DNA of 63,973 bases, the filler included, from Dimorphilus gyrociliatus (taxonomy: Eukaryota > Animalia > Annelida): the NCBI GenBank assembly GCA_904063045.1. It is 4 parts of 4 records of this genome, joined end to end, with 100 filler letters (N's around TTAATTAATTAA, not from the genome) between each part and the next. Parts side by side here need not be neighbours in the genome. Positions count along the whole stretch, not along the records: positions 1 to 18,992 come from CAJFCJ010000065.1; 3 more parts are not named here. One strand, given 5' to 3'. Positions within the stretch are counted from its first letter, which is position 1, and each line of letters begins with the position of its first letter. Under the pieces are notes generated by a model, which ran no database searches, had not been told where the DNA came from, and saw nothing but the letters and a program-made list of their open reading frames with translations. Shown here piece by piece: positions 1 to 63,973 of the stretch. Made by a program: the position numbers and the translations under genes.

Positions 1-848
1 CTGCAATTGCCATGATGTATTTCAGATAAACTACAAAAGTAATAAAGAATGAATTCTTGTTTATCACAGAGAAAATGATTGACTAAAACTACTGTCTCTC
101 TATTCAGTATGTCATTATTTTTTATTGAAAATGAAACACTTTTTGCGTCAATTAATTCATTTCTTTGAAGAGAAAAAATAAAACCTCTCTGGAGGAAAGG
201 TAGGTGAATATTTCCTACCAGTTTTGAATTGATATTCAAGTTAACATTTTCAACTATTCTTTCAGGTAGAGTATACTTGTTGATAAAGATTTGGTGTTTT
301 AAATTGTCCACCTCATCCTTAAAAGTAGTGACCACCAGTGTACAATGCACACCTTTGTTATTTACCAGTTTTGCAGTTGCACATACAAATAGACAAGAGG
401 GTGGTGTTAAGGGAATGTGTCGTATATGTAGTTCATGATTTTTACCAAAGTCTAAAAACAGGTTATCATTTTCGAGATAAGATAAATATTCTGGATTAAT
501 TTCGCATTGTTTTGCTGGTACTTTGATCCATCCGTTTGGAGACAAAGCCTCATCATCCAAACTTGAAATTTTTAACCAATTATCGTCAATTCTTATATCT
601 ATCCTGTGTGTATCTTCCTCAATAGAATCTAAAAGTTTAATTGCCAATCCACAATTTGTGGAATATTCCAAAATTCCTTTGCGTAGAGTAATAATCATAG
701 AAATTGACTTTTCATTCCAACAACAATCCGTATCCTGTTCGGTCAACGAAACACTTTTCAGTGTACCTTTCTTTCCACCTTCTTTTACACTCTCATACTT
801 GAAAATTTCAGATACAGGAGCTGTAAATTTTTTGGTGATAAATAACAT
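1..848 (-). CDS. Unknown protein, 3'-partial (at least 282 aa, runs off the window start)
   Basis: Manual translation from ATG at 848 gives 282 codons with no stop (MLFITKKFTAPVSEIFKYES...HFLCDKQEFILYYFCSLSEIHHGNC). Absent from the ORF track, probably because no stop lies in the window. No domain recognised. Confidence 0.75.
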   Translation of the reverse strand, partial: MLFITKKFTAPVSEIFKYESVKEGGKKGTLKSVSLTEQDTDCCWNEKSISMIITLRKGILEYSTNCGLAIKLLDSIEEDTHRIDIRIDDNWLKISSLDDEALSPNGWIKVPAKQCEINPEYLSYLENDNLFLDFGKNHELHIRHIPLTPPSCLFVCATAKLVNNKGVHCTLVVTTFKDEVDNLKHQIFINKYTLPERIVENVNLNINSKLVGNIHLPFLQRGFIFSLQRNELIDAKSVSFSIKNNDILNRETVVLVNHFLCDKQEFILYYFCSLSEIHHGNC

Positions 849-1249
849 TTAAGAATATTTTTCACCACTGTTATCTGTGACTATTATCGACATATTTCGT
901 CGTGTAGAGAAGACAGCAGTAAGCAGCTACAACAATGACAACTTTGCCAATCTGTTATCAAATTGATTTGTACTTTTAAAAGTATTAGAAAAACAAGTTT
1001 ATCTCAATATTTTTATCAGACAAAGTCAACAATATATAAGTCATATTGAACTAATATTGCATTGTACTTTGCTCATTGCACTTATAGAGAGATAATAGTT
1101 ATATCTGTCTCTCACTCACACCCATATGCTTTTCTCAGAAATTCTGATAAAGATTTGTTATCTTATCTCTAAAGTCTTCATATATTTCTGACGTAAATTG
1201 CCGTTCAAAACTTAATTACTATAATTCTTTATACAGGATATGTATAAAA

Positions 1250-4200
1250 ATGGCCTTTAAACTCTATCTTAGCACTATCTTAGTTGTTGATAAAAATAGA
1301 ATAACACCAAAAATGGCTTCCAACGCTTACATTATAGAAGAAGAAAGTCTAATATGTGCAATATGTTTAGAGTCATGGGTGGAAAAAGATGCAAGAGTGC
1401 TACCCTGTCAACATACTTTTTGTTTTAAATGTTTAAAAACATTAAATAAAGGTCGTTCAACGGTAAAATGCTGTTTATGTAATGGAATATTTGACATACC
1501 TGAAGGTCAGATTGGTAAGCTTAAAAAGAACATTTTAATAAATTCATTAAAAAAGATATCATCCAATGAACACATATGCCTACAACATAGTAGAGAAGCT
1601 TATATGGTTTGTAAAAATCATAATTTAACATGTCTTTGTCATATTTGTATTAACAAAGATCATTCACAATGCGAAATTATAACAATTGAACAAAACAAAG
1701 ATTTAAATAAACAAATTGAAAATTTCAAGAAAGCAGAAAATGACAATAAAAAACAACTTTTAAAATATATTGAAGAAACAGAAAAGATATGGATACAAAA
1801 AGTTAAAAAACAATTTAAAAATTTGAAAAATGATTTAAATAATATTTCTAATGAGAGGAAAAACATGGTTGAAAATAATCTACAAGAAGGAAAAAGTATG
1901 CATTATTTGCATCAACTTTTAAAAAATCTTGGTGATAATAAATTAGATTTTAAAATTTTGAATGATTTTAAATTCAAATATAAAATTGAAAATATGAATA
2001 AGTCTGAATATTTTGCAAATTGTGGGAAAGTATTGAATTATTCAAAAAAGTGTAACAGGCAACAGGAAGTGGACAATGTTATTGGGATAATGTCAAATAA
2101 TTCATATTTTGAGGAGATTGATTTGTCCAAGAATGAGAATATTGGAAATTATTTATCAAATATTTGTAATGAACTCTCCAAATCAACTAATTATTTAAAA
2201 GTAATTAATCTGAGTTGTTGTCACTTAAGAGAACAACATTGTTATTATATTCAACAACTGTTGGTCAAATGTTCAAAAATTGAGAAGATAGATATATCTG
2301 GTAACAGATACATGAAAAATTCTTTATCAATGATCTTTGATGGACTTGCTAAATCAGTAGATTCTCTGAAAGAGATAAATTTCTCTCAATGTGATATAAA
2401 TTCCTTTCAAAGTATTTCATTGGCAAATTTACTAAAAAAGTCTCCTAAAATTGAGAATATAGACCTTTCCGACAATCCTGATTTAGGATATGATTTTTTC
2501 TTAAACATCTCACTTGGATTTCCTTGTAAAAATTTGAAAAACATTAATCTTTCATCTTGTAATTTGAATGGAGAGCATACCTCAAGTATAAGAAATCTTT
2601 TAATGCAATGTCATGACATTGAAGTTTTTAATATTAGCAATAATTCTGCTATAGGATATTATTTCTGTAACATTTGTGATGGTCTTGTTCAATCTTCAGA
2701 CAGTTTAAAAGAATTAGATTTTAGCAATTGCCAATCAATTTCTAATCAAAGTGATTATTTTGGAAAAATGTTAATGAAATGCTCCAAAGTTGAACAGATT
2801 AATTTGTCTGGTATTAAATTTTCAGAAATTGAATCATTATCAAATATCTGTAAAGGATTAGAAAATTCTTCAAATACTTTGAGAAAGATTGAAATCGATT
2901 ATTCAAAATTTTCCAATGAATGGACTGAATGTGTGAAAAATTTACTGATGATTTGCCCTTTTATTGAAGAGATTTACTTTCAGCATTCTCAGGTGTACAG
3001 CAATAATATGATAAGTCTTTATCAAGGACTTTTAAAACCTTTGAATGTTTTAAGGAAAATAGGCTTTTCTCCAAATTTAATTGGTGAAAATCAAAGTCGA
3101 TTAGTTGGAGATTTACTTTTAAATTGTTACCATATTGAAACAATACAATTGTCTGGAAATAAGTACATGGCTGATGGATTTTCAAAGATATGTCAAGGAC
3201 TTTTAAATTCGAGCAGAACTCTAAAGGAGATAGAGTTTAAAAGATGTCGTATAGATCAGATACAGTGTAGAGATATTGGAGTGTTGTTGGGAAATTGTTC
3301 ACAAATTGAAAATGTAAACTTATCAGACAATTCTATGATTGGAAATTGTTTGCATAGTATATGCAATAGTCTTCTAAAATCATCAAATAGTTTAAAAATT
3401 CTGAATTTATCCTCTTGTGAAATTGATGAAAATCAGAGTAGATATCTTGGAAAATTATTAATCAATTGTTCATCAATTGAAAAAATAAACCTATCTTATA
3501 ATTCCAATATAAAACATGGATTATCAGCTATATGCGATGGTCTTAGCCAATCAGCAAACAGTTTAAAGGTGGTTAAATTTTCATCTTGTGGTATAAATGA
3601 AATCTATATTAGATGTATTGAAAAATTATCACATTTCTGCTCTAAAATTGAAATCTTAGATCTATCACGTAATCATTTAACAAGAGAATGGACTTCTAGA
3701 ATACTTAGTATATTATGGAGTGGTTCCTGTCCCATTTCTTATGGCTTTTGTAGACCCTTTAATAATTTACAAAAAATTGATTTAGCATGTTGTAGATTAG
3801 ATAGGAAACACAGTGAAAATATTGGAAAAATGTTGATGAACTGTTGTAGAATTGGAGAAATTAGATTAAATGGAAATCAGAATATGAAAACAGGATTATC
3901 TTATATTTGTGATGGACTTGTTCAATCGTCGAAATGTTTAAAAAAATTAGGATTTTCCAATTGCAATTTAGATTGGTTTGATTGTATTCATATTAGAGAT
4001 TTGTTAAGAAATTGCAAAGAAATTGAAAGTATTGATCTTTCATATAATACAAACATGAGAGAATGCTTACATGAAATTAATAGAGAACTTTGCAATTCTT
4101 CAAAAAGTCTAAAATGTGTAAATTATGAAAATTGTAATTTGAATGAAGCTGACTGTTCCTCTATTATAGAATTGTTAGCTTTCTGTCCAAGATTGAAAAG

Positions 4201-4267
4201 CGTTAATACAATGTACAATGAAAATATTAAAAGTGATATCTTTGCTTCATTTATAAGAAATAAATAA
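1250..4267 (+). CDS. TRIM-like E3 ligase: RING + B-box + coiled coil + about 12 RI-type 57-aa LRR units
   Basis: C3HC4 RING (CAIC...CQHTFCFKC...CCLC), B-box (CLQH..CKNH..CHIC..HSQC), K/E/Q-rich helical segment, then alternating 28/29-aa LRRs. The real start is probably 1313 (AAAAATGGC context shared with paralogues). Single exon. Confidence 0.92.
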   Translation: MAFKLYLSTILVVDKNRITPKMASNAYIIEEESLICAICLESWVEKDARVLPCQHTFCFKCLKTLNKGRSTVKCCLCNGIFDIPEGQIGKLKKNILINSLKKISSNEHICLQHSREAYMVCKNHNLTCLCHICINKDHSQCEIITIEQNKDLNKQIENFKKAENDNKKQLLKYIEETEKIWIQKVKKQFKNLKNDLNNISNERKNMVENNLQEGKSMHYLHQLLKNLGDNKLDFKILNDFKFKYKIENMNKSEYFANCGKVLNYSKKCNRQQEVDNVIGIMSNNSYFEEIDLSKNENIGNYLSNICNELSKSTNYLKVINLSCCHLREQHCYYIQQLLVKCSKIEKIDISGNRYMKNSLSMIFDGLAKSVDSLKEINFSQCDINSFQSISLANLLKKSPKIENIDLSDNPDLGYDFFLNISLGFPCKNLKNINLSSCNLNGEHTSSIRNLLMQCHDIEVFNISNNSAIGYYFCNICDGLVQSSDSLKELDFSNCQSISNQSDYFGKMLMKCSKVEQINLSGIKFSEIESLSNICKGLENSSNTLRKIEIDYSKFSNEWTECVKNLLMICPFIEEIYFQHSQVYSNNMISLYQGLLKPLNVLRKIGFSPNLIGENQSRLVGDLLLNCYHIETIQLSGNKYMADGFSKICQGLLNSSRTLKEIEFKRCRIDQIQCRDIGVLLGNCSQIENVNLSDNSMIGNCLHSICNSLLKSSNSLKILNLSSCEIDENQSRYLGKLLINCSSIEKINLSYNSNIKHGLSAICDGLSQSANSLKVVKFSSCGINEIYIRCIEKLSHFCSKIEILDLSRNHLTREWTSRILSILWSGSCPISYGFCRPFNNLQKIDLACCRLDRKHSENIGKMLMNCCRIGEIRLNGNQNMKTGLSYICDGLVQSSKCLKKLGFSNCNLDWFDCIHIRDLLRNCKEIESIDLSYNTNMRECLHEINRELCNSSKSLKCVNYENCNLNEADCSSIIELLAFCPRLKSVNTMYNENIKSDIFASFIRNK

Positions 4268-4571
4268 TCATTATCATATCTTTCTACTTCCTATTGTAAA
4301 AATTAAGTAGTTATTTAATTTGAAAACAGAACCAGCATAATGATTTTCATTTATTGTTACTGTGAATTTGAAATTACAACATATTATCAGCATAATCAGC
4401 ACTGTGCAATACTAGTTGAATACTACTTGTCTATTGTAGAATAGACCTGACAATTGTATGTGTTAACATTTATATATTCTTATGGTTCTGCTCACAAATA
4501 CAGTAACAAGTTTAACTTTGCTTTTACTAAACAATCTTTCATGTAGATCACTTGAGAGAAACTAAAAATAT

Positions 4572-5918
4572 TTACAAAAATTTTATCCCTGAACAATGTT
4601 TTAGTAAATTTTCAATGTCTCTTCTTTGACCTTTGTTCAAGTCGCATAACATTAACTTAAAGCTCTTCAAAGTGTTTGATGATGCTTCAAGTCCTTCGCA
4701 AATCCTCAATATTCCCTTACCCATCTGTCTATTTCCAGATAGATCTATTGATTCTATTTTAGAACAATGTTTCAACAAATTTCCAAACAGTGTACTTTGA
4801 TCTTCATTTAATTGGCAATGTTTTAAACTGAGAACCTTTAAACTGTTTGATGATTCTTGAAGTCCATCACAAATATTCATTTTGCCTCTACCCATCTCTT
4901 TATTCCAAAAAAAACTTATTGATTCTATTTTAGAACAATGTTTCAGCATGTTTCCAATCTGTGTACTTTGATCTTCATTTAAATTACACCCATTCAAATG
5001 AAGACTCTTTAAAGTATTTGAAGACATTTGAAGTCCCTCACAAATATTCCATATACCTTTACCCATCTGTCTATTGCCAGACAGATTTAGTGTTTCAATC
5101 CTACAACAATGTTTTAGTGCATTTCCAATCTGTTTACTTTGTTCTTCGTTTAATTTGCAATATTTTAAACTAAGATCCTTCAAAGTGTTTGATAACACTT
5201 GAAGTCCTTCACAAATATTCAATATTCCCTTACCCATCTCTATATTCTTAGATAGATAAATTGACTCTATTTTAGAACAATGTTTTAGAAAATTTCCAAA
5301 CTTTCTACTTTCATTTTCATTTAAATTACACTCATTTAAATTTATACTTTTTAAATTATTTGATGATATTTCAAGTCCTTCAAAAATATTCATTATTAAT
5401 TTACCCACCTCTCTATGCCCAAAAACACTTACTGTTTCTATTCTTGAACAATGTTTTAGCAAATTTCTTATCTGGACACTTTGTTTTTCATTTAAATCAA
5501 ATAGACTTAAATCAAGATTCTTTAAAGTGTTTGATGATAATTTAAGTCCTTCACAAATATTCAATATTCCATCACCCAAATTATTCCTCAACAGATTAAT
5601 TGTTTCTATTCTGGAACAATGATTCAGCAAATTTCCAATCTGTTTACTTTGATCTCCATTTAAATTACACATATTAAAATTAAGGCTCTTTAAAGTGTTT
5701 GATGACATTTGAAGTCCTTCACAAATATTCAATATTCCCTTATCCATCTGCCTATTTCCAGAGAGATCTATTGATTCTATTTTAGAACAATGCTTCAAAA
5801 AATTTCCAATCTGTTTACTTTGATCTTCATTTAAATTACATAGCCTTAAATCTAGATTCTTCAAAGTATTTGATGACATTTGAAGTCCTTCACAAATACT
5901 CAATATTCCCTTACTCAT
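4572..5918 (-). CDS. LRR-only protein (about 8 highly similar 57-aa RI-type units)
   Basis: 448-aa open frame made entirely of repeats such as LKNLDLRLCNLNEDQSKQIGNFLKHCSKIESIDLSGNRQMDKGILNICEGLQMSSNT. Confidence 0.8.
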   Translation of the reverse strand: MSKGILSICEGLQMSSNTLKNLDLRLCNLNEDQSKQIGNFLKHCSKIESIDLSGNRQMDKGILNICEGLQMSSNTLKSLNFNMCNLNGDQSKQIGNLLNHCSRIETINLLRNNLGDGILNICEGLKLSSNTLKNLDLSLFDLNEKQSVQIRNLLKHCSRIETVSVFGHREVGKLIMNIFEGLEISSNNLKSINLNECNLNENESRKFGNFLKHCSKIESIYLSKNIEMGKGILNICEGLQVLSNTLKDLSLKYCKLNEEQSKQIGNALKHCCRIETLNLSGNRQMGKGIWNICEGLQMSSNTLKSLHLNGCNLNEDQSTQIGNMLKHCSKIESISFFWNKEMGRGKMNICDGLQESSNSLKVLSLKHCQLNEDQSTLFGNLLKHCSKIESIDLSGNRQMGKGILRICEGLEASSNTLKSFKLMLCDLNKGQRRDIENLLKHCSGIKFL

Positions 5919-6135
5919 TTATCTTTTCTCAGATAAACTTTTTGAGTTAATTTATTCTTTGGAAAACAATGGTAAAAAGTGTGAGTCTTTAAAATGTTTG
6001 AGAATTTTTTCAGTCAAATCCAAAACAATATGTGCATTAACAAGGAAGTACTTTCACATTATTTCCTACTCAAGATTCCAAACAAATTCCATGTTTAAAT
6101 TAATCTTTATTGTTAACATCTTGATTGGCGGCCAT
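5919..6135 (-). pseudogene. Decayed RING-finger 5' end of the LRR-only gene
   Basis: From AAAATGGCC at 6135: MAANQDVNNKD*FKHGICLES*VGNNVKVLPC*CTYCFGFD*. This aligns with paralogue CxICLESWVxxxxRVLPCQHxFC, has several stops and is out of frame with the 5918 ORF. Confidence 0.8.
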
Positions 6136-7899
6136 TTTGAAATGGTGACTAATTCGTTTGTTTATTTTTTTTATGTTTAAAATCTTCTGTTGAAATTTGT
6201 TGTACAATTTTAAATATCATATCAAAGTGTAAAAATCTGCTTTATTAAAATGAATTTAGATTTTATAATATTGTTTATAGATACTAAATCAGAAAAGATT
6301 GATAAAGGGTATTCCTAAAACATGGACTGAATTTTCGTTGAGAGGTAGTACTGGAAAGTGCTGACAACACGTATGAATCTGGATTTACTACTGGCACTGT
6401 TGTTATAAATTGATTTTTTAACGAATTGTTTCTTTTAAGAAAATGATTTAAAATATTTCGAATTGTCGCTTTTGTATTTAAATGTTTTGTACATAAAGTA
6501 TGACAATTGGTCAGGCTATTTTTCACTGATATCTGAGTAGTGTTGACAATATGTGTTGATTGTTGTAATTCAACATTTATGGTTGAATTTGAACTGATGT
6601 TTAAAACTAAAAAAAAATAAGATATCTTAAATTGAAATACTAGAAAAAAAAAAGACATGGTTCATATTTACCAGTTAAGCAGATTAACTTGAGTACAGCT
6701 ACTGAGTACATATGAATTTTTAAATTTTCATTGGGAGAAAGTGTGATGATGTCAGTGATTCCTTCAAAATAGTAGATATTATCAGTTAGAGTTGATGTAA
6801 CATCAACAGATTCTTTGATGATAGTCTGAATTCCTTGTTTATTTTCTAGAACTGAAGAAAAATATAAATTGTTATATTTAAAAATTGAAGAGAATCCTGC
6901 ATCATTCTCTCTCTCTCTCTCTACAGTACCAGTCCAATGAGCACCCAAAAGAATAACTATTTAAATTTAATCCAGGCTTTACTGCTGTAGTTACAGTAGT
7001 TTTACAAATACTTTCATTTTCATCATTAAGATGCTTTTGCAGCGTTATATTAAAATTTGTCAAACGTTCAGCTGTACAGAGTAGTTGATTAGAGAAAAAT
7101 GTCATCCCTACTGCTTTTACTCACCATAGCTTTTTCTATTTAACAAACAAACTCTATTTATGGAATAGATGTTTTTCAAATCCGCCATCCACCAACCATA
7201 ATCTTGACTTTGAAACGTGTGACTGCATCGATATATTGTTTCAAACAAACGAATAAGAATACTTAATTACCCGTGCGATAAAGTAGAATGAGGAAGGAGA
7301 ACATGATCTGAAATGATGAAATTTTTTCTTTCCCATATTAGTAGATCATTGTTGTAAATTCTGGAAAAGATAGACAACGAAATTAATAATTAATATTTAA
7401 GAAAAGGTTAGCAAAATTATTTTTTTTTAAATAAAATTTTGAACATTAATGATTGAGAATTTATGAATTATTCAATTAATCAGTCCTTTATTCACAAAAT
7501 GTTACTTTTAAATAGCTAAATAATAAAGTTTTATAAAAGAAAAATGTAACTAACATTCAACAGCAATATTATTAATATCTTATATTTGCAGTCTATTCTG
7601 AAAAGGTTAGGTTAGGTTGCTGAAGCTGATTGATAGATTTTTGGAGCTACGGATTAGGTCTGTTGAGTCACAGGAGTTGGCTAGTGCTTATATTAGGCGG
7701 GGTTTATCTTCTAGGAATGATATAACTTTATCAACACGCTCCTTTTGAATTCTCTTTTTGAATGTAACATTTTTTGAATTCGATTGATGAATTATAGGCT
7801 CTAATCTTTGTTTTCTTCCATCCAAATCTATCATTGTGAATATTTTTAACTTTGGTATGTGCCTGTTAAATTTGAATTTTATATTCTTTCCTGTTAGAT

Positions 7900-8925
7900 C
7901 TTTATGGTCTATTCAATAATAGATTTCTTGAAGGAAAAAAAGATCTAAAAGTTGGTGTTGAAATAAAAAGGGAACTAAAAAACTTACGCCAAAAAGATTA
8001 TGCTACAAGTGGAAGAAAACTGGCTGAAACAGTTCTGCTTAATAACCAGGAAAATACTGATTTTCTACCAAACCTTCAATGTTTAAAAAGGATGGCCAAT
8101 TCAACCAGGCAAAAAAAGAGGCCAATGGAACCAAAAGATAATGATTTTGAATTAAATATGGATTTCATACCAGCTTATAAATTGGCATTTAAAGTAAGTG
8201 TATAACTAATTATATTTTCAGTTTGTTAACTTTTAAATAATTCTCTGCAGACTATTAAGAAAATGATTAACTTGTCAGAGCCTGAAAAAGTCATTTTAGA
8301 CTTTGAGATGGCACTATGGAAAACAATAATAAAAGTTTTTCCAAATACAACAATACATGGATGTGTTTTTCATTGCACTCAAGCAATTCATAGGAAAATT
8401 CAGGTAGATCTATTATTTAAATCAACATCTTATTTCATAATTAATTTGTTATTATCAGTCTCTAGGATATTCCAAACAATATGCGGTGAAAGGAGAAGAA
8501 TGGAGAGATCTAAGGAAAATCATGGCATTACCATTTCTGCCATCTGATATCATCATTTCAACATTTGACAGACTCAAGTCTGAACTTTTAGAATAACAAA
8601 AATTTTCTGACCTACTGTTGTATTTTGAAAATTCATGGATATGTAATTCTATGTGGAAACCTGAAAATTGGTCAGTCTTTGGTCTATCAATTATCAGCAT
8701 GGAATTTTATTTCTTTGCACAACACTTCCTTTTACTAGATTATTACCAATTCAAATTGAAACCAAATTGGATTGAAAATCATTAAAAATTCTTAAACTGT
8801 TGAATAAAATGTCAATTTTTTCTTTCCAACAACTGTTATTTCTGTAAGAGCAAATTCAGCTGAACCAACTAGTTAGCGGGTGAAACCATACCCATACCAG
8901 GTTAAAATGTTTCACCCCTATTCAA
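7900..8925 (+). mobile_element. Decayed MULE (Mutator-like) transposase with introns
   Basis: VILDFEMALWK...GCVFHCTQAIHRKIQ, then SLGY..WRDLRKIMALPFLP..WKPENWSVFG. GT-AG introns at 8194-8250 and 8404-8458. GGGTGAAACC / GTTTCACCCCTATT end motif near 8878-8925. Outer limits are approximate. Confidence 0.75.
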
Positions 8926-9863
8926 CCAACTTGTGTAGCTGTAATTTATGCAATTTGCCTAGGAAGTATCTAAGGATCTAGCCCTGGAATAGAAGAATGC
9001 ATTCAGTAGATAAATTCTAATGTGAAAGTTCCACCACCATAAACTGGAAATACAGCAATCTCAGTGGGTAACGAATGTTGGCTTGATATAGTAATTCTAA
9101 AGCTAAATTTTGCAGATAAACTGTTTATGTTTGTTGACATCTTGGAATAAAATATTTTGAATTAACATAAAAAAAGGAATTTTTTAATAAAATCAACCTT
9201 TTTTAGCATAGATTCTTGTTTTCAGAGTGGCAATCATTGATTCACATCCCCTAGTGCAAGTAATAGTTGTAGTAACCATGAAAGTTGTTGTGATACTTCC
9301 AATCAAATTATCTGGTATGATTATTAAAAATAAGTGTAAACAAGGGGATCATTTGAAATCTGATCCATATGAAATTGCATCAAGTTTAAGTCAAAGCCAG
9401 TTTATTTAATTGGTATGAGTATTTTCTTACAAAAAGTGTTATCTTATTGTACTTTGTTGTATTGTAATTGTAGGAATTTCTGTCTCTTCACAACAGTAAT
9501 CGTCCTTTCCAATCAATTTACGAAATTTGCCAAAGTACTCTCACACAAATAGAACCTCAAGTTCATCCACAAAATACTAACCTTTTATTATGAATTCTGT
9601 TTTAAAATAATAGCAATCTATTAAACAAAGTTCACAGTTTTGCCAATGGAATGTGTATTGAGTATATGAGTTCCCATTCATATTATATAAACTGGTTACC
9701 TGTTCCATTTAATCTTCTCTAGTTAAATGAGATTATGGTTAATAAAGGAGTTTAACCATAAGTTTTTAACCATTGGTTGCTACGGAAAGATTCTTAATTA
9801 ACAAATCTTTGTTATAACTGGAAGAAAAATTGACTGCAGTTAGCTTTAAATTTTTCAATAAAA

Positions 9864-11321
9864 ATGCTTCGATCTAATAGACGTCTGAAGAAAAGGCATG
9901 GCAAGGCATATGTAATAAAAGAGGAAAATGTTATGTGCGCAATCTGCAGGGAATCTTGGGTTGATAAAAATCCAAGAATACTTCCTTGCCAACATACATT
10001 TTGCCTTGAATGTTTGGAGAATGTACCAGTAAATTACTCAAAAATTAAATGTTCCCTTTGTAGATTTGAATGTAATTTACCTGGTGATCAAGTTGCTAAT
10101 TTACATAAGCCTTACTTTTTAAGTTCATTTGAAAGAGTAGAAGTAAATAATGATTTATGCCCGATACACAATGAAGAGAAGATATTATTTTGCCAAAGTC
10201 ATAATATTGAAAATCTTTGCTTGCAATGCCATGATGAAAATCATTCCTCATGTAAAATAATATTGATGACAGCACTGAAAAAAAGAAAGGATGTCATAAG
10301 AAAATGCCTTGCTTCTGAACAGAAAATTTTAGATTCTTCATTAAGAGAAATTGAGCAATGTCAGAAAGAATTAATATTAAAACTACAAAATGATTTTAAA
10401 TTTGTAAAGGAAAAAATGAAAGATACAATAAAGAAAAGAGAAAAAATCTTGAAAACATCTCTTCTATGGTTAAATAATGGCAAAGATTTTTTTGATTTTG
10501 TAACATCATTTTCAAATAATCAACCAAAATTTAAACTAGTCGAAGGGTTAAATTGGAAATATGAGATTGAAAATGATGAATATTTATCTGAATTTACTCA
10601 AAAATCTCTTGATTTTTCAAAGAACTGCTCTTCAGCAAGACTAGTAAATCAAATTAGGAAAAAACTTGAACAAAATCAATTTATAGAAAAAATAGTTCTT
10701 TCAGAAAATTGTAATAGGCTAAATGATTTTAAAGATATTTGTCAAGAATTGGCAAAATCATCAGATACTTTAAGAGAAATAACAGTTACTGGTTGTGACT
10801 TGATTGCTGAACAATTGTATGAAATTGGAAATCTGTTGATTAGTTGTTCAAAAATTGAGAAAATAAAACTAATAGGAAATGTGGCTAGATCATCATCAAA
10901 TACCTTATCAAGACGTCTATCAGTTTTAAGACGTCTATCAGCTTTAAGACTCTTATCAGCACAACAATCAAGAGAGACAACAATGGAGGATGCAACAGAA
11001 GTTTTATGTCAGGGACTTTACTTTTCAGCAGCTACATTAAAAGAAATACATATAAGTGCATGTAGATTGAATGGCAACCATTGCATACAGATTGGAAAAT
11101 TGTTGGAAAAATGTTTCAATATAAAAATATTAAATCTGTCATATAATAAAGATATAAAAGATGGAATAGAAAATATCTGTTCAGGACTATTGAATTCAGC
11201 TAATACCTTAATGGAAGTAGATTTCAGCAATTGTTCATTTGATGAGGAAATTCAAATGGAAATTTACAATTATTTATGGCATTGTCCAAATCTTGCACAG
11301 ATTCTCTTGGGCTCTGATTAA
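9864..11321 (+). CDS. TRIM-like RING + B-box + coiled coil + short LRR (2-3 units)
   Basis: RING CAIC..CQHTFCLEC..CSLC; B-box CPIH..CQSH..CLQC..HSSC; LRRs at the C-terminus. Single exon. Confidence 0.9.
   Translation: MLRSNRRLKKRHGKAYVIKEENVMCAICRESWVDKNPRILPCQHTFCLECLENVPVNYSKIKCSLCRFECNLPGDQVANLHKPYFLSSFERVEVNNDLCPIHNEEKILFCQSHNIENLCLQCHDENHSSCKIILMTALKKRKDVIRKCLASEQKILDSSLREIEQCQKELILKLQNDFKFVKEKMKDTIKKREKILKTSLLWLNNGKDFFDFVTSFSNNQPKFKLVEGLNWKYEIENDEYLSEFTQKSLDFSKNCSSARLVNQIRKKLEQNQFIEKIVLSENCNRLNDFKDICQELAKSSDTLREITVTGCDLIAEQLYEIGNLLISCSKIEKIKLIGNVARSSSNTLSRRLSVLRRLSALRLLSAQQSRETTMEDATEVLCQGLYFSAATLKEIHISACRLNGNHCIQIGKLLEKCFNIKILNLSYNKDIKDGIENICSGLLNSANTLMEVDFSNCSFDEEIQMEIYNYLWHCPNLAQILLGSD
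10910..10960 (+). repeat. In-frame 18-bp tandem repeat (x3, third copy partial) inside an LRR
   Basis: AAGACGTCTATCAGTTTT / AAGACGTCTATCAGCTTT / AAGACTCTTATCAGC, encoding RRLSVL RRLSAL RLLSA. Confidence 0.85.
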
Positions 11322-11451
11322 CTTTTTAAAAACATTTGTATGTCTATGTTATCCCAATATAGAGAACTGTCATTTTGTTTTTCTTAGACAAATAAACAAC
11401 TACATATCCATGTAAGAATATTTGATTTTTGCCTTATGGTTGATAAGAAAG

Positions 11452-12385
11452 AATAGGGGTGAAACCGTACCTGGGTTAAACCTAACCACTAGAGGGTTAA
11501 ACCGTACCCATTTTTTATTTAATATATTGTATATGTTTATTAAACTTGTGATAATGAAATCTATGTTATACTGATACAATGTATATAGCCAAATATATAA
11601 AGATGCATTTATCTAAACAATTAAAAGAATTAAAACGGAAATGAAAAGAAAAAGAGAATATGAAATGTAGGTAAAATCTATGGAGCATATATATCAGATG
11701 TTTTTTAGCAATAATTCATCTGCTAATATTTCCTAGTTTTGTATTCATCCCAAATGTCAAATATTTTTTTTTCTCTCTTCATATACTTATGTCCCTGATA
11801 TCTATATATTTGTTTCTCAGACATCACCTTTTCATAGATAATCATCCACTAATATGTAGAATGAGCCTTTTGAATGCACTTGACTATTCATCCTGTTGTA
11901 CCAACCCTCCAGACTATTATTTGTTCTAATTGATAGACCAAACACTGACCAATTTTCAGGTTTTCACATACAATTACATATCCAAGTACTTTCAAAATAC
12001 AACAGTAGGTCAGCCAATTTCTATTGCTCCAGATAAGAAATAAGTGTTTAAAGGCATCAACTATGAATATAAAAATCTGTTGGTTTTGTATGAAAAAGTT
12101 TTACTATAACCAACCAATGGAATGTCTGAAGTGATTAAAAAATCACTGTTTTGAGTTGAAATTACTTACCTATCAAATTATTCTTTTCTAAATTCAGAGA
12201 TTCAGTAGTTTGCTTAAATTCTTGTTGACCATAATTCTTTGATCTCTAAAGTCTAAATATTGGTATAAAATTATATCTAAGTGTAAAATTATATGTCTTA
12301 GTATTCTCTATTTAAACATTTTTGGAATACAAATACCAGTTTAAAATTTTGAGTCAGCCATTTTAGGTATGATTTCACCCCTATT
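11452..12385 (-). mobile_element. Non-autonomous MULE derivative with terminal inverted repeats
   Basis: AATAGGGGTGAAACCGTACC at 11452 and an imperfect inverse GGTATGATTTCACCCCTATT at 12366-12385. Internal minus-strand KLADLLLYFESTWIC..KPENWSVFGLSIRTNNSLEGW. No TSD found. Confidence 0.7.
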
Positions 12386-14282
12386 TGCTTGCTGAACTGA
12401 ACTGAGCTTCTGAACAAAATTTGAGCAAAACCAAGCAGTTTTCCAGCTATGGCAGTTTCAAATTGACAGTGGTAGGTGCAGTTAATGCCTTACTCTCTCT
12501 TACTACTATACCACCCTATGTTCTACACCACCAACTATTGTCCTATTTTTCTATTTCCTATGAAATAGAAGTCAAATGTAGTTGATAACCTTTATTGTAC
12601 AATAAACAACTTTGATGACTTTTTTTACTTGAGAATTTTGCATGGTGGAAAGGTGATTTGGGAATAATTTGTTAGTTTTTTTGCAATATCAATTATATCA
12701 AGACCTTTCGGTGCAGAAAGATCTAAACATATTCATGAAAATTGCCTGACACCACTCCTACATCAGATATATTTTATTTCAATTACTCAGTAAAGTTTTT
12801 GTTATTTTTCAATATTTTGCAACCTTCTACTTTATTATTTATGAAAATAAATATTAAAAGATGTAGAATATGATTGAGGTAAAAGAAATTTTAGTAGCTT
12901 GAATTCAATCAAACTCTTGTGATAAGGTGGGCTGGGGTTCAAATCCTTAATAAGAATTTTGGGAAGAGTAGCTCTGGTTTCAACAGCTCCTGGTCTTTAA
13001 ATGATTAGGCTTAAAAAACAATGCATAATCAGTCAAAATTTATTTGATAGAATGTAACAAATATCACTCTGCTATTAATAGCTTCATAAAGCCTGACTAA
13101 ATATAAAAAAATTGACGTTTTTCTTTTTTTAAACAGTTTATTAATGAAGTAAAAAAAGATATTTGTTTTGCTAGGTTGTAAATCTTGATCAATACAGCCT
13201 TTGGCTATTCTTCATTTCCTGGCTTGGTTCGCTAAGAAAGCAAAAAATTATAATAGAAAACAGCATTAGTAAATGGATTCTACCCTATCCCGAACTCAAA
13301 CCCTTGTCTGTACCTAACCTTTGATGAGAAGCTCCTATATGCAAAAACAATTACTGTTTTCATTTTCCTACTACTTTTCAATCTAAAATCCATCATTGAC
13401 CAAGTTTTGTGTAGAGTGGTGTGTATACAATGTGCCACAACAAATTCTATTAATTATAGACAAATATTGTAATTGTAACCTTAATTTAATATTATAATTT
13501 AATTAATACTGTATATTTATCTATTAACTCAAATTCAGATCACTTTGCTTAAATGTCAATTATGCTTTCATTTGAAGTTTTAGATTTTAATCATTATAGA
13601 CAACATGCAATAATCAGACATACTTCCTCTGCAAATATTGATGCTAAATTTATTAACTGAAACAATTAATTATTATTATTAAAGTAGAATGTAAAAAAAC
13701 AGTCAAACATAAAATTCCCTTTAATTCAACCCTTTAAAGAGTATATAAACCCAACAAAATTAACAGTTGATACCCTAAATCTAACCTAGCCTAACTTTAA
13801 CCTTGATTGGAAAGGATGATTACATCAGCTGATGTTAATTGTTAATTCTTTTTTCAAACAAATATTTTACTCAAATTTTTAAAATGAACAACATGTTTTT
13901 TTCCTTTCCCTTTGTACTTTATTGTATTGTAATGTTAGAATTTCTGGTCTTCCACATCATTATTTTTCTTTTTGTATCAAATACTGTGGAGTATACTACT
14001 TGGGATGCATTTCAAATAGATATCTGCTTATAGAATGGCAGATATCAAAAAGCAGCATTTTTGAAGGTTGCTTCATGGATTCTTATCGATGCAAAAGTGT
14101 TTGCTGATTTATTGATAAAATGTTCATTCTGATTGTAATTTGCCAAGTAATATATAAACAAGCTGATAATGATTTGTATCATCTTCATTTTTCATTATAT
14201 ACAATTAACAGAAAGCAAAATCTCATGTTCAAAATCATATAACAATTTTTAACAATATTTTAATAAATGCCTAATCTTTAAC

Positions 14283-15507
14283 TCAACATCTTGATGATTG
14301 TTGAAGTCCTTCACAAATATTTATTATTCCATTACTCATGTTGTCATTCCAATATAGAGTCATAGTTGTTATTTTTGAACAATGTTTCAGCAAATTTTCA
14401 AACTTATCGCAGTGTTTTTCAAGTAAATTACATCTACTTAATTCCAGAATCTTCAAACTACTTGATGACCTTTGAAGTCCATCAAAAATATCCAATATTC
14501 CATTACCGATTTGTTCATTCACAGTTAGCTTAATTGTTTCTATTCTTGAGCAATAATTTAGCAAATTTCCAATATACTTTCCTTGTTTTTCATTTAATTC
14601 ACACCAACCAAATTTCAAATATTTCAAAGTATTTGATGACATTAGAAGTCCTTCACAAATGTTTGATATTCCATCAACTATCTTCATATTCGCTACTAAA
14701 TTGATAGTTTCTATTCTAGAGCATTGATTTAATAAATTTCCAATCTCTTTACTCTGCCTTTTATCTAAATCACACCAACCCAATTCCAGTGACCTTAAAC
14801 TATCTGATGACATTTGAAGTCCTGCAACAATATTCAGTATTCCATTGCCCATACTTATATTTTTTGATAGATTTAAATTTTGTATTCTAGAACAATGATT
14901 TAATAAATTTCCAATCTCTTTACTTTGTTTTTCATCTAAGTAACTGATATAGCTTAAGAGAATTTAAAGTATTTGATGACATTTTAAGACCTTCACAAAC
15001 ATTTATTATCCCATCACCCATTCTTTCATTACAAGATAAATTTATTGACTTTATTCCAAAGCAATGTTTTAGTAAATTTCCAATCTCTCTACTTTGTTCT
15101 TCGTTCAAATTGCAACTATTTAAAAAAAGGTTATCTAAAGTATTTGATGACGTTTGAAGTCCTTTACAAATGTTCAGTATTCCTTTATTCTTAATTAGTA
15201 AATTACCAATATCTCTACCTTGTTTTTCATCTAATTCACAAAAATTTAAGTTCAGAGTCTTTAAACTAGTTGATGACATTTTAATTCCTTCACAAATTTT
15301 TAACATTCCATTATGAATTTGTTTAGTGCGGTTTGGTTGACATCTTGAACAAAGGATTTGATCATTTTCAACTTGCTCTTGTTTTAAACATTTACTACAC
15401 AATAGATGTTGACAACGAAGTATATTTTCATTATTTTCTACACAAAACTCAAAACAAATGGCACATGCCAGTTTCTGTTGATTATTCTTAGCTGTTATGG
15501 TCGCCAT
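14283..15507 (-). pseudogene. RING-LRR gene lacking B-box/coiled coil, frameshifted near 14945
   Basis: ORF 15507-14932 has a RING with its zinc ligands (CAIC..CQHLLCSKC..CSRC) running straight into LRRs. LRRs resume in another frame (LDEKQSKEIGNLLNHCSR...) through 14852-14283. There is an internal LRR deletion. A sequencing error cannot be excluded. Confidence 0.8.
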
Positions 15508-15992
15508 TTTGAATTTTCTACAATTTTTGTTTACTCTAGCAGAAATTTAATACTTGCTTTTATTTTATGTTTAATGCAATATTTCATAAATGTCTATTTT
15601 TAAATTGTAAATATCCATGCAATTTTTTAGAAATTAAAACAGTAATTATTAATAATTATTACAAATCGGTATTACTAAATCATGGTGGGAAAAATATTTG
15701 AAGTCTAGGAAAAGATTTGCTGAAAGATATTGCAGCTTTAGAGACAAAAAGTTTCAGTTCATAAAAAATCCTCTTTGTGATGCTTTAGTGTAAGGTTTTC
15801 CAAACAAGTGGTACAGAATGTCTTGGCTAAAGGGATGAAATATCCCATGTAATGATGAACATTAAGGATACAATTGTTATCAGTTTGACCAGTATTGTAT
15901 AAAATGTTTTTGTATAGAATTTATCTAATGATAATAATAAGACATAGTTCAATACTATATTTTATCTACTTTTGTGACAACATAAACTAAAA

Positions 15993-17996
15993 ATGGCTGC
16001 TGTATATTTTGTTGATGGAGAAAATTTTGAATGTGATATCTGCTTAGAATCTTGGGTAGAAAATGACTCCAGAGTGCTCCCCTGTCAACATAGCTTTTGT
16101 CTTAGCTGCTTGAAGAAATTACCAATAATAGGTAGCAAACAGGAAATTATTTGCCCACATTGTAGAGAGAAGTGTAAAGTGCCTGATGGGGGAATTGAGA
16201 AGCTAAGAAGGAATTTTTGTACAAGTTCATTGCAGAAAGTACAGCAGACAAAGGTTGGCGAATTATGCTTAAAGCATCAAAGAGATTCATCTCTATTTTG
16301 TAAAACTCACAATATTGGCAATCTTTGCGCTCTGTGCTTTGATGAAAATCACGTGAATTGTGAAATGACAACTACAAGAAGAGTTGAGAAAGAGAAGAAT
16401 AAGCTGCAATCTTTAATAATTGAAGAAAGACAAAATGGAGAAAATCATCTGATAGAAATTGAAGAAATGGAAAAATCCTATAAAGAACAACTCGAAAAGG
16501 AATTTAAAAAAATTAAAGATGAATTCAAAAAGATTAGCACAGGCAGAGAAGAGTTACTCATTAAATTCATAGATCAAAACAGTGGACAAGAAAATTCGTT
16601 TGAAATGTTGAAAAAATTTTTGGAAAAGAAGCCAAAAGTAAAAATATCAAACAACTTTCACCTTAACTATCAAATAGAGAATAAGAATTTTAAAAATTAT
16701 CTTAACATTTCAAATTCTAAAGCAGAGAAATCAAAGAAGAAAGTTGAGAAGGATGATAAATTTCAGATAAGGAAAATTGATGTATCTGGAAAAAATATAA
16801 TGGGTGAAATGTCATACATTTCTGATATTATTCAAAATTCTTTGAATATTATACAAGAATTCAATTTTCAAAATTGCAATTTAGTCAAAGATCAATGTGT
16901 AACTATTGGAAATTTATTGAAGAAATGTTCCAAAATTCAGGTAATAAACCTAGAAAGAAATTTAATGATGGATGGTGGATTATCAAATATATGCAATGGA
17001 TTATATAAATCAACAAATTCTTTAAGAGTAATTAACTTTTCGGATTGTAATTTAAGAGAAAATGATTATAAAAATGTTAAGAATCTATTGAAGAATTGTT
17101 CAAAAATTGAAATATTCAAAATGGCAAACAATAGTAGTAATTACGAATTACGTGATTTGAATGACATTTTTGCTGCATTGGTAAAGTCGACGAGTAGTTT
17201 AAAAGAGATTAATGTTCAAAGTTGTAGTTTGACCATGAACAGTGCAAATTCCATTGGTTTCCTGTTGAGGAAATGCTGTAAAATTGAAAGATTCAATGTA
17301 GGCTATAATCAATTTATGTTTGGTGGATTGTTAAATATTTTTGAAGGATTGGCAGAGTCGGCTATTTCATTGAAAGAATTAAATTTTAGCGCTGTATCTT
17401 TAAATGAAATTATGTGCAATGGTTTAGATGATCTGTTGAGAAAATGTTCCAAAATTGAGTCATTTACTATAGCACAGAATACAAATATGAGACTGGGATT
17501 GTTCAAAGTTGTTGATGGACTTTTGAATGTGTCAAACACTTTAAAAAGGATTGATTTGTCACAATGCTACATAAATGAAATGACTCATGAATGTATTGTA
17601 AAGCTTTTAAATAAGTGCAATAGAATAGAATCAATCAGCATTGCGCATAATCCAAATATGGGATATGGATTTGTAAATGTTTGTAAGTGTCTTCATAAAT
17701 TTTCCAATACTTTGAAAGAAATCAACTTTACAAATTGTCGCATGACTGAATTTCAAGTTACAGCTGTTGGACAGTTGTTTATGAAATGTTCAAAATTGGA
17801 AAGAGTAAATTTTACAAGGAATTCTTTTACTGATGATGGATTACATAACATTTGTAGTGGACTCTTAAAATCATCAAATACCCTAAAAGAAGTAAATTTT
17901 TCTCTCTGTTCTCTTAGTCAATCTTTAATGAAAGATGTGAAACATTTACTAAAGAATTGTTCAAAACTTGAAATATTAGATTTATCGCTAAATTAA
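15993..17996 (+). CDS. TRIM-like RING + B-box + coiled coil + about 7 LRR units
   Basis: RING CDIC..CQHSFCLSC..CPHC; B-box CLKH..CKTH..CALC..HVNC; E/K-rich helix; RI-type LRRs. Single exon. Confidence 0.92.
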   Translation: MAAVYFVDGENFECDICLESWVENDSRVLPCQHSFCLSCLKKLPIIGSKQEIICPHCREKCKVPDGGIEKLRRNFCTSSLQKVQQTKVGELCLKHQRDSSLFCKTHNIGNLCALCFDENHVNCEMTTTRRVEKEKNKLQSLIIEERQNGENHLIEIEEMEKSYKEQLEKEFKKIKDEFKKISTGREELLIKFIDQNSGQENSFEMLKKFLEKKPKVKISNNFHLNYQIENKNFKNYLNISNSKAEKSKKKVEKDDKFQIRKIDVSGKNIMGEMSYISDIIQNSLNIIQEFNFQNCNLVKDQCVTIGNLLKKCSKIQVINLERNLMMDGGLSNICNGLYKSTNSLRVINFSDCNLRENDYKNVKNLLKNCSKIEIFKMANNSSNYELRDLNDIFAALVKSTSSLKEINVQSCSLTMNSANSIGFLLRKCCKIERFNVGYNQFMFGGLLNIFEGLAESAISLKELNFSAVSLNEIMCNGLDDLLRKCSKIESFTIAQNTNMRLGLFKVVDGLLNVSNTLKRIDLSQCYINEMTHECIVKLLNKCNRIESISIAHNPNMGYGFVNVCKCLHKFSNTLKEINFTNCRMTEFQVTAVGQLFMKCSKLERVNFTRNSFTDDGLHNICSGLLKSSNTLKEVNFSLCSLSQSLMKDVKHLLKNCSKLEILDLSLN

Positions 17997-18588
17997 TTTT
18001 TAATTTACTCAATAATTTCCTAAATCTGATAAATTCACTCTTGATTTTTAATAATCTTCCTAAGATTTTTTATTATACAAATACATAATCAAAATATTTA
18101 TGGCAGAGTCAATCGAGGTTTAGTTCAAGTTTAACTAATTTGTTCAAAATAGAATATTTAATCAAAAAACTGATAGCCAAATTATCCAAGCTAGCATCCA
18201 ACCAGAAAGAGTAGTTGTCTTCTTCTAGCAAATGTTCACAAAAACAAAAGTTGCAAATATGCTGATGGTGTCTTTCCAAAGGTGGGTTATAAGTGGATAC
18301 AACATAAAACATCCCCAAATGTATGGTTTAACCGTAACCCTAACCTAGCCCTTATCTCTCCTTACCCCTGACCCCTAGATGGAACTCCCCTAACTACAAA
18401 TCGATCGCTACTTCACTCGTCCTAACCACTTTTCAATCTGAAATGTTGCTTTCAAAAATATCACTTGGGGATGTTTTCTGTTGGCCTCGTTATAAGTAGA
18501 TGAACACTTTTTAACTATATCAGTGGAATACTAGCTCAATACTTCTTGTCTACAGAAATATGATTAGACAAATACAATACTAAAAAAA

Positions 18589-18681
18589 ATGGCTGACAGT
18601 TTCTACTTGACAAAAGAAGAATATTTCACTTGTGCAATTTGTTTAGAAACAAATATTACAGTAAATAATTTTCGGGTCTAG
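18589..18681 (+). pseudogene. Truncated start of another TRIM-LRR paralogue (half RING)
   Basis: AAAAATGGC start; MADSFYLTKEEYFTCAICLE then unrelated sequence and a stop. Confidence 0.7.
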
Positions 18682-18992
18682 GTTCTGACAAAATGCTCAC
18701 CAAGACATCTTTTCAACAACAATCTATCATCATCACTTATCTTACAGCCTACCAGACTGAGAAAACAACGATGACGTGGGAAATTTGCCAATGCGTCACA
18801 TATCCTCATAAATCCATCCTCAATCAATGGATTATTGTTCAAGACTATATTCCTTATTTTGAAACATTCATTTAAAAGATTTGCAACACTAACACATTTC
18901 TCAGCATTCAAGTTACAATTGTTTAAAAAAAGCACCTCCAAAGTGTTTGATGACTTTTCTAGTGAATCACAAATGATTTTAATATCATTTGA
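18678..18992 (-). CDS. C-terminal part of an LRR gene, 5'-truncated by the scaffold end
   Basis: IICDSLEKSSNTLEVLFLNNCNLNAEKCVSVANLLNEC... same LRR family; the frame is open up to the spacer. Confidence 0.75.
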   Translation of the reverse strand, partial: SNDIKIICDSLEKSSNTLEVLFLNNCNLNAEKCVSVANLLNECFKIRNIVLNNNPLIEDGFMRICDALANFPRHRCFLSLVGCKISDDDRLLLKRCLGEHFVRT

Positions 18993-19092
18993 NNNNNNNN
19001 NNNNNNNNNNNNNNNNNNNNNNNNNNNNNNNNNNNNTTAATTAATTAANNNNNNNNNNNNNNNNNNNNNNNNNNNNNNNNNNNNNNNNNNNN
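18993..19092. other. Synthetic contig spacer
   Basis: 44 N + TTAATTAATTAA (19037-19048; stops in all six frames) + 44 N. Confidence 0.97.
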
Positions 19093-19326
19093 AGAATGCT
19101 TAGAGTTGATAACATGTGGAGTTAATGAAATAATACTAGAACCAGTAAATGAAATATCGTTATTACAAACAATACAAAAGTACTTGAAAATATTTGAACC
19201 TTCTTCTAAGTTTAGTAGAATGAATGAAGTTTAATAAAAGCTGTAAATAAATTTTAAATTTCCTTATTTATATAAATATTATTTTTATATAAATTTTAAA
19301 TTTTCTTATTTATATAAACATTATTT

Positions 19327-20480
19327 GGTGGGTGGGAAGTTCATTACCCCTTCGATCAAAAAATGATTTTTTTGGAAAATACGAGAAGTAGTAGGGGAAG
19401 GGCATAAAAGTTATTCAAAAAAAATTTTTTTTTGTGTTAAACAAAAATAACACTAGAAACAAAAATAATTAAAAATTCTCTTTAATAATACTAAAAAAGC
19501 TTCATTTCCATACTTTCTTAAAAAAAAGCACTTAGCAAATATATATTCCATATATTGACTCGATGAAAGGCAGTTTCTTCTTATATATTGCTTTAGGAGA
19601 GACCATTGATTTTCAATTGCTTGAGTATTAGCTCCGGTATGTGGATCTATAAAGTTCTCATTGTGGTTCACTTTATCATGAATATAGCCCATAGATGATA
19701 ATTTCTCATATCCAGGCCAGCCATCTGTATAAATAATTGAGTTTTTTTCAATATATTTTTCAACAATTTCATTTATAGTGTTTTTTCTTCTATTATCTAC
19801 TTCTTTAAAAAATGTTTTTTTGGTATAAATATCAATTCCACCTATTATTCACTTTTTTTTATATATTCTTCCAATGTTATATTTTCTTTTAGAACATAAG
19901 CTTTCATCTATTTCGACTATATGTCCTGGACCTCCAATTTTTTCATTCATTTCATTACTCATTATTGTGTATATAGTAAAGTTTAAGATTTTATTCCACT
20001 TTGTGATAGTTTTAACAGTTAAATCTTTTAGTTCTTTTATTATCTCGAACCAATTCATATACATATTACAAAAAAAATAAACATAGTCCAAAAAAATGTG
20101 TAATTTTATCTTTGTTCTTTTCATTACTGTACTTTCAAAAATGGAGTTATGATTTTTACAATTATAACACTTATATCTGAATGTGTCTAAATGTTTAATA
20201 ATAATCATCTCCTTGTTTATACAAGTTGGACATCTTCTAGTTCGTTTTATTAAATTTTTATTAACAAGGAAGTCAATTGTTCTGTGTTCATCGGATGTTG
20301 CTAATACTAATTCTCTATAGTTCATTAAGGGAAAAATATAAATTAAATGAATAAAACCTTTATTTTAAAAAGATTAGAAAAAAAAATTTGAAAAAAAATT
20401 CAAAACCCTTCTTCTAAATTTCCTCTAGATCACAAAAAAATCATTTTTTGATCGAAGGGGTAATGAACTTCCCACCCACC
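19327..20480 (-). mobile_element. Merlin (IS1016/ISXO2-like) DNA transposon, near intact
   Basis: Perfect 48-bp TIRs (19327-19374 / 20433-20480) and 8-bp TSD CATTATTT. Transposase 20325-19453 has a Zn ribbon, VEIDES, YTDGW and TQAIENQW, with one in-frame TGA at 19849-19851. Confidence 0.93.
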
Positions 20481-20644
20481 CATTATTTTCCTTATATAAA
20501 CATTATTTCCCTTATTTATATAAATATTATTTTTATATTTTATTAATAAGTATTATTTTACTCTAATTATTATATATTAAACTAAATAAATAAAAATAAT
20601 ATTAATAATAAAATACATTAAAGTCTTTATTTAATAAAGTTTTG

Positions 20645-21244
20645 CTATTGAAACATTTCATCTGGATTTGATATTTCATCATCTTGTTTATTTGTTTTAT
20701 TAATTTCTTTTCCAGTCCAAAGGTCTCTTAAATCATCTCCAAATGGCATTTCCAGATCCTCATTAAAATTATTAATGCTCTTTAAATCTGAATCAAGTGG
20801 AGTGATAGGATCAATTTCATTATATATATTTTTAAACTCACTAGATCTAATTGGATTAAACATATTCTTTTCTCCCATTAAATTAATTACATTGTTATCA
20901 AATTGTAAAGGTTTTTCAAGCTTTTCTATCTTTATTGGTGATAAACTTTTCTTTTTTACTTCATTTTTGTTGTTACAATGTTTTACTTTAACCTTTTTCT
21001 CTTTAGCTCTTCTATTTTGGAACCATACTTGAACAGCACGCATGTCCATTTGTAGCTGCTCACTTAGTTTCTTTCTTACACTTGCAGCTGGTTTTTGATC
21101 AAACTCAAACACTTTCTCAAGAATCACTTTATGATTCTTTGGTATCCTTCTTCTAGGTTTTACATAGAATGGATTGTAATAAGAGCTTTCTACGGATCCA
21201 TTATCGTTTCTGTGAAAGGAGTCAAAGAGATTGTGTTTGTCCAT
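20645..21244 (-). CDS. Homeodomain protein, fungal/microsporidian (HD-10-like) type
   Basis: YNPFYVKPRRRIPKNHKVILEKVFEFDQKPAASVRKKLSEQLQMDMRAVQVWFQNRRAKEKK. Intronless; CCC immediately before the ATG. Confidence 0.88.
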   Translation of the reverse strand: MDKHNLFDSFHRNDNGSVESSYYNPFYVKPRRRIPKNHKVILEKVFEFDQKPAASVRKKLSEQLQMDMRAVQVWFQNRRAKEKKVKVKHCNNKNEVKKKSLSPIKIEKLEKPLQFDNNVINLMGEKNMFNPIRSSEFKNIYNEIDPITPLDSDLKSINNFNEDLEMPFGDDLRDLWTGKEINKTNKQDDEISNPDEMFQ

Positions 21245-21788
21245 GGGTGTTCTATTTGGGTTTAATTTAAACTTTATATGTACAAAAAAGGAAAGTGATG
21301 GTACATTTTGTGATTACATAAACTCTCAAAATGTCATAAATCGTTGTTTTGACTGTTTTTTATAAAAATAAAAATATAACAAAATTCTAAAAAATTAAAA
21401 TTTACCTCCAAAATTTGAAAATGTAATGTTTCAAAATACAAACCTAAGTCTGTAATTTTAATTAAATTTTAATAAAAATCAATTAGATTTAAAAACTGAA
21501 AGTTTAAAAGTCTAGTATTTATAAGAGATTTGAATTTTATATGTTTTAATGGTGTCATTTAATGTTTTATATTAAAATTTATCTAAATTTAGGTTTTTAT
21601 CTGTTTTTGTTGAATATGTAATTAATGTTGGTTTACTGATGATCAATCACTTAATCCATTTATGGAATGAGTAGGGAGGGAATTAAAATACATTGATCTT
21701 TAGATCTTTCTGTCAAAAAACAGTGGAATACGTTTGTCAAATAAAAAAGGTAAATTAAGGTTAACAAAATATAAAATATACTAATTGG

Positions 21789-21892
21789 TTACTATTTATG
21801 ATTCTTTAAAAATAAAGATTTATAGTAAAATTGTACTAAGTATTTACTATTTATGATTCTTTAAAAATAAAGACTTATAGTAAAATTGTACT
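21789..21892 (+). repeat. 49-bp direct duplication, period 55
   Basis: TTACTATTTATGATTCTTTAAAAATAAAGA(T/C)TTATAGTAAAATTGTACT at 21789 and 21844. Confidence 0.85.
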
Positions 21893-22129
21893 TTTTTATT
21901 TTAATTTTATAATTATTTATAAAATTAAATACTATTTGATTGTAAAGTCATAATAAGTTAATTATCCTTTATTGGAATTATGTAATGTTGTATATGGAAA
22001 TAATTATACCTAAAGAGGAAATACATAAAAGTTAGGTTTTGTTTATTTTATTATTTTTGATATTTCCAAATGATTTTATTTTGAGCTATTTTTATAAGAA
22101 ATATAACTAAATCTTATTATTTTATATCG

Positions 22130-22440
22130 AATTAAATCTCTATTAATTTTTATTATTTTATATACTATTTGATATCAAAAATTAAAATTATAACTAATGT
22201 TATTATTTTATATTAAATTAAATCTCATTTGTTTTTTGTTATTTTATATACTATTGTTATTAAATTAAAAATATAAGTAATGTTATTATTTTATATACTA
22301 TTGTTATTAAATTAAAAATATAAGTAATGTTATTATTTTATATACTATTTGATGTTGTATTAAATCTCTATTATTTTTAATTATTTTATATACTATTTGA
22401 TTCTAAATTAAATCTCTATTATTTTTTATTATTTTAATTT
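22130..22440 (+). repeat. AT-rich minisatellite, 47-bp core
   Basis: Exact units start at 22239 and 22286, a partial unit at 22333, with degenerate TTATTTTATATACTATT copies on both sides. Confidence 0.7.
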
Positions 22441-23993
22441 TACCTCCATTTTCCCCGATTATAGAAGTATATCACAAATTTCCTTAATTGTCACTGTTTC
22501 TTATATTTTGATAAAACATAGAATAAATGTTACATTTAAATCAGTTTGCCCCTAATTAGGAACTTTTGTAATTATAATTAATTAATTCAATTATACAAAA
22601 TCAAATTTATTAACTTCATGTTTTGATATTTTTATTAATAGAAATTTAAAATTGCTTATTTGAATAAAAATATTCTAAATTGGAAATCAATAGTAATAAT
22701 AAATATAATTGATTTTTTAAAATTACGCATATTTACTTGATTAGTTCTAAAGTACAATCTAAAATTTTTTAATAGAACTTTGTTCTACTTTTTAAGAGAT
22801 TTAAAGTGTTTAAATATATATAAAAGTATTAATTATTACGTATAATACTTTGATTTATCCAATTTATTTTTACCATGGATCTTTATATTCTAACCATTGT
22901 TAGGTAGAATTACGTATCTTATATTTAATTTTATGTTTTCTACTTCGTTTTTTAATCATATTCTAGTGGTTGTTCTACTATCCTGAGTTCAAAAGATGTA
23001 GAATGGTTCATCGGAAGGGGCCTTTGACCAAGAAATATAAGTGGAAACGTCATGTTAGGCTTTCATACTATCAAATATATCAATTTTTAGAAAATTAGAA
23101 CACTTTTCCTTAAATAATTTCACTACCTATCATAATAATAAATGTTGTCTATCATTCTATTACACTAATTTAGTAGTATAAATTTATATATAACCTTTCC
23201 CCTCTTATATAGTTAGAAATACTTCAATCAGTACAATAAAAGAAAGAAAGCCTTCTAGTAGTTATTTATTAACCAAATATAATTCTATTTTTGTTAATAA
23301 ATCACAAATAAGTTATTACTTATATAAAACTGGGTATATGATTTATACCAATAAATAGAAAGACAAATTATAGAAAAAACAATGAAAGAAAAGAACTTAT
23401 ACCGGAATTCTATTAAAAAAAGAAAAGGTCCATTTTATGAACAACACATGGATACACTTACACAAAAATTGTTGCTATGAGAAAATTTATTAGTAAATCC
23501 TATTAGTGATCAAAAGCAGTGAAGTTCCCCTTTATAATAACTGCAATACTTTCCAGTGTAGTAGTGCTATATACTATAAAAGTAATATTACTTGAATAAT
23601 TCCCAGGTGTAAATAATGATAGTTATAGACACCTTTCTGACTCAATAGAAACTTTATCAAGTTTCCATAATCTTTTTCAGCTAAATATAAACCTGTACAC
23701 ACATTTTCCTAAATTTTACAAAAACTTATTTATATTAAAGGAAATTTTAATATAATCCACATTGATAATAAAAAGGAGTTTGTTAATGTATAGAACATAG
23801 AGATATAAATAACACATGGAGGACCATGAACCCCATAAAACATGGAAAAATTAAATATAGCGACATAGCTATAAAAAAATTGAAAAATCTCCTACATTAA
23901 ATGGTCACAACTAGATCAATCATCTAAATAAACTTTTATTTGAATGTAGTAACTCAACTTTAATGTTACTGAACAAACACCATAATCTATATA

Positions 23994-25474
23994 CAGTATG
24001 CAAAAAAAAAATTCGGACAAGCAAAAAATGCTTGTAAACCCTCTATATTATTATATTAAACAGCGATGTATATATAAAATTTCTTCAAAAACTCTTTTCT
24101 AAACTAATTATATAGTTTATCTTTGCATAAAACAAGGCTTGATTCGTTAGTCAATATTTTTAAAAACTGAATGCAAAAAAAAAATTCGGACAAGATCAGA
24201 AATTCATTTTTCCTCCATTATCTTTATAAAAAATCAAGGTACAAACACCCATAATGTACCGTAAATATAATGATATCACCAGAGGTAAAATAGCAGGGCT
24301 TGTAGATCTTGGAATGACAAATAAGGAAATTATTGAAAAACTTAAAATACCTAAATCTACAGCAAGTGACATTATTAGAAGATATAAAATAACAGGTAGT
24401 TTTGGGAGAAAGCAAGGGTCTGGTCGTCCCAGTGTTTATAAAGAAGATGATATTAAAGAGATTCTCAAGATAAAAGACAAAAATAAAAAAGAATCTGCCC
24501 CGTTTATCGCCAAAAAAGTAGTAGAATCTGGAATGGTTAAATCCACGCCTCAAACAATTCGTAATGTATTAAAAAGTAGAGGATTTATTGCTTCTTCTCC
24601 CGCTAAAATACCATTATTAAGGGATCACCAAATAAAGTCGAGATATGCAATCTGTTCAAAGTGGTCATATGAACCTAATAGCTTCTGGGATGATGTGATT
24701 TTTTCAGATGAAGTCCCATTTAATTTATATAATAGTGATGGAAGGCAATATGTGTAGACAAAGAAGAGAATGAGGCCTGATCTGGATTACAGTACTAAGC
24801 AAGTTAAACATGGTGGAGGAAAAGTGATGTTGTGGGGCTGTTTTAGCAGTAAAGGAGTCGGTAGAATAGCATTAATAGAGGGGAAAATGGATAAATATAA
24901 ATATGTAGAGATATTAGCCAATAAATTGTTTGTTTCTGCCGATTCTCTAGGAATGAAGAGCTTTAAATTCCAACAGGATAATGATCCAAAGCATACTGCA
25001 GGATATACTAAAGAATATTTCAAAACTAAACAGATTCAAGTTCTTGATTAGCCCTCTAATTCACCAGACTTGAATCCTATTGAAAATTTGTGGGCAATCT
25101 TAAAGGAAAAACTACGAGGCATGAAATTTAAAAATCAAAAAGATTTATTTGATAAAGTAAAAAGTGAGTGGACAAAGATCCCTAATGAAACATGTGTTGC
25201 GCTAGTAAAATCAATGAGAAAGCGAGTTACGTCCGTTTTAAAAGCAAAAGGTGGCATAACAAAGTATTAAATAATTTGTCCGAATTTTTTTTTGCATAAG
25301 TAAATAAAAATCTAGACTAAAATAACAAATAGAGCATCTAAAAAAAAATCATATTAGAATGTAAACATTTCACTCTCATATGATAAATTATTTATAATAA
25401 AGTTAATTTGTTAAAGCCATATTTTTAGAGATTTTTAATATTTTTGCTTGTCCGAATTTTTTTTTTGCATACTG
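23994..25474 (+). mobile_element. Tc1-family DD34E transposon, IR/DR type
   Basis: TA flanks; 34-bp outer TIR CAGTATGC(A10)TTCGGACAAGC; inner direct repeats at 24171-24194 and 25276-25297. Transposase 24254-25270 (SDE, QQDND, PDLNPIE; 34 residues from D to E) has in-frame TAGs at 24755 and 25049 and no frameshift. Confidence 0.93.
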
Positions 25475-28400
25475 TAAACACGCATTAAATAACTGAAAAT
25501 AACTATAAAAGGACAACCACATAGTATACACTTTGAGATATGTTGCAGATTATAATAATATAGTTAACCTTAAATATCGGTTAAATTTTTAACTTAAAAG
25601 GCTTCGAAATGTGCAGTCTAGCAACTTTTATTTTGAAGATATTTGTAGAATTACTGCTATCTTCAAAAATGATGTTTCAACAGTCAATAATTTCTGCTAA
25701 GTACATTTTATTAGCCTTAAAAAATATAATCAATTAGAAAATAATTTAGATAAGTAAATAAATTTATGTATTAAATTAATATTAAAAAATTCCTATTAAA
25801 ATTAGTACAACAGAATGATGTACAATAATAAACTATGAGAAATTTATTTATATAAGCCGATAACAAAAACAACTTTTCATCTTAATGACTATTAAAAATA
25901 GCTGCATACTTCTTTCTGGGGAGAATTTTAACACATAAACAGATGTGTTATTTGGGAATTTAGTTTATTTTAGTTATTATTTGTCACATTTTCATGACAA
26001 TTGGGTACTTATTTATTGAATAATCTTGTTTATCTTTCAGTGATTAACTTTAAAAAAATAGCATTTTATATTCACAATTATCAGTATCGATATTCATATT
26101 TTAAGTTTGTAATCTCTTTTATATTTAATATATTATCATTTATATTTAAAAAATACGCTTATTTTGTCTGTGTTTTAAATATTTCAAGGAAAATATAGTT
26201 TTACTTTTTTGAACTTCTATTTCGTCAGATTTTACTACTTTAGACGGAGTTTCTTCTACAAATAAACATAAAATTATTAAATTATGCTATAAAATAACTT
26301 TAATTTGTGTTTATCCAATGTTTCTGGTATTTTATAATAAGCGGTATTATATATATTAATAATTATAATTTTATACTATAACAATTATTTTTTTAAACCA
26401 AATAGACAATTACAACATTCACAGGTTTTAACAAATTGTATTTAAGCAAACTATGGAAAGTAGCCAAAAGGCATAGATATTCTATAGATGAGTAAAATAT
26501 TAAAATACTTACACAGCCTTAAAAGGTATACCTGTGACTACGTGTCTAGTATATAACTTCCCTTTTAACTGTATTATTAGCATTGTTTAAACGCTTTTAT
26601 AATATAACTATTCTTAATTATATCACTTTATTTCCACATATGAAAATAAATCCCCAAGATTGTATTTATAAAGCCCCCTATATTTTTCACTTTTAATTCC
26701 ATATTTAGGTATATTTAAAATGTTTTAAATATGTTTTTTACACGCTTCCTCAGTAATTATATAATAAATTAAAAGAACTTTACTTTTAAGGACTAGGAAT
26801 CTTGAAATAAGATTTCCTTAATCAATACTTCAAATAACTTTTGTTTTTCGGGGGGCTCTTAAAAATAAATATCAAAAAAACAAGCAGATAAATTTATTTA
26901 AAACAAAGTTTTGTTAATTTCCATTAGCGCACCTCCTTCATGAACGATGACTCTTTTTTCAGAAATTTATAGTCTTATAGTATGTTATTTAATTTTCTTA
27001 TGTTATTTCTTCTTGTTTTTAAGTAATTTTTTAACCACTTCCATTAGTTTTCTATATTTTTGTGCGAACTATTGGTATAATTTTATCTTAAAACGCATCT
27101 TTACGTTTTATAGATAAATTTTGATATTCATATAACCTAATATCATAGTTTTCTTTCCTACTCATATGTATTAACATTTTAGTTTTCTACAGATGATTTT
27201 TTGAAATGTATTTTTATCTTTATTTCTGCAATCTTAAAAAACAGCGTTATATTGCTCTACAGAGGCAACCAGCTATTCGAACATGTTCATAGCACATTCC
27301 TATATTACACTTACTAACACTATTTATATGTTTTTTAGTGCTTTACCCTGCCTCCTATTTTAGTCAAATGATCTAATCTGTTGTTGCTACGAATTAAATC
27401 AATTGGCGTTTTAAAGAATTATGAATTAACCTCTTAACCACTATTTATTCTACCTGAAAGTGTTTTAACAGGCCATTTGTATATTATAGAAATTGTTTTT
27501 TACAATACTGCTTTATCGCTTGCAACTACTGACCATTTTCGTATAAATAACTTGGATTTAGAACGTTTTTAGACTTACAGAATCAAATTAGTCCGTTAAT
27601 AACGTGATGCAATACCCAAAAAAGTCTCCTTTCCACTCTTTTTACAATACGATTTTTTTTCAAAACTTCTAAGTTACATGACCAAGAAAAAAAGTGCGCA
27701 GAAAGATCATTTTTCATATAATTATATTTTATTTAAAATTACTTAGTTTAGTTTTACGGGACTTTAAGAGGGACTTAAAAGCAATTTTTAGTAGAAAACT
27801 AAATAAAGTAAAATTATATTTTTAGTCTAATAAAAAGTATAAAATATTTATCTATATTATAACAGAATATACAATAGAAATGAAAGGCAGCTTTCCTGTA
27901 TTATAAAGTGACACAGAAAGGTTAAAATAAATCGAATTCAAGATTAAAAAGGATAAAGTTCAGAGCTACTTTTGTAGTTTTTATGAGAAAGTACTTATAT
28001 TTTATGCTACATATTAGTTATCAATTAGCCACCTATTTTTATAAAGATAACACGACTTTAACAGCAACGGGATACAAACACGAGTCTCAGACTTATAAAG
28101 AATTAATAAAGTATAAAAAATAGACTTATTGCTTACTGAAACAGATTATTTTACAAATTTAAGAAAAAATAGGCAGGTTACTAACCTAATTGTAAAACAT
28201 CACTAGATGGTAAGAATTTGATGTACAAAGTCTTTTAAATAAGGAATATAAATTATTTTACTGGTATGTATGAAAAAATGTAAAGAAACATTACAGCTCA
28301 AAACTAATTAACCAAGTGTAACTCGTCAGGATTTAGCAAAAAATGTATCAAGATAGTATTAATTAAATATTGTTAGGATAATAGATAAAAGTATTTTCTG

Positions 28401-29408
28401 TTATTATTTTTATAGAATTTAAGTATTAAAAGATATAATTAACAAATATCTGAAATAGTTATAAACCATTGATTTATTAAATTGTTTCAGAGCTTTAATT
28501 TTATTTTATAAATAAACACCTTTTGTGATGAATAAAAGAGACTTATCTTTACTTAATAAGATAGGTTTTAGAAATTTTGTTTTATTGTTTTTTTTATAGA
28601 AAATATTTTCAATTAAACAAAGTTATAAAAAAGGCTTATTTATTAATTTTTGAAATACAAATAATATTTTTTTAATTTTAATATCAAATTCTAAATTAGT
28701 AAAAAAATTAACTTTGAAAATATTTTTTTTTGATTTTTGATCTTAATATCAATTCTAATAAATAAAAAAATAACTTTTAAACAGTGAGAATTATAAAAAC
28801 TTTTTTACTTTAATATTAAGTTCGAATTAGTAAAAATTAAAAAACTAATTTTTTATATTTTTTATTTTTTACTTTAATATCAAAATTCTAAATAAATAAA
28901 TTAAATACTTTTAAAACAGTAAGAATTATATTAAATTTTTACATTTTTATATTTTTTGATTTTTGATCTTTAATATCAAATTCTAAATAAGTGAAAAAGA
29001 TGACTTTTTTGAATTACATTTTTGTTTAATTTTTAAAATTAATTAAAAATTTGAAAAATTTTGTTTCAGGTTTTATCATAAAAAGATTTTCAAAATTGAT
29101 CCTTAATGACTTTCAAAATAAAAGAATTAATAAACTTTTACGAAAAGCTTTCTGCTGAGAGTAGCAGTGCATCATTCGTCAGTGGCTCCACTGACAATGA
29201 TAATCACTGTATTAGAGAGAATGAGATGGTTGATGGTTTGTAAAGGACAATTTAAAGATCAAAATGAAGTTGCTCTATTTCAAGCTCGTTTATAAGTAAT
29301 GGTGAAGAGATCTCTTTAGAAGTTAAAGAATATTGTAAGCAAAAAGAACACAACTCTAGTTTAAATAACCTTTGTACTGCCAAAGAAGCTGATCTTCCGA
29401 ATGGATCA

Positions 29409-30542
29409 ATGCAAACCCTCCCAAAGGATTCCAAAGGTAATACAGAAAACGTCGATGATAAATCTAGTCCAATACAACTCAGTGATAACGATTCAAAAAC
29501 AAATGGTATTAAAGGTTCTAACAAAAAGTTTGATATCAATAAACACGCTTTATATAAGATCATAGAAGAGGATAACGTTACAGAGGAAAATCTAGAAAAA
29601 ACTAAATACAGGAAATTTCTTGTATCTGATATAAATGATAAAAAAATAATTAGTTACATTAGTAAGTATGACACTGAGCCATCACTATATGGCAAAAAGT
29701 GGTATTCTAATGACAAGGACATGGGCTATAAAGCCGATCAGAAGATATTGTCCAACTCATATGAGTTGAAAATACAATATCGCTTCTATACGGATGTTGT
29801 ACTGACAGAAAAGTTAGATGAGGCAAATCTTGAAAGCCCTAGTAAGGTTAACAAATACAAAGAAAAGAAAATTTTTAAATATTCACAACATATGTTAAAA
29901 AATTACTTAAACAACAATGTAAAACTCCCTCTAAAGAAGAAAGCTAAAATTGCATATGATAAGTTTATGCATGGACAGAGCTTGCAAGGTGATGACTTTT
30001 ATGCATCACCACAAATTTACGAGCTGATAAACTATATCAAAAAAAATTGCAAAGTAATTAACATGTTTCGAGTAGAAGGTGAGAGAAATGTATATGAGGC
30101 TCTTGCAAGAAGAATAGAGGATTATCCAGCAGAAAAAATAGACTTTAATAAATATGACATGTTCGATTTATGTTCTGCCTTAAAATACTACTTCAGAGAG
30201 ATTAAGGGTGGTATATTGACCAGAGAAGTAACTGAATCTTTATTCCATGCCTTTATGAATAACAAACAGGGCGATCTCAAAGAACTTTCAAAATACTTAA
30301 GAGGTTCTCTCTACGGTGAGAGAAGAAAGTTCTTAGCAGCAGTTTTTAGCTTATATAGTGAAGTAGATAAATACAAATATTACAATATGATGGGAATAGA
30401 CAACTTGTTGATATGTTCTTTCCCTAGTTTTTTTGCTGATGTCCCAATTATACCAAGGAAAATTGAAATAATTACAGTTATGAGAATACTCGTGGAGAGT
30501 TTAATAGTGGAGCTGGAAGCAGAATACCCAGTCTCATTATAA
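29409..30542 (+). CDS. RhoGAP-domain protein (true start possibly 29106)
   Basis: MFRVEG arginine finger, ALKYYFRE, NMMGIDNL..SFPSF at the C-terminus; low-complexity N-terminus. Confidence 0.85.
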   Translation: MQTLPKDSKGNTENVDDKSSPIQLSDNDSKTNGIKGSNKKFDINKHALYKIIEEDNVTEENLEKTKYRKFLVSDINDKKIISYISKYDTEPSLYGKKWYSNDKDMGYKADQKILSNSYELKIQYRFYTDVVLTEKLDEANLESPSKVNKYKEKKIFKYSQHMLKNYLNNNVKLPLKKKAKIAYDKFMHGQSLQGDDFYASPQIYELINYIKKNCKVINMFRVEGERNVYEALARRIEDYPAEKIDFNKYDMFDLCSALKYYFREIKGGILTREVTESLFHAFMNNKQGDLKELSKYLRGSLYGERRKFLAAVFSLYSEVDKYKYYNMMGIDNLLICSFPSFFADVPIIPRKIEIITVMRILVESLIVELEAEYPVSL

Positions 30543-32539
30543 AAGAAACAGAAGAATTTTTCGACAGAGAAGATGTCACTAATAATAGAGTAAAGCCTGG
30601 GTACTTAAAATACATATGTTATAATTAAATAGATTGTACTAAAATATTTTTATAATTAATTATTACCCTTCATTAAATTATTAAATCAATGTGACATATT
30701 TAAATATAAATTAACCCCATGTTTTATAAAGATAACATTATAAAAATTACTATAAAACTATATTGAATTATTTTAAAATTCTTAAAACTATACAAAAGAT
30801 TAAAAAAATCATATACATATTATTATATCATAAAATAGAATAAAAGGATACTAAAAAAAATAGATGAACGTTTCTTTGTTTCGATCAAAAAAGAAAGGCT
30901 AAACAAAGTTGAAGTAAATTAAGATATAGGCACAGCACCAACTCGCTATGTGGCGAGTTGGTAGGATACGGAGAAAGATTTAGGACTAAGTTTAATTTTG
31001 AAGTAGCCAATCAACAGTATTTTCCAATGCAATCGACAAACCATTAATACCAGAAATTTCATAATTTAAAATTAATTATTGTAATTTATATTCTTCTTTA
31101 AAATTGCTATCAGGAATTTTGATGTTTCTTACAGCTAAAGTTTGGATTACTCTATATAGGCATCTTTACTTCTCTTTGCAAGTTAGTTAATGAGATCCAA
31201 CTATGTTTGGACGAGCCATTATCGACCTATGGTTTAATCCTTTATGCGAAGCTCCAATTATATTTGTATTTCAAGGTATGTTTTTTTTAGTCTATTAAAG
31301 ATGACCAAAGCTCTAGACTAGATATTGTATGAAATAGTTGACTTTCTTCAAACTTCTCAAGGAATGTTTTCACGAAATAACTAAATAAAGCTTTTGATTA
31401 TTCTATTTTTCGGATTCTAAGATTAGGTTTTTAATATCTTGAAAAGTATCGAATACATCTTCTATTAGATAAAAACAATATGTTGTGATTTTTTTGTTAT
31501 ATTTCTGATTTGAAGGTGTATTGTAGTTTTTTACATACTTCTTAATAGATTATCTAAACTTAAAACAGCATCCATGTACGTTGTGTTGTTAAACATTGTG
31601 TTTAACGAGTTTATTAACACTTTTTAAAGTACATTATAAAATTTAGTGATGTAAAATGCCAATTCTATTTCCTATATTGATACGTTTATTATAAAGTGTT
31701 CTTATTTATTTTCAAGTAAAATAAGAGATAAAGAAAAAAACTTACATATAACCTGTTCTTAGGTAGTTATAACTGCCAAAAGCCATTATGATCAGATTTG
31801 AATCTTCCCTCAATAAAAATTACTCTCAGCTTCGCTATAGTCTCTTTTTGATAACCTGATTAAAAAAATACATCTCTATTTAATTTAACATTCCGTAGTC
31901 GAATTGCAAAAATTTATCTCTCCTAAAATTATATCGAAGACTTCCAGGAAGATCGGGACTGTTTGGTTTTAAGCCGCTAAATTTACTGTTATTTATTTTA
32001 GCCACATAAATTTTTAGAGAGGGTTCTATAGGTATTGCAGGGATTATTTATAGTTTTACAGTAGAGATGACAACTATGACTATATCAGAGGTTCTTGTAT
32101 TGGTAGGTAAGTAGCTTTTCTCCATTTTCTGCATCTTTAAACGAACTTCTATTTTTTTTAGTCTGAATCGTAACTACGAACAACTGTGATAACAAACACA
32201 CCACTTTCTAATCGATAATTTTTTCCATAGATTAAGTTCGATAAGTCATAAGTATAACCATTTAGGACAGTAATCGGGCCTCGCCGATTTGGATCAAATA
32301 TAATACATGAAATTTAACGGTTAAGTTTTTCTTCTTATCCTAGTAACTCGCTAAATGGCAAGTTCTTGCTATGCCAATTTAATCGTCAATATAGTTTCTA
32401 TTGATATTATACACCCTTAAAGTGCTCTTCTTGAAGCTAATATAGTATTTTTTGTACTTCTAAATCTAGTTCATTTCGCATATTCGGTTTTAAAGGAGTT
32501 CTTCTTAATATATCCTAAACATTCCAATTTCTTCTTCAT

Positions 32540-33300
32540 GGAAGCCCAAATATGTTTAATAAGATTTAAATATGAGGCTAAAACCTGCTATTTCATTGTT
32601 TTCTTTTAAATTATGAATATATTGTCTTTAGTTTATGACAGTAAACATTAATATGTTGTAAAATAAAGCTTGTTATCCTATTTTATTAGCTTAATCTTTT
32701 GAATTTTGATATAATAGTTGTTTACCTATTGCTGTATTCATAGTTTCATCAAAAAAAACTAAGGGGCCTACATCTTTTTATGATATATAGCCGATACTAT
32801 AATAGAAGTTTCTTTATATCTAATGTGCTTGGGATTTAACCTTTGACCTCTAAACAAAATTTCAACTATTTGGGAGGTAGAGGTTAAATCTACATTCATC
32901 TAAGAATATTAACTTGATAGATCATCTTTAATACAATCCAGAAAATGTTTCACAAGGCTTTTTTCTAATTTGGCTGACTTTATCCCATACTAGATAAAAA
33001 TCTTAGATTGATATATTTACTTATCCGAATCTTTAAATCAATAGCGAGCTAAGTCTTCGGTTAAATGAAAGAATTATTCTTCCCCAGTAATATGTACTGA
33101 CATCAGTACTTGAAATTTTTTGCGAGCAAAACCACATCTTCTTGTGACAAATTTATATTAATTTCACTTCTTTTTTATCTTTTGTACTGTTTCTTTTAAT
33201 AGTTATACTTTAGTGAAACTGCACTTATGCTTAGTTAATGAGTAAATCTTGAATAATGAGTGGTATCGTTTCTTTACTAAGCCGTTTGAATATTTAAGGA
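32540..33300 (-). mobile_element. Heavily decayed Tc1-like transposase
   Basis: Minus-strand remnants DECRFNL, RGQRLNPKHIK and LNLIKHIWASMKKKL in the expected order. Limits are approximate. Confidence 0.55.
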
Positions 33301-33960
33301 CCTCAAAAAAATTAGGTTTAGAGCTACTGGAAGGAATTACATGGTAATACTTTTTTGTAGCACTTATTTAAAGATCCTATGATTGATAAATTTAAAAGTG
33401 TTCTAAATTAAATTTTAAACGTTTTTTAAGATTGGGTTTACTTTAATAAAATTTCCTTAAGTATATACTTATAACTCAGGACCTTTAATCTTGTTTATTT
33501 TTATTCTTTTAGGGTGCTATTTTTTTTAATCCCCAGTATATTATTTTATGTGAAAATAACATATATTGAATGACTCTTTAAATTTTTATTTGGTTTTTCG
33601 CAAAAATTTAATAGAAATTATAACTTTTGTGTATAAGGAAACTTTAGACAGTAAAATTAAAATTTTAAATAATTTTTCCAAAATTTAGATTTTTTAGTTT
33701 TTTAGTGTTTTAATAGAATAAATTAATTTGATAGTACTAAACTTCAAACATGTCATAAAAAGAGGATCAAGTATAAGCATTTTTAATTTTACACATCCTA
33801 TGATTATTTTGATTAACAAAGATTTCAAAAAGTAGTCTGGAATGTTTTATTTTCTATTTTTTGTACTATTTCAGCTTTTTTTATCAACCAAAGAATCTAT
33901 TAATAAGAAAGACTTAATAACTGATTGGAATAAAGAAGTTTATATTTATTTGAGTCTATA

Positions 33961-34355
33961 ATGAATATTGAAACATTAGAAAGCTTAAATTTGAAAAGTC
34001 GCAATGTATTAAAAAATTCTTTATTTTACTAAAAAGATAAAAAACCTAAAACATTTAGATATTTCTCAATAAGAGAAATAGATGATAAAACTTTAGATGT
34101 AATTTTTGATATGAAACATTTAGAGGAATTAAATTTGTCTTTTTGTGACATAAAGGAATTATATTTACGAAATATTGGGAATTTAAAAAGTTTAAAAAAG
34201 TTGTACTTATCTGGGTATAAATACATAAGCAAGTATTTATTGTAGAAATATCCAAATTAGAATGGCTAGAGGAGTTAAACTTAAACTGTTCTAATGTAGT
34301 AGAAGGTTTCTTACGCTATTTTTTTCGTCTCAAAAATTTGAAAGTATTAATTTAA
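33961..34355 (+). pseudogene. Frameshifted LRR gene (short-repeat type, unlike the S1 LRRs)
   Basis: KNLKHLDIS..MKHLEELNLSFCDIKELYLRNIGNLKSLKKLYLSG..LEWLEELNLNCS..KNLKVL across stops and frameshifts; lies next to the N gap. Confidence 0.65.
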
Positions 34356-34395
34356 AGTATGCCTTACAAATCACAAATCATACGAAACAAAGTAA

Positions 34396-34906
34396 NNNNN
34401 NNNNNNNNNNNNNNNNNNNNNNNNNNNNNNNNNNNNNNNNNNNNNNNNNNNNNNNNNNNNNNNNNNNNNNNNNNNNNNNNNNNNNNNNNNNNNNNNNNNN
34501 NNNNNNNNNNNNNNNNNNNNNNNNNNNNNNNNNNNNNNNNNNNNNNNNNNNNNNNNNNNNNNNNNNNNNNNNNNNNNNNNNNNNNNNNNNNNNNNNNNNN
34601 NNNNNNNNNNNNNNNNNNNNNNNNNNNNNNNNNNNNNNNNNNNNNNNNNNNNNNNNNNNNNNNNNNNNNNNNNNNNNNNNNNNNNNNNNNNNNNNNNNNN
34701 NNNNNNNNNNNNNNNNNNNNNNNNNNNNNNNNNNNNNNNNNNNNNNNNNNNNNNNNNNNNNNNNNNNNNNNNNNNNNNNNNNNNNNNNNNNNNNNNNNNN
34801 NNNNNNNNNNNNNNNNNNNNNNNNNNNNNNNNNNNNNNNNNNNNNNNNNNNNNNNNNNNNNNNNNNNNNNNNNNNNNNNNNNNNNNNNNNNNNNNNNNNN
34901 NNNNNN
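34396..34906. other. Sized scaffold gap (511 N)
   Basis: Run of N without the TTAATTAATTAA linker. Confidence 0.95.
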
Positions 34907-36855
34907 TCTTTTAATATATATTTATTTTATAAAGTTACTTATTTATTGAAAAAGTGGCTTTGTTAATCGATGACTTTTTTTGGTGAAATAATGTCTACTA
35001 CAATAAATAAGTATATAAAAAAACTACAATAGATAAATTAAACTTGTTTTTATTATTAATAGTGTAGTGATAATGAGCTGTTTGATTAATATAAGTTTAC
35101 ATACCAAGTTGCATAGTATAGGTATTGTATGATTTAGAAGAAATGAAAACTGTTTTTTAAAATTTTAAATTATATTACTATAAGGGATAGTTGGGTTTCA
35201 GCCCTTTTCAATATATGGTTTGCTATCATGTAATTATCTCCATCTGTTTCAGATTTTCGGTCTATTATAAAGCCTTTTTCAGAAAATAGCACTATTTATT
35301 CTAAGAATGTTAATATTTAAAATGATAAACATTTGAATTTCTATACTTTCATATTATACGATTTTAAAACAATTGTTTTTACAGAACGTCCCCTTTAATA
35401 TTATTCTATAACATCTTTAAAAATAGTTTTAAGTAGAGTTTATGTCTAAAGAGGTATAATTTGTGTTATAATAAATCATAAGTTCATTTGCCACCATACT
35501 CAAATATTCGTAAAACAAAGGAGTAACCACCTTTTCTGAAAACTTAGTATAGCGATCATAAATACTTCTTTCATTATTTTATCATTATGCTTATATTTAA
35601 AGTAAGGTTCAGCTATATATAGCTATAAATTATTTAATGGACCTAAATATCTACTAATTCTTTATTGTACATTATCAATGTTTCGACTGTGAATTTTTCT
35701 TGTTGGGACCACAGATTATTTAAGATGATTAACAATTTCATGGCAGTAAGAGTTTTTACTACAAAAAATGCATAAATAAAAGTCACACATCTTCTAAGGC
35801 AATAGAATGGATAGAGGACCGCTATTTGTATTGAGGTCTTCTCAATAATCCAGTTTAAGTAAAAACTCTGAATACTTCGCCGTTTTTCACCTCAGAACGA
35901 CTTTATTCCGTATATCTCTCTTAAAATTACTTGATCCATAAGACTAAGGTTTTATATGTCTCTGTCTCTCTATATATACCTAGTTGTTAAGATTTTATGT
36001 CAAAACTGCTCTTTATTCAATTTCATAAAATTTATATACTAAATGGTCATTTTAATTTTATAAAAACATTTTTCATTTAGTCTTATAGAACAAGTATCGC
36101 CCTTTATATTTACATTCATCTTTTCTAAAAAGTAAAACAACATAGGTAACTGCAAATTAAACAAAAACAATTTAATATCGTCATCATAAAAAAAGTGAAT
36201 TTCCTATCCTATTTTACTTTTAAAAAAAATATTATTGAAAACAACAAGGCTGTATTAATAATAATCGATCATTTTATATATACTGCTTTTTAAAAAATTT
36301 TGAATCTTGTAATTGAACAGCTAATAATAAAAAAGGGTTCATAAAATTATCACTAAGCACACTTATTTTAAAATAGTGATCTCATATACTAATTCGATTA
36401 ATATAAGAACTGTACGTCCAAAACTATATCTATTTGAGCTTTTTTTGGGACTCAAGACCAGAAAAATAAAAAAAAAATATATTTTAGTTTCTTAAAATTC
36501 GTGTATTTCACAATGTTACTACAAATTCTTATTAAAAAAAACCTAAACTTATATCTGTCAAAAGTTTAAAAGTGGTTTTATTAACATCTCCATAAAATGC
36601 AAAAAACATTGTTATTATTTCTGTTCATATGCCAGGTCAATTAGAAAATAAGGCTTTTTGGCATTTAATATTTCAATAAAACACTTTTTATTCATAAAAT
36701 TGATTTTTATTGTACTAAAAATTCATGACGAACATTTCTTATGTACATAAGAAATTCTCTTGAAAATCTATTATCACATTTTTTAATGTGAATGAAAAAT
36801 TAAAAATTAACTTTTTATGAAAACTCTTTTTAGTTTTTTAGTCATATTAAGTTTT

Positions 36856-37841
36856 GGTAAAATTTGCTTTGGGGACCCCCTTAAAATGTAGTATAAAATT
36901 AAACCAGCTCCATTTTTAAACAATTTTTTTTATTTCAAGAACTTTCATCGAGTTAATAATTTCTGAAAAAGGATTTTCTTTTTTTATAAATAAATAATCA
37001 TTGATATGATCTTTAAGATTGCATTTTATATTACTTCCTCGAGATTGAAGGTACTTTTTCTGCCATTTCCATTGGTTTTCAATATTCTGAGTGTGGACTT
37101 CCTTCATTTCTTTAGAAAGAAATTCAGTTTTATGCTCTACTGTAAAGTGGGCATAGTTATGTGCTTTTACGTTACAATAGCTTTTCCACTCATCTGTTAT
37201 GATTACCGAATATTCTTTAACATTATCTAAAATGATTTTATCGAGTGATGCACTATCTTTTTTTTTGGTTATTTCGAAAAAACACTCTTTCGTTATTCTA
37301 CATATCCCTCCAACAGCCCACACCTGTTCTAATTCTCTTCCTATATTGTATTTACGCTTGCTTAGTGCACTTTCATCTATTTCAACCACCTTTCCATCAC
37401 CTCCGATCAGGTTGCTATTTTTTTTATTATAGGATCGTCTCATCAAACCTAAAACTATGCTGAATAACTTATAATTGATGTTGTATTCTCCTTTAATTCT
37501 ATCATAGTTGGTTTTAGCGCACCATTCATAAATCATAAAAATAATTTTTTCAAGCGGGCCTTGATTCCAGCGAAAACAGCCCATGTACGAACTGATAATT
37601 TACTTTTATTACACTTCTTAGACTTACAAGACCAAATATAACCATCCCCTCTATGATGATTAATTAAAATCATGCTTGTTTTACATGTTTTACATTTATG
37701 ACTTTTTTTCAGTATATTTAAATCCATCAACCATGACAAGAAACTTTCACGACAGATTGTTTTCTCATAAAGTTCTCTGCGTGTTAAAATCATTAGCATT
37801 CAATATAATTTAATTTTAAGGGGCCCAAAGCAAATTTTACC
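36856..37841 (-). mobile_element. Merlin transposon, second family, one frameshift
   Basis: TIR GGTAAAATTTGCTTTGGG..CCCCTTAAAAT and 8-bp TSD TAAGTTTT. ORFs 37799-37533 and 37584-36916 carry VEIDES, ITDEW and TQNIENQW. Confidence 0.9.
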
Positions 37842-39213
37842 TAAGTTTTCTTGTTCTTATTTCTTTGTTAGAAATAATATAAGACTTTTTATATCCATTA
37901 TTATTTTCCTAAATGATCTTATATAATTCCTATATTTATTAGATAAGCTTCCTTGCATAAACACAATTTATTTAATAATTGAATTTGTTTTATTTTTTTT
38001 TGTTTTTATATTTCTTTAAAGAATTTTCTTGATTTAATTTTGATATTAAAAAAATTTTAAAAGCTTATTTTATTTTTTATTTTTGTAAATTTTTATTAAG
38101 GGAAACATTTTTTTAAGGAGACTGAATTGTAGATGAAATATCATCTTGGAAAGCATTTATTAAATAACTTATAATGCTGCATTGCGTTCTATTAGCGATC
38201 TCAATTTATTTTTGTATCTTAAGAGTTAACTTCCATTTCACTTAAGTTCTCTTTGAATGATAAAAGCTGATATCTTTCTTGCCCATGATTTTAATTAAAC
38301 TATAAATTTAAATAATATATACAACTTTTATAGTAAATTCTTTATATAAATCAAAATCCTATCAGATAACGATAGCTTTTAGGTGTATTGTTATTATATA
38401 TCGAAATAAACTATCATTATCATCTTATTAATTATTATAAATAAATTAAAACTTACAGTTATTGTACATTACTTTAATTAAGTTTTATTTCTCGGTACTC
38501 CCTTCATTGGGATTATAGTTTATCATGCTTTTTCTTCTAGGATCATCTCGTGATCTTAGCTTTGTTCCATCTCCTTTTTTCTTGTTAAGGTGGATCATCT
38601 TTTGTTTTTTTTTTGTTTTCTCTCTGGATTTTCTGTCTCCCTAGTTGTTAAACTAGGTTTCATTCCTAACTGAAATAGCAGCCACTTACTCTCTCCTATT
38701 ATCTTTCGACTTTTGCTATAGCTTTCAAAATAGATGATTTTGTCTTTTATTAAAGACGTTGACATTGAGGGACCAAAAAAAACAATTTTATAAATCTCCC
38801 ACCAAATTTAGAATGCCTGATTTCGAAAAAAGACGTCGTTTTTAATATATTTTATATTAAATGGATTCTATTTCATAGAAACTTATTTTTTATCAAAATA
38901 TTATCTTTAACATTTAACAGATATTTGTTTCTTTATAAAACATTAAAAAAATAATTAAAGTGAAAAGAAATATAGTCTGAATTTTTAGATAGAACTTGTT
39001 ATTTCACTTACAGAATCAAGATTGTAGAAAACATTAAAGATACTGTATTATTTTAAAAGTAAAGACATAACTTTTTAGTGTAAATTTTAAAAACTTTCTA
39101 ACTAAAAATGACTTCAACAATTTTTTGAGTTTAAGGTGCTGTTTTTCATATACTTAAAGTTTCTGGTTTAATGAAATTATAAAATAAAAAAAACAAGCAG
39201 AGGAAAAGAATTG

Positions 39214-39630
39214 GGATCAGGGTTAAAAATTTCCCCTATAGGGGAAATTTTTAACCCTAACTTTAATATATGACATTTAACCTAGAAAATGAATTATCAC
39301 TTATTTTACACAATCGAACTTCTTTAATACAATATTTAGGAAGTAAAGTACTTTAAAAAGCATTGTGTTTTGTGAGGATTGTGGTAACATTTTAAAAGGA
39401 GTAAAGTATAAAAAAAACAGAACATTGAATCTTTATGGAACAAATTGAAACATAGAATGAAAAAGTTAATGGGTAGTAGTGAAAATGATCTCAATGAATA
39501 TTTAAAAGAGTGGATATGGAAAGATAATATTGGTTTAAAAAATTTTGAAAATGTTATAAATTTAATTAAATTATTATTATCAAAATTTTTAACCCTAAGA
39601 TGACATAGGGGAAAATTTTAACCCTGATCC
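39214..39630 (+). mobile_element. Non-autonomous Merlin deletion derivative (417 bp), third family
   Basis: TIR GGATCAGGGTTAAAA(A/T)TTTCCCCTAT and 8-bp TSD AAGAATTG. Remnants FCEDCGNIL and NIESLWNKLKHRMKKLMG..EYLKEWIW. Confidence 0.88.
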
Positions 39631-40499
39631 AAGAATTGCATTATAAATTTTGTAACAATGATTGGATACTTATTATTGAAAAGAAAGCGTAAACTATAAA
39701 TAAAAAAATTATAATATAATAGATTTTTAAGTCTGGATATCTTAGCTAAACAGCTTTACTATTGGCTACTAATTATTACAGATTAAGTAGATTAGTTAAT
39801 AAAAAACATTATTTAGTATGTTCATAAATAACTTAAAACCATTTTTATCATTAAAAGCTTATTTTCACTGATTTCAAGCTTTTAATTTATATTGAAAAAA
39901 CTTTATTTTATTGTAATTAAGTTCTTCTATTTTTACTTTTAGAATCATTAAAGTAATATTTTGTTGTATGTAATTGTACTCCATCTATTTTCAAGCCCCA
40001 TATGATACGAGTCTGGATCGATATAACTTTTTAAAATAAATCAAATAGAGCATAATTATACTTTAAATTTGTTTTTTATAAGGAAATGGGCAAGGGTATA
40101 ATTGTGACCCTGCCAAAATAGCTAAGTTATTTTCTATTTATGGACTTTCATCAATAAGTTAACAGCTTCAAAACAGTGTTTTAAAATAGTAAATAAGTTT
40201 CTTAATTTTGGCTTTTGTACTATTTTCATCTTTCTATAACTACCACATAATATTAAAGTCTTGTCATTATTAACTTGGTGAATCTTATAGGTTTCTGTTT
40301 CATATAAGGAGTTTTTAATTATAGTATTACTGTTGAGTTTACTAGGTCTATACTCTTTAAGTTATAGAACTTTGTTGCCAATTATTATATTAGCAGAGTG
40401 ACTGATTTATACTGCATATGACTGGTATTATTTCATGACTACTATTGCGTTATTATTCATGTTAATGATTTGGTACAATATGCTCAGGTTCCTACCTCT

Positions 40500-41075
40500 A
40501 AATAAAATGAACGGCTTTGTCTTTGTTGCGCTATGTGGTGTGTTATTATATTTATAATTATTTCTGTTAATTGCCTAGTCCATTTAAAGTTATTCCCTCA
40601 ATTCCCCTTTATTAACTTGTCTTTTATAGCTCTGTCACAGCGTTCTACTTGTCCTTGACAACTTGGATGATAGAGCTTTACTCTATACATTTCTAAAACA
40701 CTTTTGACCCATTTATTCACAAATTCTTGTCCATTATCGGTGTGAATACTTTTTCATGGGCCTTCGCTTTGAAGTAATTTTTCAAGTATGTCAGGAAATA
40801 TACAACCATGCTTTGAGGCAGCTGGATACACAAAGCCAAATTTAGAATATGAGTCTATACTTGTATATCATTACTTCATTCCATCACTTATATTAGCAAA
40901 GCTCGAAAAATCAATAAGGTCGACCATTAGTCTTCCACTAGCAGTAATCTTTTTTGATGTTTCAGGGAGGAAGCTTTTGACATCAAGTTTTATTATTGGA
41001 CAGTATTTCCCATTTGTCAACATAAAAATATTGTTTTTACTCAATTGATCTGACTCATGATATTTTTAATATCTT
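40500..41075 (-). pseudogene. Retroviral-like (rve) integrase relic
   Basis: KYHESDQLS.., RLMVDLIDF, SIDSYSKFG, IHTDNGQEFVNK, HPSCQGQVERCDRAIK, YNNTPHSATK..PF with stops and frameshifts. Confidence 0.75.
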
Positions 41076-42223
41076 ATCGTTCAAAACCAGTTCATAATAC
41101 AGATTACCACTTTTTCTATATGATCTTTCTTTATAATAGGCTCACCACTTTCAAGATACAATATTTGCTTTCCCTTCTAAAGCTCCTCCTCTGTTCCTGA
41201 TTGAAACCTTCTTTGTATACTTTATAGCTAAGATATCTAACTATCAGGGGTCTTCTAATAAATCAATCTTTATTAAACTCCCCATACTTTATTAGACAAA
41301 AGGCTTTTATACAGATTTAAAATATTTTAAAGCCTTTAACAATGATGAAAGTCCATAAAATGAAGATATTTTATAGTATTTTGATAGAGACCACAATTAT
41401 ATACCAGGCCTTTCCTATTTAGAATAAAGTCAATCATAAGCATTCTCTACTTGATTTACTTTAAAAAATTATACCGATCATGTCCCAATTTATATGTTGG
41501 CGCAATTACATATAATAATATATAAAAAAGTTAGTTTTAGAAAGGTCCGCAAAAGCTTGTCAAGTATACTTTTTATCCTATAGAAGTGTCTTTAAATGTG
41601 TTAAATAGTATAAGAACCGGGTTGAAAAGGATTAAATACAATCAATGGAAAGGCATTTAAATCTCTTTTATTTTATTTTTGAAATGATTTTTATAAAAAG
41701 AAAGCTTATTGATCTAGTATAAAATATGGAACCTTGATCTTATTACACCCCCTCTTCTTATCAGTATTATCAGCACTACAAGAATTCTCGAGTCTTAGCA
41801 TCATTTTACTAATCATGAATCTATGATAACATATTCAAAAATTATATAGGTTCGAAAATCCTGTCCAAAGAATAAACTATATAAAATTTTATTGAGAAAC
41901 TTGTAGAGCTCTCATAAATGATTGAAAAAAATAATAAAGTTAAAAATTATATCGAAAAATACAATTTATTTATTATTTAATCGCTTTATAAAACATTATA
42001 CATTGGTTACTGAGCGATTAAAAAAAAAGTTTTTTATTACTTTTTTAATCTTTATATTTTGTTAACTCTTCAAATGGTGAGTGAAAAAGTTAAACACTAT
42101 ATAAGTGAAATTTTGAATGTTAATGCTAAGCCAAATGTTTCTGCTATTTCTTTATTCCTCAGATTCAGAAGTTGAAACGATCTGTTTGAGGAGTATATAA
42201 ATGCAGCAAAGAATTATCCACCA

Positions 42224-43216
42224 ATGATAACATCTTTACACTTCTTTGACAATAACAAAAATTTAATTTATGGACCTTCTCTGCGATTCGACTTAATCGA
42301 CTCCGATGATATAGCATCGAAAAGAATGAAAAATGGGTATCTTGTTTGTAGATTTTCTAATATGGATAAATGCATTGCAATATCTGTTTTAAACGAAATC
42401 TCAGAGCATAAGATGTTTGGTCTTCTTCCTAAAAATTTAACAGAATTTGTCCTTAGAATTTCAGAATATTGGCAAAATGGTTTAGTATTCAATGGCAACG
42501 AAAATAAGGATAAGATAAAATTGGATGTTGTTGAGCACATGGACGCTATTATGAACACCAGAGGTGCAGTTGATTATTCTTATTGTTATGGAACTGTTAT
42601 TTGCAATCCCAAGCTTTCCAAAGAATCTATGCTTAAGCTAGAAATGATAAAGGGGAGCTGGAAAACAAGCGATTCATATAAAATAAAAGAGAATAGAAGA
42701 AAGGACTTCAAGGAAAGCCCTATTAATATAAATATCCCAGAGATGGAAAGTCATTCTATTAAGGACAGAAAGGTAAAACTGTTTAATTATAGCTACGTCG
42801 CATCCGCCCCTATTAAACTTATCAAGAAAAGCTACAACACCTATAACCTTATGGTGAATGTCCCAATTACACACATTAAACTTGTATTTCAAATGCCAAA
42901 GCTTGCCACGAATATACAGGTGCATAGGAATATTGGAGTTGTTAAAATCAACACTCGATTTAACACGATTGAGTGGGAAATTACAGATCCAACAACAACA
43001 GACATTAAGATAGACTATAAAATGCCTAAACTTATGTATGATCAGCTCATGATAGAAGAGTTGAAAGGAAATAGTATCATCAAGGTGGAGTTTAAAGGAG
43101 ATCTACTATCATATTCAGGACTTCAGATTAATAAAGTATTAATTGATGGTAAAATTAAGGAGGCGTGGGTAAATTATACATTCAAATCCAAAAGATATGA
43201 AATATATGATAAATAG
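42224..43216 (+). CDS. Divergent adaptor-protein complex medium (mu) subunit
   Basis: Longin-like start MITSLHFFD; mu-homology motifs IKLDVVEH..G..YGTVIC..KLS and SYSGLQI...WVNY..K..RYEI. Compact and intronless. Confidence 0.8.
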   Translation: MITSLHFFDNNKNLIYGPSLRFDLIDSDDIASKRMKNGYLVCRFSNMDKCIAISVLNEISEHKMFGLLPKNLTEFVLRISEYWQNGLVFNGNENKDKIKLDVVEHMDAIMNTRGAVDYSYCYGTVICNPKLSKESMLKLEMIKGSWKTSDSYKIKENRRKDFKESPININIPEMESHSIKDRKVKLFNYSYVASAPIKLIKKSYNTYNLMVNVPITHIKLVFQMPKLATNIQVHRNIGVVKINTRFNTIEWEITDPTTTDIKIDYKMPKLMYDQLMIEELKGNSIIKVEFKGDLLSYSGLQINKVLIDGKIKEAWVNYTFKSKRYEIYDK

Positions 43217-43881
43217 ATAGACTGTAGAATTTAAAAGACCACATCAAAATAAAACTTTCAAAAAACATATATTTAGAAGTTACCAGGGGGTTTCAAACAA
43301 AAATCAAAGGGTCTGTTTAGCACATTAAACACCAGTTAGAGATATAAAATTTTTATTACTTGTTCAAAACTTCTTAGATTAACAACATAAACCTATATAG
43401 GATTAAACTTTAAAGTACTATTTTTCATTTATGCTACCTTTTCAATATAATAAAAATATACTAGGATAATATAGCTATTTAGGATAAAAACGATATGCTT
43501 TGTGAATCCAGATTAGCCTAGTTTACAACTGAATATATTCATCGAAAATATGAAACTAAATCTTATTCAATAATATTTTGGATAAAGAAGAAGGTTTTCT
43601 ATATATAAAATCTATTTCTAAAAACAATGGTTTAATATCTCAATCTTTTGATAAACATAGGCATCTGAAATTAGTAAATTAGATTTTCTATATTCTATGA
43701 TTAGATTTCTTAGACACAAGATACAAAAAACAGTGTATAAAGATTTTACAGATTTTTACTTTTTTAAAAACAATGATAAATCCATTTTCGATACTTTTTA
43801 CATTCTAAAGCAACTTTGATCGATAAATACAGAAATATTGGTTGATCATATTTTATTAAAAAGTGCTTTGATTATCCCTTT

Positions 43882-44649
43882 ATGAAATTATTAATAAAAA
43901 TTTTAGATGAGGTTCTTATGTTATCCTTACTATTCGAAGAAGTATTATGCTTAGAGAAACATAGTCTATATCATAAACTAGTTTTGATCGCTATTTTATG
44001 TGCTTCTTTGTTTATTTCATTTTTTGGTATTAAAAATAAAAAAATTTGTTTTTTCTTAATATCGCCCTTAATTTGTCATAAAACTGTCATAAACATTAAA
44101 TTCTATACATCAGGCTCAAAGAGCGAATTATCCTTTCTCTTACTTAAATTAAAAGAAGTGCTTTTTACAGCTTTTCATAGTAACTTTTTGCTATATGGGA
44201 CTGTATTTCTAATTACAACTACAATATTATATGTGTTGTTGAACAAAATACATATTCTACTATTTTTTACTATATTGTATATTCTATATAAGCATGAAGT
44301 TATCAACTTCCCAACGAGCTACAGTGATATATACTTTTTATTTAAGTTGTTTGCTGCTATTATTCTAGGATGTATCCTTTACTCATTCTGTAAGTATATT
44401 TCCAGAATAGCATTTGCTCTCTATTTTAGTACTTTTGGATCATTATGTGGAATTTTATGTTTAGATAATTTATTTCTATATAAAATAAAGCTATTTGGCT
44501 GTATTACTGAATGGATCTTGAGTGAAGGGGACTTAAGTATCAGTTCTGCTATCTTTGTACTTTTATCTATTACAATTAGCTTTATAAATCAGCTGGGTTG
44601 GATTATAAAGCAGAGTAAGAGAGAGCAAACAGTGTTTCGGGTCCTATAA
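43882..44649 (+). CDS. Multi-pass membrane protein (DUF4203/TM7S3-like, tentative)
   Basis: About 7-8 hydrophobic segments; ALYFSTFGSLCGILCLDNL resembles the AFxGSxxxxxGxD motif. CCC at -6. Confidence 0.6.
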   Translation: MKLLIKILDEVLMLSLLFEEVLCLEKHSLYHKLVLIAILCASLFISFFGIKNKKICFFLISPLICHKTVINIKFYTSGSKSELSFLLLKLKEVLFTAFHSNFLLYGTVFLITTTILYVLLNKIHILLFFTILYILYKHEVINFPTSYSDIYFLFKLFAAIILGCILYSFCKYISRIAFALYFSTFGSLCGILCLDNLFLYKIKLFGCITEWILSEGDLSISSAIFVLLSITISFINQLGWIIKQSKREQTVFRVL

Positions 44650-44840
44650 TTTTTATATAAAGTCGCAAATATAATTTACCAGTGAACAATAACCGTTTAC
44701 ATTGTAAATTCGTCTTAAATCAAGTTATAAAAGATCGTTCAGTACAAAACCTATACAGAAGAAGGTGAGCTTTGGCTTATTTTAATATTAAATAAATGTT
44801 TATTGTTGATTATCATGTTATTTTTTATTAAAAATCTATA

Positions 44841-46272
44841 CAGTCTGTAAAAAAAGTGAACAAGAAAAATTTATAAGCAAATTTATGAAAACAACAATTT
44901 TATATTTACATAATACCTTAAAAGAATAAACAATGATCATGATAGTAACAAGTATCATTTTGAAAGATTCTATTATCAGCTTAACTTCATTTTATCTCAA
45001 GAAAACTTTTTGGACTGTAAAAAAAAGTGAACAAGATTGTAAAGCATCATTTACCTCCAACAACGTATAAATGGTATCTAAACCCCCCCATTATGGCTAA
45101 AAGTATTGATGATGAAACAAGATGGAGTATAATTCTACTATATAAAGAAAAAATGACTTTAATAAAAATCTCGGAAAAAAAGGATTAGTCCCTCCACAAT
45201 ACATAATATTATTAATAAACATATAAATCATGGTACAACCAAACATTTAGGAAATAATGAAAGGCCTTCAAAGCTTTCAACGCGTTTGGCTACTTATCTT
45301 TTAGATCAGAACAACAAAAACAGATTCATTTGAACAAGAAAAATGGTAGATAAAATAGGAAAGGTTTGTGATGTAACTATATCTTACACTTCCATAAAAA
45401 ATTAGTTTAACATGCTAGAGATCATAGCTTATAGACCCTATTCAAAGCCTCTTTTAAAACAGAACCATATATTTTCAAGATATAGTGCAAGCAGAAGATG
45501 GTTAAAGATGCCAGAAAGTAAACTAAAAACGATGACATTTTCTGATGAGTCGAAATTTAACCTATGTAACAATGATGAAAGTCCATGTGTATGAAGAACA
45601 AAGACTAATAAACTTGATTCTAAGAATATTAAGAAAACTGTCAAATTTGGAGAAGGATCAGTAATGTTTTGGGGCAGTTTTTCATACTATGGTGTAGGCG
45701 AATTGAGATTTATTGAAACAAAGATGGATGCTGCATACTATTGCAACATGCTATCTAGTTATTTATTTGCTTCTGTACAAAAAATGGGGTTAACGGAGTA
45801 TTTATTTGTTCAGGATAACAACCCAAAGCATACAAGTAAGCTTGCAAAAGAGTTTTTTGTAGAAAGTAAAGTTAATTTAGAACTATGGCTTGCACAGTCC
45901 CTTGATTGTAACCCAATGGAGCGTCTTTGGGCCATTATTAACATGCTAATAGAAATGAAAAACTTTAAAAAAGGTGAACTAAAAGAGGCAATTATGAAAG
46001 AGTAGAATTCAGTAACATCAGAAATGTGCAAAAAATTGGCCTTACACTTTGAAAAAACTGCTTATCTAGTATATAAACAAAAAGGTGGCTATATTAATAA
46101 ATAATTATTTTTTAAATAAAATGTTTATAAGCAGATCATAGATTTTTCAAAATCATACTTGTTAGTATCATGATTATTGTTCATTTTTTTAATATATGAT
46201 GTAAATAAAAAATTATTAATTTTCAAGAGTTTTTTAATAGATTTTCCTTGTTCACTTTTTTTTTACGGACTG
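44841..46272 (+). mobile_element. Tc1-family DD34E transposon, IR/DR type, decayed
   Basis: TA flanks; imperfect TIR CAGTC(T/C)GTAAAAAAAGTGAACAAG; inner repeat at 45015-45035. Transposase from 45093 has frameshifts and stops, with FSDES, VQDNNPKH and DCNPME. Confidence 0.88.
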
Positions 46273-48629
46273 TATATCTTTATTGCTCTTTTTGATTGTA
46301 TAACTATGAAAGACCGTTTTTATAAATTTATTTCCAAGGATAAACTCTTCCAAGCTTATTTATATCAAAGCTTACGGTATCTTATGAATTCTTTAATACT
46401 AAAGACGTACCATTTTATCTTCAGCTGCCATAAATTACTTTGTACTGTATTTGGCAGATAATTACAGCAACTTTAAGTGATATCCCCACTCTTTCTTTTA
46501 TATCTAGAATCCTCTATTTAGGTGTTATTTTCTGCTTGCTTTTATCTATTACATATGAATATAAGTTTAGCCTGATTTTAATACTTCCTTGTATATTTAT
46601 ATCCATTACAAAAGCTATGCATGTGATATATATTTTTATAGTTTGTCAATAACTATATTTCCTTCCACTATAGGTATAAATGAACATTTTAATATGCTTA
46701 AATCACTTATGTCTTCGTCTTGATTGGTATAAGTAAACTTGTAAAAGAGTATTCAAAATATAAAAACCATTATATTTAACTACATACACGCCCTTCTACA
46801 ATGTTTATTTATTATGAGTGGTTATTTATATGTATTGATATGTGCAATAAAAACAATATTACTTAAAATACTAAACATTAAAAGCTTGGGTAAGAAATTA
46901 CAGAGAAATCATATGAATAGAGATTTCCTGTTTTTTAACGCTTGATTACATGCAAGACCTCCTTACAATGTAAATAAATTAAAAAGTTCCTCTCCTCTCG
47001 ATATTACTACCTAAAAGCAGAAACGGACTCATAATATAATTTGTAATTTTTCATACAGTCTAAAAAAGTATATTCTGAGAATGAGGTTAAATTAATACAC
47101 TATTGAAGGAAGTCCACAAATATTATCTGTTTAAAAATGGAGGTAAAGGACATACTTTTTGAATAGCAAATCTAATGAATTCAATGTTTATTGTATATAA
47201 TAATTAATTCTATCATAATTAAATATGAGTATAATATAAACAGATTTATATTCTTGGGTTATAAGAAATTCTAGGAATAAACACTTGTTGTATCTATTTA
47301 TAAAATAAATAAAGAATAAAATAGACTCTCAAAGCTTTATTAAATAGAAAATTAACTTGAAGATTCAATATAAATTAGTTAATATAGGCTGCAACCAAGC
47401 CAAAAAGGCTTAATGTCCTTTAGAACGTCGTTTAAATATTATAAAATCTACTTCAGATATAGAAAAAATTGAATTAAATTTTCGTAATTGATTTAATTTC
47501 ACGAAGTATACAATAGACAGTTCAGTATCGTATTAACATATATTTTTATCAATAAAATAAACGGTCCTTTTTCCACATCTATAATAATGAAAACAGTCTT
47601 TCAAAGAAATAGCATTTATGGGGGAGGGGGGAATTGCGTACACAACACTTATTTAAGTTCTATATATAAATAGCAAGGGGTCTAAAATAATACAAGAAAA
47701 AAACATACACGCATTAGTAAGTAATTAAACAACTAGAACATTCCAATGCAGAGTTATATTCCACCCAGTTTGTATAAAACAATAGAAAATATATGCATGG
47801 TTATAACTTAATCTTAAAATATCCCATTGTATTACTATATACAATCCTTGAAGTCCTCCTGGTTTTTATAAACCTCTTAAATGTTTAAATTAAAAATGCC
47901 TGTAATATTAACGTATAATATTATACTAATTTCAAATAAGTCTTCTAAAGGTCGGCTTTTTTCTAGAATATTAGGAAGGTTAATAATAATTTTATAATAT
48001 ACGAGATGTTTAACTACAGAGGATATCCGCGTTTTTTAATTTATTTGAGTCAAGAATATACATTTTTTAGCTTTATTATGAACTTTTAATAAAAATACAA
48101 TCAAATCTCTACAATGTAAATATTCACTCATAAAAAAAAGAAATTAAATCTTAATCAAAGGTATTTTATATTACTCTTTTCTCCTCTCTTCTCTTCTTTT
48201 GTCGTTTTTCAGTCTTATTAAGTCTACTTTTTCCTTGAATTGATGAAAATTATTTTTTTTTTAGTTGTCAGTTCATCTCAATGGAACTCAATACCTTTTA
48301 GGTAAGCTTCTTTGTATGAACACACCTTCCCTTAATAATTTAATTCATTTGACTTTCTTCATATCAATATTAACTTTGTAACTCTCTGTTTAAAGTTTAT
48401 AAAGAGAAGATCTGAAAAAATCTAATTTTTTCTCCTATATTATTTTAAGAAGCTGTGAACATCCATATTAGAGAACTCTGACTGTATAAGCACTTATATA
48501 AAATAATGAAAAATTTTATAACTTTTAAAAGCAAAAAGATCACTTATTTTGAATGGGATGTTTCTATCTAGAACACGCTTCTTTTGATTAATAATTAGGG
48601 TGTTAGGCTTATGTTATAAGAGACATTGG

Positions 48630-48729
48630 NNNNNNNNNNNNNNNNNNNNNNNNNNNNNNNNNNNNNNNNNNNNTTAATTAATTAANNNNNNNNNNNNNNN
48701 NNNNNNNNNNNNNNNNNNNNNNNNNNNNN
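48630..48729. other. Synthetic contig spacer
   Basis: 44 N + TTAATTAATTAA (48674-48685) + 44 N. Confidence 0.97.
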
Positions 48730-48746
48730 CAAGAGAAGAGATAGAT

Positions 48747-49825
48747 GTGCAAAATATAATAATGGATGTTGATCATGAAGAAGTGGTTACCCTTATTGAA
48801 ACACTGAATTGTGGTGCAGAGTACAGGCTTGTTGATAATCTTAGTGAAAGCAGCCCTCTTCATGGAAATATATTACATTTGAATGAGAATGATATCAATA
48901 TGGAGGAGTCCTTTGAAAGTATACCAGAGGTGAACTATGACAGCAATGGTAAATTCAGAATATTCCCTACAGGAAGTCAAAAAGGCAAAGAATTACTTGT
49001 ATCTAATGGTCACTCATTTGTTGTCAAAAGAAAAGACAAGACTTCCATAATTTGGAGATGTGGAGTTTTAATGCATTTAATATTCATTTCACTGTTTTTC
49101 AGTGCATTAATCAACTGCTACAATATAAGGAACCAAAAAAGATAGTTATGGATTTTGAAAAAGCTGTTTGGAAAGCTGTATTAAATAATTGGGAAAATGT
49201 AAATCTGTCAGGATGCTTATTCCATTGGAATCAGGCAGTTTATAGAAAAATTCAGGTATTATTCAACCTAAAACTCAAACTGGAGTCATTTTTAATTTTG
49301 TTTTTTTAGGAGCTTGGTTATTCATCAGACTTCAACAAAAAAAATGGACAATGGTTTGAAATGAGACAGCTAATGGCTTTGCCATTCCTTCCATCTCACA
49401 TTATTCCAATAGAGTTTATTAAAATTAAGGATTACCTTAAATCAATTGATAAACTTGCTGATTTTATTGATTATTTTGAAAGAACATGGATTTTGAATGA
49501 TGTTTGGTCACCAAAATGTTGGTCTATCTATCAATGTGCAATCAGAACAAATAATGATGTTGAGGGATTTCACAATAGGTTGAATGGAAATGTTGGAGTG
49601 AATGTTTCATTTTATTCTGTGATAGATGAATTGAAAAGGGAAGCAGACCTTATAGCAGCATATCAAAGAATGTTATCAGAAAAGAAGGTATTAAGATACC
49701 AAAGAAAGCTTTATAAGAACCTCCAAAATAAAATATTTTCAATTTGGGAAAGATTTGAACAGCATGAAATTACTTCATCAGAAGTTCTAGTAAAGTGTTC
49801 TGAACTTTATTTAGTAGCTCAATAA
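48747..49825 (+). mobile_element. MULE transposase copy A (FLYWCH-like N-terminus, middle deleted)
   Basis: GKELLVSNGHSF..IIWRC joins directly to IVMDFEKAVWK..GCLFHW..RKIQ; intron 49256-49309; RTNNDVEGFHNRLN. The first catalytic D segment (WYMDGTF) is absent. Confidence 0.82.
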
Positions 49826-49957
49826 ATAAATCAATTGTTGTTAAATTGCATGATCTTTTAAGTTGTAGTCTCATAATGTATTCAACTCTTCAAATAAACA
49901 CACTTTCAAAATTTAATTCATTTCTTGTTTTATATATTTTAGGTTGAAGAATCCTGT

Positions 49958-50036
49958 GGCTGTTTTCTGTCTCAGTTGGGGCCGTTTTCTGTTCAAGTTG
50001 AGGCCATTTTCTGTTGATTTGTGGCCATTTTCTGTT
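49958..50036 (+). repeat. 4x GGCCATTTTCTGTT-like array, period 21-22
   Basis: Units start at 49958, 49980, 50002 and 50023. Confidence 0.8.
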
Positions 50037-50049
50037 GTATTTGTTGAAG

Positions 50050-51223
50050 ATACATTTATCCAAAAACAAAACATTTCTAATTTTCCCAGTATGAGTAGCT
50101 GTAAACAAGTGGTGAATTATCACAGATGAAAAAATCAACCAGAGGAACCAAAAACATTGTTTTTTCCTTTACATCACACTTTCTTACCAGATGGTTTTCT
50201 TAAAAATGATCTATCAGTAAACAATGAGCGAATTTTAATATTTGCAACTACTAAACAAATGGAATTACTAGCATTATCTAAAATATGGTATATGGATGGC
50301 ACCTTTAAGGTTGTCAATCCTCCATTTAAGCAATTATTTTCAATTCATAGCTTCCTAAAGAAGAATGGTGAACTAAAACAAGTTCCTCTGCTCTTTGCTC
50401 TACTTTCTTCTAAGAAAAGAAAAGCATACTCAACTTTATTCAAATTAAATAATAAATATATTTACATCTTAAAACTTATTAATAACATCTTGTTTATTCA
50501 GGCAGTAAAGGACTTAATTGGTGGTTACTCACCAAAAAAAATATGCTTAGATTATGAAAAGGCAATCTGGAAAAGTGTGGCAAAATATTTTCCAGAAACT
50601 GAAATCAAAGGTTGTCTATTTCATTGGACTCAAGCAATTTTTTGAAAAATTCAGGTAATAATTAAAATGTTTTATTGTCTTTTGCCATATTTTAATATAT
50701 ATTTTTATAGGAATTGGGATATTCATCTGACTACAAAAAACATACTGGACAGTGGACTGAAATGAAGCTTCTCATGGGTTTACCTTTTTTGCCTGCTGAT
50801 ATCATTCCCCAGGAATTTAACAAAATAAAAGCTCATTTAAATACCTTGGAAAAGTTATCAGATTTATTACATTATGTGGAAAACACTTGGATAATCAATG
50901 CTACTTGGACACCAGCTACTTGGTCAGTATTTGACTTAGCTATCAGAACTAATAATGATGTAGAAGGATTCCATAATAGATTAAACCTAAATATTGGAAA
51001 TGCCAAATCTTTTTACAAATTAGTTAATGAAATAAAAAGGGAATCAGATCTGGTACCTCTGTTTCAAAAGATGCTGTGTGAAAGAAAATTAAAAAGATAT
51101 CAGAAGAAAATTTATGTAAACCTACAAAGAAAAATATTTGAGACTTGGGATAAATTTAAGAATGGCCAAATTACTGCACTACAAATTATAGAAAATTGTT
51201 CTAAAGTCTATTTTCATAGTTGA
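50050..51223 (+). mobile_element. MULE transposase copy B (5'-truncated, nonsense codon at 50643)
   Basis: WYMDGTF, CLDYEKAIWK, GCLFHW, intron 50655-50710, RTNNDVEGFH. A TGCAGCCTTTTTCAA duplication lies downstream at about 51318-51355. Confidence 0.85.
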
Positions 51224-51510
51224 ATTAAATATATAATCAAATGTTTTTATTCTTTTCAATAAACCATATAATATTCATTAAACTACTTTCCATTTCCAAT
51301 CTTTATAAAAATTCACTTGCAGCCTTTTTCAATCAACATGCAGCCTTTTTCAACCGGTCCCTAAAAATAGTATATAGTAATATGATAGGAACTATTAAGA
51401 TAAACCAACAAGGATTTTCTCTAATCATGCATTGAAAGCATAAAGTATAGGCGGTATATTTTATATCAAGAACTCTGCAATTTAAATCCAAACAAAACAG
51501 CACGACCTTT

Positions 51511-51822
51511 TCACTTGCTATGCGCAAACAGAAATATTTTCGTTGATCCTCCATTGAACATGAAAGAAAAATTATACCTACAGTAAGTTTTCGGATTTTC
51601 GCACTTTACTGCAGCACTGTAGAAATCATCATTTGTAAGCTGATCGCAAACCATTGAAACAATATATGTTTCAAGTGTAGAACTGATATGAACAGTGTAT
51701 TTTTTGTTGTTATAGACTGCTAAAACAGGCCCTATGCAGAATTTACTATTGCACTCTAGATATTTATTATCGTATTTAAGAGTCTCAAATATCTCATAAT
51801 CTTCAAAGTAAAAATCTGAAGG

Positions 51823-51828
<6 letters not shown>
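51511..51828 (-). CDS. Possible exon or ORF of an unknown gene
   Basis: 105 open codons with protein-like composition. The ATG is formed at the edge of an (AT)n tract; no domain recognised. Confidence 0.3.

Positions 51829-51856
<28 letters not shown>
51827..51856. repeat. (AT)15 microsatellite
   Basis: Direct reading. Confidence 0.95.
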
Positions 51857-51859
<3 letters not shown>

Positions 51860-53149
51860 TAAATGAAAAGTTGGAAATAACTACTCTGAGACTTGAAAAA
51901 TCCTGTAACATTATTTCCAATGTAAACTACTCCCAACAAAATTTGACTTATATTCAACAGTATCTTCATAATCTAAACAAAGTATATCTTGTTCTTTTTT
52001 ATGTTCAAAATAAGGTCTCTATATCTTACATTTACTTAGATAATCAAAGAAAATTTTAGTTTCAGTTGCTTCAAGAATTATTCTCTTACCTATGATCAAT
52101 GAATTTTTCTCTCCCAGCTAGCTATATGACATCAATTTGAGTTAAAACTCACATCCCAAATTGAAATTTTCAATTTTCTACACTACCAATGTAATATACA
52201 AATGTATATTAGTATAAATGTCTTTCAATGTCATTATCTTAATTTGAAATATGCTAATAAATTTCAAGAATAATAGAGTGGTTATTTGTATAATGAATAG
52301 AATTGAATGAATGAATAAAACTGGTCTTTCTATTATATAAGGAATTTCTTATTCTCATTGAGTACTAATATAAACACAAGTCTATATTTACATTACTCTA
52401 TTGTACCAAATCTTTTAAACAGGGTTTAGGCTAAAAAACACAAACAAACAAAGTAATATTAATCATTTTTAAATTCTTTATTTAAAATTCAAAATGTAAT
52501 TATTTAAAAAATTCCCAAAGTTTTTTATAGAATTTGAGTAATTTTCAATTTGATGAAAAATCAAATTATCATCATTCACCAAAATTAAAAGCTTTCCGTT
52601 CTAAATAAAAACAATAAAAAAGGAAATATTTTTCAAAAAAATGTATGCTTTTATACTTTGAATTTAAATATCTTGTTGGAAATGTATTTCAAATCAAATT
52701 TCCCATCATGCAACTTTACAATTCCTGCTGCAATTTCCCTAGTATTTTTTAACAAATGACATACACTTTTGACAGCAAATTTTTGAGTTGATAAGCTTGG
52801 AAAACTTTCGAAACCTTCAATAACAATTCCATGATTATGGAGTTGGGATATGATTTGCATTTCTATAAATATTTTGTAAAATTTAATTCAGGTTTTATAA
52901 TGAGAAAGACTGTAGAAAATTTGAAAATGGCCATTCAAGGAATATGTTATGGTTATTTTAAAGAATATCATTAAAATTTTCTGGCATTGGACTATCTTAT
53001 TGTGTATTTTGTAGATCTTCCTTTTTTGCAGTAAAAATGCAATGCTTTAATATATAGAGCAAAGGTCTAAAAATCCCAGACATGGTGAATTTTGATGGGC
53101 CAAAGATTAAAAATCTTTTTCTTTATAAAAAAACACAACATTTTACAAC

Positions 53150-54064
53150 ATCAAAACATGAAAAATATTTTAAAAATGCATTTAAGGTATAAATCTTAAT
53201 AGTTCATTGACAATTTTTCTACTACTCAATTCACAGCAACATGAATTTGACTTACATGTAACAGCCTGAGGAAATAACAATGGATTTTGAGATGAGTTTG
53301 TAGAAAGCTGTCTCAAAGATCTATCCAGAAGCAAAAATTCATGGTTATGTTTCATGAAAAGTGGACTTCACCCAAGCAATCTATAAAGAACTTCAGTTCC
53401 AGACATTATTAAATGTGCTGCTTTTAACTTTTCTGTTATATTTGTCATTCTCTTTAGTCTCTTGGCTACTCAGGAAGATATATGGAGAAAGCATAGGACT
53501 GGAGAGACCTGAGGAAGTTGATGGCTGTAACTTTTCTACCTTCAGCTATTATCACTCCAACACTTTTCAGCTTAAAGAGTCAAGGGGAAGAAAAGAGAAA
53601 ATTTTCAGATTTGCTGGAATATTTTGAAAGTGTTTGGATTTTGAATTATACTTGGAAACCATTAAATTGGTAAATATTTGGCTTATTGAAAAGGACTAAT
53701 AACAGTATGGAAAAATGGCATAATAGAATGAATAATAAAGTACAATCAAAAGGATCATTTTATTTTGTTAATAGATGAATTGAAGAAAGAGGCTGGTTTG
53801 GTTTGTATTTATGAAAAACTTCTCTCTGAGAAAATGATTATCAAATAAAAAATATGGTGATATAGAGAAGAAAATATTTGAAATTTTTTTCTTTAGTTAA
53901 TATATACTATAATAGCTCAATTGTCTCTTGTTATTTCATTATAATATTCAAATATTCAAAATACATTATCATGTTTTTTTTATTTCCATATGTATCAACA
54001 GCCACAAATTTACTTGATCAAAGCAAGGGATTCACCGCCAATGGGTACGGTTTCACCCCTATTT
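53150..54064 (+). mobile_element. MULE copy C, decayed, with right end
   Basis: EITMDFEMSL..IYPEAKIHG..SLGYS..WRDLRKLMA..FSDLLEYFESVW..RTNNSMEKWHNR. GGGTACGGTTTCACCCCTATTT at 54043-54064 matches the S1 end motif. Confidence 0.75.
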
Positions 54065-57000
54065 GTGTTGAACATAATTGCATATCAACTTCATTAACTA
54101 TATTTTTTCTACCAGTGGAAAAATCAAATTTGTGTGATTTTGGCTTTTAATGGTTGATCTACCTATAGATTTAGTTGCAATGAGTTTAAGCTTTGTAGTT
54201 TTTAGATCAACCACACAATAGTTTAAAAATATATTTCAGCAAACCTAACAATAATACATGATAGAGATATATTTTTCATTATATGACAAATACTTTTTTA
54301 CCAATGCTGCAATTTATTATTGTTCAAATCAGTTGTGAATATTAAATATTCAATGATTGAGATAATATAGGATTTTTTTTAGTTGAAAAATTTATATTTT
54401 AAATTGTATATTAATTTTTTATTAGAATTTGCAATAATGTAAATATGACCAAATTTAAATCCTATTAATATAAATTTCAATGTTGTGAATATTTCTGGAA
54501 ACAAGCAAATCATTACTTTACGATTGTATAGAAATAAACTTGATTTGGCAAATTCATTCTAAAGGTTAATACTTTTGTAAATTGGTAAATAATTGAAAAA
54601 CATAAAAACAGTTTTGACAAGCCAAAAATTCCTACAACTACAATACAACCATCTAAAGCTACAGGCTATGGTTAGGTTAATAACAAAGCTAACAACTTTA
54701 AGGTATCGAAGACAAATCCTTAAAAGATTGATTTATTTCCCTACATAAGAGAGGACTAGATTGTCAGAACATATTGATTGATTTTTTGCTGTTGCATAAA
54801 AAGAATTTCAGATTTTTTATTCAAGTTTTTAAACACATTTTTCAGCCTATTTTTTAAGAAATAGTATAGTTCTTGTTAACAACATTTTCTTTAAAGTTTT
54901 ACCAAAAGAAAACATATCTTCCCATTCAAGTTCTTTGTTCAGTTGGCTTACTTCGATGAATGACAAAAAGAATTTCCTTTTCTTCTCTTTTAATTCCTTT
55001 TCATTTTAAACATTCAAAGATTAAAGAAGATTAAAAGAAAACTATCCGACAAAAGACAAACCTGAAAGAGATTTTTCTCTGAAAGCTATATTTAAAAGTA
55101 TGGGCAAACAACAGTGCAGTTACTGTACATTTAGAAATATTGTAAATATTTGTAATGGAGAATGTGGAAAAAGAATGTTTGTAATTCTCCAAAGTGTTTT
55201 GGGAGGATTGAGCAGATAGAAAATGAGAATTCATTCCATTCAAAAATTCGCAATCTATTAAATACAAATGATATTTCAATGTAAGTGTTTAAAACTATGG
55301 TCAATTTCTTAACTCTTTGCCAGATGAATACTTTCAATAAACTGCAAATGCCTCTCTCTAAGAAGATTTGTTTATGTTTTTTAAGTTGTTGATTAGGGTT
55401 AGATTTAATAAAATCAAATTAGAAAGATTGGAAAAAAGTTCACCACTAGCTCATAAGAAAGGGTTTGTTTGTTTAGTTGTCAAAATTTGATAAACTAGTA
55501 ATGAAATATACCAATCTTAATCCTACCAACATTTTGCTTTTTTTATCCTGTAAACTTTTTTCGAAATGTTGCCTAATATCGCTCAATGTGTAAAAAAGGG
55601 GATTGATAACAGAATTCAATGGAAGAACAATAATAACCATTAAGGTGTACAACTCTCTAGAGAGGGTTAGTTAAGCAACTACATTTTTAAATGCGGTAGT
55701 TCAGTGACAACTCTTTCACTGCATAAGTATTTATTTTGGTATGTCTTAAAACTGGCTGAATAGACTCAAAATATGATCCTGTCGACAAATTACTGCATAT
55801 TTCTTACAAAACACTTAATTGTCATTTCCAATCATTTACCAATTCAGAAATGTACTCAAACAAATAGAGCCTTTAAAGTTCGTCCTCAAATAGTCTTAAA
55901 TAATGTAATTTAATAAAAGCTGCTTACATTTTTGAACTCTGGTTTATAGACATTTTTAACAAAATTTTTTATTAAAATTTTAGTGATAGAGTCTGTGACA
56001 ACCATTTTAAAAAATCATTAATGAATAAGTTTAAAGTTTTAAACAAAAGACTATTTTAGTTGTCTTTCATTTTTTTTATTTCTTTTTTATCAAATTTTTA
56101 ATTTTTTTCATTCATTTGTTTGTATATTCTGTTATGCTAAAGAATATTTTCTTCCTTTTGTGAATGTTCAACTTGTCCTTCAAGTTCATTTCCTTTACTC
56201 ATAGAAATTGAAACATTTCCAGTTCCGCCTGCAGTAAAAGTGGGGTCATATTAAGCAAAAAAAGAAAATACAATCTTACTATTATCTTGTGAGTTGTTGC
56301 ACAAGTTTTCTGTCAATGCGACGTCATTTGTTGAAGTTGTTTTTGTTCTGAAAAGGAAAAGTTTATTGTACAACTGTTATTGTATTTTGGTCTTGAAAAC
56401 TATATTGTTCCAAAGAACAAACAAACTAGACAATTAGAGTTTGTAACATTGTGTTACTTAAGATAAATGGGAACTAAAGAGTTCACCAACTGCAAAGCTA
56501 ATGATTGGATGTTAGAGATAGAGTAATAAAGTACTTACGAAATGCAACAATTTCTTTTTTTTTCTGAACATTTCCAGCAAAATTTAAGTAAAAACCATAA
56601 CAGAAAAAAATAAAAAGAACAAACCGAAAGTACAGTTAACAGAAATAACACAGTAGAAAAAACTTGAATTTCCAAAATAAATTCAAGTGCATAAAATTCT
56701 CCCAGTGTATTCTCTGCTTTTTGTATATATACCAAACAAACTGGTATGAATATGAGATTGATAAATTTAATCAAAATCACTATACATTTTAAAGCAATTG
56801 GTAAAAATAATGTATATAGAAATATTACAGAAAAACCATTTGTTATCCAAAAAATATAGAATAGGATACTGTAAAATTGAAATAAATTTTAAATAGTTTG
56901 CCATTATTGAGAATAACTTTACCTTTTAAGGTCAAAATCTGATAAACCAATATTAAAGATGTTTGGATTTTTACTATTGAATATTATCTTAACATTTGGA

Positions 57001-57141
57001 AGACATAATGTAATGAGTGGCATTATTTGCCATATTGAGACAAAAACATGAAGTAAAACTTTTAAAAGTCTTTCAAAAAAGGAATTATTACTGTTCCACA
57101 TTGTGTCAATATCTCTTTTTCCTCGAGACTCTCAAATGTTG

Positions 57142-57776
57142 TGTACAACTTTGGTTATATTTTACATGCTTGAACTCTATTATTTTATGCAACATATACA
57201 TGTACATCTTAAAACCTACGCAAGAAAATGCTATAACATTGGCCAAACATAAGTCTGATTAGTCAGCTTGAAGGCTCATCTTTAATTACCAATAAAGGTT
57301 TGGCCAAGTTATAATTTAATTAACTTGCCTAGGGTGTGGCCAAGTTATAATTCAATTAACCTTCCTAAATGTTGAACCTTGTAACATCCTGTTACTAAAG
57401 ATAAATATGAACTACACATTTCGGCAACTGTAAAGTGATGATTGGATGTCAGAGACAAACCTCAAAGTATATAAATCCTCATTATTCTCATTTGGCATGC
57501 AGCTTCCATCTGGACCCAAGGACCTGGGAAAATCATCTGGAAACAACCTCCACTGGAACCATCCATCTACTCCTCAACATTGGAAGACAGTTTGGTAATT
57601 TGGCAACCTGCTATTACAAACTATCTACTCTGCTATCGAACTCTCATATTGTTACTTGCTTAAGTATTATTATTGCGAATAAACCATTTTAATTTAAACA
57701 TTTGTTTAAAGGTTCGAGTAGAACCAGTATTGTTATAACTTGCAAACGCATAGATTTTGCCAGCAAGAGCAGTACA
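57142..57776 (+). mobile_element. Solo LTR (635 bp)
   Basis: TGTAC...GTACA ends; 4-bp TSD GTTG; TATATAAA at 57468; AATAAA at 57678; 36-bp internal tandem duplication at 57301. Confidence 0.88.
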
Positions 57777-58269
57777 GTTGAAAATGTGATTTAAAAGACT
57801 ATTTAAATACAATACAATCTGAATTTCTTGATATCCATGGTTGTTTGAATATTTTCACTGCATGAGTAACCATTCTAAAAAAGAGAGGATAGGCCTATCA
57901 ATATCAAACTATTTCGAAAATAATGACAAAAAAATTGTTTTTTGTAAGCTTAATACAAAAATTTTCATGAGTATTTTATGATAGGAGAGTATTGTGTAAA
58001 AATGCAAAGTTTTAAAACCTCAAATAAAACCTCAAATTGTTCAAAAAGCATTTCTCTGGAAGGGTTTGCTATCAATGAATGGTTTCTATAGCAATTGTCA
58101 AAAAACTGGAACTATTTTATTATTTTGCGAGAATACTTTTGTCAAAACATATTCTACGCTTTTGAGTCATTTGCTTTTAATGGAAATCATGGCCAATATA
58201 GTCCCCTATGACGTTAATGATTCTATAAGGATTATTGCTTTGGTAAATTGGTAAATGATTGGATACAAG

Positions 58270-58369
58270 NNNNNNNNNNNNNNNNNNNNNNNNNNNNNNN
58301 NNNNNNNNNNNNNTTAATTAATTAANNNNNNNNNNNNNNNNNNNNNNNNNNNNNNNNNNNNNNNNNNNN
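58270..58369. other. Synthetic contig spacer
   Basis: 44 N + TTAATTAATTAA (58314-58325) + 44 N. Confidence 0.97.
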
Positions 58370-58372
58370 TAG

Positions 58373-58832
58373 GTTGGATGGTGTACATAACTCAACAATA
58401 GGCCTATCCACATATTTTATGGCATTGAAATTAAATGATAGTTTACCAATTCTGTTTGTACATCAAAGTTTTCAATTTTCATCACCTTGTTCCGGATTAG
58501 TAAATATGATGAATTTCAATACTGTAATTGAAGACACAACCAACTCATGGGATAACACAAGGATGGAATATAGAGTACCAATGACTGGTACCTATTACGT
58601 TGACCTTAATATTGTTGTTAGATCTGGTAACACTGTTGAAGTCAATGTAGTAGTTAATGGTGATAGAAAGTTTAGACTATTGAAATTTGGTAGAGAGCAT
58701 ACAAGATCGGAGATTATTTCGAAAGGCGGATTGGTTCAAATGTCTAAGAATGATATCTTAACTATAAGATATAGAGGTTGCGTAATAGCTGATGATATGG
58801 TTTCATCAATGTCAATCTTATTAGTACCATAG
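58373..58832 (+). CDS. Last exon of a C1q-domain protein (probably tandem C1q domains)
   Basis: AG acceptor at 58371-58372; MNFNTVIEDTTNSWD..EYRVPMTGTYYVDL..VVNG..GGLVQMSKNDIL follows the C1q pattern. The leading STYFMALKL resembles the last strand of a preceding C1q domain. Confidence 0.75.
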
Positions 58833-59405
58833 ACTATTTAAATATTATGAAAAATCTTAATTTAATAAATTGAAATTTTGAATAAAGAACAAAATACTGA
58901 GAATGGAAAATTTATTGAAATATGTTTTTTTTTATTTAGAATAGAAACAATATAAAATATAGAAAAAAAAAGAAAAAAAAAACATATAATTTAATTATTG
59001 ATTGAACAAGGATGATTTTTTCAAAACAAAATTATCAAAACTCAATTGTAAACGAAGATGAACGAGACCTGCCTGTTAAAAACCTATCATATATTCAAAA
59101 TCTCCTGAATTCTTGACATATACATCAAAGAATGTTGTTGTTTTAGAAGTTGGGCTAGATTTTAAATAAATGCCTTTTTTTGAGAAGAAAACCATAAAAA
59201 AAGCAAATAATGAAAAGGTTAGGAATAAAATTTGCTTAACAAACCAAAAGGAGTAGCAATTTGTTTCCACGCATTATATTTCCTAATTGCAGGACAAAGA
59301 GCATTCTTTGTCAAAAAAACAATTTCGATCCTTGTTTAAATCTTTAAATACATTAAAATTATTCTTTGATAAAGTATTTGGAAAAACAAATAACAAATTG
59401 ATTAC

Positions 59406-62400
59406 CATTTGTCATATTGAGTGTTTGCTGTTTGGAAATAGATAGTCCAAAATCATCAAGATAAATTTCACTTGATAAATCATTACTATTAACTTTGAAT
59501 ATTAACTGATAAAGAAATACAAAATAATATTTTGAAATGAAATAATCTAATTCAATTTACATTCAATAAATTTGGTTCTAATTCAATATATTGAAGTTGT
59601 CAACAATTCATGAAACGTTTTAATTTAATACTGAAATAGAGAGAAGAAAATTTTAAAGATAAGCCCAAAAAATAAAAGAAAAAAAAAACCTTTGACTTTT
59701 TTTCTTCCTATAATTTTTGACAACTGTTAGTACATCGTTATCTTCATTGGATGATGAGGATGATGTTGATGATGATGCAGCAGATTGACAAAAACTGAAT
59801 ACAAAATATTTATATTTATCGATGATTTTTGTCGTAAAATTGGGTGTTGTTATAGTTGCATTATAATTGCTATCATTGCCAAGGTAATTGTTAAGTTGAA
59901 TATATCCACCTAAAATATAATCAAAAACATTTTTTAATATATAAAAAATGTTTGTTTTTAAAAAAAAATTTTTTTTTCAATATAACAACAATATTTACCA
60001 CTAGAATTGTAAAACCATTGAAAAAGACTTTGTAACTCACTGCTTAATTTATAGATACATAAATCATACTGAAAATTACAATTGAAATTGTTTTCTAAAA
60101 AGAAAAAAAGAAAATAATATTTGTGTTGTTTTTAATTAAATAATTTTGCAATTAATTACCAAGAGTTGAACAATCAAAGATATGGATTTTTTCAATGTTA
60201 ACAACGTGTTTCTCATGATCCAGATTTACATACTTAAAAAGTATTGTAAATGGGAAGATTGTAGAAAGTATGATTTCTAATTTTATTTTCAAATGGTTCA
60301 AAAGATTGATAATCAAAGGAGCCAACTAAATAATGAATTTGATTTTTAGGCTTGAAATAAATCTGAAAAATTTTTGAATATTGTTTCTCAAACAAATGAA
60401 AAAAAAAGTATTTTTTGTTTTTACTGATAAAAAGCTATGATAAATGGTAATACATTTTTTATGCACATTTCTTATTAGTTTAGAAGTAGTTAATGCAACT
60501 TTTCCAAAATGTTCTTTTTCACTTGATCACTTAAGATATAAGAGTTAGGAAGACTTGGTTTTAGGGACCAATGGTAGTTTAATTGGTTCGTATTGATAGT
60601 CTTATGAAAGCAGTATCCATCATAAAAATTACAATTATAGCTATCTGAGAGAAGAGAAGAAATTCAAAAATTATGAAAAAAACACAAATTTGAAAATGAA
60701 AAAAAAACAACCATTTTCCCAACAGTGTCCTGTTAAAATTTGAATATCTCTAAAAGTAGAGGAACAGTGTTGCATATCAAATCTCAACTTGAATTATAGA
60801 AAATAAAGAGTATACAAAAAAGTTGTCAGAATTGATGAATTTACTTGAATTATTTCTTCAGAAATTGAATATTTAAAACTATTATAGCAAGTGTCAAATT
60901 GAATTAATCTAATTTTAAAAAAACAACAAAAAAGTTAAAAAAAATTGATAAAAATTATTAAATATGAAATTACTTGAAAAAGTTCTTATCATTATAATCT
61001 CCAACTTTTCTTCCAAATAGTAAAAGATTTTTAAAATATGGAAAAATAAAATACAAACATTTTCTTAGATTTTGATAATTGAGTATCGGAGAAATCAAAT
61101 CGTAATTTCCAGTCTGTACCTGTTGTGAGGAAGTGATAGATTTCAGCAAAAGTAGATGTTTCCCTGTTGAAAAAATATCAACAATACTATTTAAAATTGA
61201 AAATAGGAAAATTTTTGCTAGATTTATCATAATCAAGATGATAATTTATATCCAATGGATTATTGATAGTAAAACCACAAAAAATAATTTTGAAGACAAT
61301 TTGGTTTTGAATCTGAAAAAGAATAGAAAAAAAAAGATTTTCAAAATGGCTGACCAAATTGATTAACCTTACCAGAAATTTCACCAATACATTTTCCATT
61401 ATAGATAGCAATTTCATCAAATTCAATAGATGATGTAAGTAACTGCTCGGATTGCGTATTTTGAAGATTATCTGTAAAGAAAGAACCAAATATATGTAAA
61501 ATTTCTTCTTCCTTCATTAAATCACCAATTTGTTTTAGTGTTCCATTTGAATTCTGAATAAATATCTGATAAAAGAAAATTTGAAAAAAAAATTTTTTTG
61601 ATACGACAAAAAAAAATACAAAACTGAAAAAATATGGTATTTGTTCACATTAGCTGTGAAACTAAGATAGAAATACTTTTGAATATTTTCTAAATATTCA
61701 CTTTCAAGGACAAAGAATTTCTTTTTTCTTGTTTCTATTTCCAAATAATTAATTTGGCCTAGATAACATTTCTTCTATTATTGTACCATAATCATATTGA
61801 AACTACAATACTTACAACCAATATTGTTTTGTCTGGATCTGATTTTCCTGGACTCAATGAACACCCAATTGCTACTAATTTTCATTTTAAACTGATCTTT
61901 ATAAAAATTACAATACAATATATAATTTGATGAAATTTTTTGAAAAGGAAAATATCTGTAAATATACTTCCGAAAAGTTTGTTTACAAAGATCTTCAGGC
62001 TCAGAATAAATTAATTTGGCAGCCTGCCAAACCTGTCAAACTGATAAAACTATTATTCTCATTCTTCTCACCATTGCTTTTGTTCCAGAGTATGTTAAAT
62101 AGTGTAAAATTTCACTTTCAAGAGTATACTTGTCTAATTTTGTGCCTTTGGCATAGTTATTGTTTGAATATGTAAATTAAATTCCAAAGCAATCATGGTG
62201 TGTTCTCGGCTGATCTTTAAATTATTTAAATATTGCACAAAATAATTAGAATTATTTTTCAGTAATCGTTGAAAAAAATATAATAAATCTTGTTTATAGA
62301 TTTTGTATAATTTTGATGTATTGTTTGTTAATTCAATATTATATTTTCCATCAACTGAATTTTAGTATTCTAAATTTCACCTAATTAAGTTAATAGATGA

Positions 62401-63098
62401 AAAAATTTAAAAAACGAAGAGTTTGAAAAGTTCACACTGCTTACTTGAACAAGATAACCTGGGATAAAAAATTTCCAGCTATCTTTACGAATTCTTAAAC
62501 TTTTGACCCTGTTAATAAACATTTGATATAATTTGAAATTTATTTAACAATAGTGTTCTAAACCTTTTAAATGGTTCACTTAAAAATTTTCTTCCCAATA
62601 ATTCTACATCTAAGAAAGAATATTCTTTATCAAGACCAGTTATTCCAGTGAAATGTATACATTTTTCCGAATTTGTTGAAACCAGTAAAACTGCAATAAT
62701 ATCTGAAAACTCTTTCTGGTCATTAGGCCTATTGACAATAGTCAATGAAATCTTTTTATCTAAAAAAAATTTGAAAATTTTTTTTTTTAAATTCATCGAC
62801 AAAAATTCAAATTTTATTTTTACCATCTTTTTTATTCTTCTCGTTTTGAAAATAAGTTAAATGTCTATTATGCAATGAATTACGAAGTTCAAAACCACAG
62901 AAATTATTAAATGGACACTTGTCTTGATAATCTAATAAAAAAATTTTTTTTTTCATTTTTTGTTCAATAATTAAAAAAAAATAATATTTTGTTACCCATT
63001 TTTAAATTAGTACAACTTCCGCTTCTTAAACTGATTTCACTGATAAGAAATTGTCCATTAGGAAAATTTTTTTCAGTATTAAATATTTTCAGAATAAT
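59406..63098 (-). CDS. Multi-exon MAM-domain repeat protein (partial; exon structure incomplete)
   Basis: Splice-bounded MAM-like pieces: 63098-62996 IILKIF..GQFLISEISLRSGSC; SSIEFDEIAIYNGKC (about 61400); YDLISPIL..KCLYF (about 61080); CNFYDGYC (from 60644); NATITTPNF (from 59909); 59505-59406 LIFKV..IYLDDF. Confidence 0.6.
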
Positions 63099-63155
63099 CT
63101 GAGTGACAATTAAAAAAAATTGAGAAAAAGCAATTAATTGAAATATCATAAATAC

Positions 63156-63754
63156 TGTACTGCTCTTGCTGGCAAAATCTATGCGTTTGCAAGTTATAAC
63201 AATACTGGTTCTACTCGAACCTTTAAACAAATGTTTAAATTAAAACGGTTTATTCGCAATAATAATACTTAAGCAAGTAACAATATGAGAGTTCAATAGC
63301 AGAGTAGATAGTTTGTAATAGCAGGTTGCCAAATTACCAAACTGTCTTCCAATGTTGAGGAGTAGATGGATGGTTCCAGTGGAGGTTGTTTCCAGATGAT
63401 TTTCCCAGGTCCTTGGGTCCAGATGGAAGCTGCATGCCAAATGAGAATTATGAGGATTTATATACTTTGAGGTTTGTCTCTGACATCCAATCATCACTTT
63501 ACAGTTGCCAAAATGTGTAGTTCATATTTATGTTTAGTAACAGGATGTTACAAGGTTGAACATTTAGGAAGGTTAATTAAATTATAACTTGGCCAAACCT
63601 TTATTGGTAATTAAAGATGAGCCTTCAAGCTGACTAATCAGACTTATGTTTGGCCAATGTTATAGCATTTTCTTGCATAGGTTTTAAGATGTACATGTAT
63701 ATGTTGCATCAAATAATAGAGTTCAAGCATGTAAAATATAACCAAAGTTGTACA
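63156..63754 (-). mobile_element. Solo LTR (599 bp), second copy of the 57142 family
   Basis: Near-identical reverse complement of 57142-57776 without the 36-bp duplication. TG...CA ends; 4-bp TSD ATAC. Confidence 0.88.
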
Positions 63755-63973
63755 ATACTTTGAATGATTCACTCGGATATGGATTAGTCAGATTAATAAG
63801 AAAGTGAACACTATTTAATCCACGAATTCCGTCATCTTTATTCAATGTGGATGTTATTATTTGGTAATATTTGAATAAAAATCTAAAAACAAAAATTAAA
63901 TAAACAGGTTTTCATTTTGAATATTCTACTTTTAAAACCAACTTGAATGCTAATATTGATATCAATGTCAGTT

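Follow-up and report, generated by a model that had tools for sequence, protein, structure and literature searches.

The tiny marine annelid Dimorphilus gyrociliatus possesses a family of proteins in which a TRIM head (RING, B-box and coiled coil) is joined to an array of LRRs of the ribonuclease-inhibitor (RI) type. We favor, with a probability of roughly 0.6, the reading that these TRIM-LRR proteins form a lineage-restricted branch of TRIM E3 ligases, in which the C-terminal target-binding domain, a beta-propeller in the nearest relatives, was replaced by LRRs of the type present in RI and in NLRs, and that they act as LRR-targeted ligases subject to turnover. TRIM ligases and LRR receptors are two of the principal tool kits of innate immunity in animals and usually reside on separate proteins; their union in one family would represent a further way of coupling recognition to ubiquitination, and the TRIM catalogue would gain a C-terminal class.

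The TRIM-LRR gene cluster

The window analyzed here is a stretch of 63,973 nucleotides (filler included), joined from four parts of the D. gyrociliatus assembly GCA_904063045.1. The cluster is located at positions 1250-18992, on contig CAJFCJ010000065.1, and comprises the following features:

1250-4267, plus strand: gene A, intact intronless TRIM-LRR gene of 1005 codons (RING, B-box2, coiled coil, 12 LRR double units)
4572-5918, minus strand: locus B, LRR-only ORF of 448 codons with 8 double units (tblastn match 4566-5990)
7876-8782, plus strand: remnant of a MULE transposase in several frames (sole significant domain match 8230-8544)
9864-11321, plus strand: gene C, intact intronless TRIM-LRR gene of 485 codons (RING, B-box2, coiled coil, 3 LRR double units)
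14283-15507, minus strand: locus F+E, frameshifted RING-LRR copy (tblastn match 14286-15534)
15993-17996, plus strand: gene D, intact intronless TRIM-LRR gene of 667 codons (RING, B-box2, coiled coil, 7 LRR double units)
18681-18992, minus strand: C-terminal end of an LRR protein, about 1.5 units with tail and stop (tblastn match 18687-18992)

The three intact genes run from ATG to stop on the plus strand, and judged by the family consensus, the true start of gene A is probably the ATG at 1313. Since stops make up about 8% of random codons at the base composition of the cluster (28% G+C), ORFs of 485-1005 codons are not chance products. ORFs, domain matches and profile matches thus bear out the sequence-only reading, which had described three intact intronless genes combining RING, B-box and coiled coil with LRRs. 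Its count of at least four more paralogues or fragments proved slightly high: tblastn recovered three further loci, made up of four ORF pieces, and nothing else. Gene D and locus F+E are arranged head-to-head, and the LRR end at 18681-18992 breaks off at an assembly gap, which the public contig shows as a run of N. Gene C is interrupted by a tandem repeat of 18 bp (10910-10960) that keeps the reading frame.

The product of gene C (485 aa) is identical to protein P0006 of GCA_904063045.1, contig CAJFCJ010000065.1. It is the only gene of the cluster covered by the public annotation; genes A and D are missing, and an exact look-up of the gene D product among recorded proteins gave no match. Family counts taken from the public annotation are therefore too low, given that two apparently intact genes of this cluster are missing from it. 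The A, C and D proteins are 30-35% identical to each other, with branches of about one change per site; they are old paralogues and not the outcome of a recent burst.

Domain architecture and fold

Pfam RING models match the products of A, C, D and F. Among 33 family members that share 23-38% identity, the eight zinc ligands of the RING are invariant or nearly so, and all eight ligands of the B-box (C-x2-H-x7-C-x2-H-x5-C-x2-C-x4-H-x2-C) are kept at 90% or more. Positions expected to contact the E2 follow the same trend: a hydrophobic residue occupies position 16 in 31 of the 33 members, Pro55, located before the last Cys pair, is found in 25, and the linchpin position 58 is Lys or Arg in 22, the basic residue being missing in some members. 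At the level of the aligned sequences, the residues of the catalytic module are conserved across the family. Matches to the Pfam zf-B_box model are weak yet recurrent (the cut-off is reached in paralogue P0001; gene C scores 20.4 bits), and the family profile spans RING and B-box and extends into the coiled coil of TRIM2 and TRIM3 (E ~1e-14). The Pfam search revealed neither an F-box nor a NACHT or NB-ARC domain in any of the proteins of the cluster.

The C-terminal parts match ribonuclease inhibitor (phmmer, E 4.5e-19) and the LRRs of NLRPs. Their repeats alternate between 28 and 29 residues, with a DNA period of 171 bp (57 codons), as is characteristic of RI-type arrays. An HMM built for the repeats of the family counts 12, 3 and 7 double units of 57 residues in A, C and D, in agreement with the earlier estimate of about 12, 2-3 and 7 units; across the family, the number ranges from 2 to 19. 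Pfam matches of the LRR proteins to ZSWIM1-3_C, RRM_1, DUF4347 and GATase_3 were rejected as repeat noise, since none of them contained a significant single stretch.

HMMER and AlphaFold analyses, which the sequence-only reading had proposed as checks, confirmed these domains. The AlphaFold2 monomer model of the gene D protein (667 aa; mean pLDDT 87) displays a RING, a B-box, a continuous helix (residues 128-195) with a second helix behind it (200-211; pLDDT 84-93), a disordered linker and an LRR horseshoe. Between RING and LRR, the model thus contains B-box, helix and linker, and the expected lack of a NACHT domain holds both here and in the domain searches. The best Foldseek matches of the model are ribonuclease inhibitor (TM by target 0.75) and NLRPs; the LRR of FBXL2 is also among the matches, and the resemblance to this protein is confined to the LRR. 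A shape search of the ESM Atlas returned LRR proteins exclusively. A feature search of the same resource yielded clusters with B-box and LRR_4/LRR_8 from unknown taxa at scores below 0.9, which we regard as leads only.

Distribution, relatives and turnover of the family

The range of the family was defined by an exhaustive search with the N-terminal profile, in which the best 150 matches were examined for LRRs. Word-index protein searches gave only five to six matches, whether the query was the full-length protein or the alignment of 33 members, because words from the LRRs crowd out other candidates. The profile search found 38 representatives at E<1e-30; an LRR tail is present in about 41 of the 150 best matches. 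With respect to the taxonomic spread about which the sequence-only reading had asked, a TRIM head with LRRs was found in two organisms only: all named carriers are D. gyrociliatus, which has at least 10 intact genes, and the rest stem from one AT-rich second organism (runs SRR23372216/28/29/31) whose DNA differs from that of D. gyrociliatus. This organism possesses five tandem TRIM-LRR genes, each encoding about 1160 aa, within 20 kb.

In the phylogenetic tree, the sister clade of the TRIM-LRR branch (SH-aLRT 100) has a beta-propeller tail and is present in the same two organisms; the next outgroup is a TRIM-NHL protein of amphioxus. Within the LRR branch, the copies of the second organism cluster separately from the D. 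gyrociliatus copies (support 89), and no orthologue pairs between the two were seen, whereas in the propeller clade the copies of both organisms are intermingled.

The catalogued TRIM C-terminal classes comprise PRY/SPRY, NHL, COS-FN3, PHD-bromo, MATH, ARF, filamin and TM; the C-terminus of the TRIM-LRR proteins falls outside of these, but this domain sets the class of a TRIM protein and does not decide whether it belongs to the family. The view that LRRs are not a canonical TRIM tail is supported by their absence from the TRIM survey of Marin (2012) and by the lack of TRIM-LRR terms in papers among the literature searched. In the order of their N-terminal modules and in sequence, the TRIM-LRR proteins are closest to the propeller clade and to the TRIM-NHL or class VII proteins (TRIM2, TRIM3, TRIM32, TRIM71). 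These end in a six-bladed propeller instead of an RI-type LRR horseshoe; the coiled-coil helix of the TRIM-LRR proteins, with about 68 modelled residues, is comparatively short. Immune TRIMs of the PRY/SPRY type (TRIM5alpha, TRIM21, the finTRIMs of fish) likewise combine a TRIM head with a variable recognition domain and expand by tandem duplication; we propose them as a working analogy (finTRIM paper: PMC2657112), although their recognition fold differs. The finTRIM and TRIM5 genes are documented cases of positive selection.

The type of LRR is shared with ribonuclease inhibitor and animal NLRs, which provide the best matches in sequence and structure. In contrast to the TRIM-LRR proteins, whose output module is a RING E3, NLRs carry a NACHT/NB-ARC and a death-fold effector domain, both of which are absent here. 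FBXL substrate receptors possess a SKP1-binding F-box, for which the TRIM-LRR proteins gave no match. LRSAM1 and the bacterial IpaH/NEL ligases combine LRRs and E3 activity on one polypeptide, as the TRIM-LRR proteins would. Both have the reverse domain order: in LRSAM1, an LRR of a different type at the N-terminus is accompanied by a SAM domain and a C-terminal RING, while IpaH employs a NEL cysteine ligase domain. We know of no B-box in either of them.

Of the six family loci of the cluster, three are damaged by truncation or a frameshift or end at the gap. Locus B consists at the DNA level of 7.4 copies of a 171-bp tandem repeat; a decayed continuation of the array, interrupted by stops, reaches about 5990. 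The sequence upstream of the locus contains neither RING nor B-box nor coiled coil; this is a 5'-truncated copy. At locus F+E, a RING with all eight zinc ligands is fused straight to LRRs, B-box and coiled coil being absent, and a single frameshift near 14945 separates the ORFs 14932-15507 and 14283-14852; the frameshift is not an assembly error since the same sequence is contained in contigs from two independent studies. MULE debris within the cluster had been noted before and was verified at 8230-8544, where the C-terminal half of PF10551 is matched (E 4e-6). The family resides in repeat-rich, poorly assembled DNA. Birth-and-death evolution, as envisaged earlier, is supported by intact genes beside truncated LRR-only and frameshifted RING-LRR copies, by variable repeat number and by the separate expansions in two organisms.

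Selection, expression and candidate function

The repeat units of locus B diverged under coding constraint, with a median dN/dS of 0.46. In these units, variability peaks at the concave beta-strand positions (entropy 1.41 versus 0.74; permutation p 0.01), where dN/dS is 0.98 versus 0.34; such a value near 1 reflects relaxation and not positive selection. Scaffold positions show a dN/dS of 0.18-0.34. In the second organism, the ~1160-aa paralogues are equally variable at all surface positions, and the concave face does not stand out. The diversifying selection named by the sequence-only reading therefore finds a mixed answer: concave-face variability is present in the young array of locus B and lacking in these paralogues. 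Given this mixed evidence, its terms 'pattern-recognition system' and 'NLR-like' are still to be taken as hypotheses. With respect to expression, contigs of the runs X3 and X4 fall only on gene D and locus F+E and never on intergenic DNA. This placement looks like transcription; the runs are labelled 'DNA?' and their library type is not on record. As no run recorded as RNA was found to hold the locus, our view of its expression rests on these contigs.

Extrapolating from TRIM biology, the coiled coil would bring two copies of the protein together, the concave face of the LRR would capture a protein or another ligand, and the RING would recruit a charged E2 to ubiquitinate either this target or the ligase itself. 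Tandem duplication, changes in repeat number, truncation and decay drive the turnover of the family. Defence or another genetic conflict is the role that fits the family best, and the view of these proteins as sensor-E3s is plausible but unproven. More tentatively, and in our judgment rather doubtful in this specific form, TRIM-LRR proteins might be NACHT-free cytosolic pattern-recognition receptors that signal via ubiquitin and arose in dinophilid annelids when the propeller of a TRIM-NHL-like protein was exchanged for LRRs. If true, this would constitute an independent solution to intracellular sensing, with an NLR-type LRR coupled directly to ubiquitin signalling or degradation.

The proteins might instead be ordinary substrate-receptor E3s for endogenous proteins, for instance in the germline or in development, and hence a TRIM counterpart of the FBXL proteins devoid of non-self sensing. 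The FBXL2 match of the gene D model, the endogenous targets of the TRIM2/3/NHL class, to which the closest TRIM relatives belong, and the lack of concave-face hypervariability in the ~1160-aa paralogues are in keeping with such a role, which we deem possible but unlikely. The absence of orthologue pairs from the LRR branch, contrary to the propeller branch, the variation from 2 to 19 double units and the broken copies beside intact ones form a pattern that is atypical of conserved housekeeping adaptors.

It is improbable that the cluster is a collection of unexpressed or decaying duplicates devoid of function, or of LRR scaffolds with a pseudoligase RING. Such decay would account for the annotation gaps at A and D, the damage to half of the loci, the transposon debris among them, the basic linchpin residue missing in some members and the lack of an RNA-recorded run. 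However, frames of 485-1005 codons would not persist at 28% G+C without selection, and the zinc ligands conserved across 33 members, the low dN/dS at scaffold positions and the restriction of X3/X4 contigs to gene bodies likewise speak against it. Still far less probable is that a MULE-type transposon carries or has dispersed the genes, as Pack-MULEs do. Apart from the MULE remnant, this idea draws on a 99-nt inverted repeat (90% complementary) that brackets gene C (8595-8693 and 11927-12025). The similarity of its arms ends by about 95 nt, no such arms lie beside A, B, D or F+E, and family clusters in other contigs have different neighbours. For gene C itself, we rejected the cargo explanation because the inverted repeat measures only about 95-99 nt.

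According to the D. gyrociliatus genome paper (PMC7854359), just nine families are expanded, and most of these consist of immune genes duplicated locally. As the text of the paper leaves these families unnamed, the TRIM-LRR genes cannot be linked to them. With its very compact genome and few expanded families, D. gyrociliatus offers a small and tractable set of TRIM-LRR genes.

Reading frames and domain architecture of the TRIM-LRR cluster

The piece of the window that carries the TRIM-LRR cluster has a G+C content of 28%, at which about one in twelve random codons is a stop; the long reading frames of genes A, C and D have therefore been kept by selection. By tblastn with the window's own proteins as queries, we found three additional minus-strand loci and no copies beyond these.

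Loci of the TRIM-LRR cluster
1250-4267, plus strand: gene A, long open reading frame of 1005 codons
4572-5918, minus strand: locus B, LRR-only open reading frame of eight units, with a 171-bp tandem repeat in its DNA
9864-11321, plus strand: gene C, long open reading frame of 485 codons
14283-15507, minus strand: locus F+E, RING with all ligands, fused straight to LRRs
15993-17996, plus strand: gene D, long open reading frame of 667 codons
18681-18992, minus strand: end of an LRR protein (last 1.5 units and tail), cut by an assembly gap

RING models were matched by all three of A, C and D. A profile made from six family N-termini aligned with the solved TRIM2 and TRIM3 fragments (E ~1e-14) across their RING and B-box and, in TRIM3, into the coiled coil, while the Pfam zf-B_box model gave weak, recurrent matches (24.7 bits for the paralogue P0001 at a cut-off of 24.1; 20.4 bits for gene C). 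Across 33 aligned family members, whose identity to D is only 23-38%, the eight RING zinc ligands are invariant or nearly so, and each of the eight B-box ligands is at least 90% conserved. The C-terminal parts of A, C and D match ribonuclease inhibitor (E 4.5e-19) and the LRRs of NLRP5, NLRP7, NLRP3 and NLRP14; with our own HMM of the 57-residue double unit, they contain 12, 3 and 7 such units, respectively. In the AlphaFold2 model of the gene D product (mean pLDDT 87), RING and B-box are followed by one unbroken helix (128-195), another, short helix, a disordered linker (212-260) and a horseshoe with 15 strands; ribonuclease inhibitor and NLRPs are the structures that match it best. The proteins genuinely combine the head of a TRIM with a tail of NLR-type LRRs. 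These data bear out the sequence-only reading, which had seen RING, B-box and RI-type LRRs in three intact frames, with about 12, 2-3 and 7 repeats and no NACHT; a Pfam search of the window proteins returned no NACHT, F-box, signal peptide or additional domain.

The gene C product is identical to the library protein P0006, which is encoded at a single site, on contig CAJFCJ010000065.1 (163 kb) of the Dimorphilus gyrociliatus assembly GCA_904063045.1; the species suggested in the sequence-only reading is correct. Public annotation calls only this gene within a 21-kb stretch and leaves A and D unannotated; an exact look-up of the gene D product found no record anywhere. Since two seemingly intact genes are absent from the public set, family sizes based on annotation are underestimates. 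Within C, the sole annotated gene, an in-frame 18-bp tandem repeat (10910-10960, 2.8 copies, 91% matches) interrupts the LRR domain with an Arg/Leu/Ser-rich segment.

Upstream of locus B a decayed, stop-containing remainder of the repeat array reaches to about position 5990, and no RING was found there. Locus F+E lacks the B-box and coiled coil and is divided into two by a single frameshift near 14945, which is real, since contigs from two independent studies have the same sequence with zero differences. On the right, the cluster piece ends at an assembly gap, where the public contig has a run of N. The earlier count of at least four more copies holds for pieces of open reading frame (four) and fails for loci, of which tblastn finds three. 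The MULE debris reported alongside them was recovered at 8230-8544 as half a domain (PF10551, E 4e-6).

A 99-nt inverted repeat (8595-8693 and 11927-12025, 90% complementary) brackets gene C, and its left arm adjoins the MULE remnant. We considered a capture event and rejected it: the similarity stops at the arms, and both arms are probably fragments derived from a single repeat family. A non-coding repeat at 9447-9573 is shared with a second D. gyrociliatus contig of equal G+C content. At the left edge, a minus-strand frame of 282 codons (3-848, ATG at 848) runs off the sequence; its G+C content is slightly higher (32%), and it has no Pfam match, only weak Atlas leads (0.79) and no counterpart in the public annotation.

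Taxonomic spread and probable origin of the family

LRR words had swamped the word-index searches, and an exhaustive search with the N-terminal profile was used. It yielded 8742 matches at E<1e-3, of which 685 reached E<1e-10 and 38 reached E<1e-30. About 41 of the best 150 matches carry RI-type LRRs (2 to 19 double units). All named proteins among these LRR-bearing matches are uncharacterised D. gyrociliatus proteins; the others that could be traced all stem from Logan assemblies of runs SRR23372216/28/29/31, whose AT-rich source organism is, by DNA comparison, not D. gyrociliatus. One of its contigs (L006:147-20213; Logan SRR23372229 contig 1709, 20 kb) holds five tandem, same-strand, uninterrupted TRIM-LRR frames of about 1160 aa that are 38-48% identical to each other, the last being cut at the contig end. 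In this exhaustive search, the combination of TRIM head and RI-type LRR, whose spread the sequence-only reading had proposed to count, occurs only in D. gyrociliatus and a second, probably related organism.

Besides the LRR branch, both organisms possess proteins of about 500 aa that share its head, lack LRRs and form a second clade; their C-terminal half adopts a beta-propeller fold (model pLDDT 81; WD40 and NHL matches). Among matches whose domains are known, an amphioxus TRIM-NHL protein comes next. Members of this sister family (P0020, P0028 and P0054, corresponding to D. gyrociliatus CAD5114617-23 on one 4.5-Mb scaffold; also locus L012) are tandemly arranged, and their divergent tail is missed by Pfam. 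In a maximum-likelihood tree of the TRIM head only, the propeller clade received an SH-aLRT support of 100, with copies of both organisms interleaved, whereas the LRR copies of the second organism form one group (support 89) separate from those of D. gyrociliatus. A, C and D are not mutual nearest relatives and sit on terminal branches of about 0.7-1.2 changes per site. In our reading, a propeller-tailed TRIM exchanged its tail for LRRs and then expanded separately in the two organisms; the poorly resolved backbone of the tree leaves the direction of the swap unsettled.

The term LRR does not occur in Marin's 2012 survey of TRIM diversity, which agrees with the earlier statement that LRRs are not among the canonical TRIM tails. 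The terms TRIM-LRR, RING-LRR and B-box-LRR were not in use in the literature searched, in which a TRIM head with an NLR-type LRR is undescribed. B-box/LRR fusions as such may not be unique, since the ESM Atlas contains clusters with B-box and LRR_4/LRR_8 (taxa unknown, scores <0.9). The D. gyrociliatus genome paper (PMC7854359) counts just nine expanded families, most of them immune genes duplicated locally.

Elsewhere in the genome, a gene that matches Peptidase_C14 (caspase-like) and, faintly, NACHT (L001:18335-22139, CAJFCJ010000096.1) lies about 6 kb from P0001, with a DDE_3 transposase-like gene between them; no RI-type LRR was seen within the fetched part of the Peptidase_C14/NACHT gene.

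Predicted activity, patterns of selection and possible transcription

The RING residues that hold the E2, a proxy for activity, are mostly kept: of 33 members, 31 have a hydrophobic residue behind the first Cys pair, 25 a Pro ahead of the last Cys pair, and 22 a Lys or Arg as the linchpin. By analogy, the most likely mechanism would be that of a dimeric TRIM ligase with LRR-directed ubiquitination, and the turnover pattern leans towards a role in defence or conflict.

The units of locus B have a median dN/dS of 0.46. When its positions were divided by the LxxLxLxxN/C motif, as set beforehand, mean entropy was 1.41 at the ten concave-face x positions and 0.74 at the remaining non-core ones (permutation p 0.01), and dN/dS was 0.98 at the concave x positions, 0.18 in the core and 0.34 in the rest. 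This pattern is that of a binding surface on a constrained scaffold and falls short of proof of positive selection. Eight paralogues from the second organism, each about 1160 aa long, had no concave-face excess, so that the evidence for the diversifying selection envisaged earlier is mixed, present as concave variability in locus B yet missing in these paralogues.

Contigs of four sequencing runs (X1-X4) were placed on 13000-18992, all of which is covered by X1 and X2. X3 and X4 come from the D. gyrociliatus genome study, with the library type guessed as 'DNA?', and the locus is not in any run recorded as RNA. X4 depth is present in all 18 bins of 14200-15599 and 15800-17999, the span of F+E and D, and is zero between the genes (bins 13000-14199, 15600-15799 and 18000-18992); X3 contigs also lie on 13950-14138, downstream of E, and on 15822-16000, upstream of D. 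The G+C content is equal between the X4-covered and X4-bare parts. This placement resembles data derived from RNA and suggests transcription of both D and the frameshifted F+E, the library type being a guess and the contigs carrying neither strand nor transcript ends.

The summed contig depth of X1 (~130) rises to about 5900 at 18200-18600, 940 at 13600-13800 and 2200 at 14600-14800; these peaks reflect multi-copy sequence, namely interspersed repeat DNA near 18200-18600 and a short LRR-coding stretch that many copies have in common. One X1 and one X2 contig extend beyond 18992, with an inverted copy of 14059-14126 after about 385 nt, and the assembly gap there can probably be closed from public reads.

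Follow-up and report, generated by a model that had tools for sequence, protein, structure and literature searches.

The right-hand 29.5 kb of scaffold C233 (CAJFCJ010000233.1) in the reference assembly of the annelid Dimorphilus gyrociliatus very probably derives from the nuclear genome of a microsporidian present in the sequenced animals. This piece occupies positions 19,093–48,629 of the 63,973-nucleotide stretch that we analysed (the window), and coordinates refer to the window unless a contig is named. A first-pass annotation made from the sequence had proposed that the scaffold is microsporidian, and this assignment is supported by a tree of ribosomal protein P0, by small- and large-subunit (SSU and LSU) rDNA of microsporidian type and by repeat families common to the rDNA contigs and C233. 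Microsporidia are obligate intracellular parasites related to fungi and replicate only inside host cells.

The assembly comprises 77,897,245 bases in 349 contigs, and it is by these statistics that it matches the published D. gyrociliatus assembly (77.9 Mb in 349 scaffolds, PMC7854359). Within it, the piece has the distinct style that had been noted at first pass, with compact genes and many transposable elements: its GC content is 25.7% (16–33% in 1-kb windows), repeats make up at least 32% and coding sequence 12%, the latter being four intact non-transposon genes over 29,026 read bases. These four are the only long intact open reading frames (ORFs) not derived from transposons, and all are intron-free. 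Host loci of the same assembly have 34–35% GC, against about 25% on the parasite contigs. Across the piece we found no tRNA or Rfam family, the scaffold end has no telomere repeat and the assembly contains no human-looking contigs. The features are as follows.

19093–48629, no strand: gene-poor, transposon-rich segment, very probably microsporidian nuclear DNA (right-hand 29.5 kb of the 57.9-kb scaffold)
19294–20496, minus: Merlin DNA transposon, broken (PF12762 DDE_Tnp_IS1595, 3.6e-15, plus Zn-ribbon; terminal inverted repeats (TIRs) start GG)
20645–21244, minus: homeodomain protein gene, intact, 199 aa (PF00046, 6.5e-17)
23988–25477, plus: Tc1/mariner transposon (HTH_Tnp_Tc3_2, 1.1e-9; DDE_3, 2e-7; TIRs of about 36 bp starting TACAGT)
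26846–27790, minus: old, decayed Merlin copy (72–73% DNA matches)
27828–30846, plus: 3-kb segment carrying the RhoGAP gene, three copies in the assembly (copies on C213 and C200)
29409–30542, plus: RhoGAP gene, intact, 377 aa (PF00620, 7.7e-19, residues 203–343)
30988–32223, no strand: unclassified dispersed repeat (copies on C203 and C192, 76%; C137, 69%)
33900–34395, plus: decayed leucine-rich-repeat (LRR) gene remnant, up to the gap (LRR_4, 2e-6)
34396–34906, no strand: scaffolding gap (N), on which nothing coding depends
36845–37855, minus: copy of a second Merlin family (PF12762, 5.7e-13; TIRs present)
39948–41511, minus: repeat with a frameshifted retroelement integrase relic at 40251–41059 (rve, 0.0014)
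42224–43216, plus: adaptor-complex mu subunit (AP mu) gene, intact, single-copy, 330 aa (PF00928, 2e-17, residues 93–327)
43882–44649, plus: multi-pass membrane protein gene, intact, 255 aa (about 6–7 hydrophobic segments)
44821–46281, plus: decayed Tc1/mariner-like element (DDE_3, 9.7e-4; terminal inverted repeats of about 200 bp)

The microsporidian protein phylogeny uses one marker, the P0 encoded on the same scaffold (C233:20278–21039). Wherever they are named, the best 16 matches of this protein are microsporidia only, including Dictyocoela (48% identity), Trachipleistophora and Vavraia (47%), Astathelohania (45%), Spraguea (43%), Pseudoloma (42%) and Edhazardia (41%), and the nearest sequenced P0 proteins are 45–51% identical. 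As in its microsporidian relatives, the acidic tail (PF00428) is absent. In a maximum-likelihood tree (LG+C20), the C233 protein falls inside a 19-row microsporidian clade (support 99/95) that excludes Nematocida. The host encodes a separate P0 on C6, spliced and of animal type; represented in the tree by one 174-aa exon alone, it groups with non-microsporidian eukaryotes (100/99). The terminal branch of the C233 protein is long (1.09), and its placement within the clade is not settled by the tree. Together with identities of no more than 51%, these features point to a lineage that would have no close sequenced relative.

The search for microsporidian SSU rRNA proposed at first pass was positive. 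Contigs C222 and C184 carry an SSU of 1353 nt (1178 bits to RF02542, the Rfam microsporidian model), and by model boundaries an LSU of about 2.65 kb starts some 4 nt from it. No separate 5.8S (RF00002) was matched beside this SSU; the host unit has one, together with an SSU of 1833 nt (RF01960). The reduced SSU, and the short LSU with fused 5.8S and minimal spacer, are features of sister contigs and not of C233. C184 also carries members of the Merlin and LRR families and C222 carries Tc1-type segments. C233 is tied to the rDNA through such common repeat and LRR families, some of them no more than 26–36% identical in amino acids or 71–72% in DNA.

The contexts of the start codons bear on the same question. 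CCC had been noted before the ATGs, and this holds for two of the four genes, in which it lies within 6 nt of the ATG: directly before it in the homeodomain gene (‘aacacccATG’) and 6 nt before it in the membrane protein gene. The AP mu start is instead preceded by CCACCA, and RhoGAP has no CCC. Among 11 genes of this composition class, five have CCC within 20 nt of the start, compared with a 5% background (binomial P = 1.3e-4). A CCC-like motif upstream of start codons is a known microsporidian signal (PMC2803860).

The Merlin, Tc1 and integrase elements reported at first pass are all present (three Merlin, two Tc1/mariner and one integrase relic), and all are broken or decayed. Merlin elements were recognized by a DDE_Tnp_IS1595 domain with an N-terminal zinc ribbon (PF12760) and TIRs starting GG, and Tc1/mariner elements by a Paired-like helix–turn–helix, a DDE_3 transposase and TIRs. 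The first Merlin copy (19294–20496) has two in-frame stops (one TGA, one TAG) and is 98% identical in amino acids to an intact copy, with DNA copies at 93–96% on C200, C288 and C233:977–2096; it inserted recently. In the second family (36845–37855), a single frameshift separates the Zn-ribbon from the DDE part, and copies at 91–94% occur on C156, C219, C215 and C151; the old copy at 26846–27790 matches the same contigs and places as this element (C266, C248, C79, C119 and C176). Two TAG codons break the transposase frame of the Tc1/mariner element at 23988–25477, which has copies on C119 (98%), C328 (95%) and C151 (93%). Because some copies are 93–98% identical to others, some of these transposons were recently active. 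The decayed element at 44821–46281 has copies on C154 (87%) and on C270, C79, C276 and C156 (69–73%), its ends matching in inverted orientation. The integrase relic aligns with an intact scaffold integrase at 31–35% identity (tblastn, 1.9e-31), and the repeat around it has copies at 72–75% on C288, C217, C178 and C180.

The earlier gene list gains a decayed LRR gene at about 33900–34395, in which the ORF piece 34033–34242 matches LRR_4 and stops can be read directly. This debris forms the left flank of the scaffolding gap, the right flank of which is non-coding, and neither a reading frame nor a copy of a repeat demonstrably spans it. Both sides are equal in composition and have Merlin copies from the families seen on the small contigs, which indicates that they come from one organism, across a putative join. 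The published pipeline scaffolded with SSPACE-LongRead (PMC7854359), which explains the N gaps.

The repeats define a wider bin. Every one of 136 DNA matches and of 131 Merlin protein matches falls on contigs C79 or higher, on about 53 small contigs; in a strong trend, none of the best-scoring candidates lies on a large host contig. Match coordinates over these contigs give a minimum of 1.6 Mb of parasite sequence. The 131 Merlin copies include several with open frames of 300–340 aa, and the bin also contains a large LRR family, some members of which are intact and others decayed. In the assembly as a whole, tubulin and HSP70 matches are confined to large contigs, and just one EF-Tu-type GTPase is on a small contig. 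TLC/NTT nucleotide transporters (PF03219) had no match in the whole assembly, and control genomes also lacked a signal; this absence is uninformative because parasite tubulin and HSP70 are also missing from the incomplete bin. What the assembly contains is a remnant of the parasite genome, not the whole.

Microsporidian DNA could also have come from food, detritus, gut contents or another organism in the dish and not from infected worm cells, which we consider unlikely. Whole adult females were the source of the DNA, and the sample was mixed, bacterial, algal, fungal and protist contigs having been taken out of the raw assembly (PMC7854359). Moreover, our literature search found no relevant link between Dimorphilus or Dinophilus and microsporidia, and no microscopy record. 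However, PacBio contigs that range from 50 kb to over 200 kb would imply abundant, high-molecular-weight parasite DNA, more in keeping with a live infection than with spores that had been ingested, and replication confined to host cells argues in the same direction.

It is highly improbable that the scaffold belongs to some other AT-rich eukaryote (a rozellid, an aphelid, another fungus or a protist) and that the microsporidian rDNA is a separate contaminant. Such a view could appeal to the different contigs that carry the rDNA and C233 and to the several contaminant types in the raw assembly, but it has to contend with a P0 that is nested within Microsporidia and has lost its acidic tail, with the enriched CCC motif, and with Merlin and LRR families common to C233 and the rDNA contig C184. 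Least credible of all is that the scaffold is annelid DNA, either an AT- and transposon-rich region or a site of microsporidian genes transferred into the host: although it sits in a curated assembly that passed decontamination, and the host genome is itself AT-rich (31% GC, PMC7854359), its P0 is microsporidian whereas that of the host is animal-type, its GC content is well below that of host loci, its repeat families are absent from large contigs among scored matches, and its genes are intron-free and extremely divergent.

We hypothesize that a microsporidian with an AT-rich, gene-poor, transposon-laden genome of the large style, in which copies of Merlin, Tc1/mariner and retroelements separate a handful of housekeeping genes that are short, intron-free and fast-evolving, was present in the sequenced animals, with the worm itself as its probable host rather than food or culture. 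The published assembly went through four rounds of Blobtools, in which contigs with similarity to fungi and unicellular eukaryotes were removed, and the genome paper does not mention microsporidia (PMC7854359); with the literature search above, this fits the first-pass view that the parasite went unrecognized. Because the cleaning was based on similarity and the paper has no microsporidia, the remaining contigs were probably too divergent to be flagged. Contigs with recognizable microsporidian genes would have been removed by Blobtools, and about 53 (at least 1.6 Mb), carrying only very divergent genes, transposons, the expanded LRR family and rDNA, may have escaped. The loss of conserved markers and the retention of divergent, repeat-rich contigs and rDNA suggest selective escape and not a missing filtering step.

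Several known systems resemble this one. Merlin and Tc1 elements are known microsporidian transposons (PMC4202319). Anncaliia algerae, Edhazardia aedis and Hamiltosporidium (PMC4202319, PMC7313128) likewise combine about 25% GC and low gene density with abundant Merlin, Tc1/mariner and LTR-integrase elements and with short, intron-free, divergent genes. However, the P0 of Edhazardia is only 41% identical, A. algerae and Hamiltosporidium are absent from the named P0 matches among the 120 listed, and, unlike those large genomes, this one is represented by a remnant only. The marine or aquatic Spraguea lophii, Trachipleistophora hominis, Vavraia, Pseudoloma and Dictyocoela provide the nearest named P0 proteins (42–48%) in one supported clade, although low identity and the long branch set the C233 lineage apart from them. 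S. lophii and T. hominis also have large LRR families (PMC3749934, PMC3486916), which the family of intact and decayed members in this bin resembles; any homology to them would be conjectural, and the two published families are themselves described as mutually unrelated. Contigs of parasites or symbionts that survive decontamination of the Blobtools type (Kumar et al. 2013, cited in PMC7854359) are similarly small, differ in GC content and share no host repeats; the apparent selective escape of divergent contigs is what would distinguish the present case.

Whether these remnants come from an undescribed microsporidian that chronically infects laboratory D. gyrociliatus is evenly balanced in our view. 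Such a parasite would have no sequenced relative above about 50% P0 identity and a large, AT-rich genome that a Merlin burst had recently shaped and that carries a big family of LRR effector-like proteins, and its remnants, at least 1.6 Mb and possibly several Mb, would have gone unnoticed in the reference. If so, they may have added to the published assembly size, to the ‘Mariner’ and ‘unknown’ repeat totals and to gene counts, and a near-complete parasite genome could be recovered from the public raw reads of project PRJEB37657 without sequencing cost. Debates on genome compaction, on transposon load and on gene number lean heavily on this widely used annelid reference, which appears to include parasite contigs; the approximately 130 Merlin copies and the large LRR family on them should not be counted as host. 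The contigs also suggest that a culture of this marine meiofaunal annelid contained a microsporidian from the region of the tree with big transposon-rich genomes and LRR expansions. When contigs are removed by similarity, what stays behind is preferentially the most divergent and repeat-rich fraction of a fast-evolving parasite genome; leftovers of this kind can be flagged by shared repeats and by GC content.

All four intact genes named at first pass were found, three with a Pfam match. AP mu is single-copy in the assembly, and the host mu was not detected with it as query. Its N-terminal part is shortened, the mu-homology domain starting after about 90 residues in which no Pfam domain was detected; the N-terminal longin-like domain of a clathrin adaptor mu subunit is about 140 aa. 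Just eight relatives were found in 1.84 billion representatives (best identity 33%), and all seven that were aligned are likewise short (280–347 aa). Neither a word-index protein search (no relatives) nor phmmer against the PDB (no match) placed the protein, but a profile of the seven aligned relatives matched AP-1 mu1 (9e-21) and AP-2 mu (2e-18) above AP-3, AP-4 and delta-COP, by which it is predicted to be closest to AP-1/AP-2 mu. An exact-sequence look-up returned no record for AP mu or for ten bin proteins, which is no sign of novelty. Against solved homeodomains, the homeodomain protein gives only generic, unclassifiable matches (46 bits or less). The membrane protein has no Pfam match even at E = 1; a sub-threshold Atlas feature score of 0.85 to PF13886 clusters is a weak lead towards a TM7S3/TMEM198-like protein, and a single-sequence AF2 model is all-helical (pLDDT 49.9).

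RhoGAP is intact, as first annotated, and proves to be the sole unbroken member of a small, mostly pseudogenized family: its paralogues on C213, C200, C181, C299 and C201 carry stops. The surrounding segment recurs at C213:18656–21562 (88%) and C200:41160–44013 (86%). A word-index protein search found no relatives of the protein, and the PDB gave a weak match to ARHGAP7 (4e-7). Read by eye, the arginine in ‘MFRVEG’ is a putative catalytic arginine finger.

Window positions 19093-48629 cover the right-hand 29.5 kb of C233, a scaffold of 57,901 bases in an assembly that totals 77,897,245 bases on 349 contigs. Besides further Merlin and integrase genes, the left part of the scaffold encodes an LRR protein of 652 aa, a RING protein and ribosomal protein P0. 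All named organisms among the top 16 database matches of this P0 are microsporidian: Dictyocoela muelleri (48% identity), the Trachipleistophora/Vavraia cluster (47%), Astathelohania (45%), Spraguea (43%), Pseudoloma (42%) and Edhazardia (41%), followed after these by Nematocida (36-39%). The best matches overall have 50-51% identity. Like its microsporidian matches, the protein is without the acidic C-terminal PF00428 domain. In an LG+C20 maximum-likelihood tree it falls inside a microsporidian clade of 19 rows (99/95), with Nematocida outside; it sits on a long terminal branch (1.09), and the placement is supported at clade level only. P0 is the one marker on which the phylogeny rests. The host has a spliced P0 gene of its own, on a contig of several megabases; represented in the tree by a single 174-aa exon, it groups with non-microsporidian eukaryotes (100/99).

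A search for microsporidian SSU rRNA, one of the follow-ups suggested by the first-pass annotation, was positive. The assembly contains two kinds of rDNA, one with a eukaryotic SSU of 1833 nt and a 5.8S (contigs C5, C164 and C223) and the other with an SSU of 1353 nt (C222, at 10469-11821, and C184), which scores 1178 bits against the Rfam microsporidian model. An LSU of about 2.65 kb starts about 4 nt from the shorter SSU, and no separate 5.8S was found beside it. A small SSU, an adjoining short LSU and the lack of a separate 5.8S are textbook features of microsporidian rRNA. On C222, about 6 kb at 45-48% GC (about 2000-7800 within the excerpt G000:C222:1-10000) adjoins the microsporidian LSU and is bordered by sequence of 16-17% GC; it has no Rfam match and could represent a long intergenic spacer or some other GC-rich element.

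Within the window, the segment has a GC content of 25.7%, and its long features are as follows.

Features of window positions 19093-48629
19294-20496: Merlin copy, 93-96% identity to copies elsewhere, two in-frame stops
20645-21244 (-): homeodomain protein, 199 aa, intact ORF
23988-25477: Tc1/mariner element, 98% identity to a copy on C119, TIRs of about 36 bp, two TAG stops
26846-27790: old Merlin
29409-30542 (+): RhoGAP, 377 aa, intact ORF
36845-37855: copy of a second Merlin family (copies at 91-94%), one frameshift
39948-41511: repeat containing an integrase relic
42224-43216 (+): adaptor mu subunit, 330 aa, intact ORF
43882-44649 (+): membrane-type protein, 255 aa, about 6-7 hydrophobic segments, intact ORF
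44821-46281: decayed Tc1-like element, TIRs of about 200 bp

The four intact genes proposed in the first-pass annotation (homeodomain, RhoGAP, adaptor mu and membrane protein) prove to be all of the intact long non-transposon ORFs here, and the Merlin, Tc1 and integrase elements that it reported are all present, in broken or decayed copies. The four ORFs account for 12% of the bases read, and at least 32% is mapped repeats; no tRNA, and none of the Rfam families searched, was found in the segment. A run of Ns at 34396-34906 has a decayed LRR gene ending in stops on its left flank and non-coding sequence on its right, and neither the flanks nor the assembly DNA matches revealed a reading frame or paralogous copy that spans it. 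Both flanks agree in composition, and each has Merlin copies from families limited to the same small contigs; they therefore represent one organism, across a putative join. Gaps of this kind are explained by the long-read scaffolding of the published pipeline (PMC7854359). A 63-aa ORF at 39412-39600 (+) weakly matches PRESAN (Plasmodium RESA N-terminal; E = 0.0015, under the Pfam cut-off), probably by chance in AT-rich sequence; it lies within a short repeat whose copies on C79 are 87-89% identical.

The repeats of the segment are shared across a set of small contigs that we read as microsporidian. DNA searches of the assembly with both halves of the segment returned 136 matches, all on contigs numbered C79 or higher, including the rDNA-bearing C222. 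Intact Merlin transposase gave 131 matches among 195 candidates, again all on small contigs from C79 upwards, including C184, and several of these hold open frames of 300-340 aa. The C233 LRR protein gave 108 matches among 287 candidates, nearly all on the same small contigs (C184 included); open frames of 400-1100 aa are present in many of them, stops in some. Members of this family occur on C233 (L009:3842-5800) and on about 30 small contigs (for example, C181, C184, C119, C167 and C213), and flank the microsporidian rDNA on C184. The family is reminiscent of the effector-like LRR expansions in Spraguea and Trachipleistophora.

Some 53 contigs, together at least 1.6 Mb, form the set; the size is a floor obtained from the contigs counted and the highest matched coordinate of each. 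Contig C64, of at least 215 kb, carries divergent Mrt4-like, AN1 zinc-finger and separase-like genes close together, and therefore gene-dense parasite sequence survives in the assembly too. The same three genes occur in each of two 3.3-kb stretches (G000:C64:211897-215178 and G000:C259:31703-34984) that are 98.9% identical in opposite orientation and have 25% GC, compared with 34-35% at host loci. The pair could stem from parasite haplotypes that the assembly left uncollapsed (heterozygous or diplokaryotic), from two strains or from a recent duplication. In the assembly, tubulin and HSP70 have matches on large contigs only, and a search across the assembly for TLC/NTT gave no match; the set is a parasite remnant, not a whole genome. 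Of the EF-Tu-type GTPases, only one is on a small contig (G000:C111:923-1525, in an uninterrupted 454-aa frame) and may come from the parasite, an organelle or another contaminant.

The individual genes are very divergent. The adaptor mu protein has eight relatives among 1.84 billion representatives (best, 33% identity) and none in the PDB by phmmer; used as a query against the assembly, it did not detect the host mu subunits. A family profile built from it and seven relatives, all of 280-347 aa, matches AP-1 mu1 best (9e-21) and AP-2 mu next (2e-18), with AP-3, AP-4 and delta-COP ranking after these; the protein is predicted to be a mu subunit of the AP-1/AP-2 type whose N-terminal part is shortened. 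A word search yielded no relatives of the RhoGAP, in which the Arg of 'MFRVEG', read by eye, is the putative catalytic finger. This gene is the sole intact member of its family, with stops in the copies on C213 (92% amino-acid identity), C200, C181, C299 and C201, the last three carrying more distant and decayed paralogues. The surrounding 3-kb block exists in three copies at 86-88% DNA identity (window 27828-30846, G000:C213:18656-21562 and G000:C200:41160-44013), with the gene intact in the window copy only: gene-family birth and decay within a supposedly reduced genome. The homeodomain is of the typical 60-residue type and assignable to no animal class. For the membrane-type protein there was no Pfam match; the sole lead, to TM7S3/TMEM198-like proteins, stayed below threshold, and the structure model was unusable. 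Of 11 genes in the set, 5 carry a CCC no more than 20 nt from the start, against a background of 5% (P = 1.3e-4); this agrees with the start signal known from microsporidia (PMC2803860).

Large AT-rich microsporidian genomes are documented to carry Merlin, Tc1/mariner and LTR elements (PMC4202319, PMC7313128), and Spraguea lophii (PMC3749934) and Trachipleistophora hominis (PMC3486916) to have large LRR families, some members intact and others decayed; this genome style is a known one. The novelty lies in the organism, for which no close relative has been sequenced, and in its having gone unnoticed in this reference; our literature search returned no paper relevantly linking Dimorphilus or Dinophilus to microsporidia. 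The assembly paper (Martin-Duran et al. 2020, PMC7854359) nowhere uses the word microsporidia, has no Merlin in its transposon table and reports sizes of 73.8 Mb by flow cytometry and 70.9 Mb by k-mers, 4-7 Mb below the assembly. We therefore infer selective filtering, in which contigs with recognisable microsporidian genes would have been removed, and contigs whose content is limited to divergent genes, transposons, LRR genes and rDNA would have stayed. Supplementary Table 4 of that paper lists 0.67 Mb of Mariner, 1.03 Mb of 'Protein Domain-derived' and 1.37 Mb of 'Unknown' repeats. The parasite contigs, by contrast with the Merlin-free host table, hold about 130 Merlin copies, along with Tc1/mariner elements and many LRR genes, and part of the published host repeat totals may therefore be parasite sequence.
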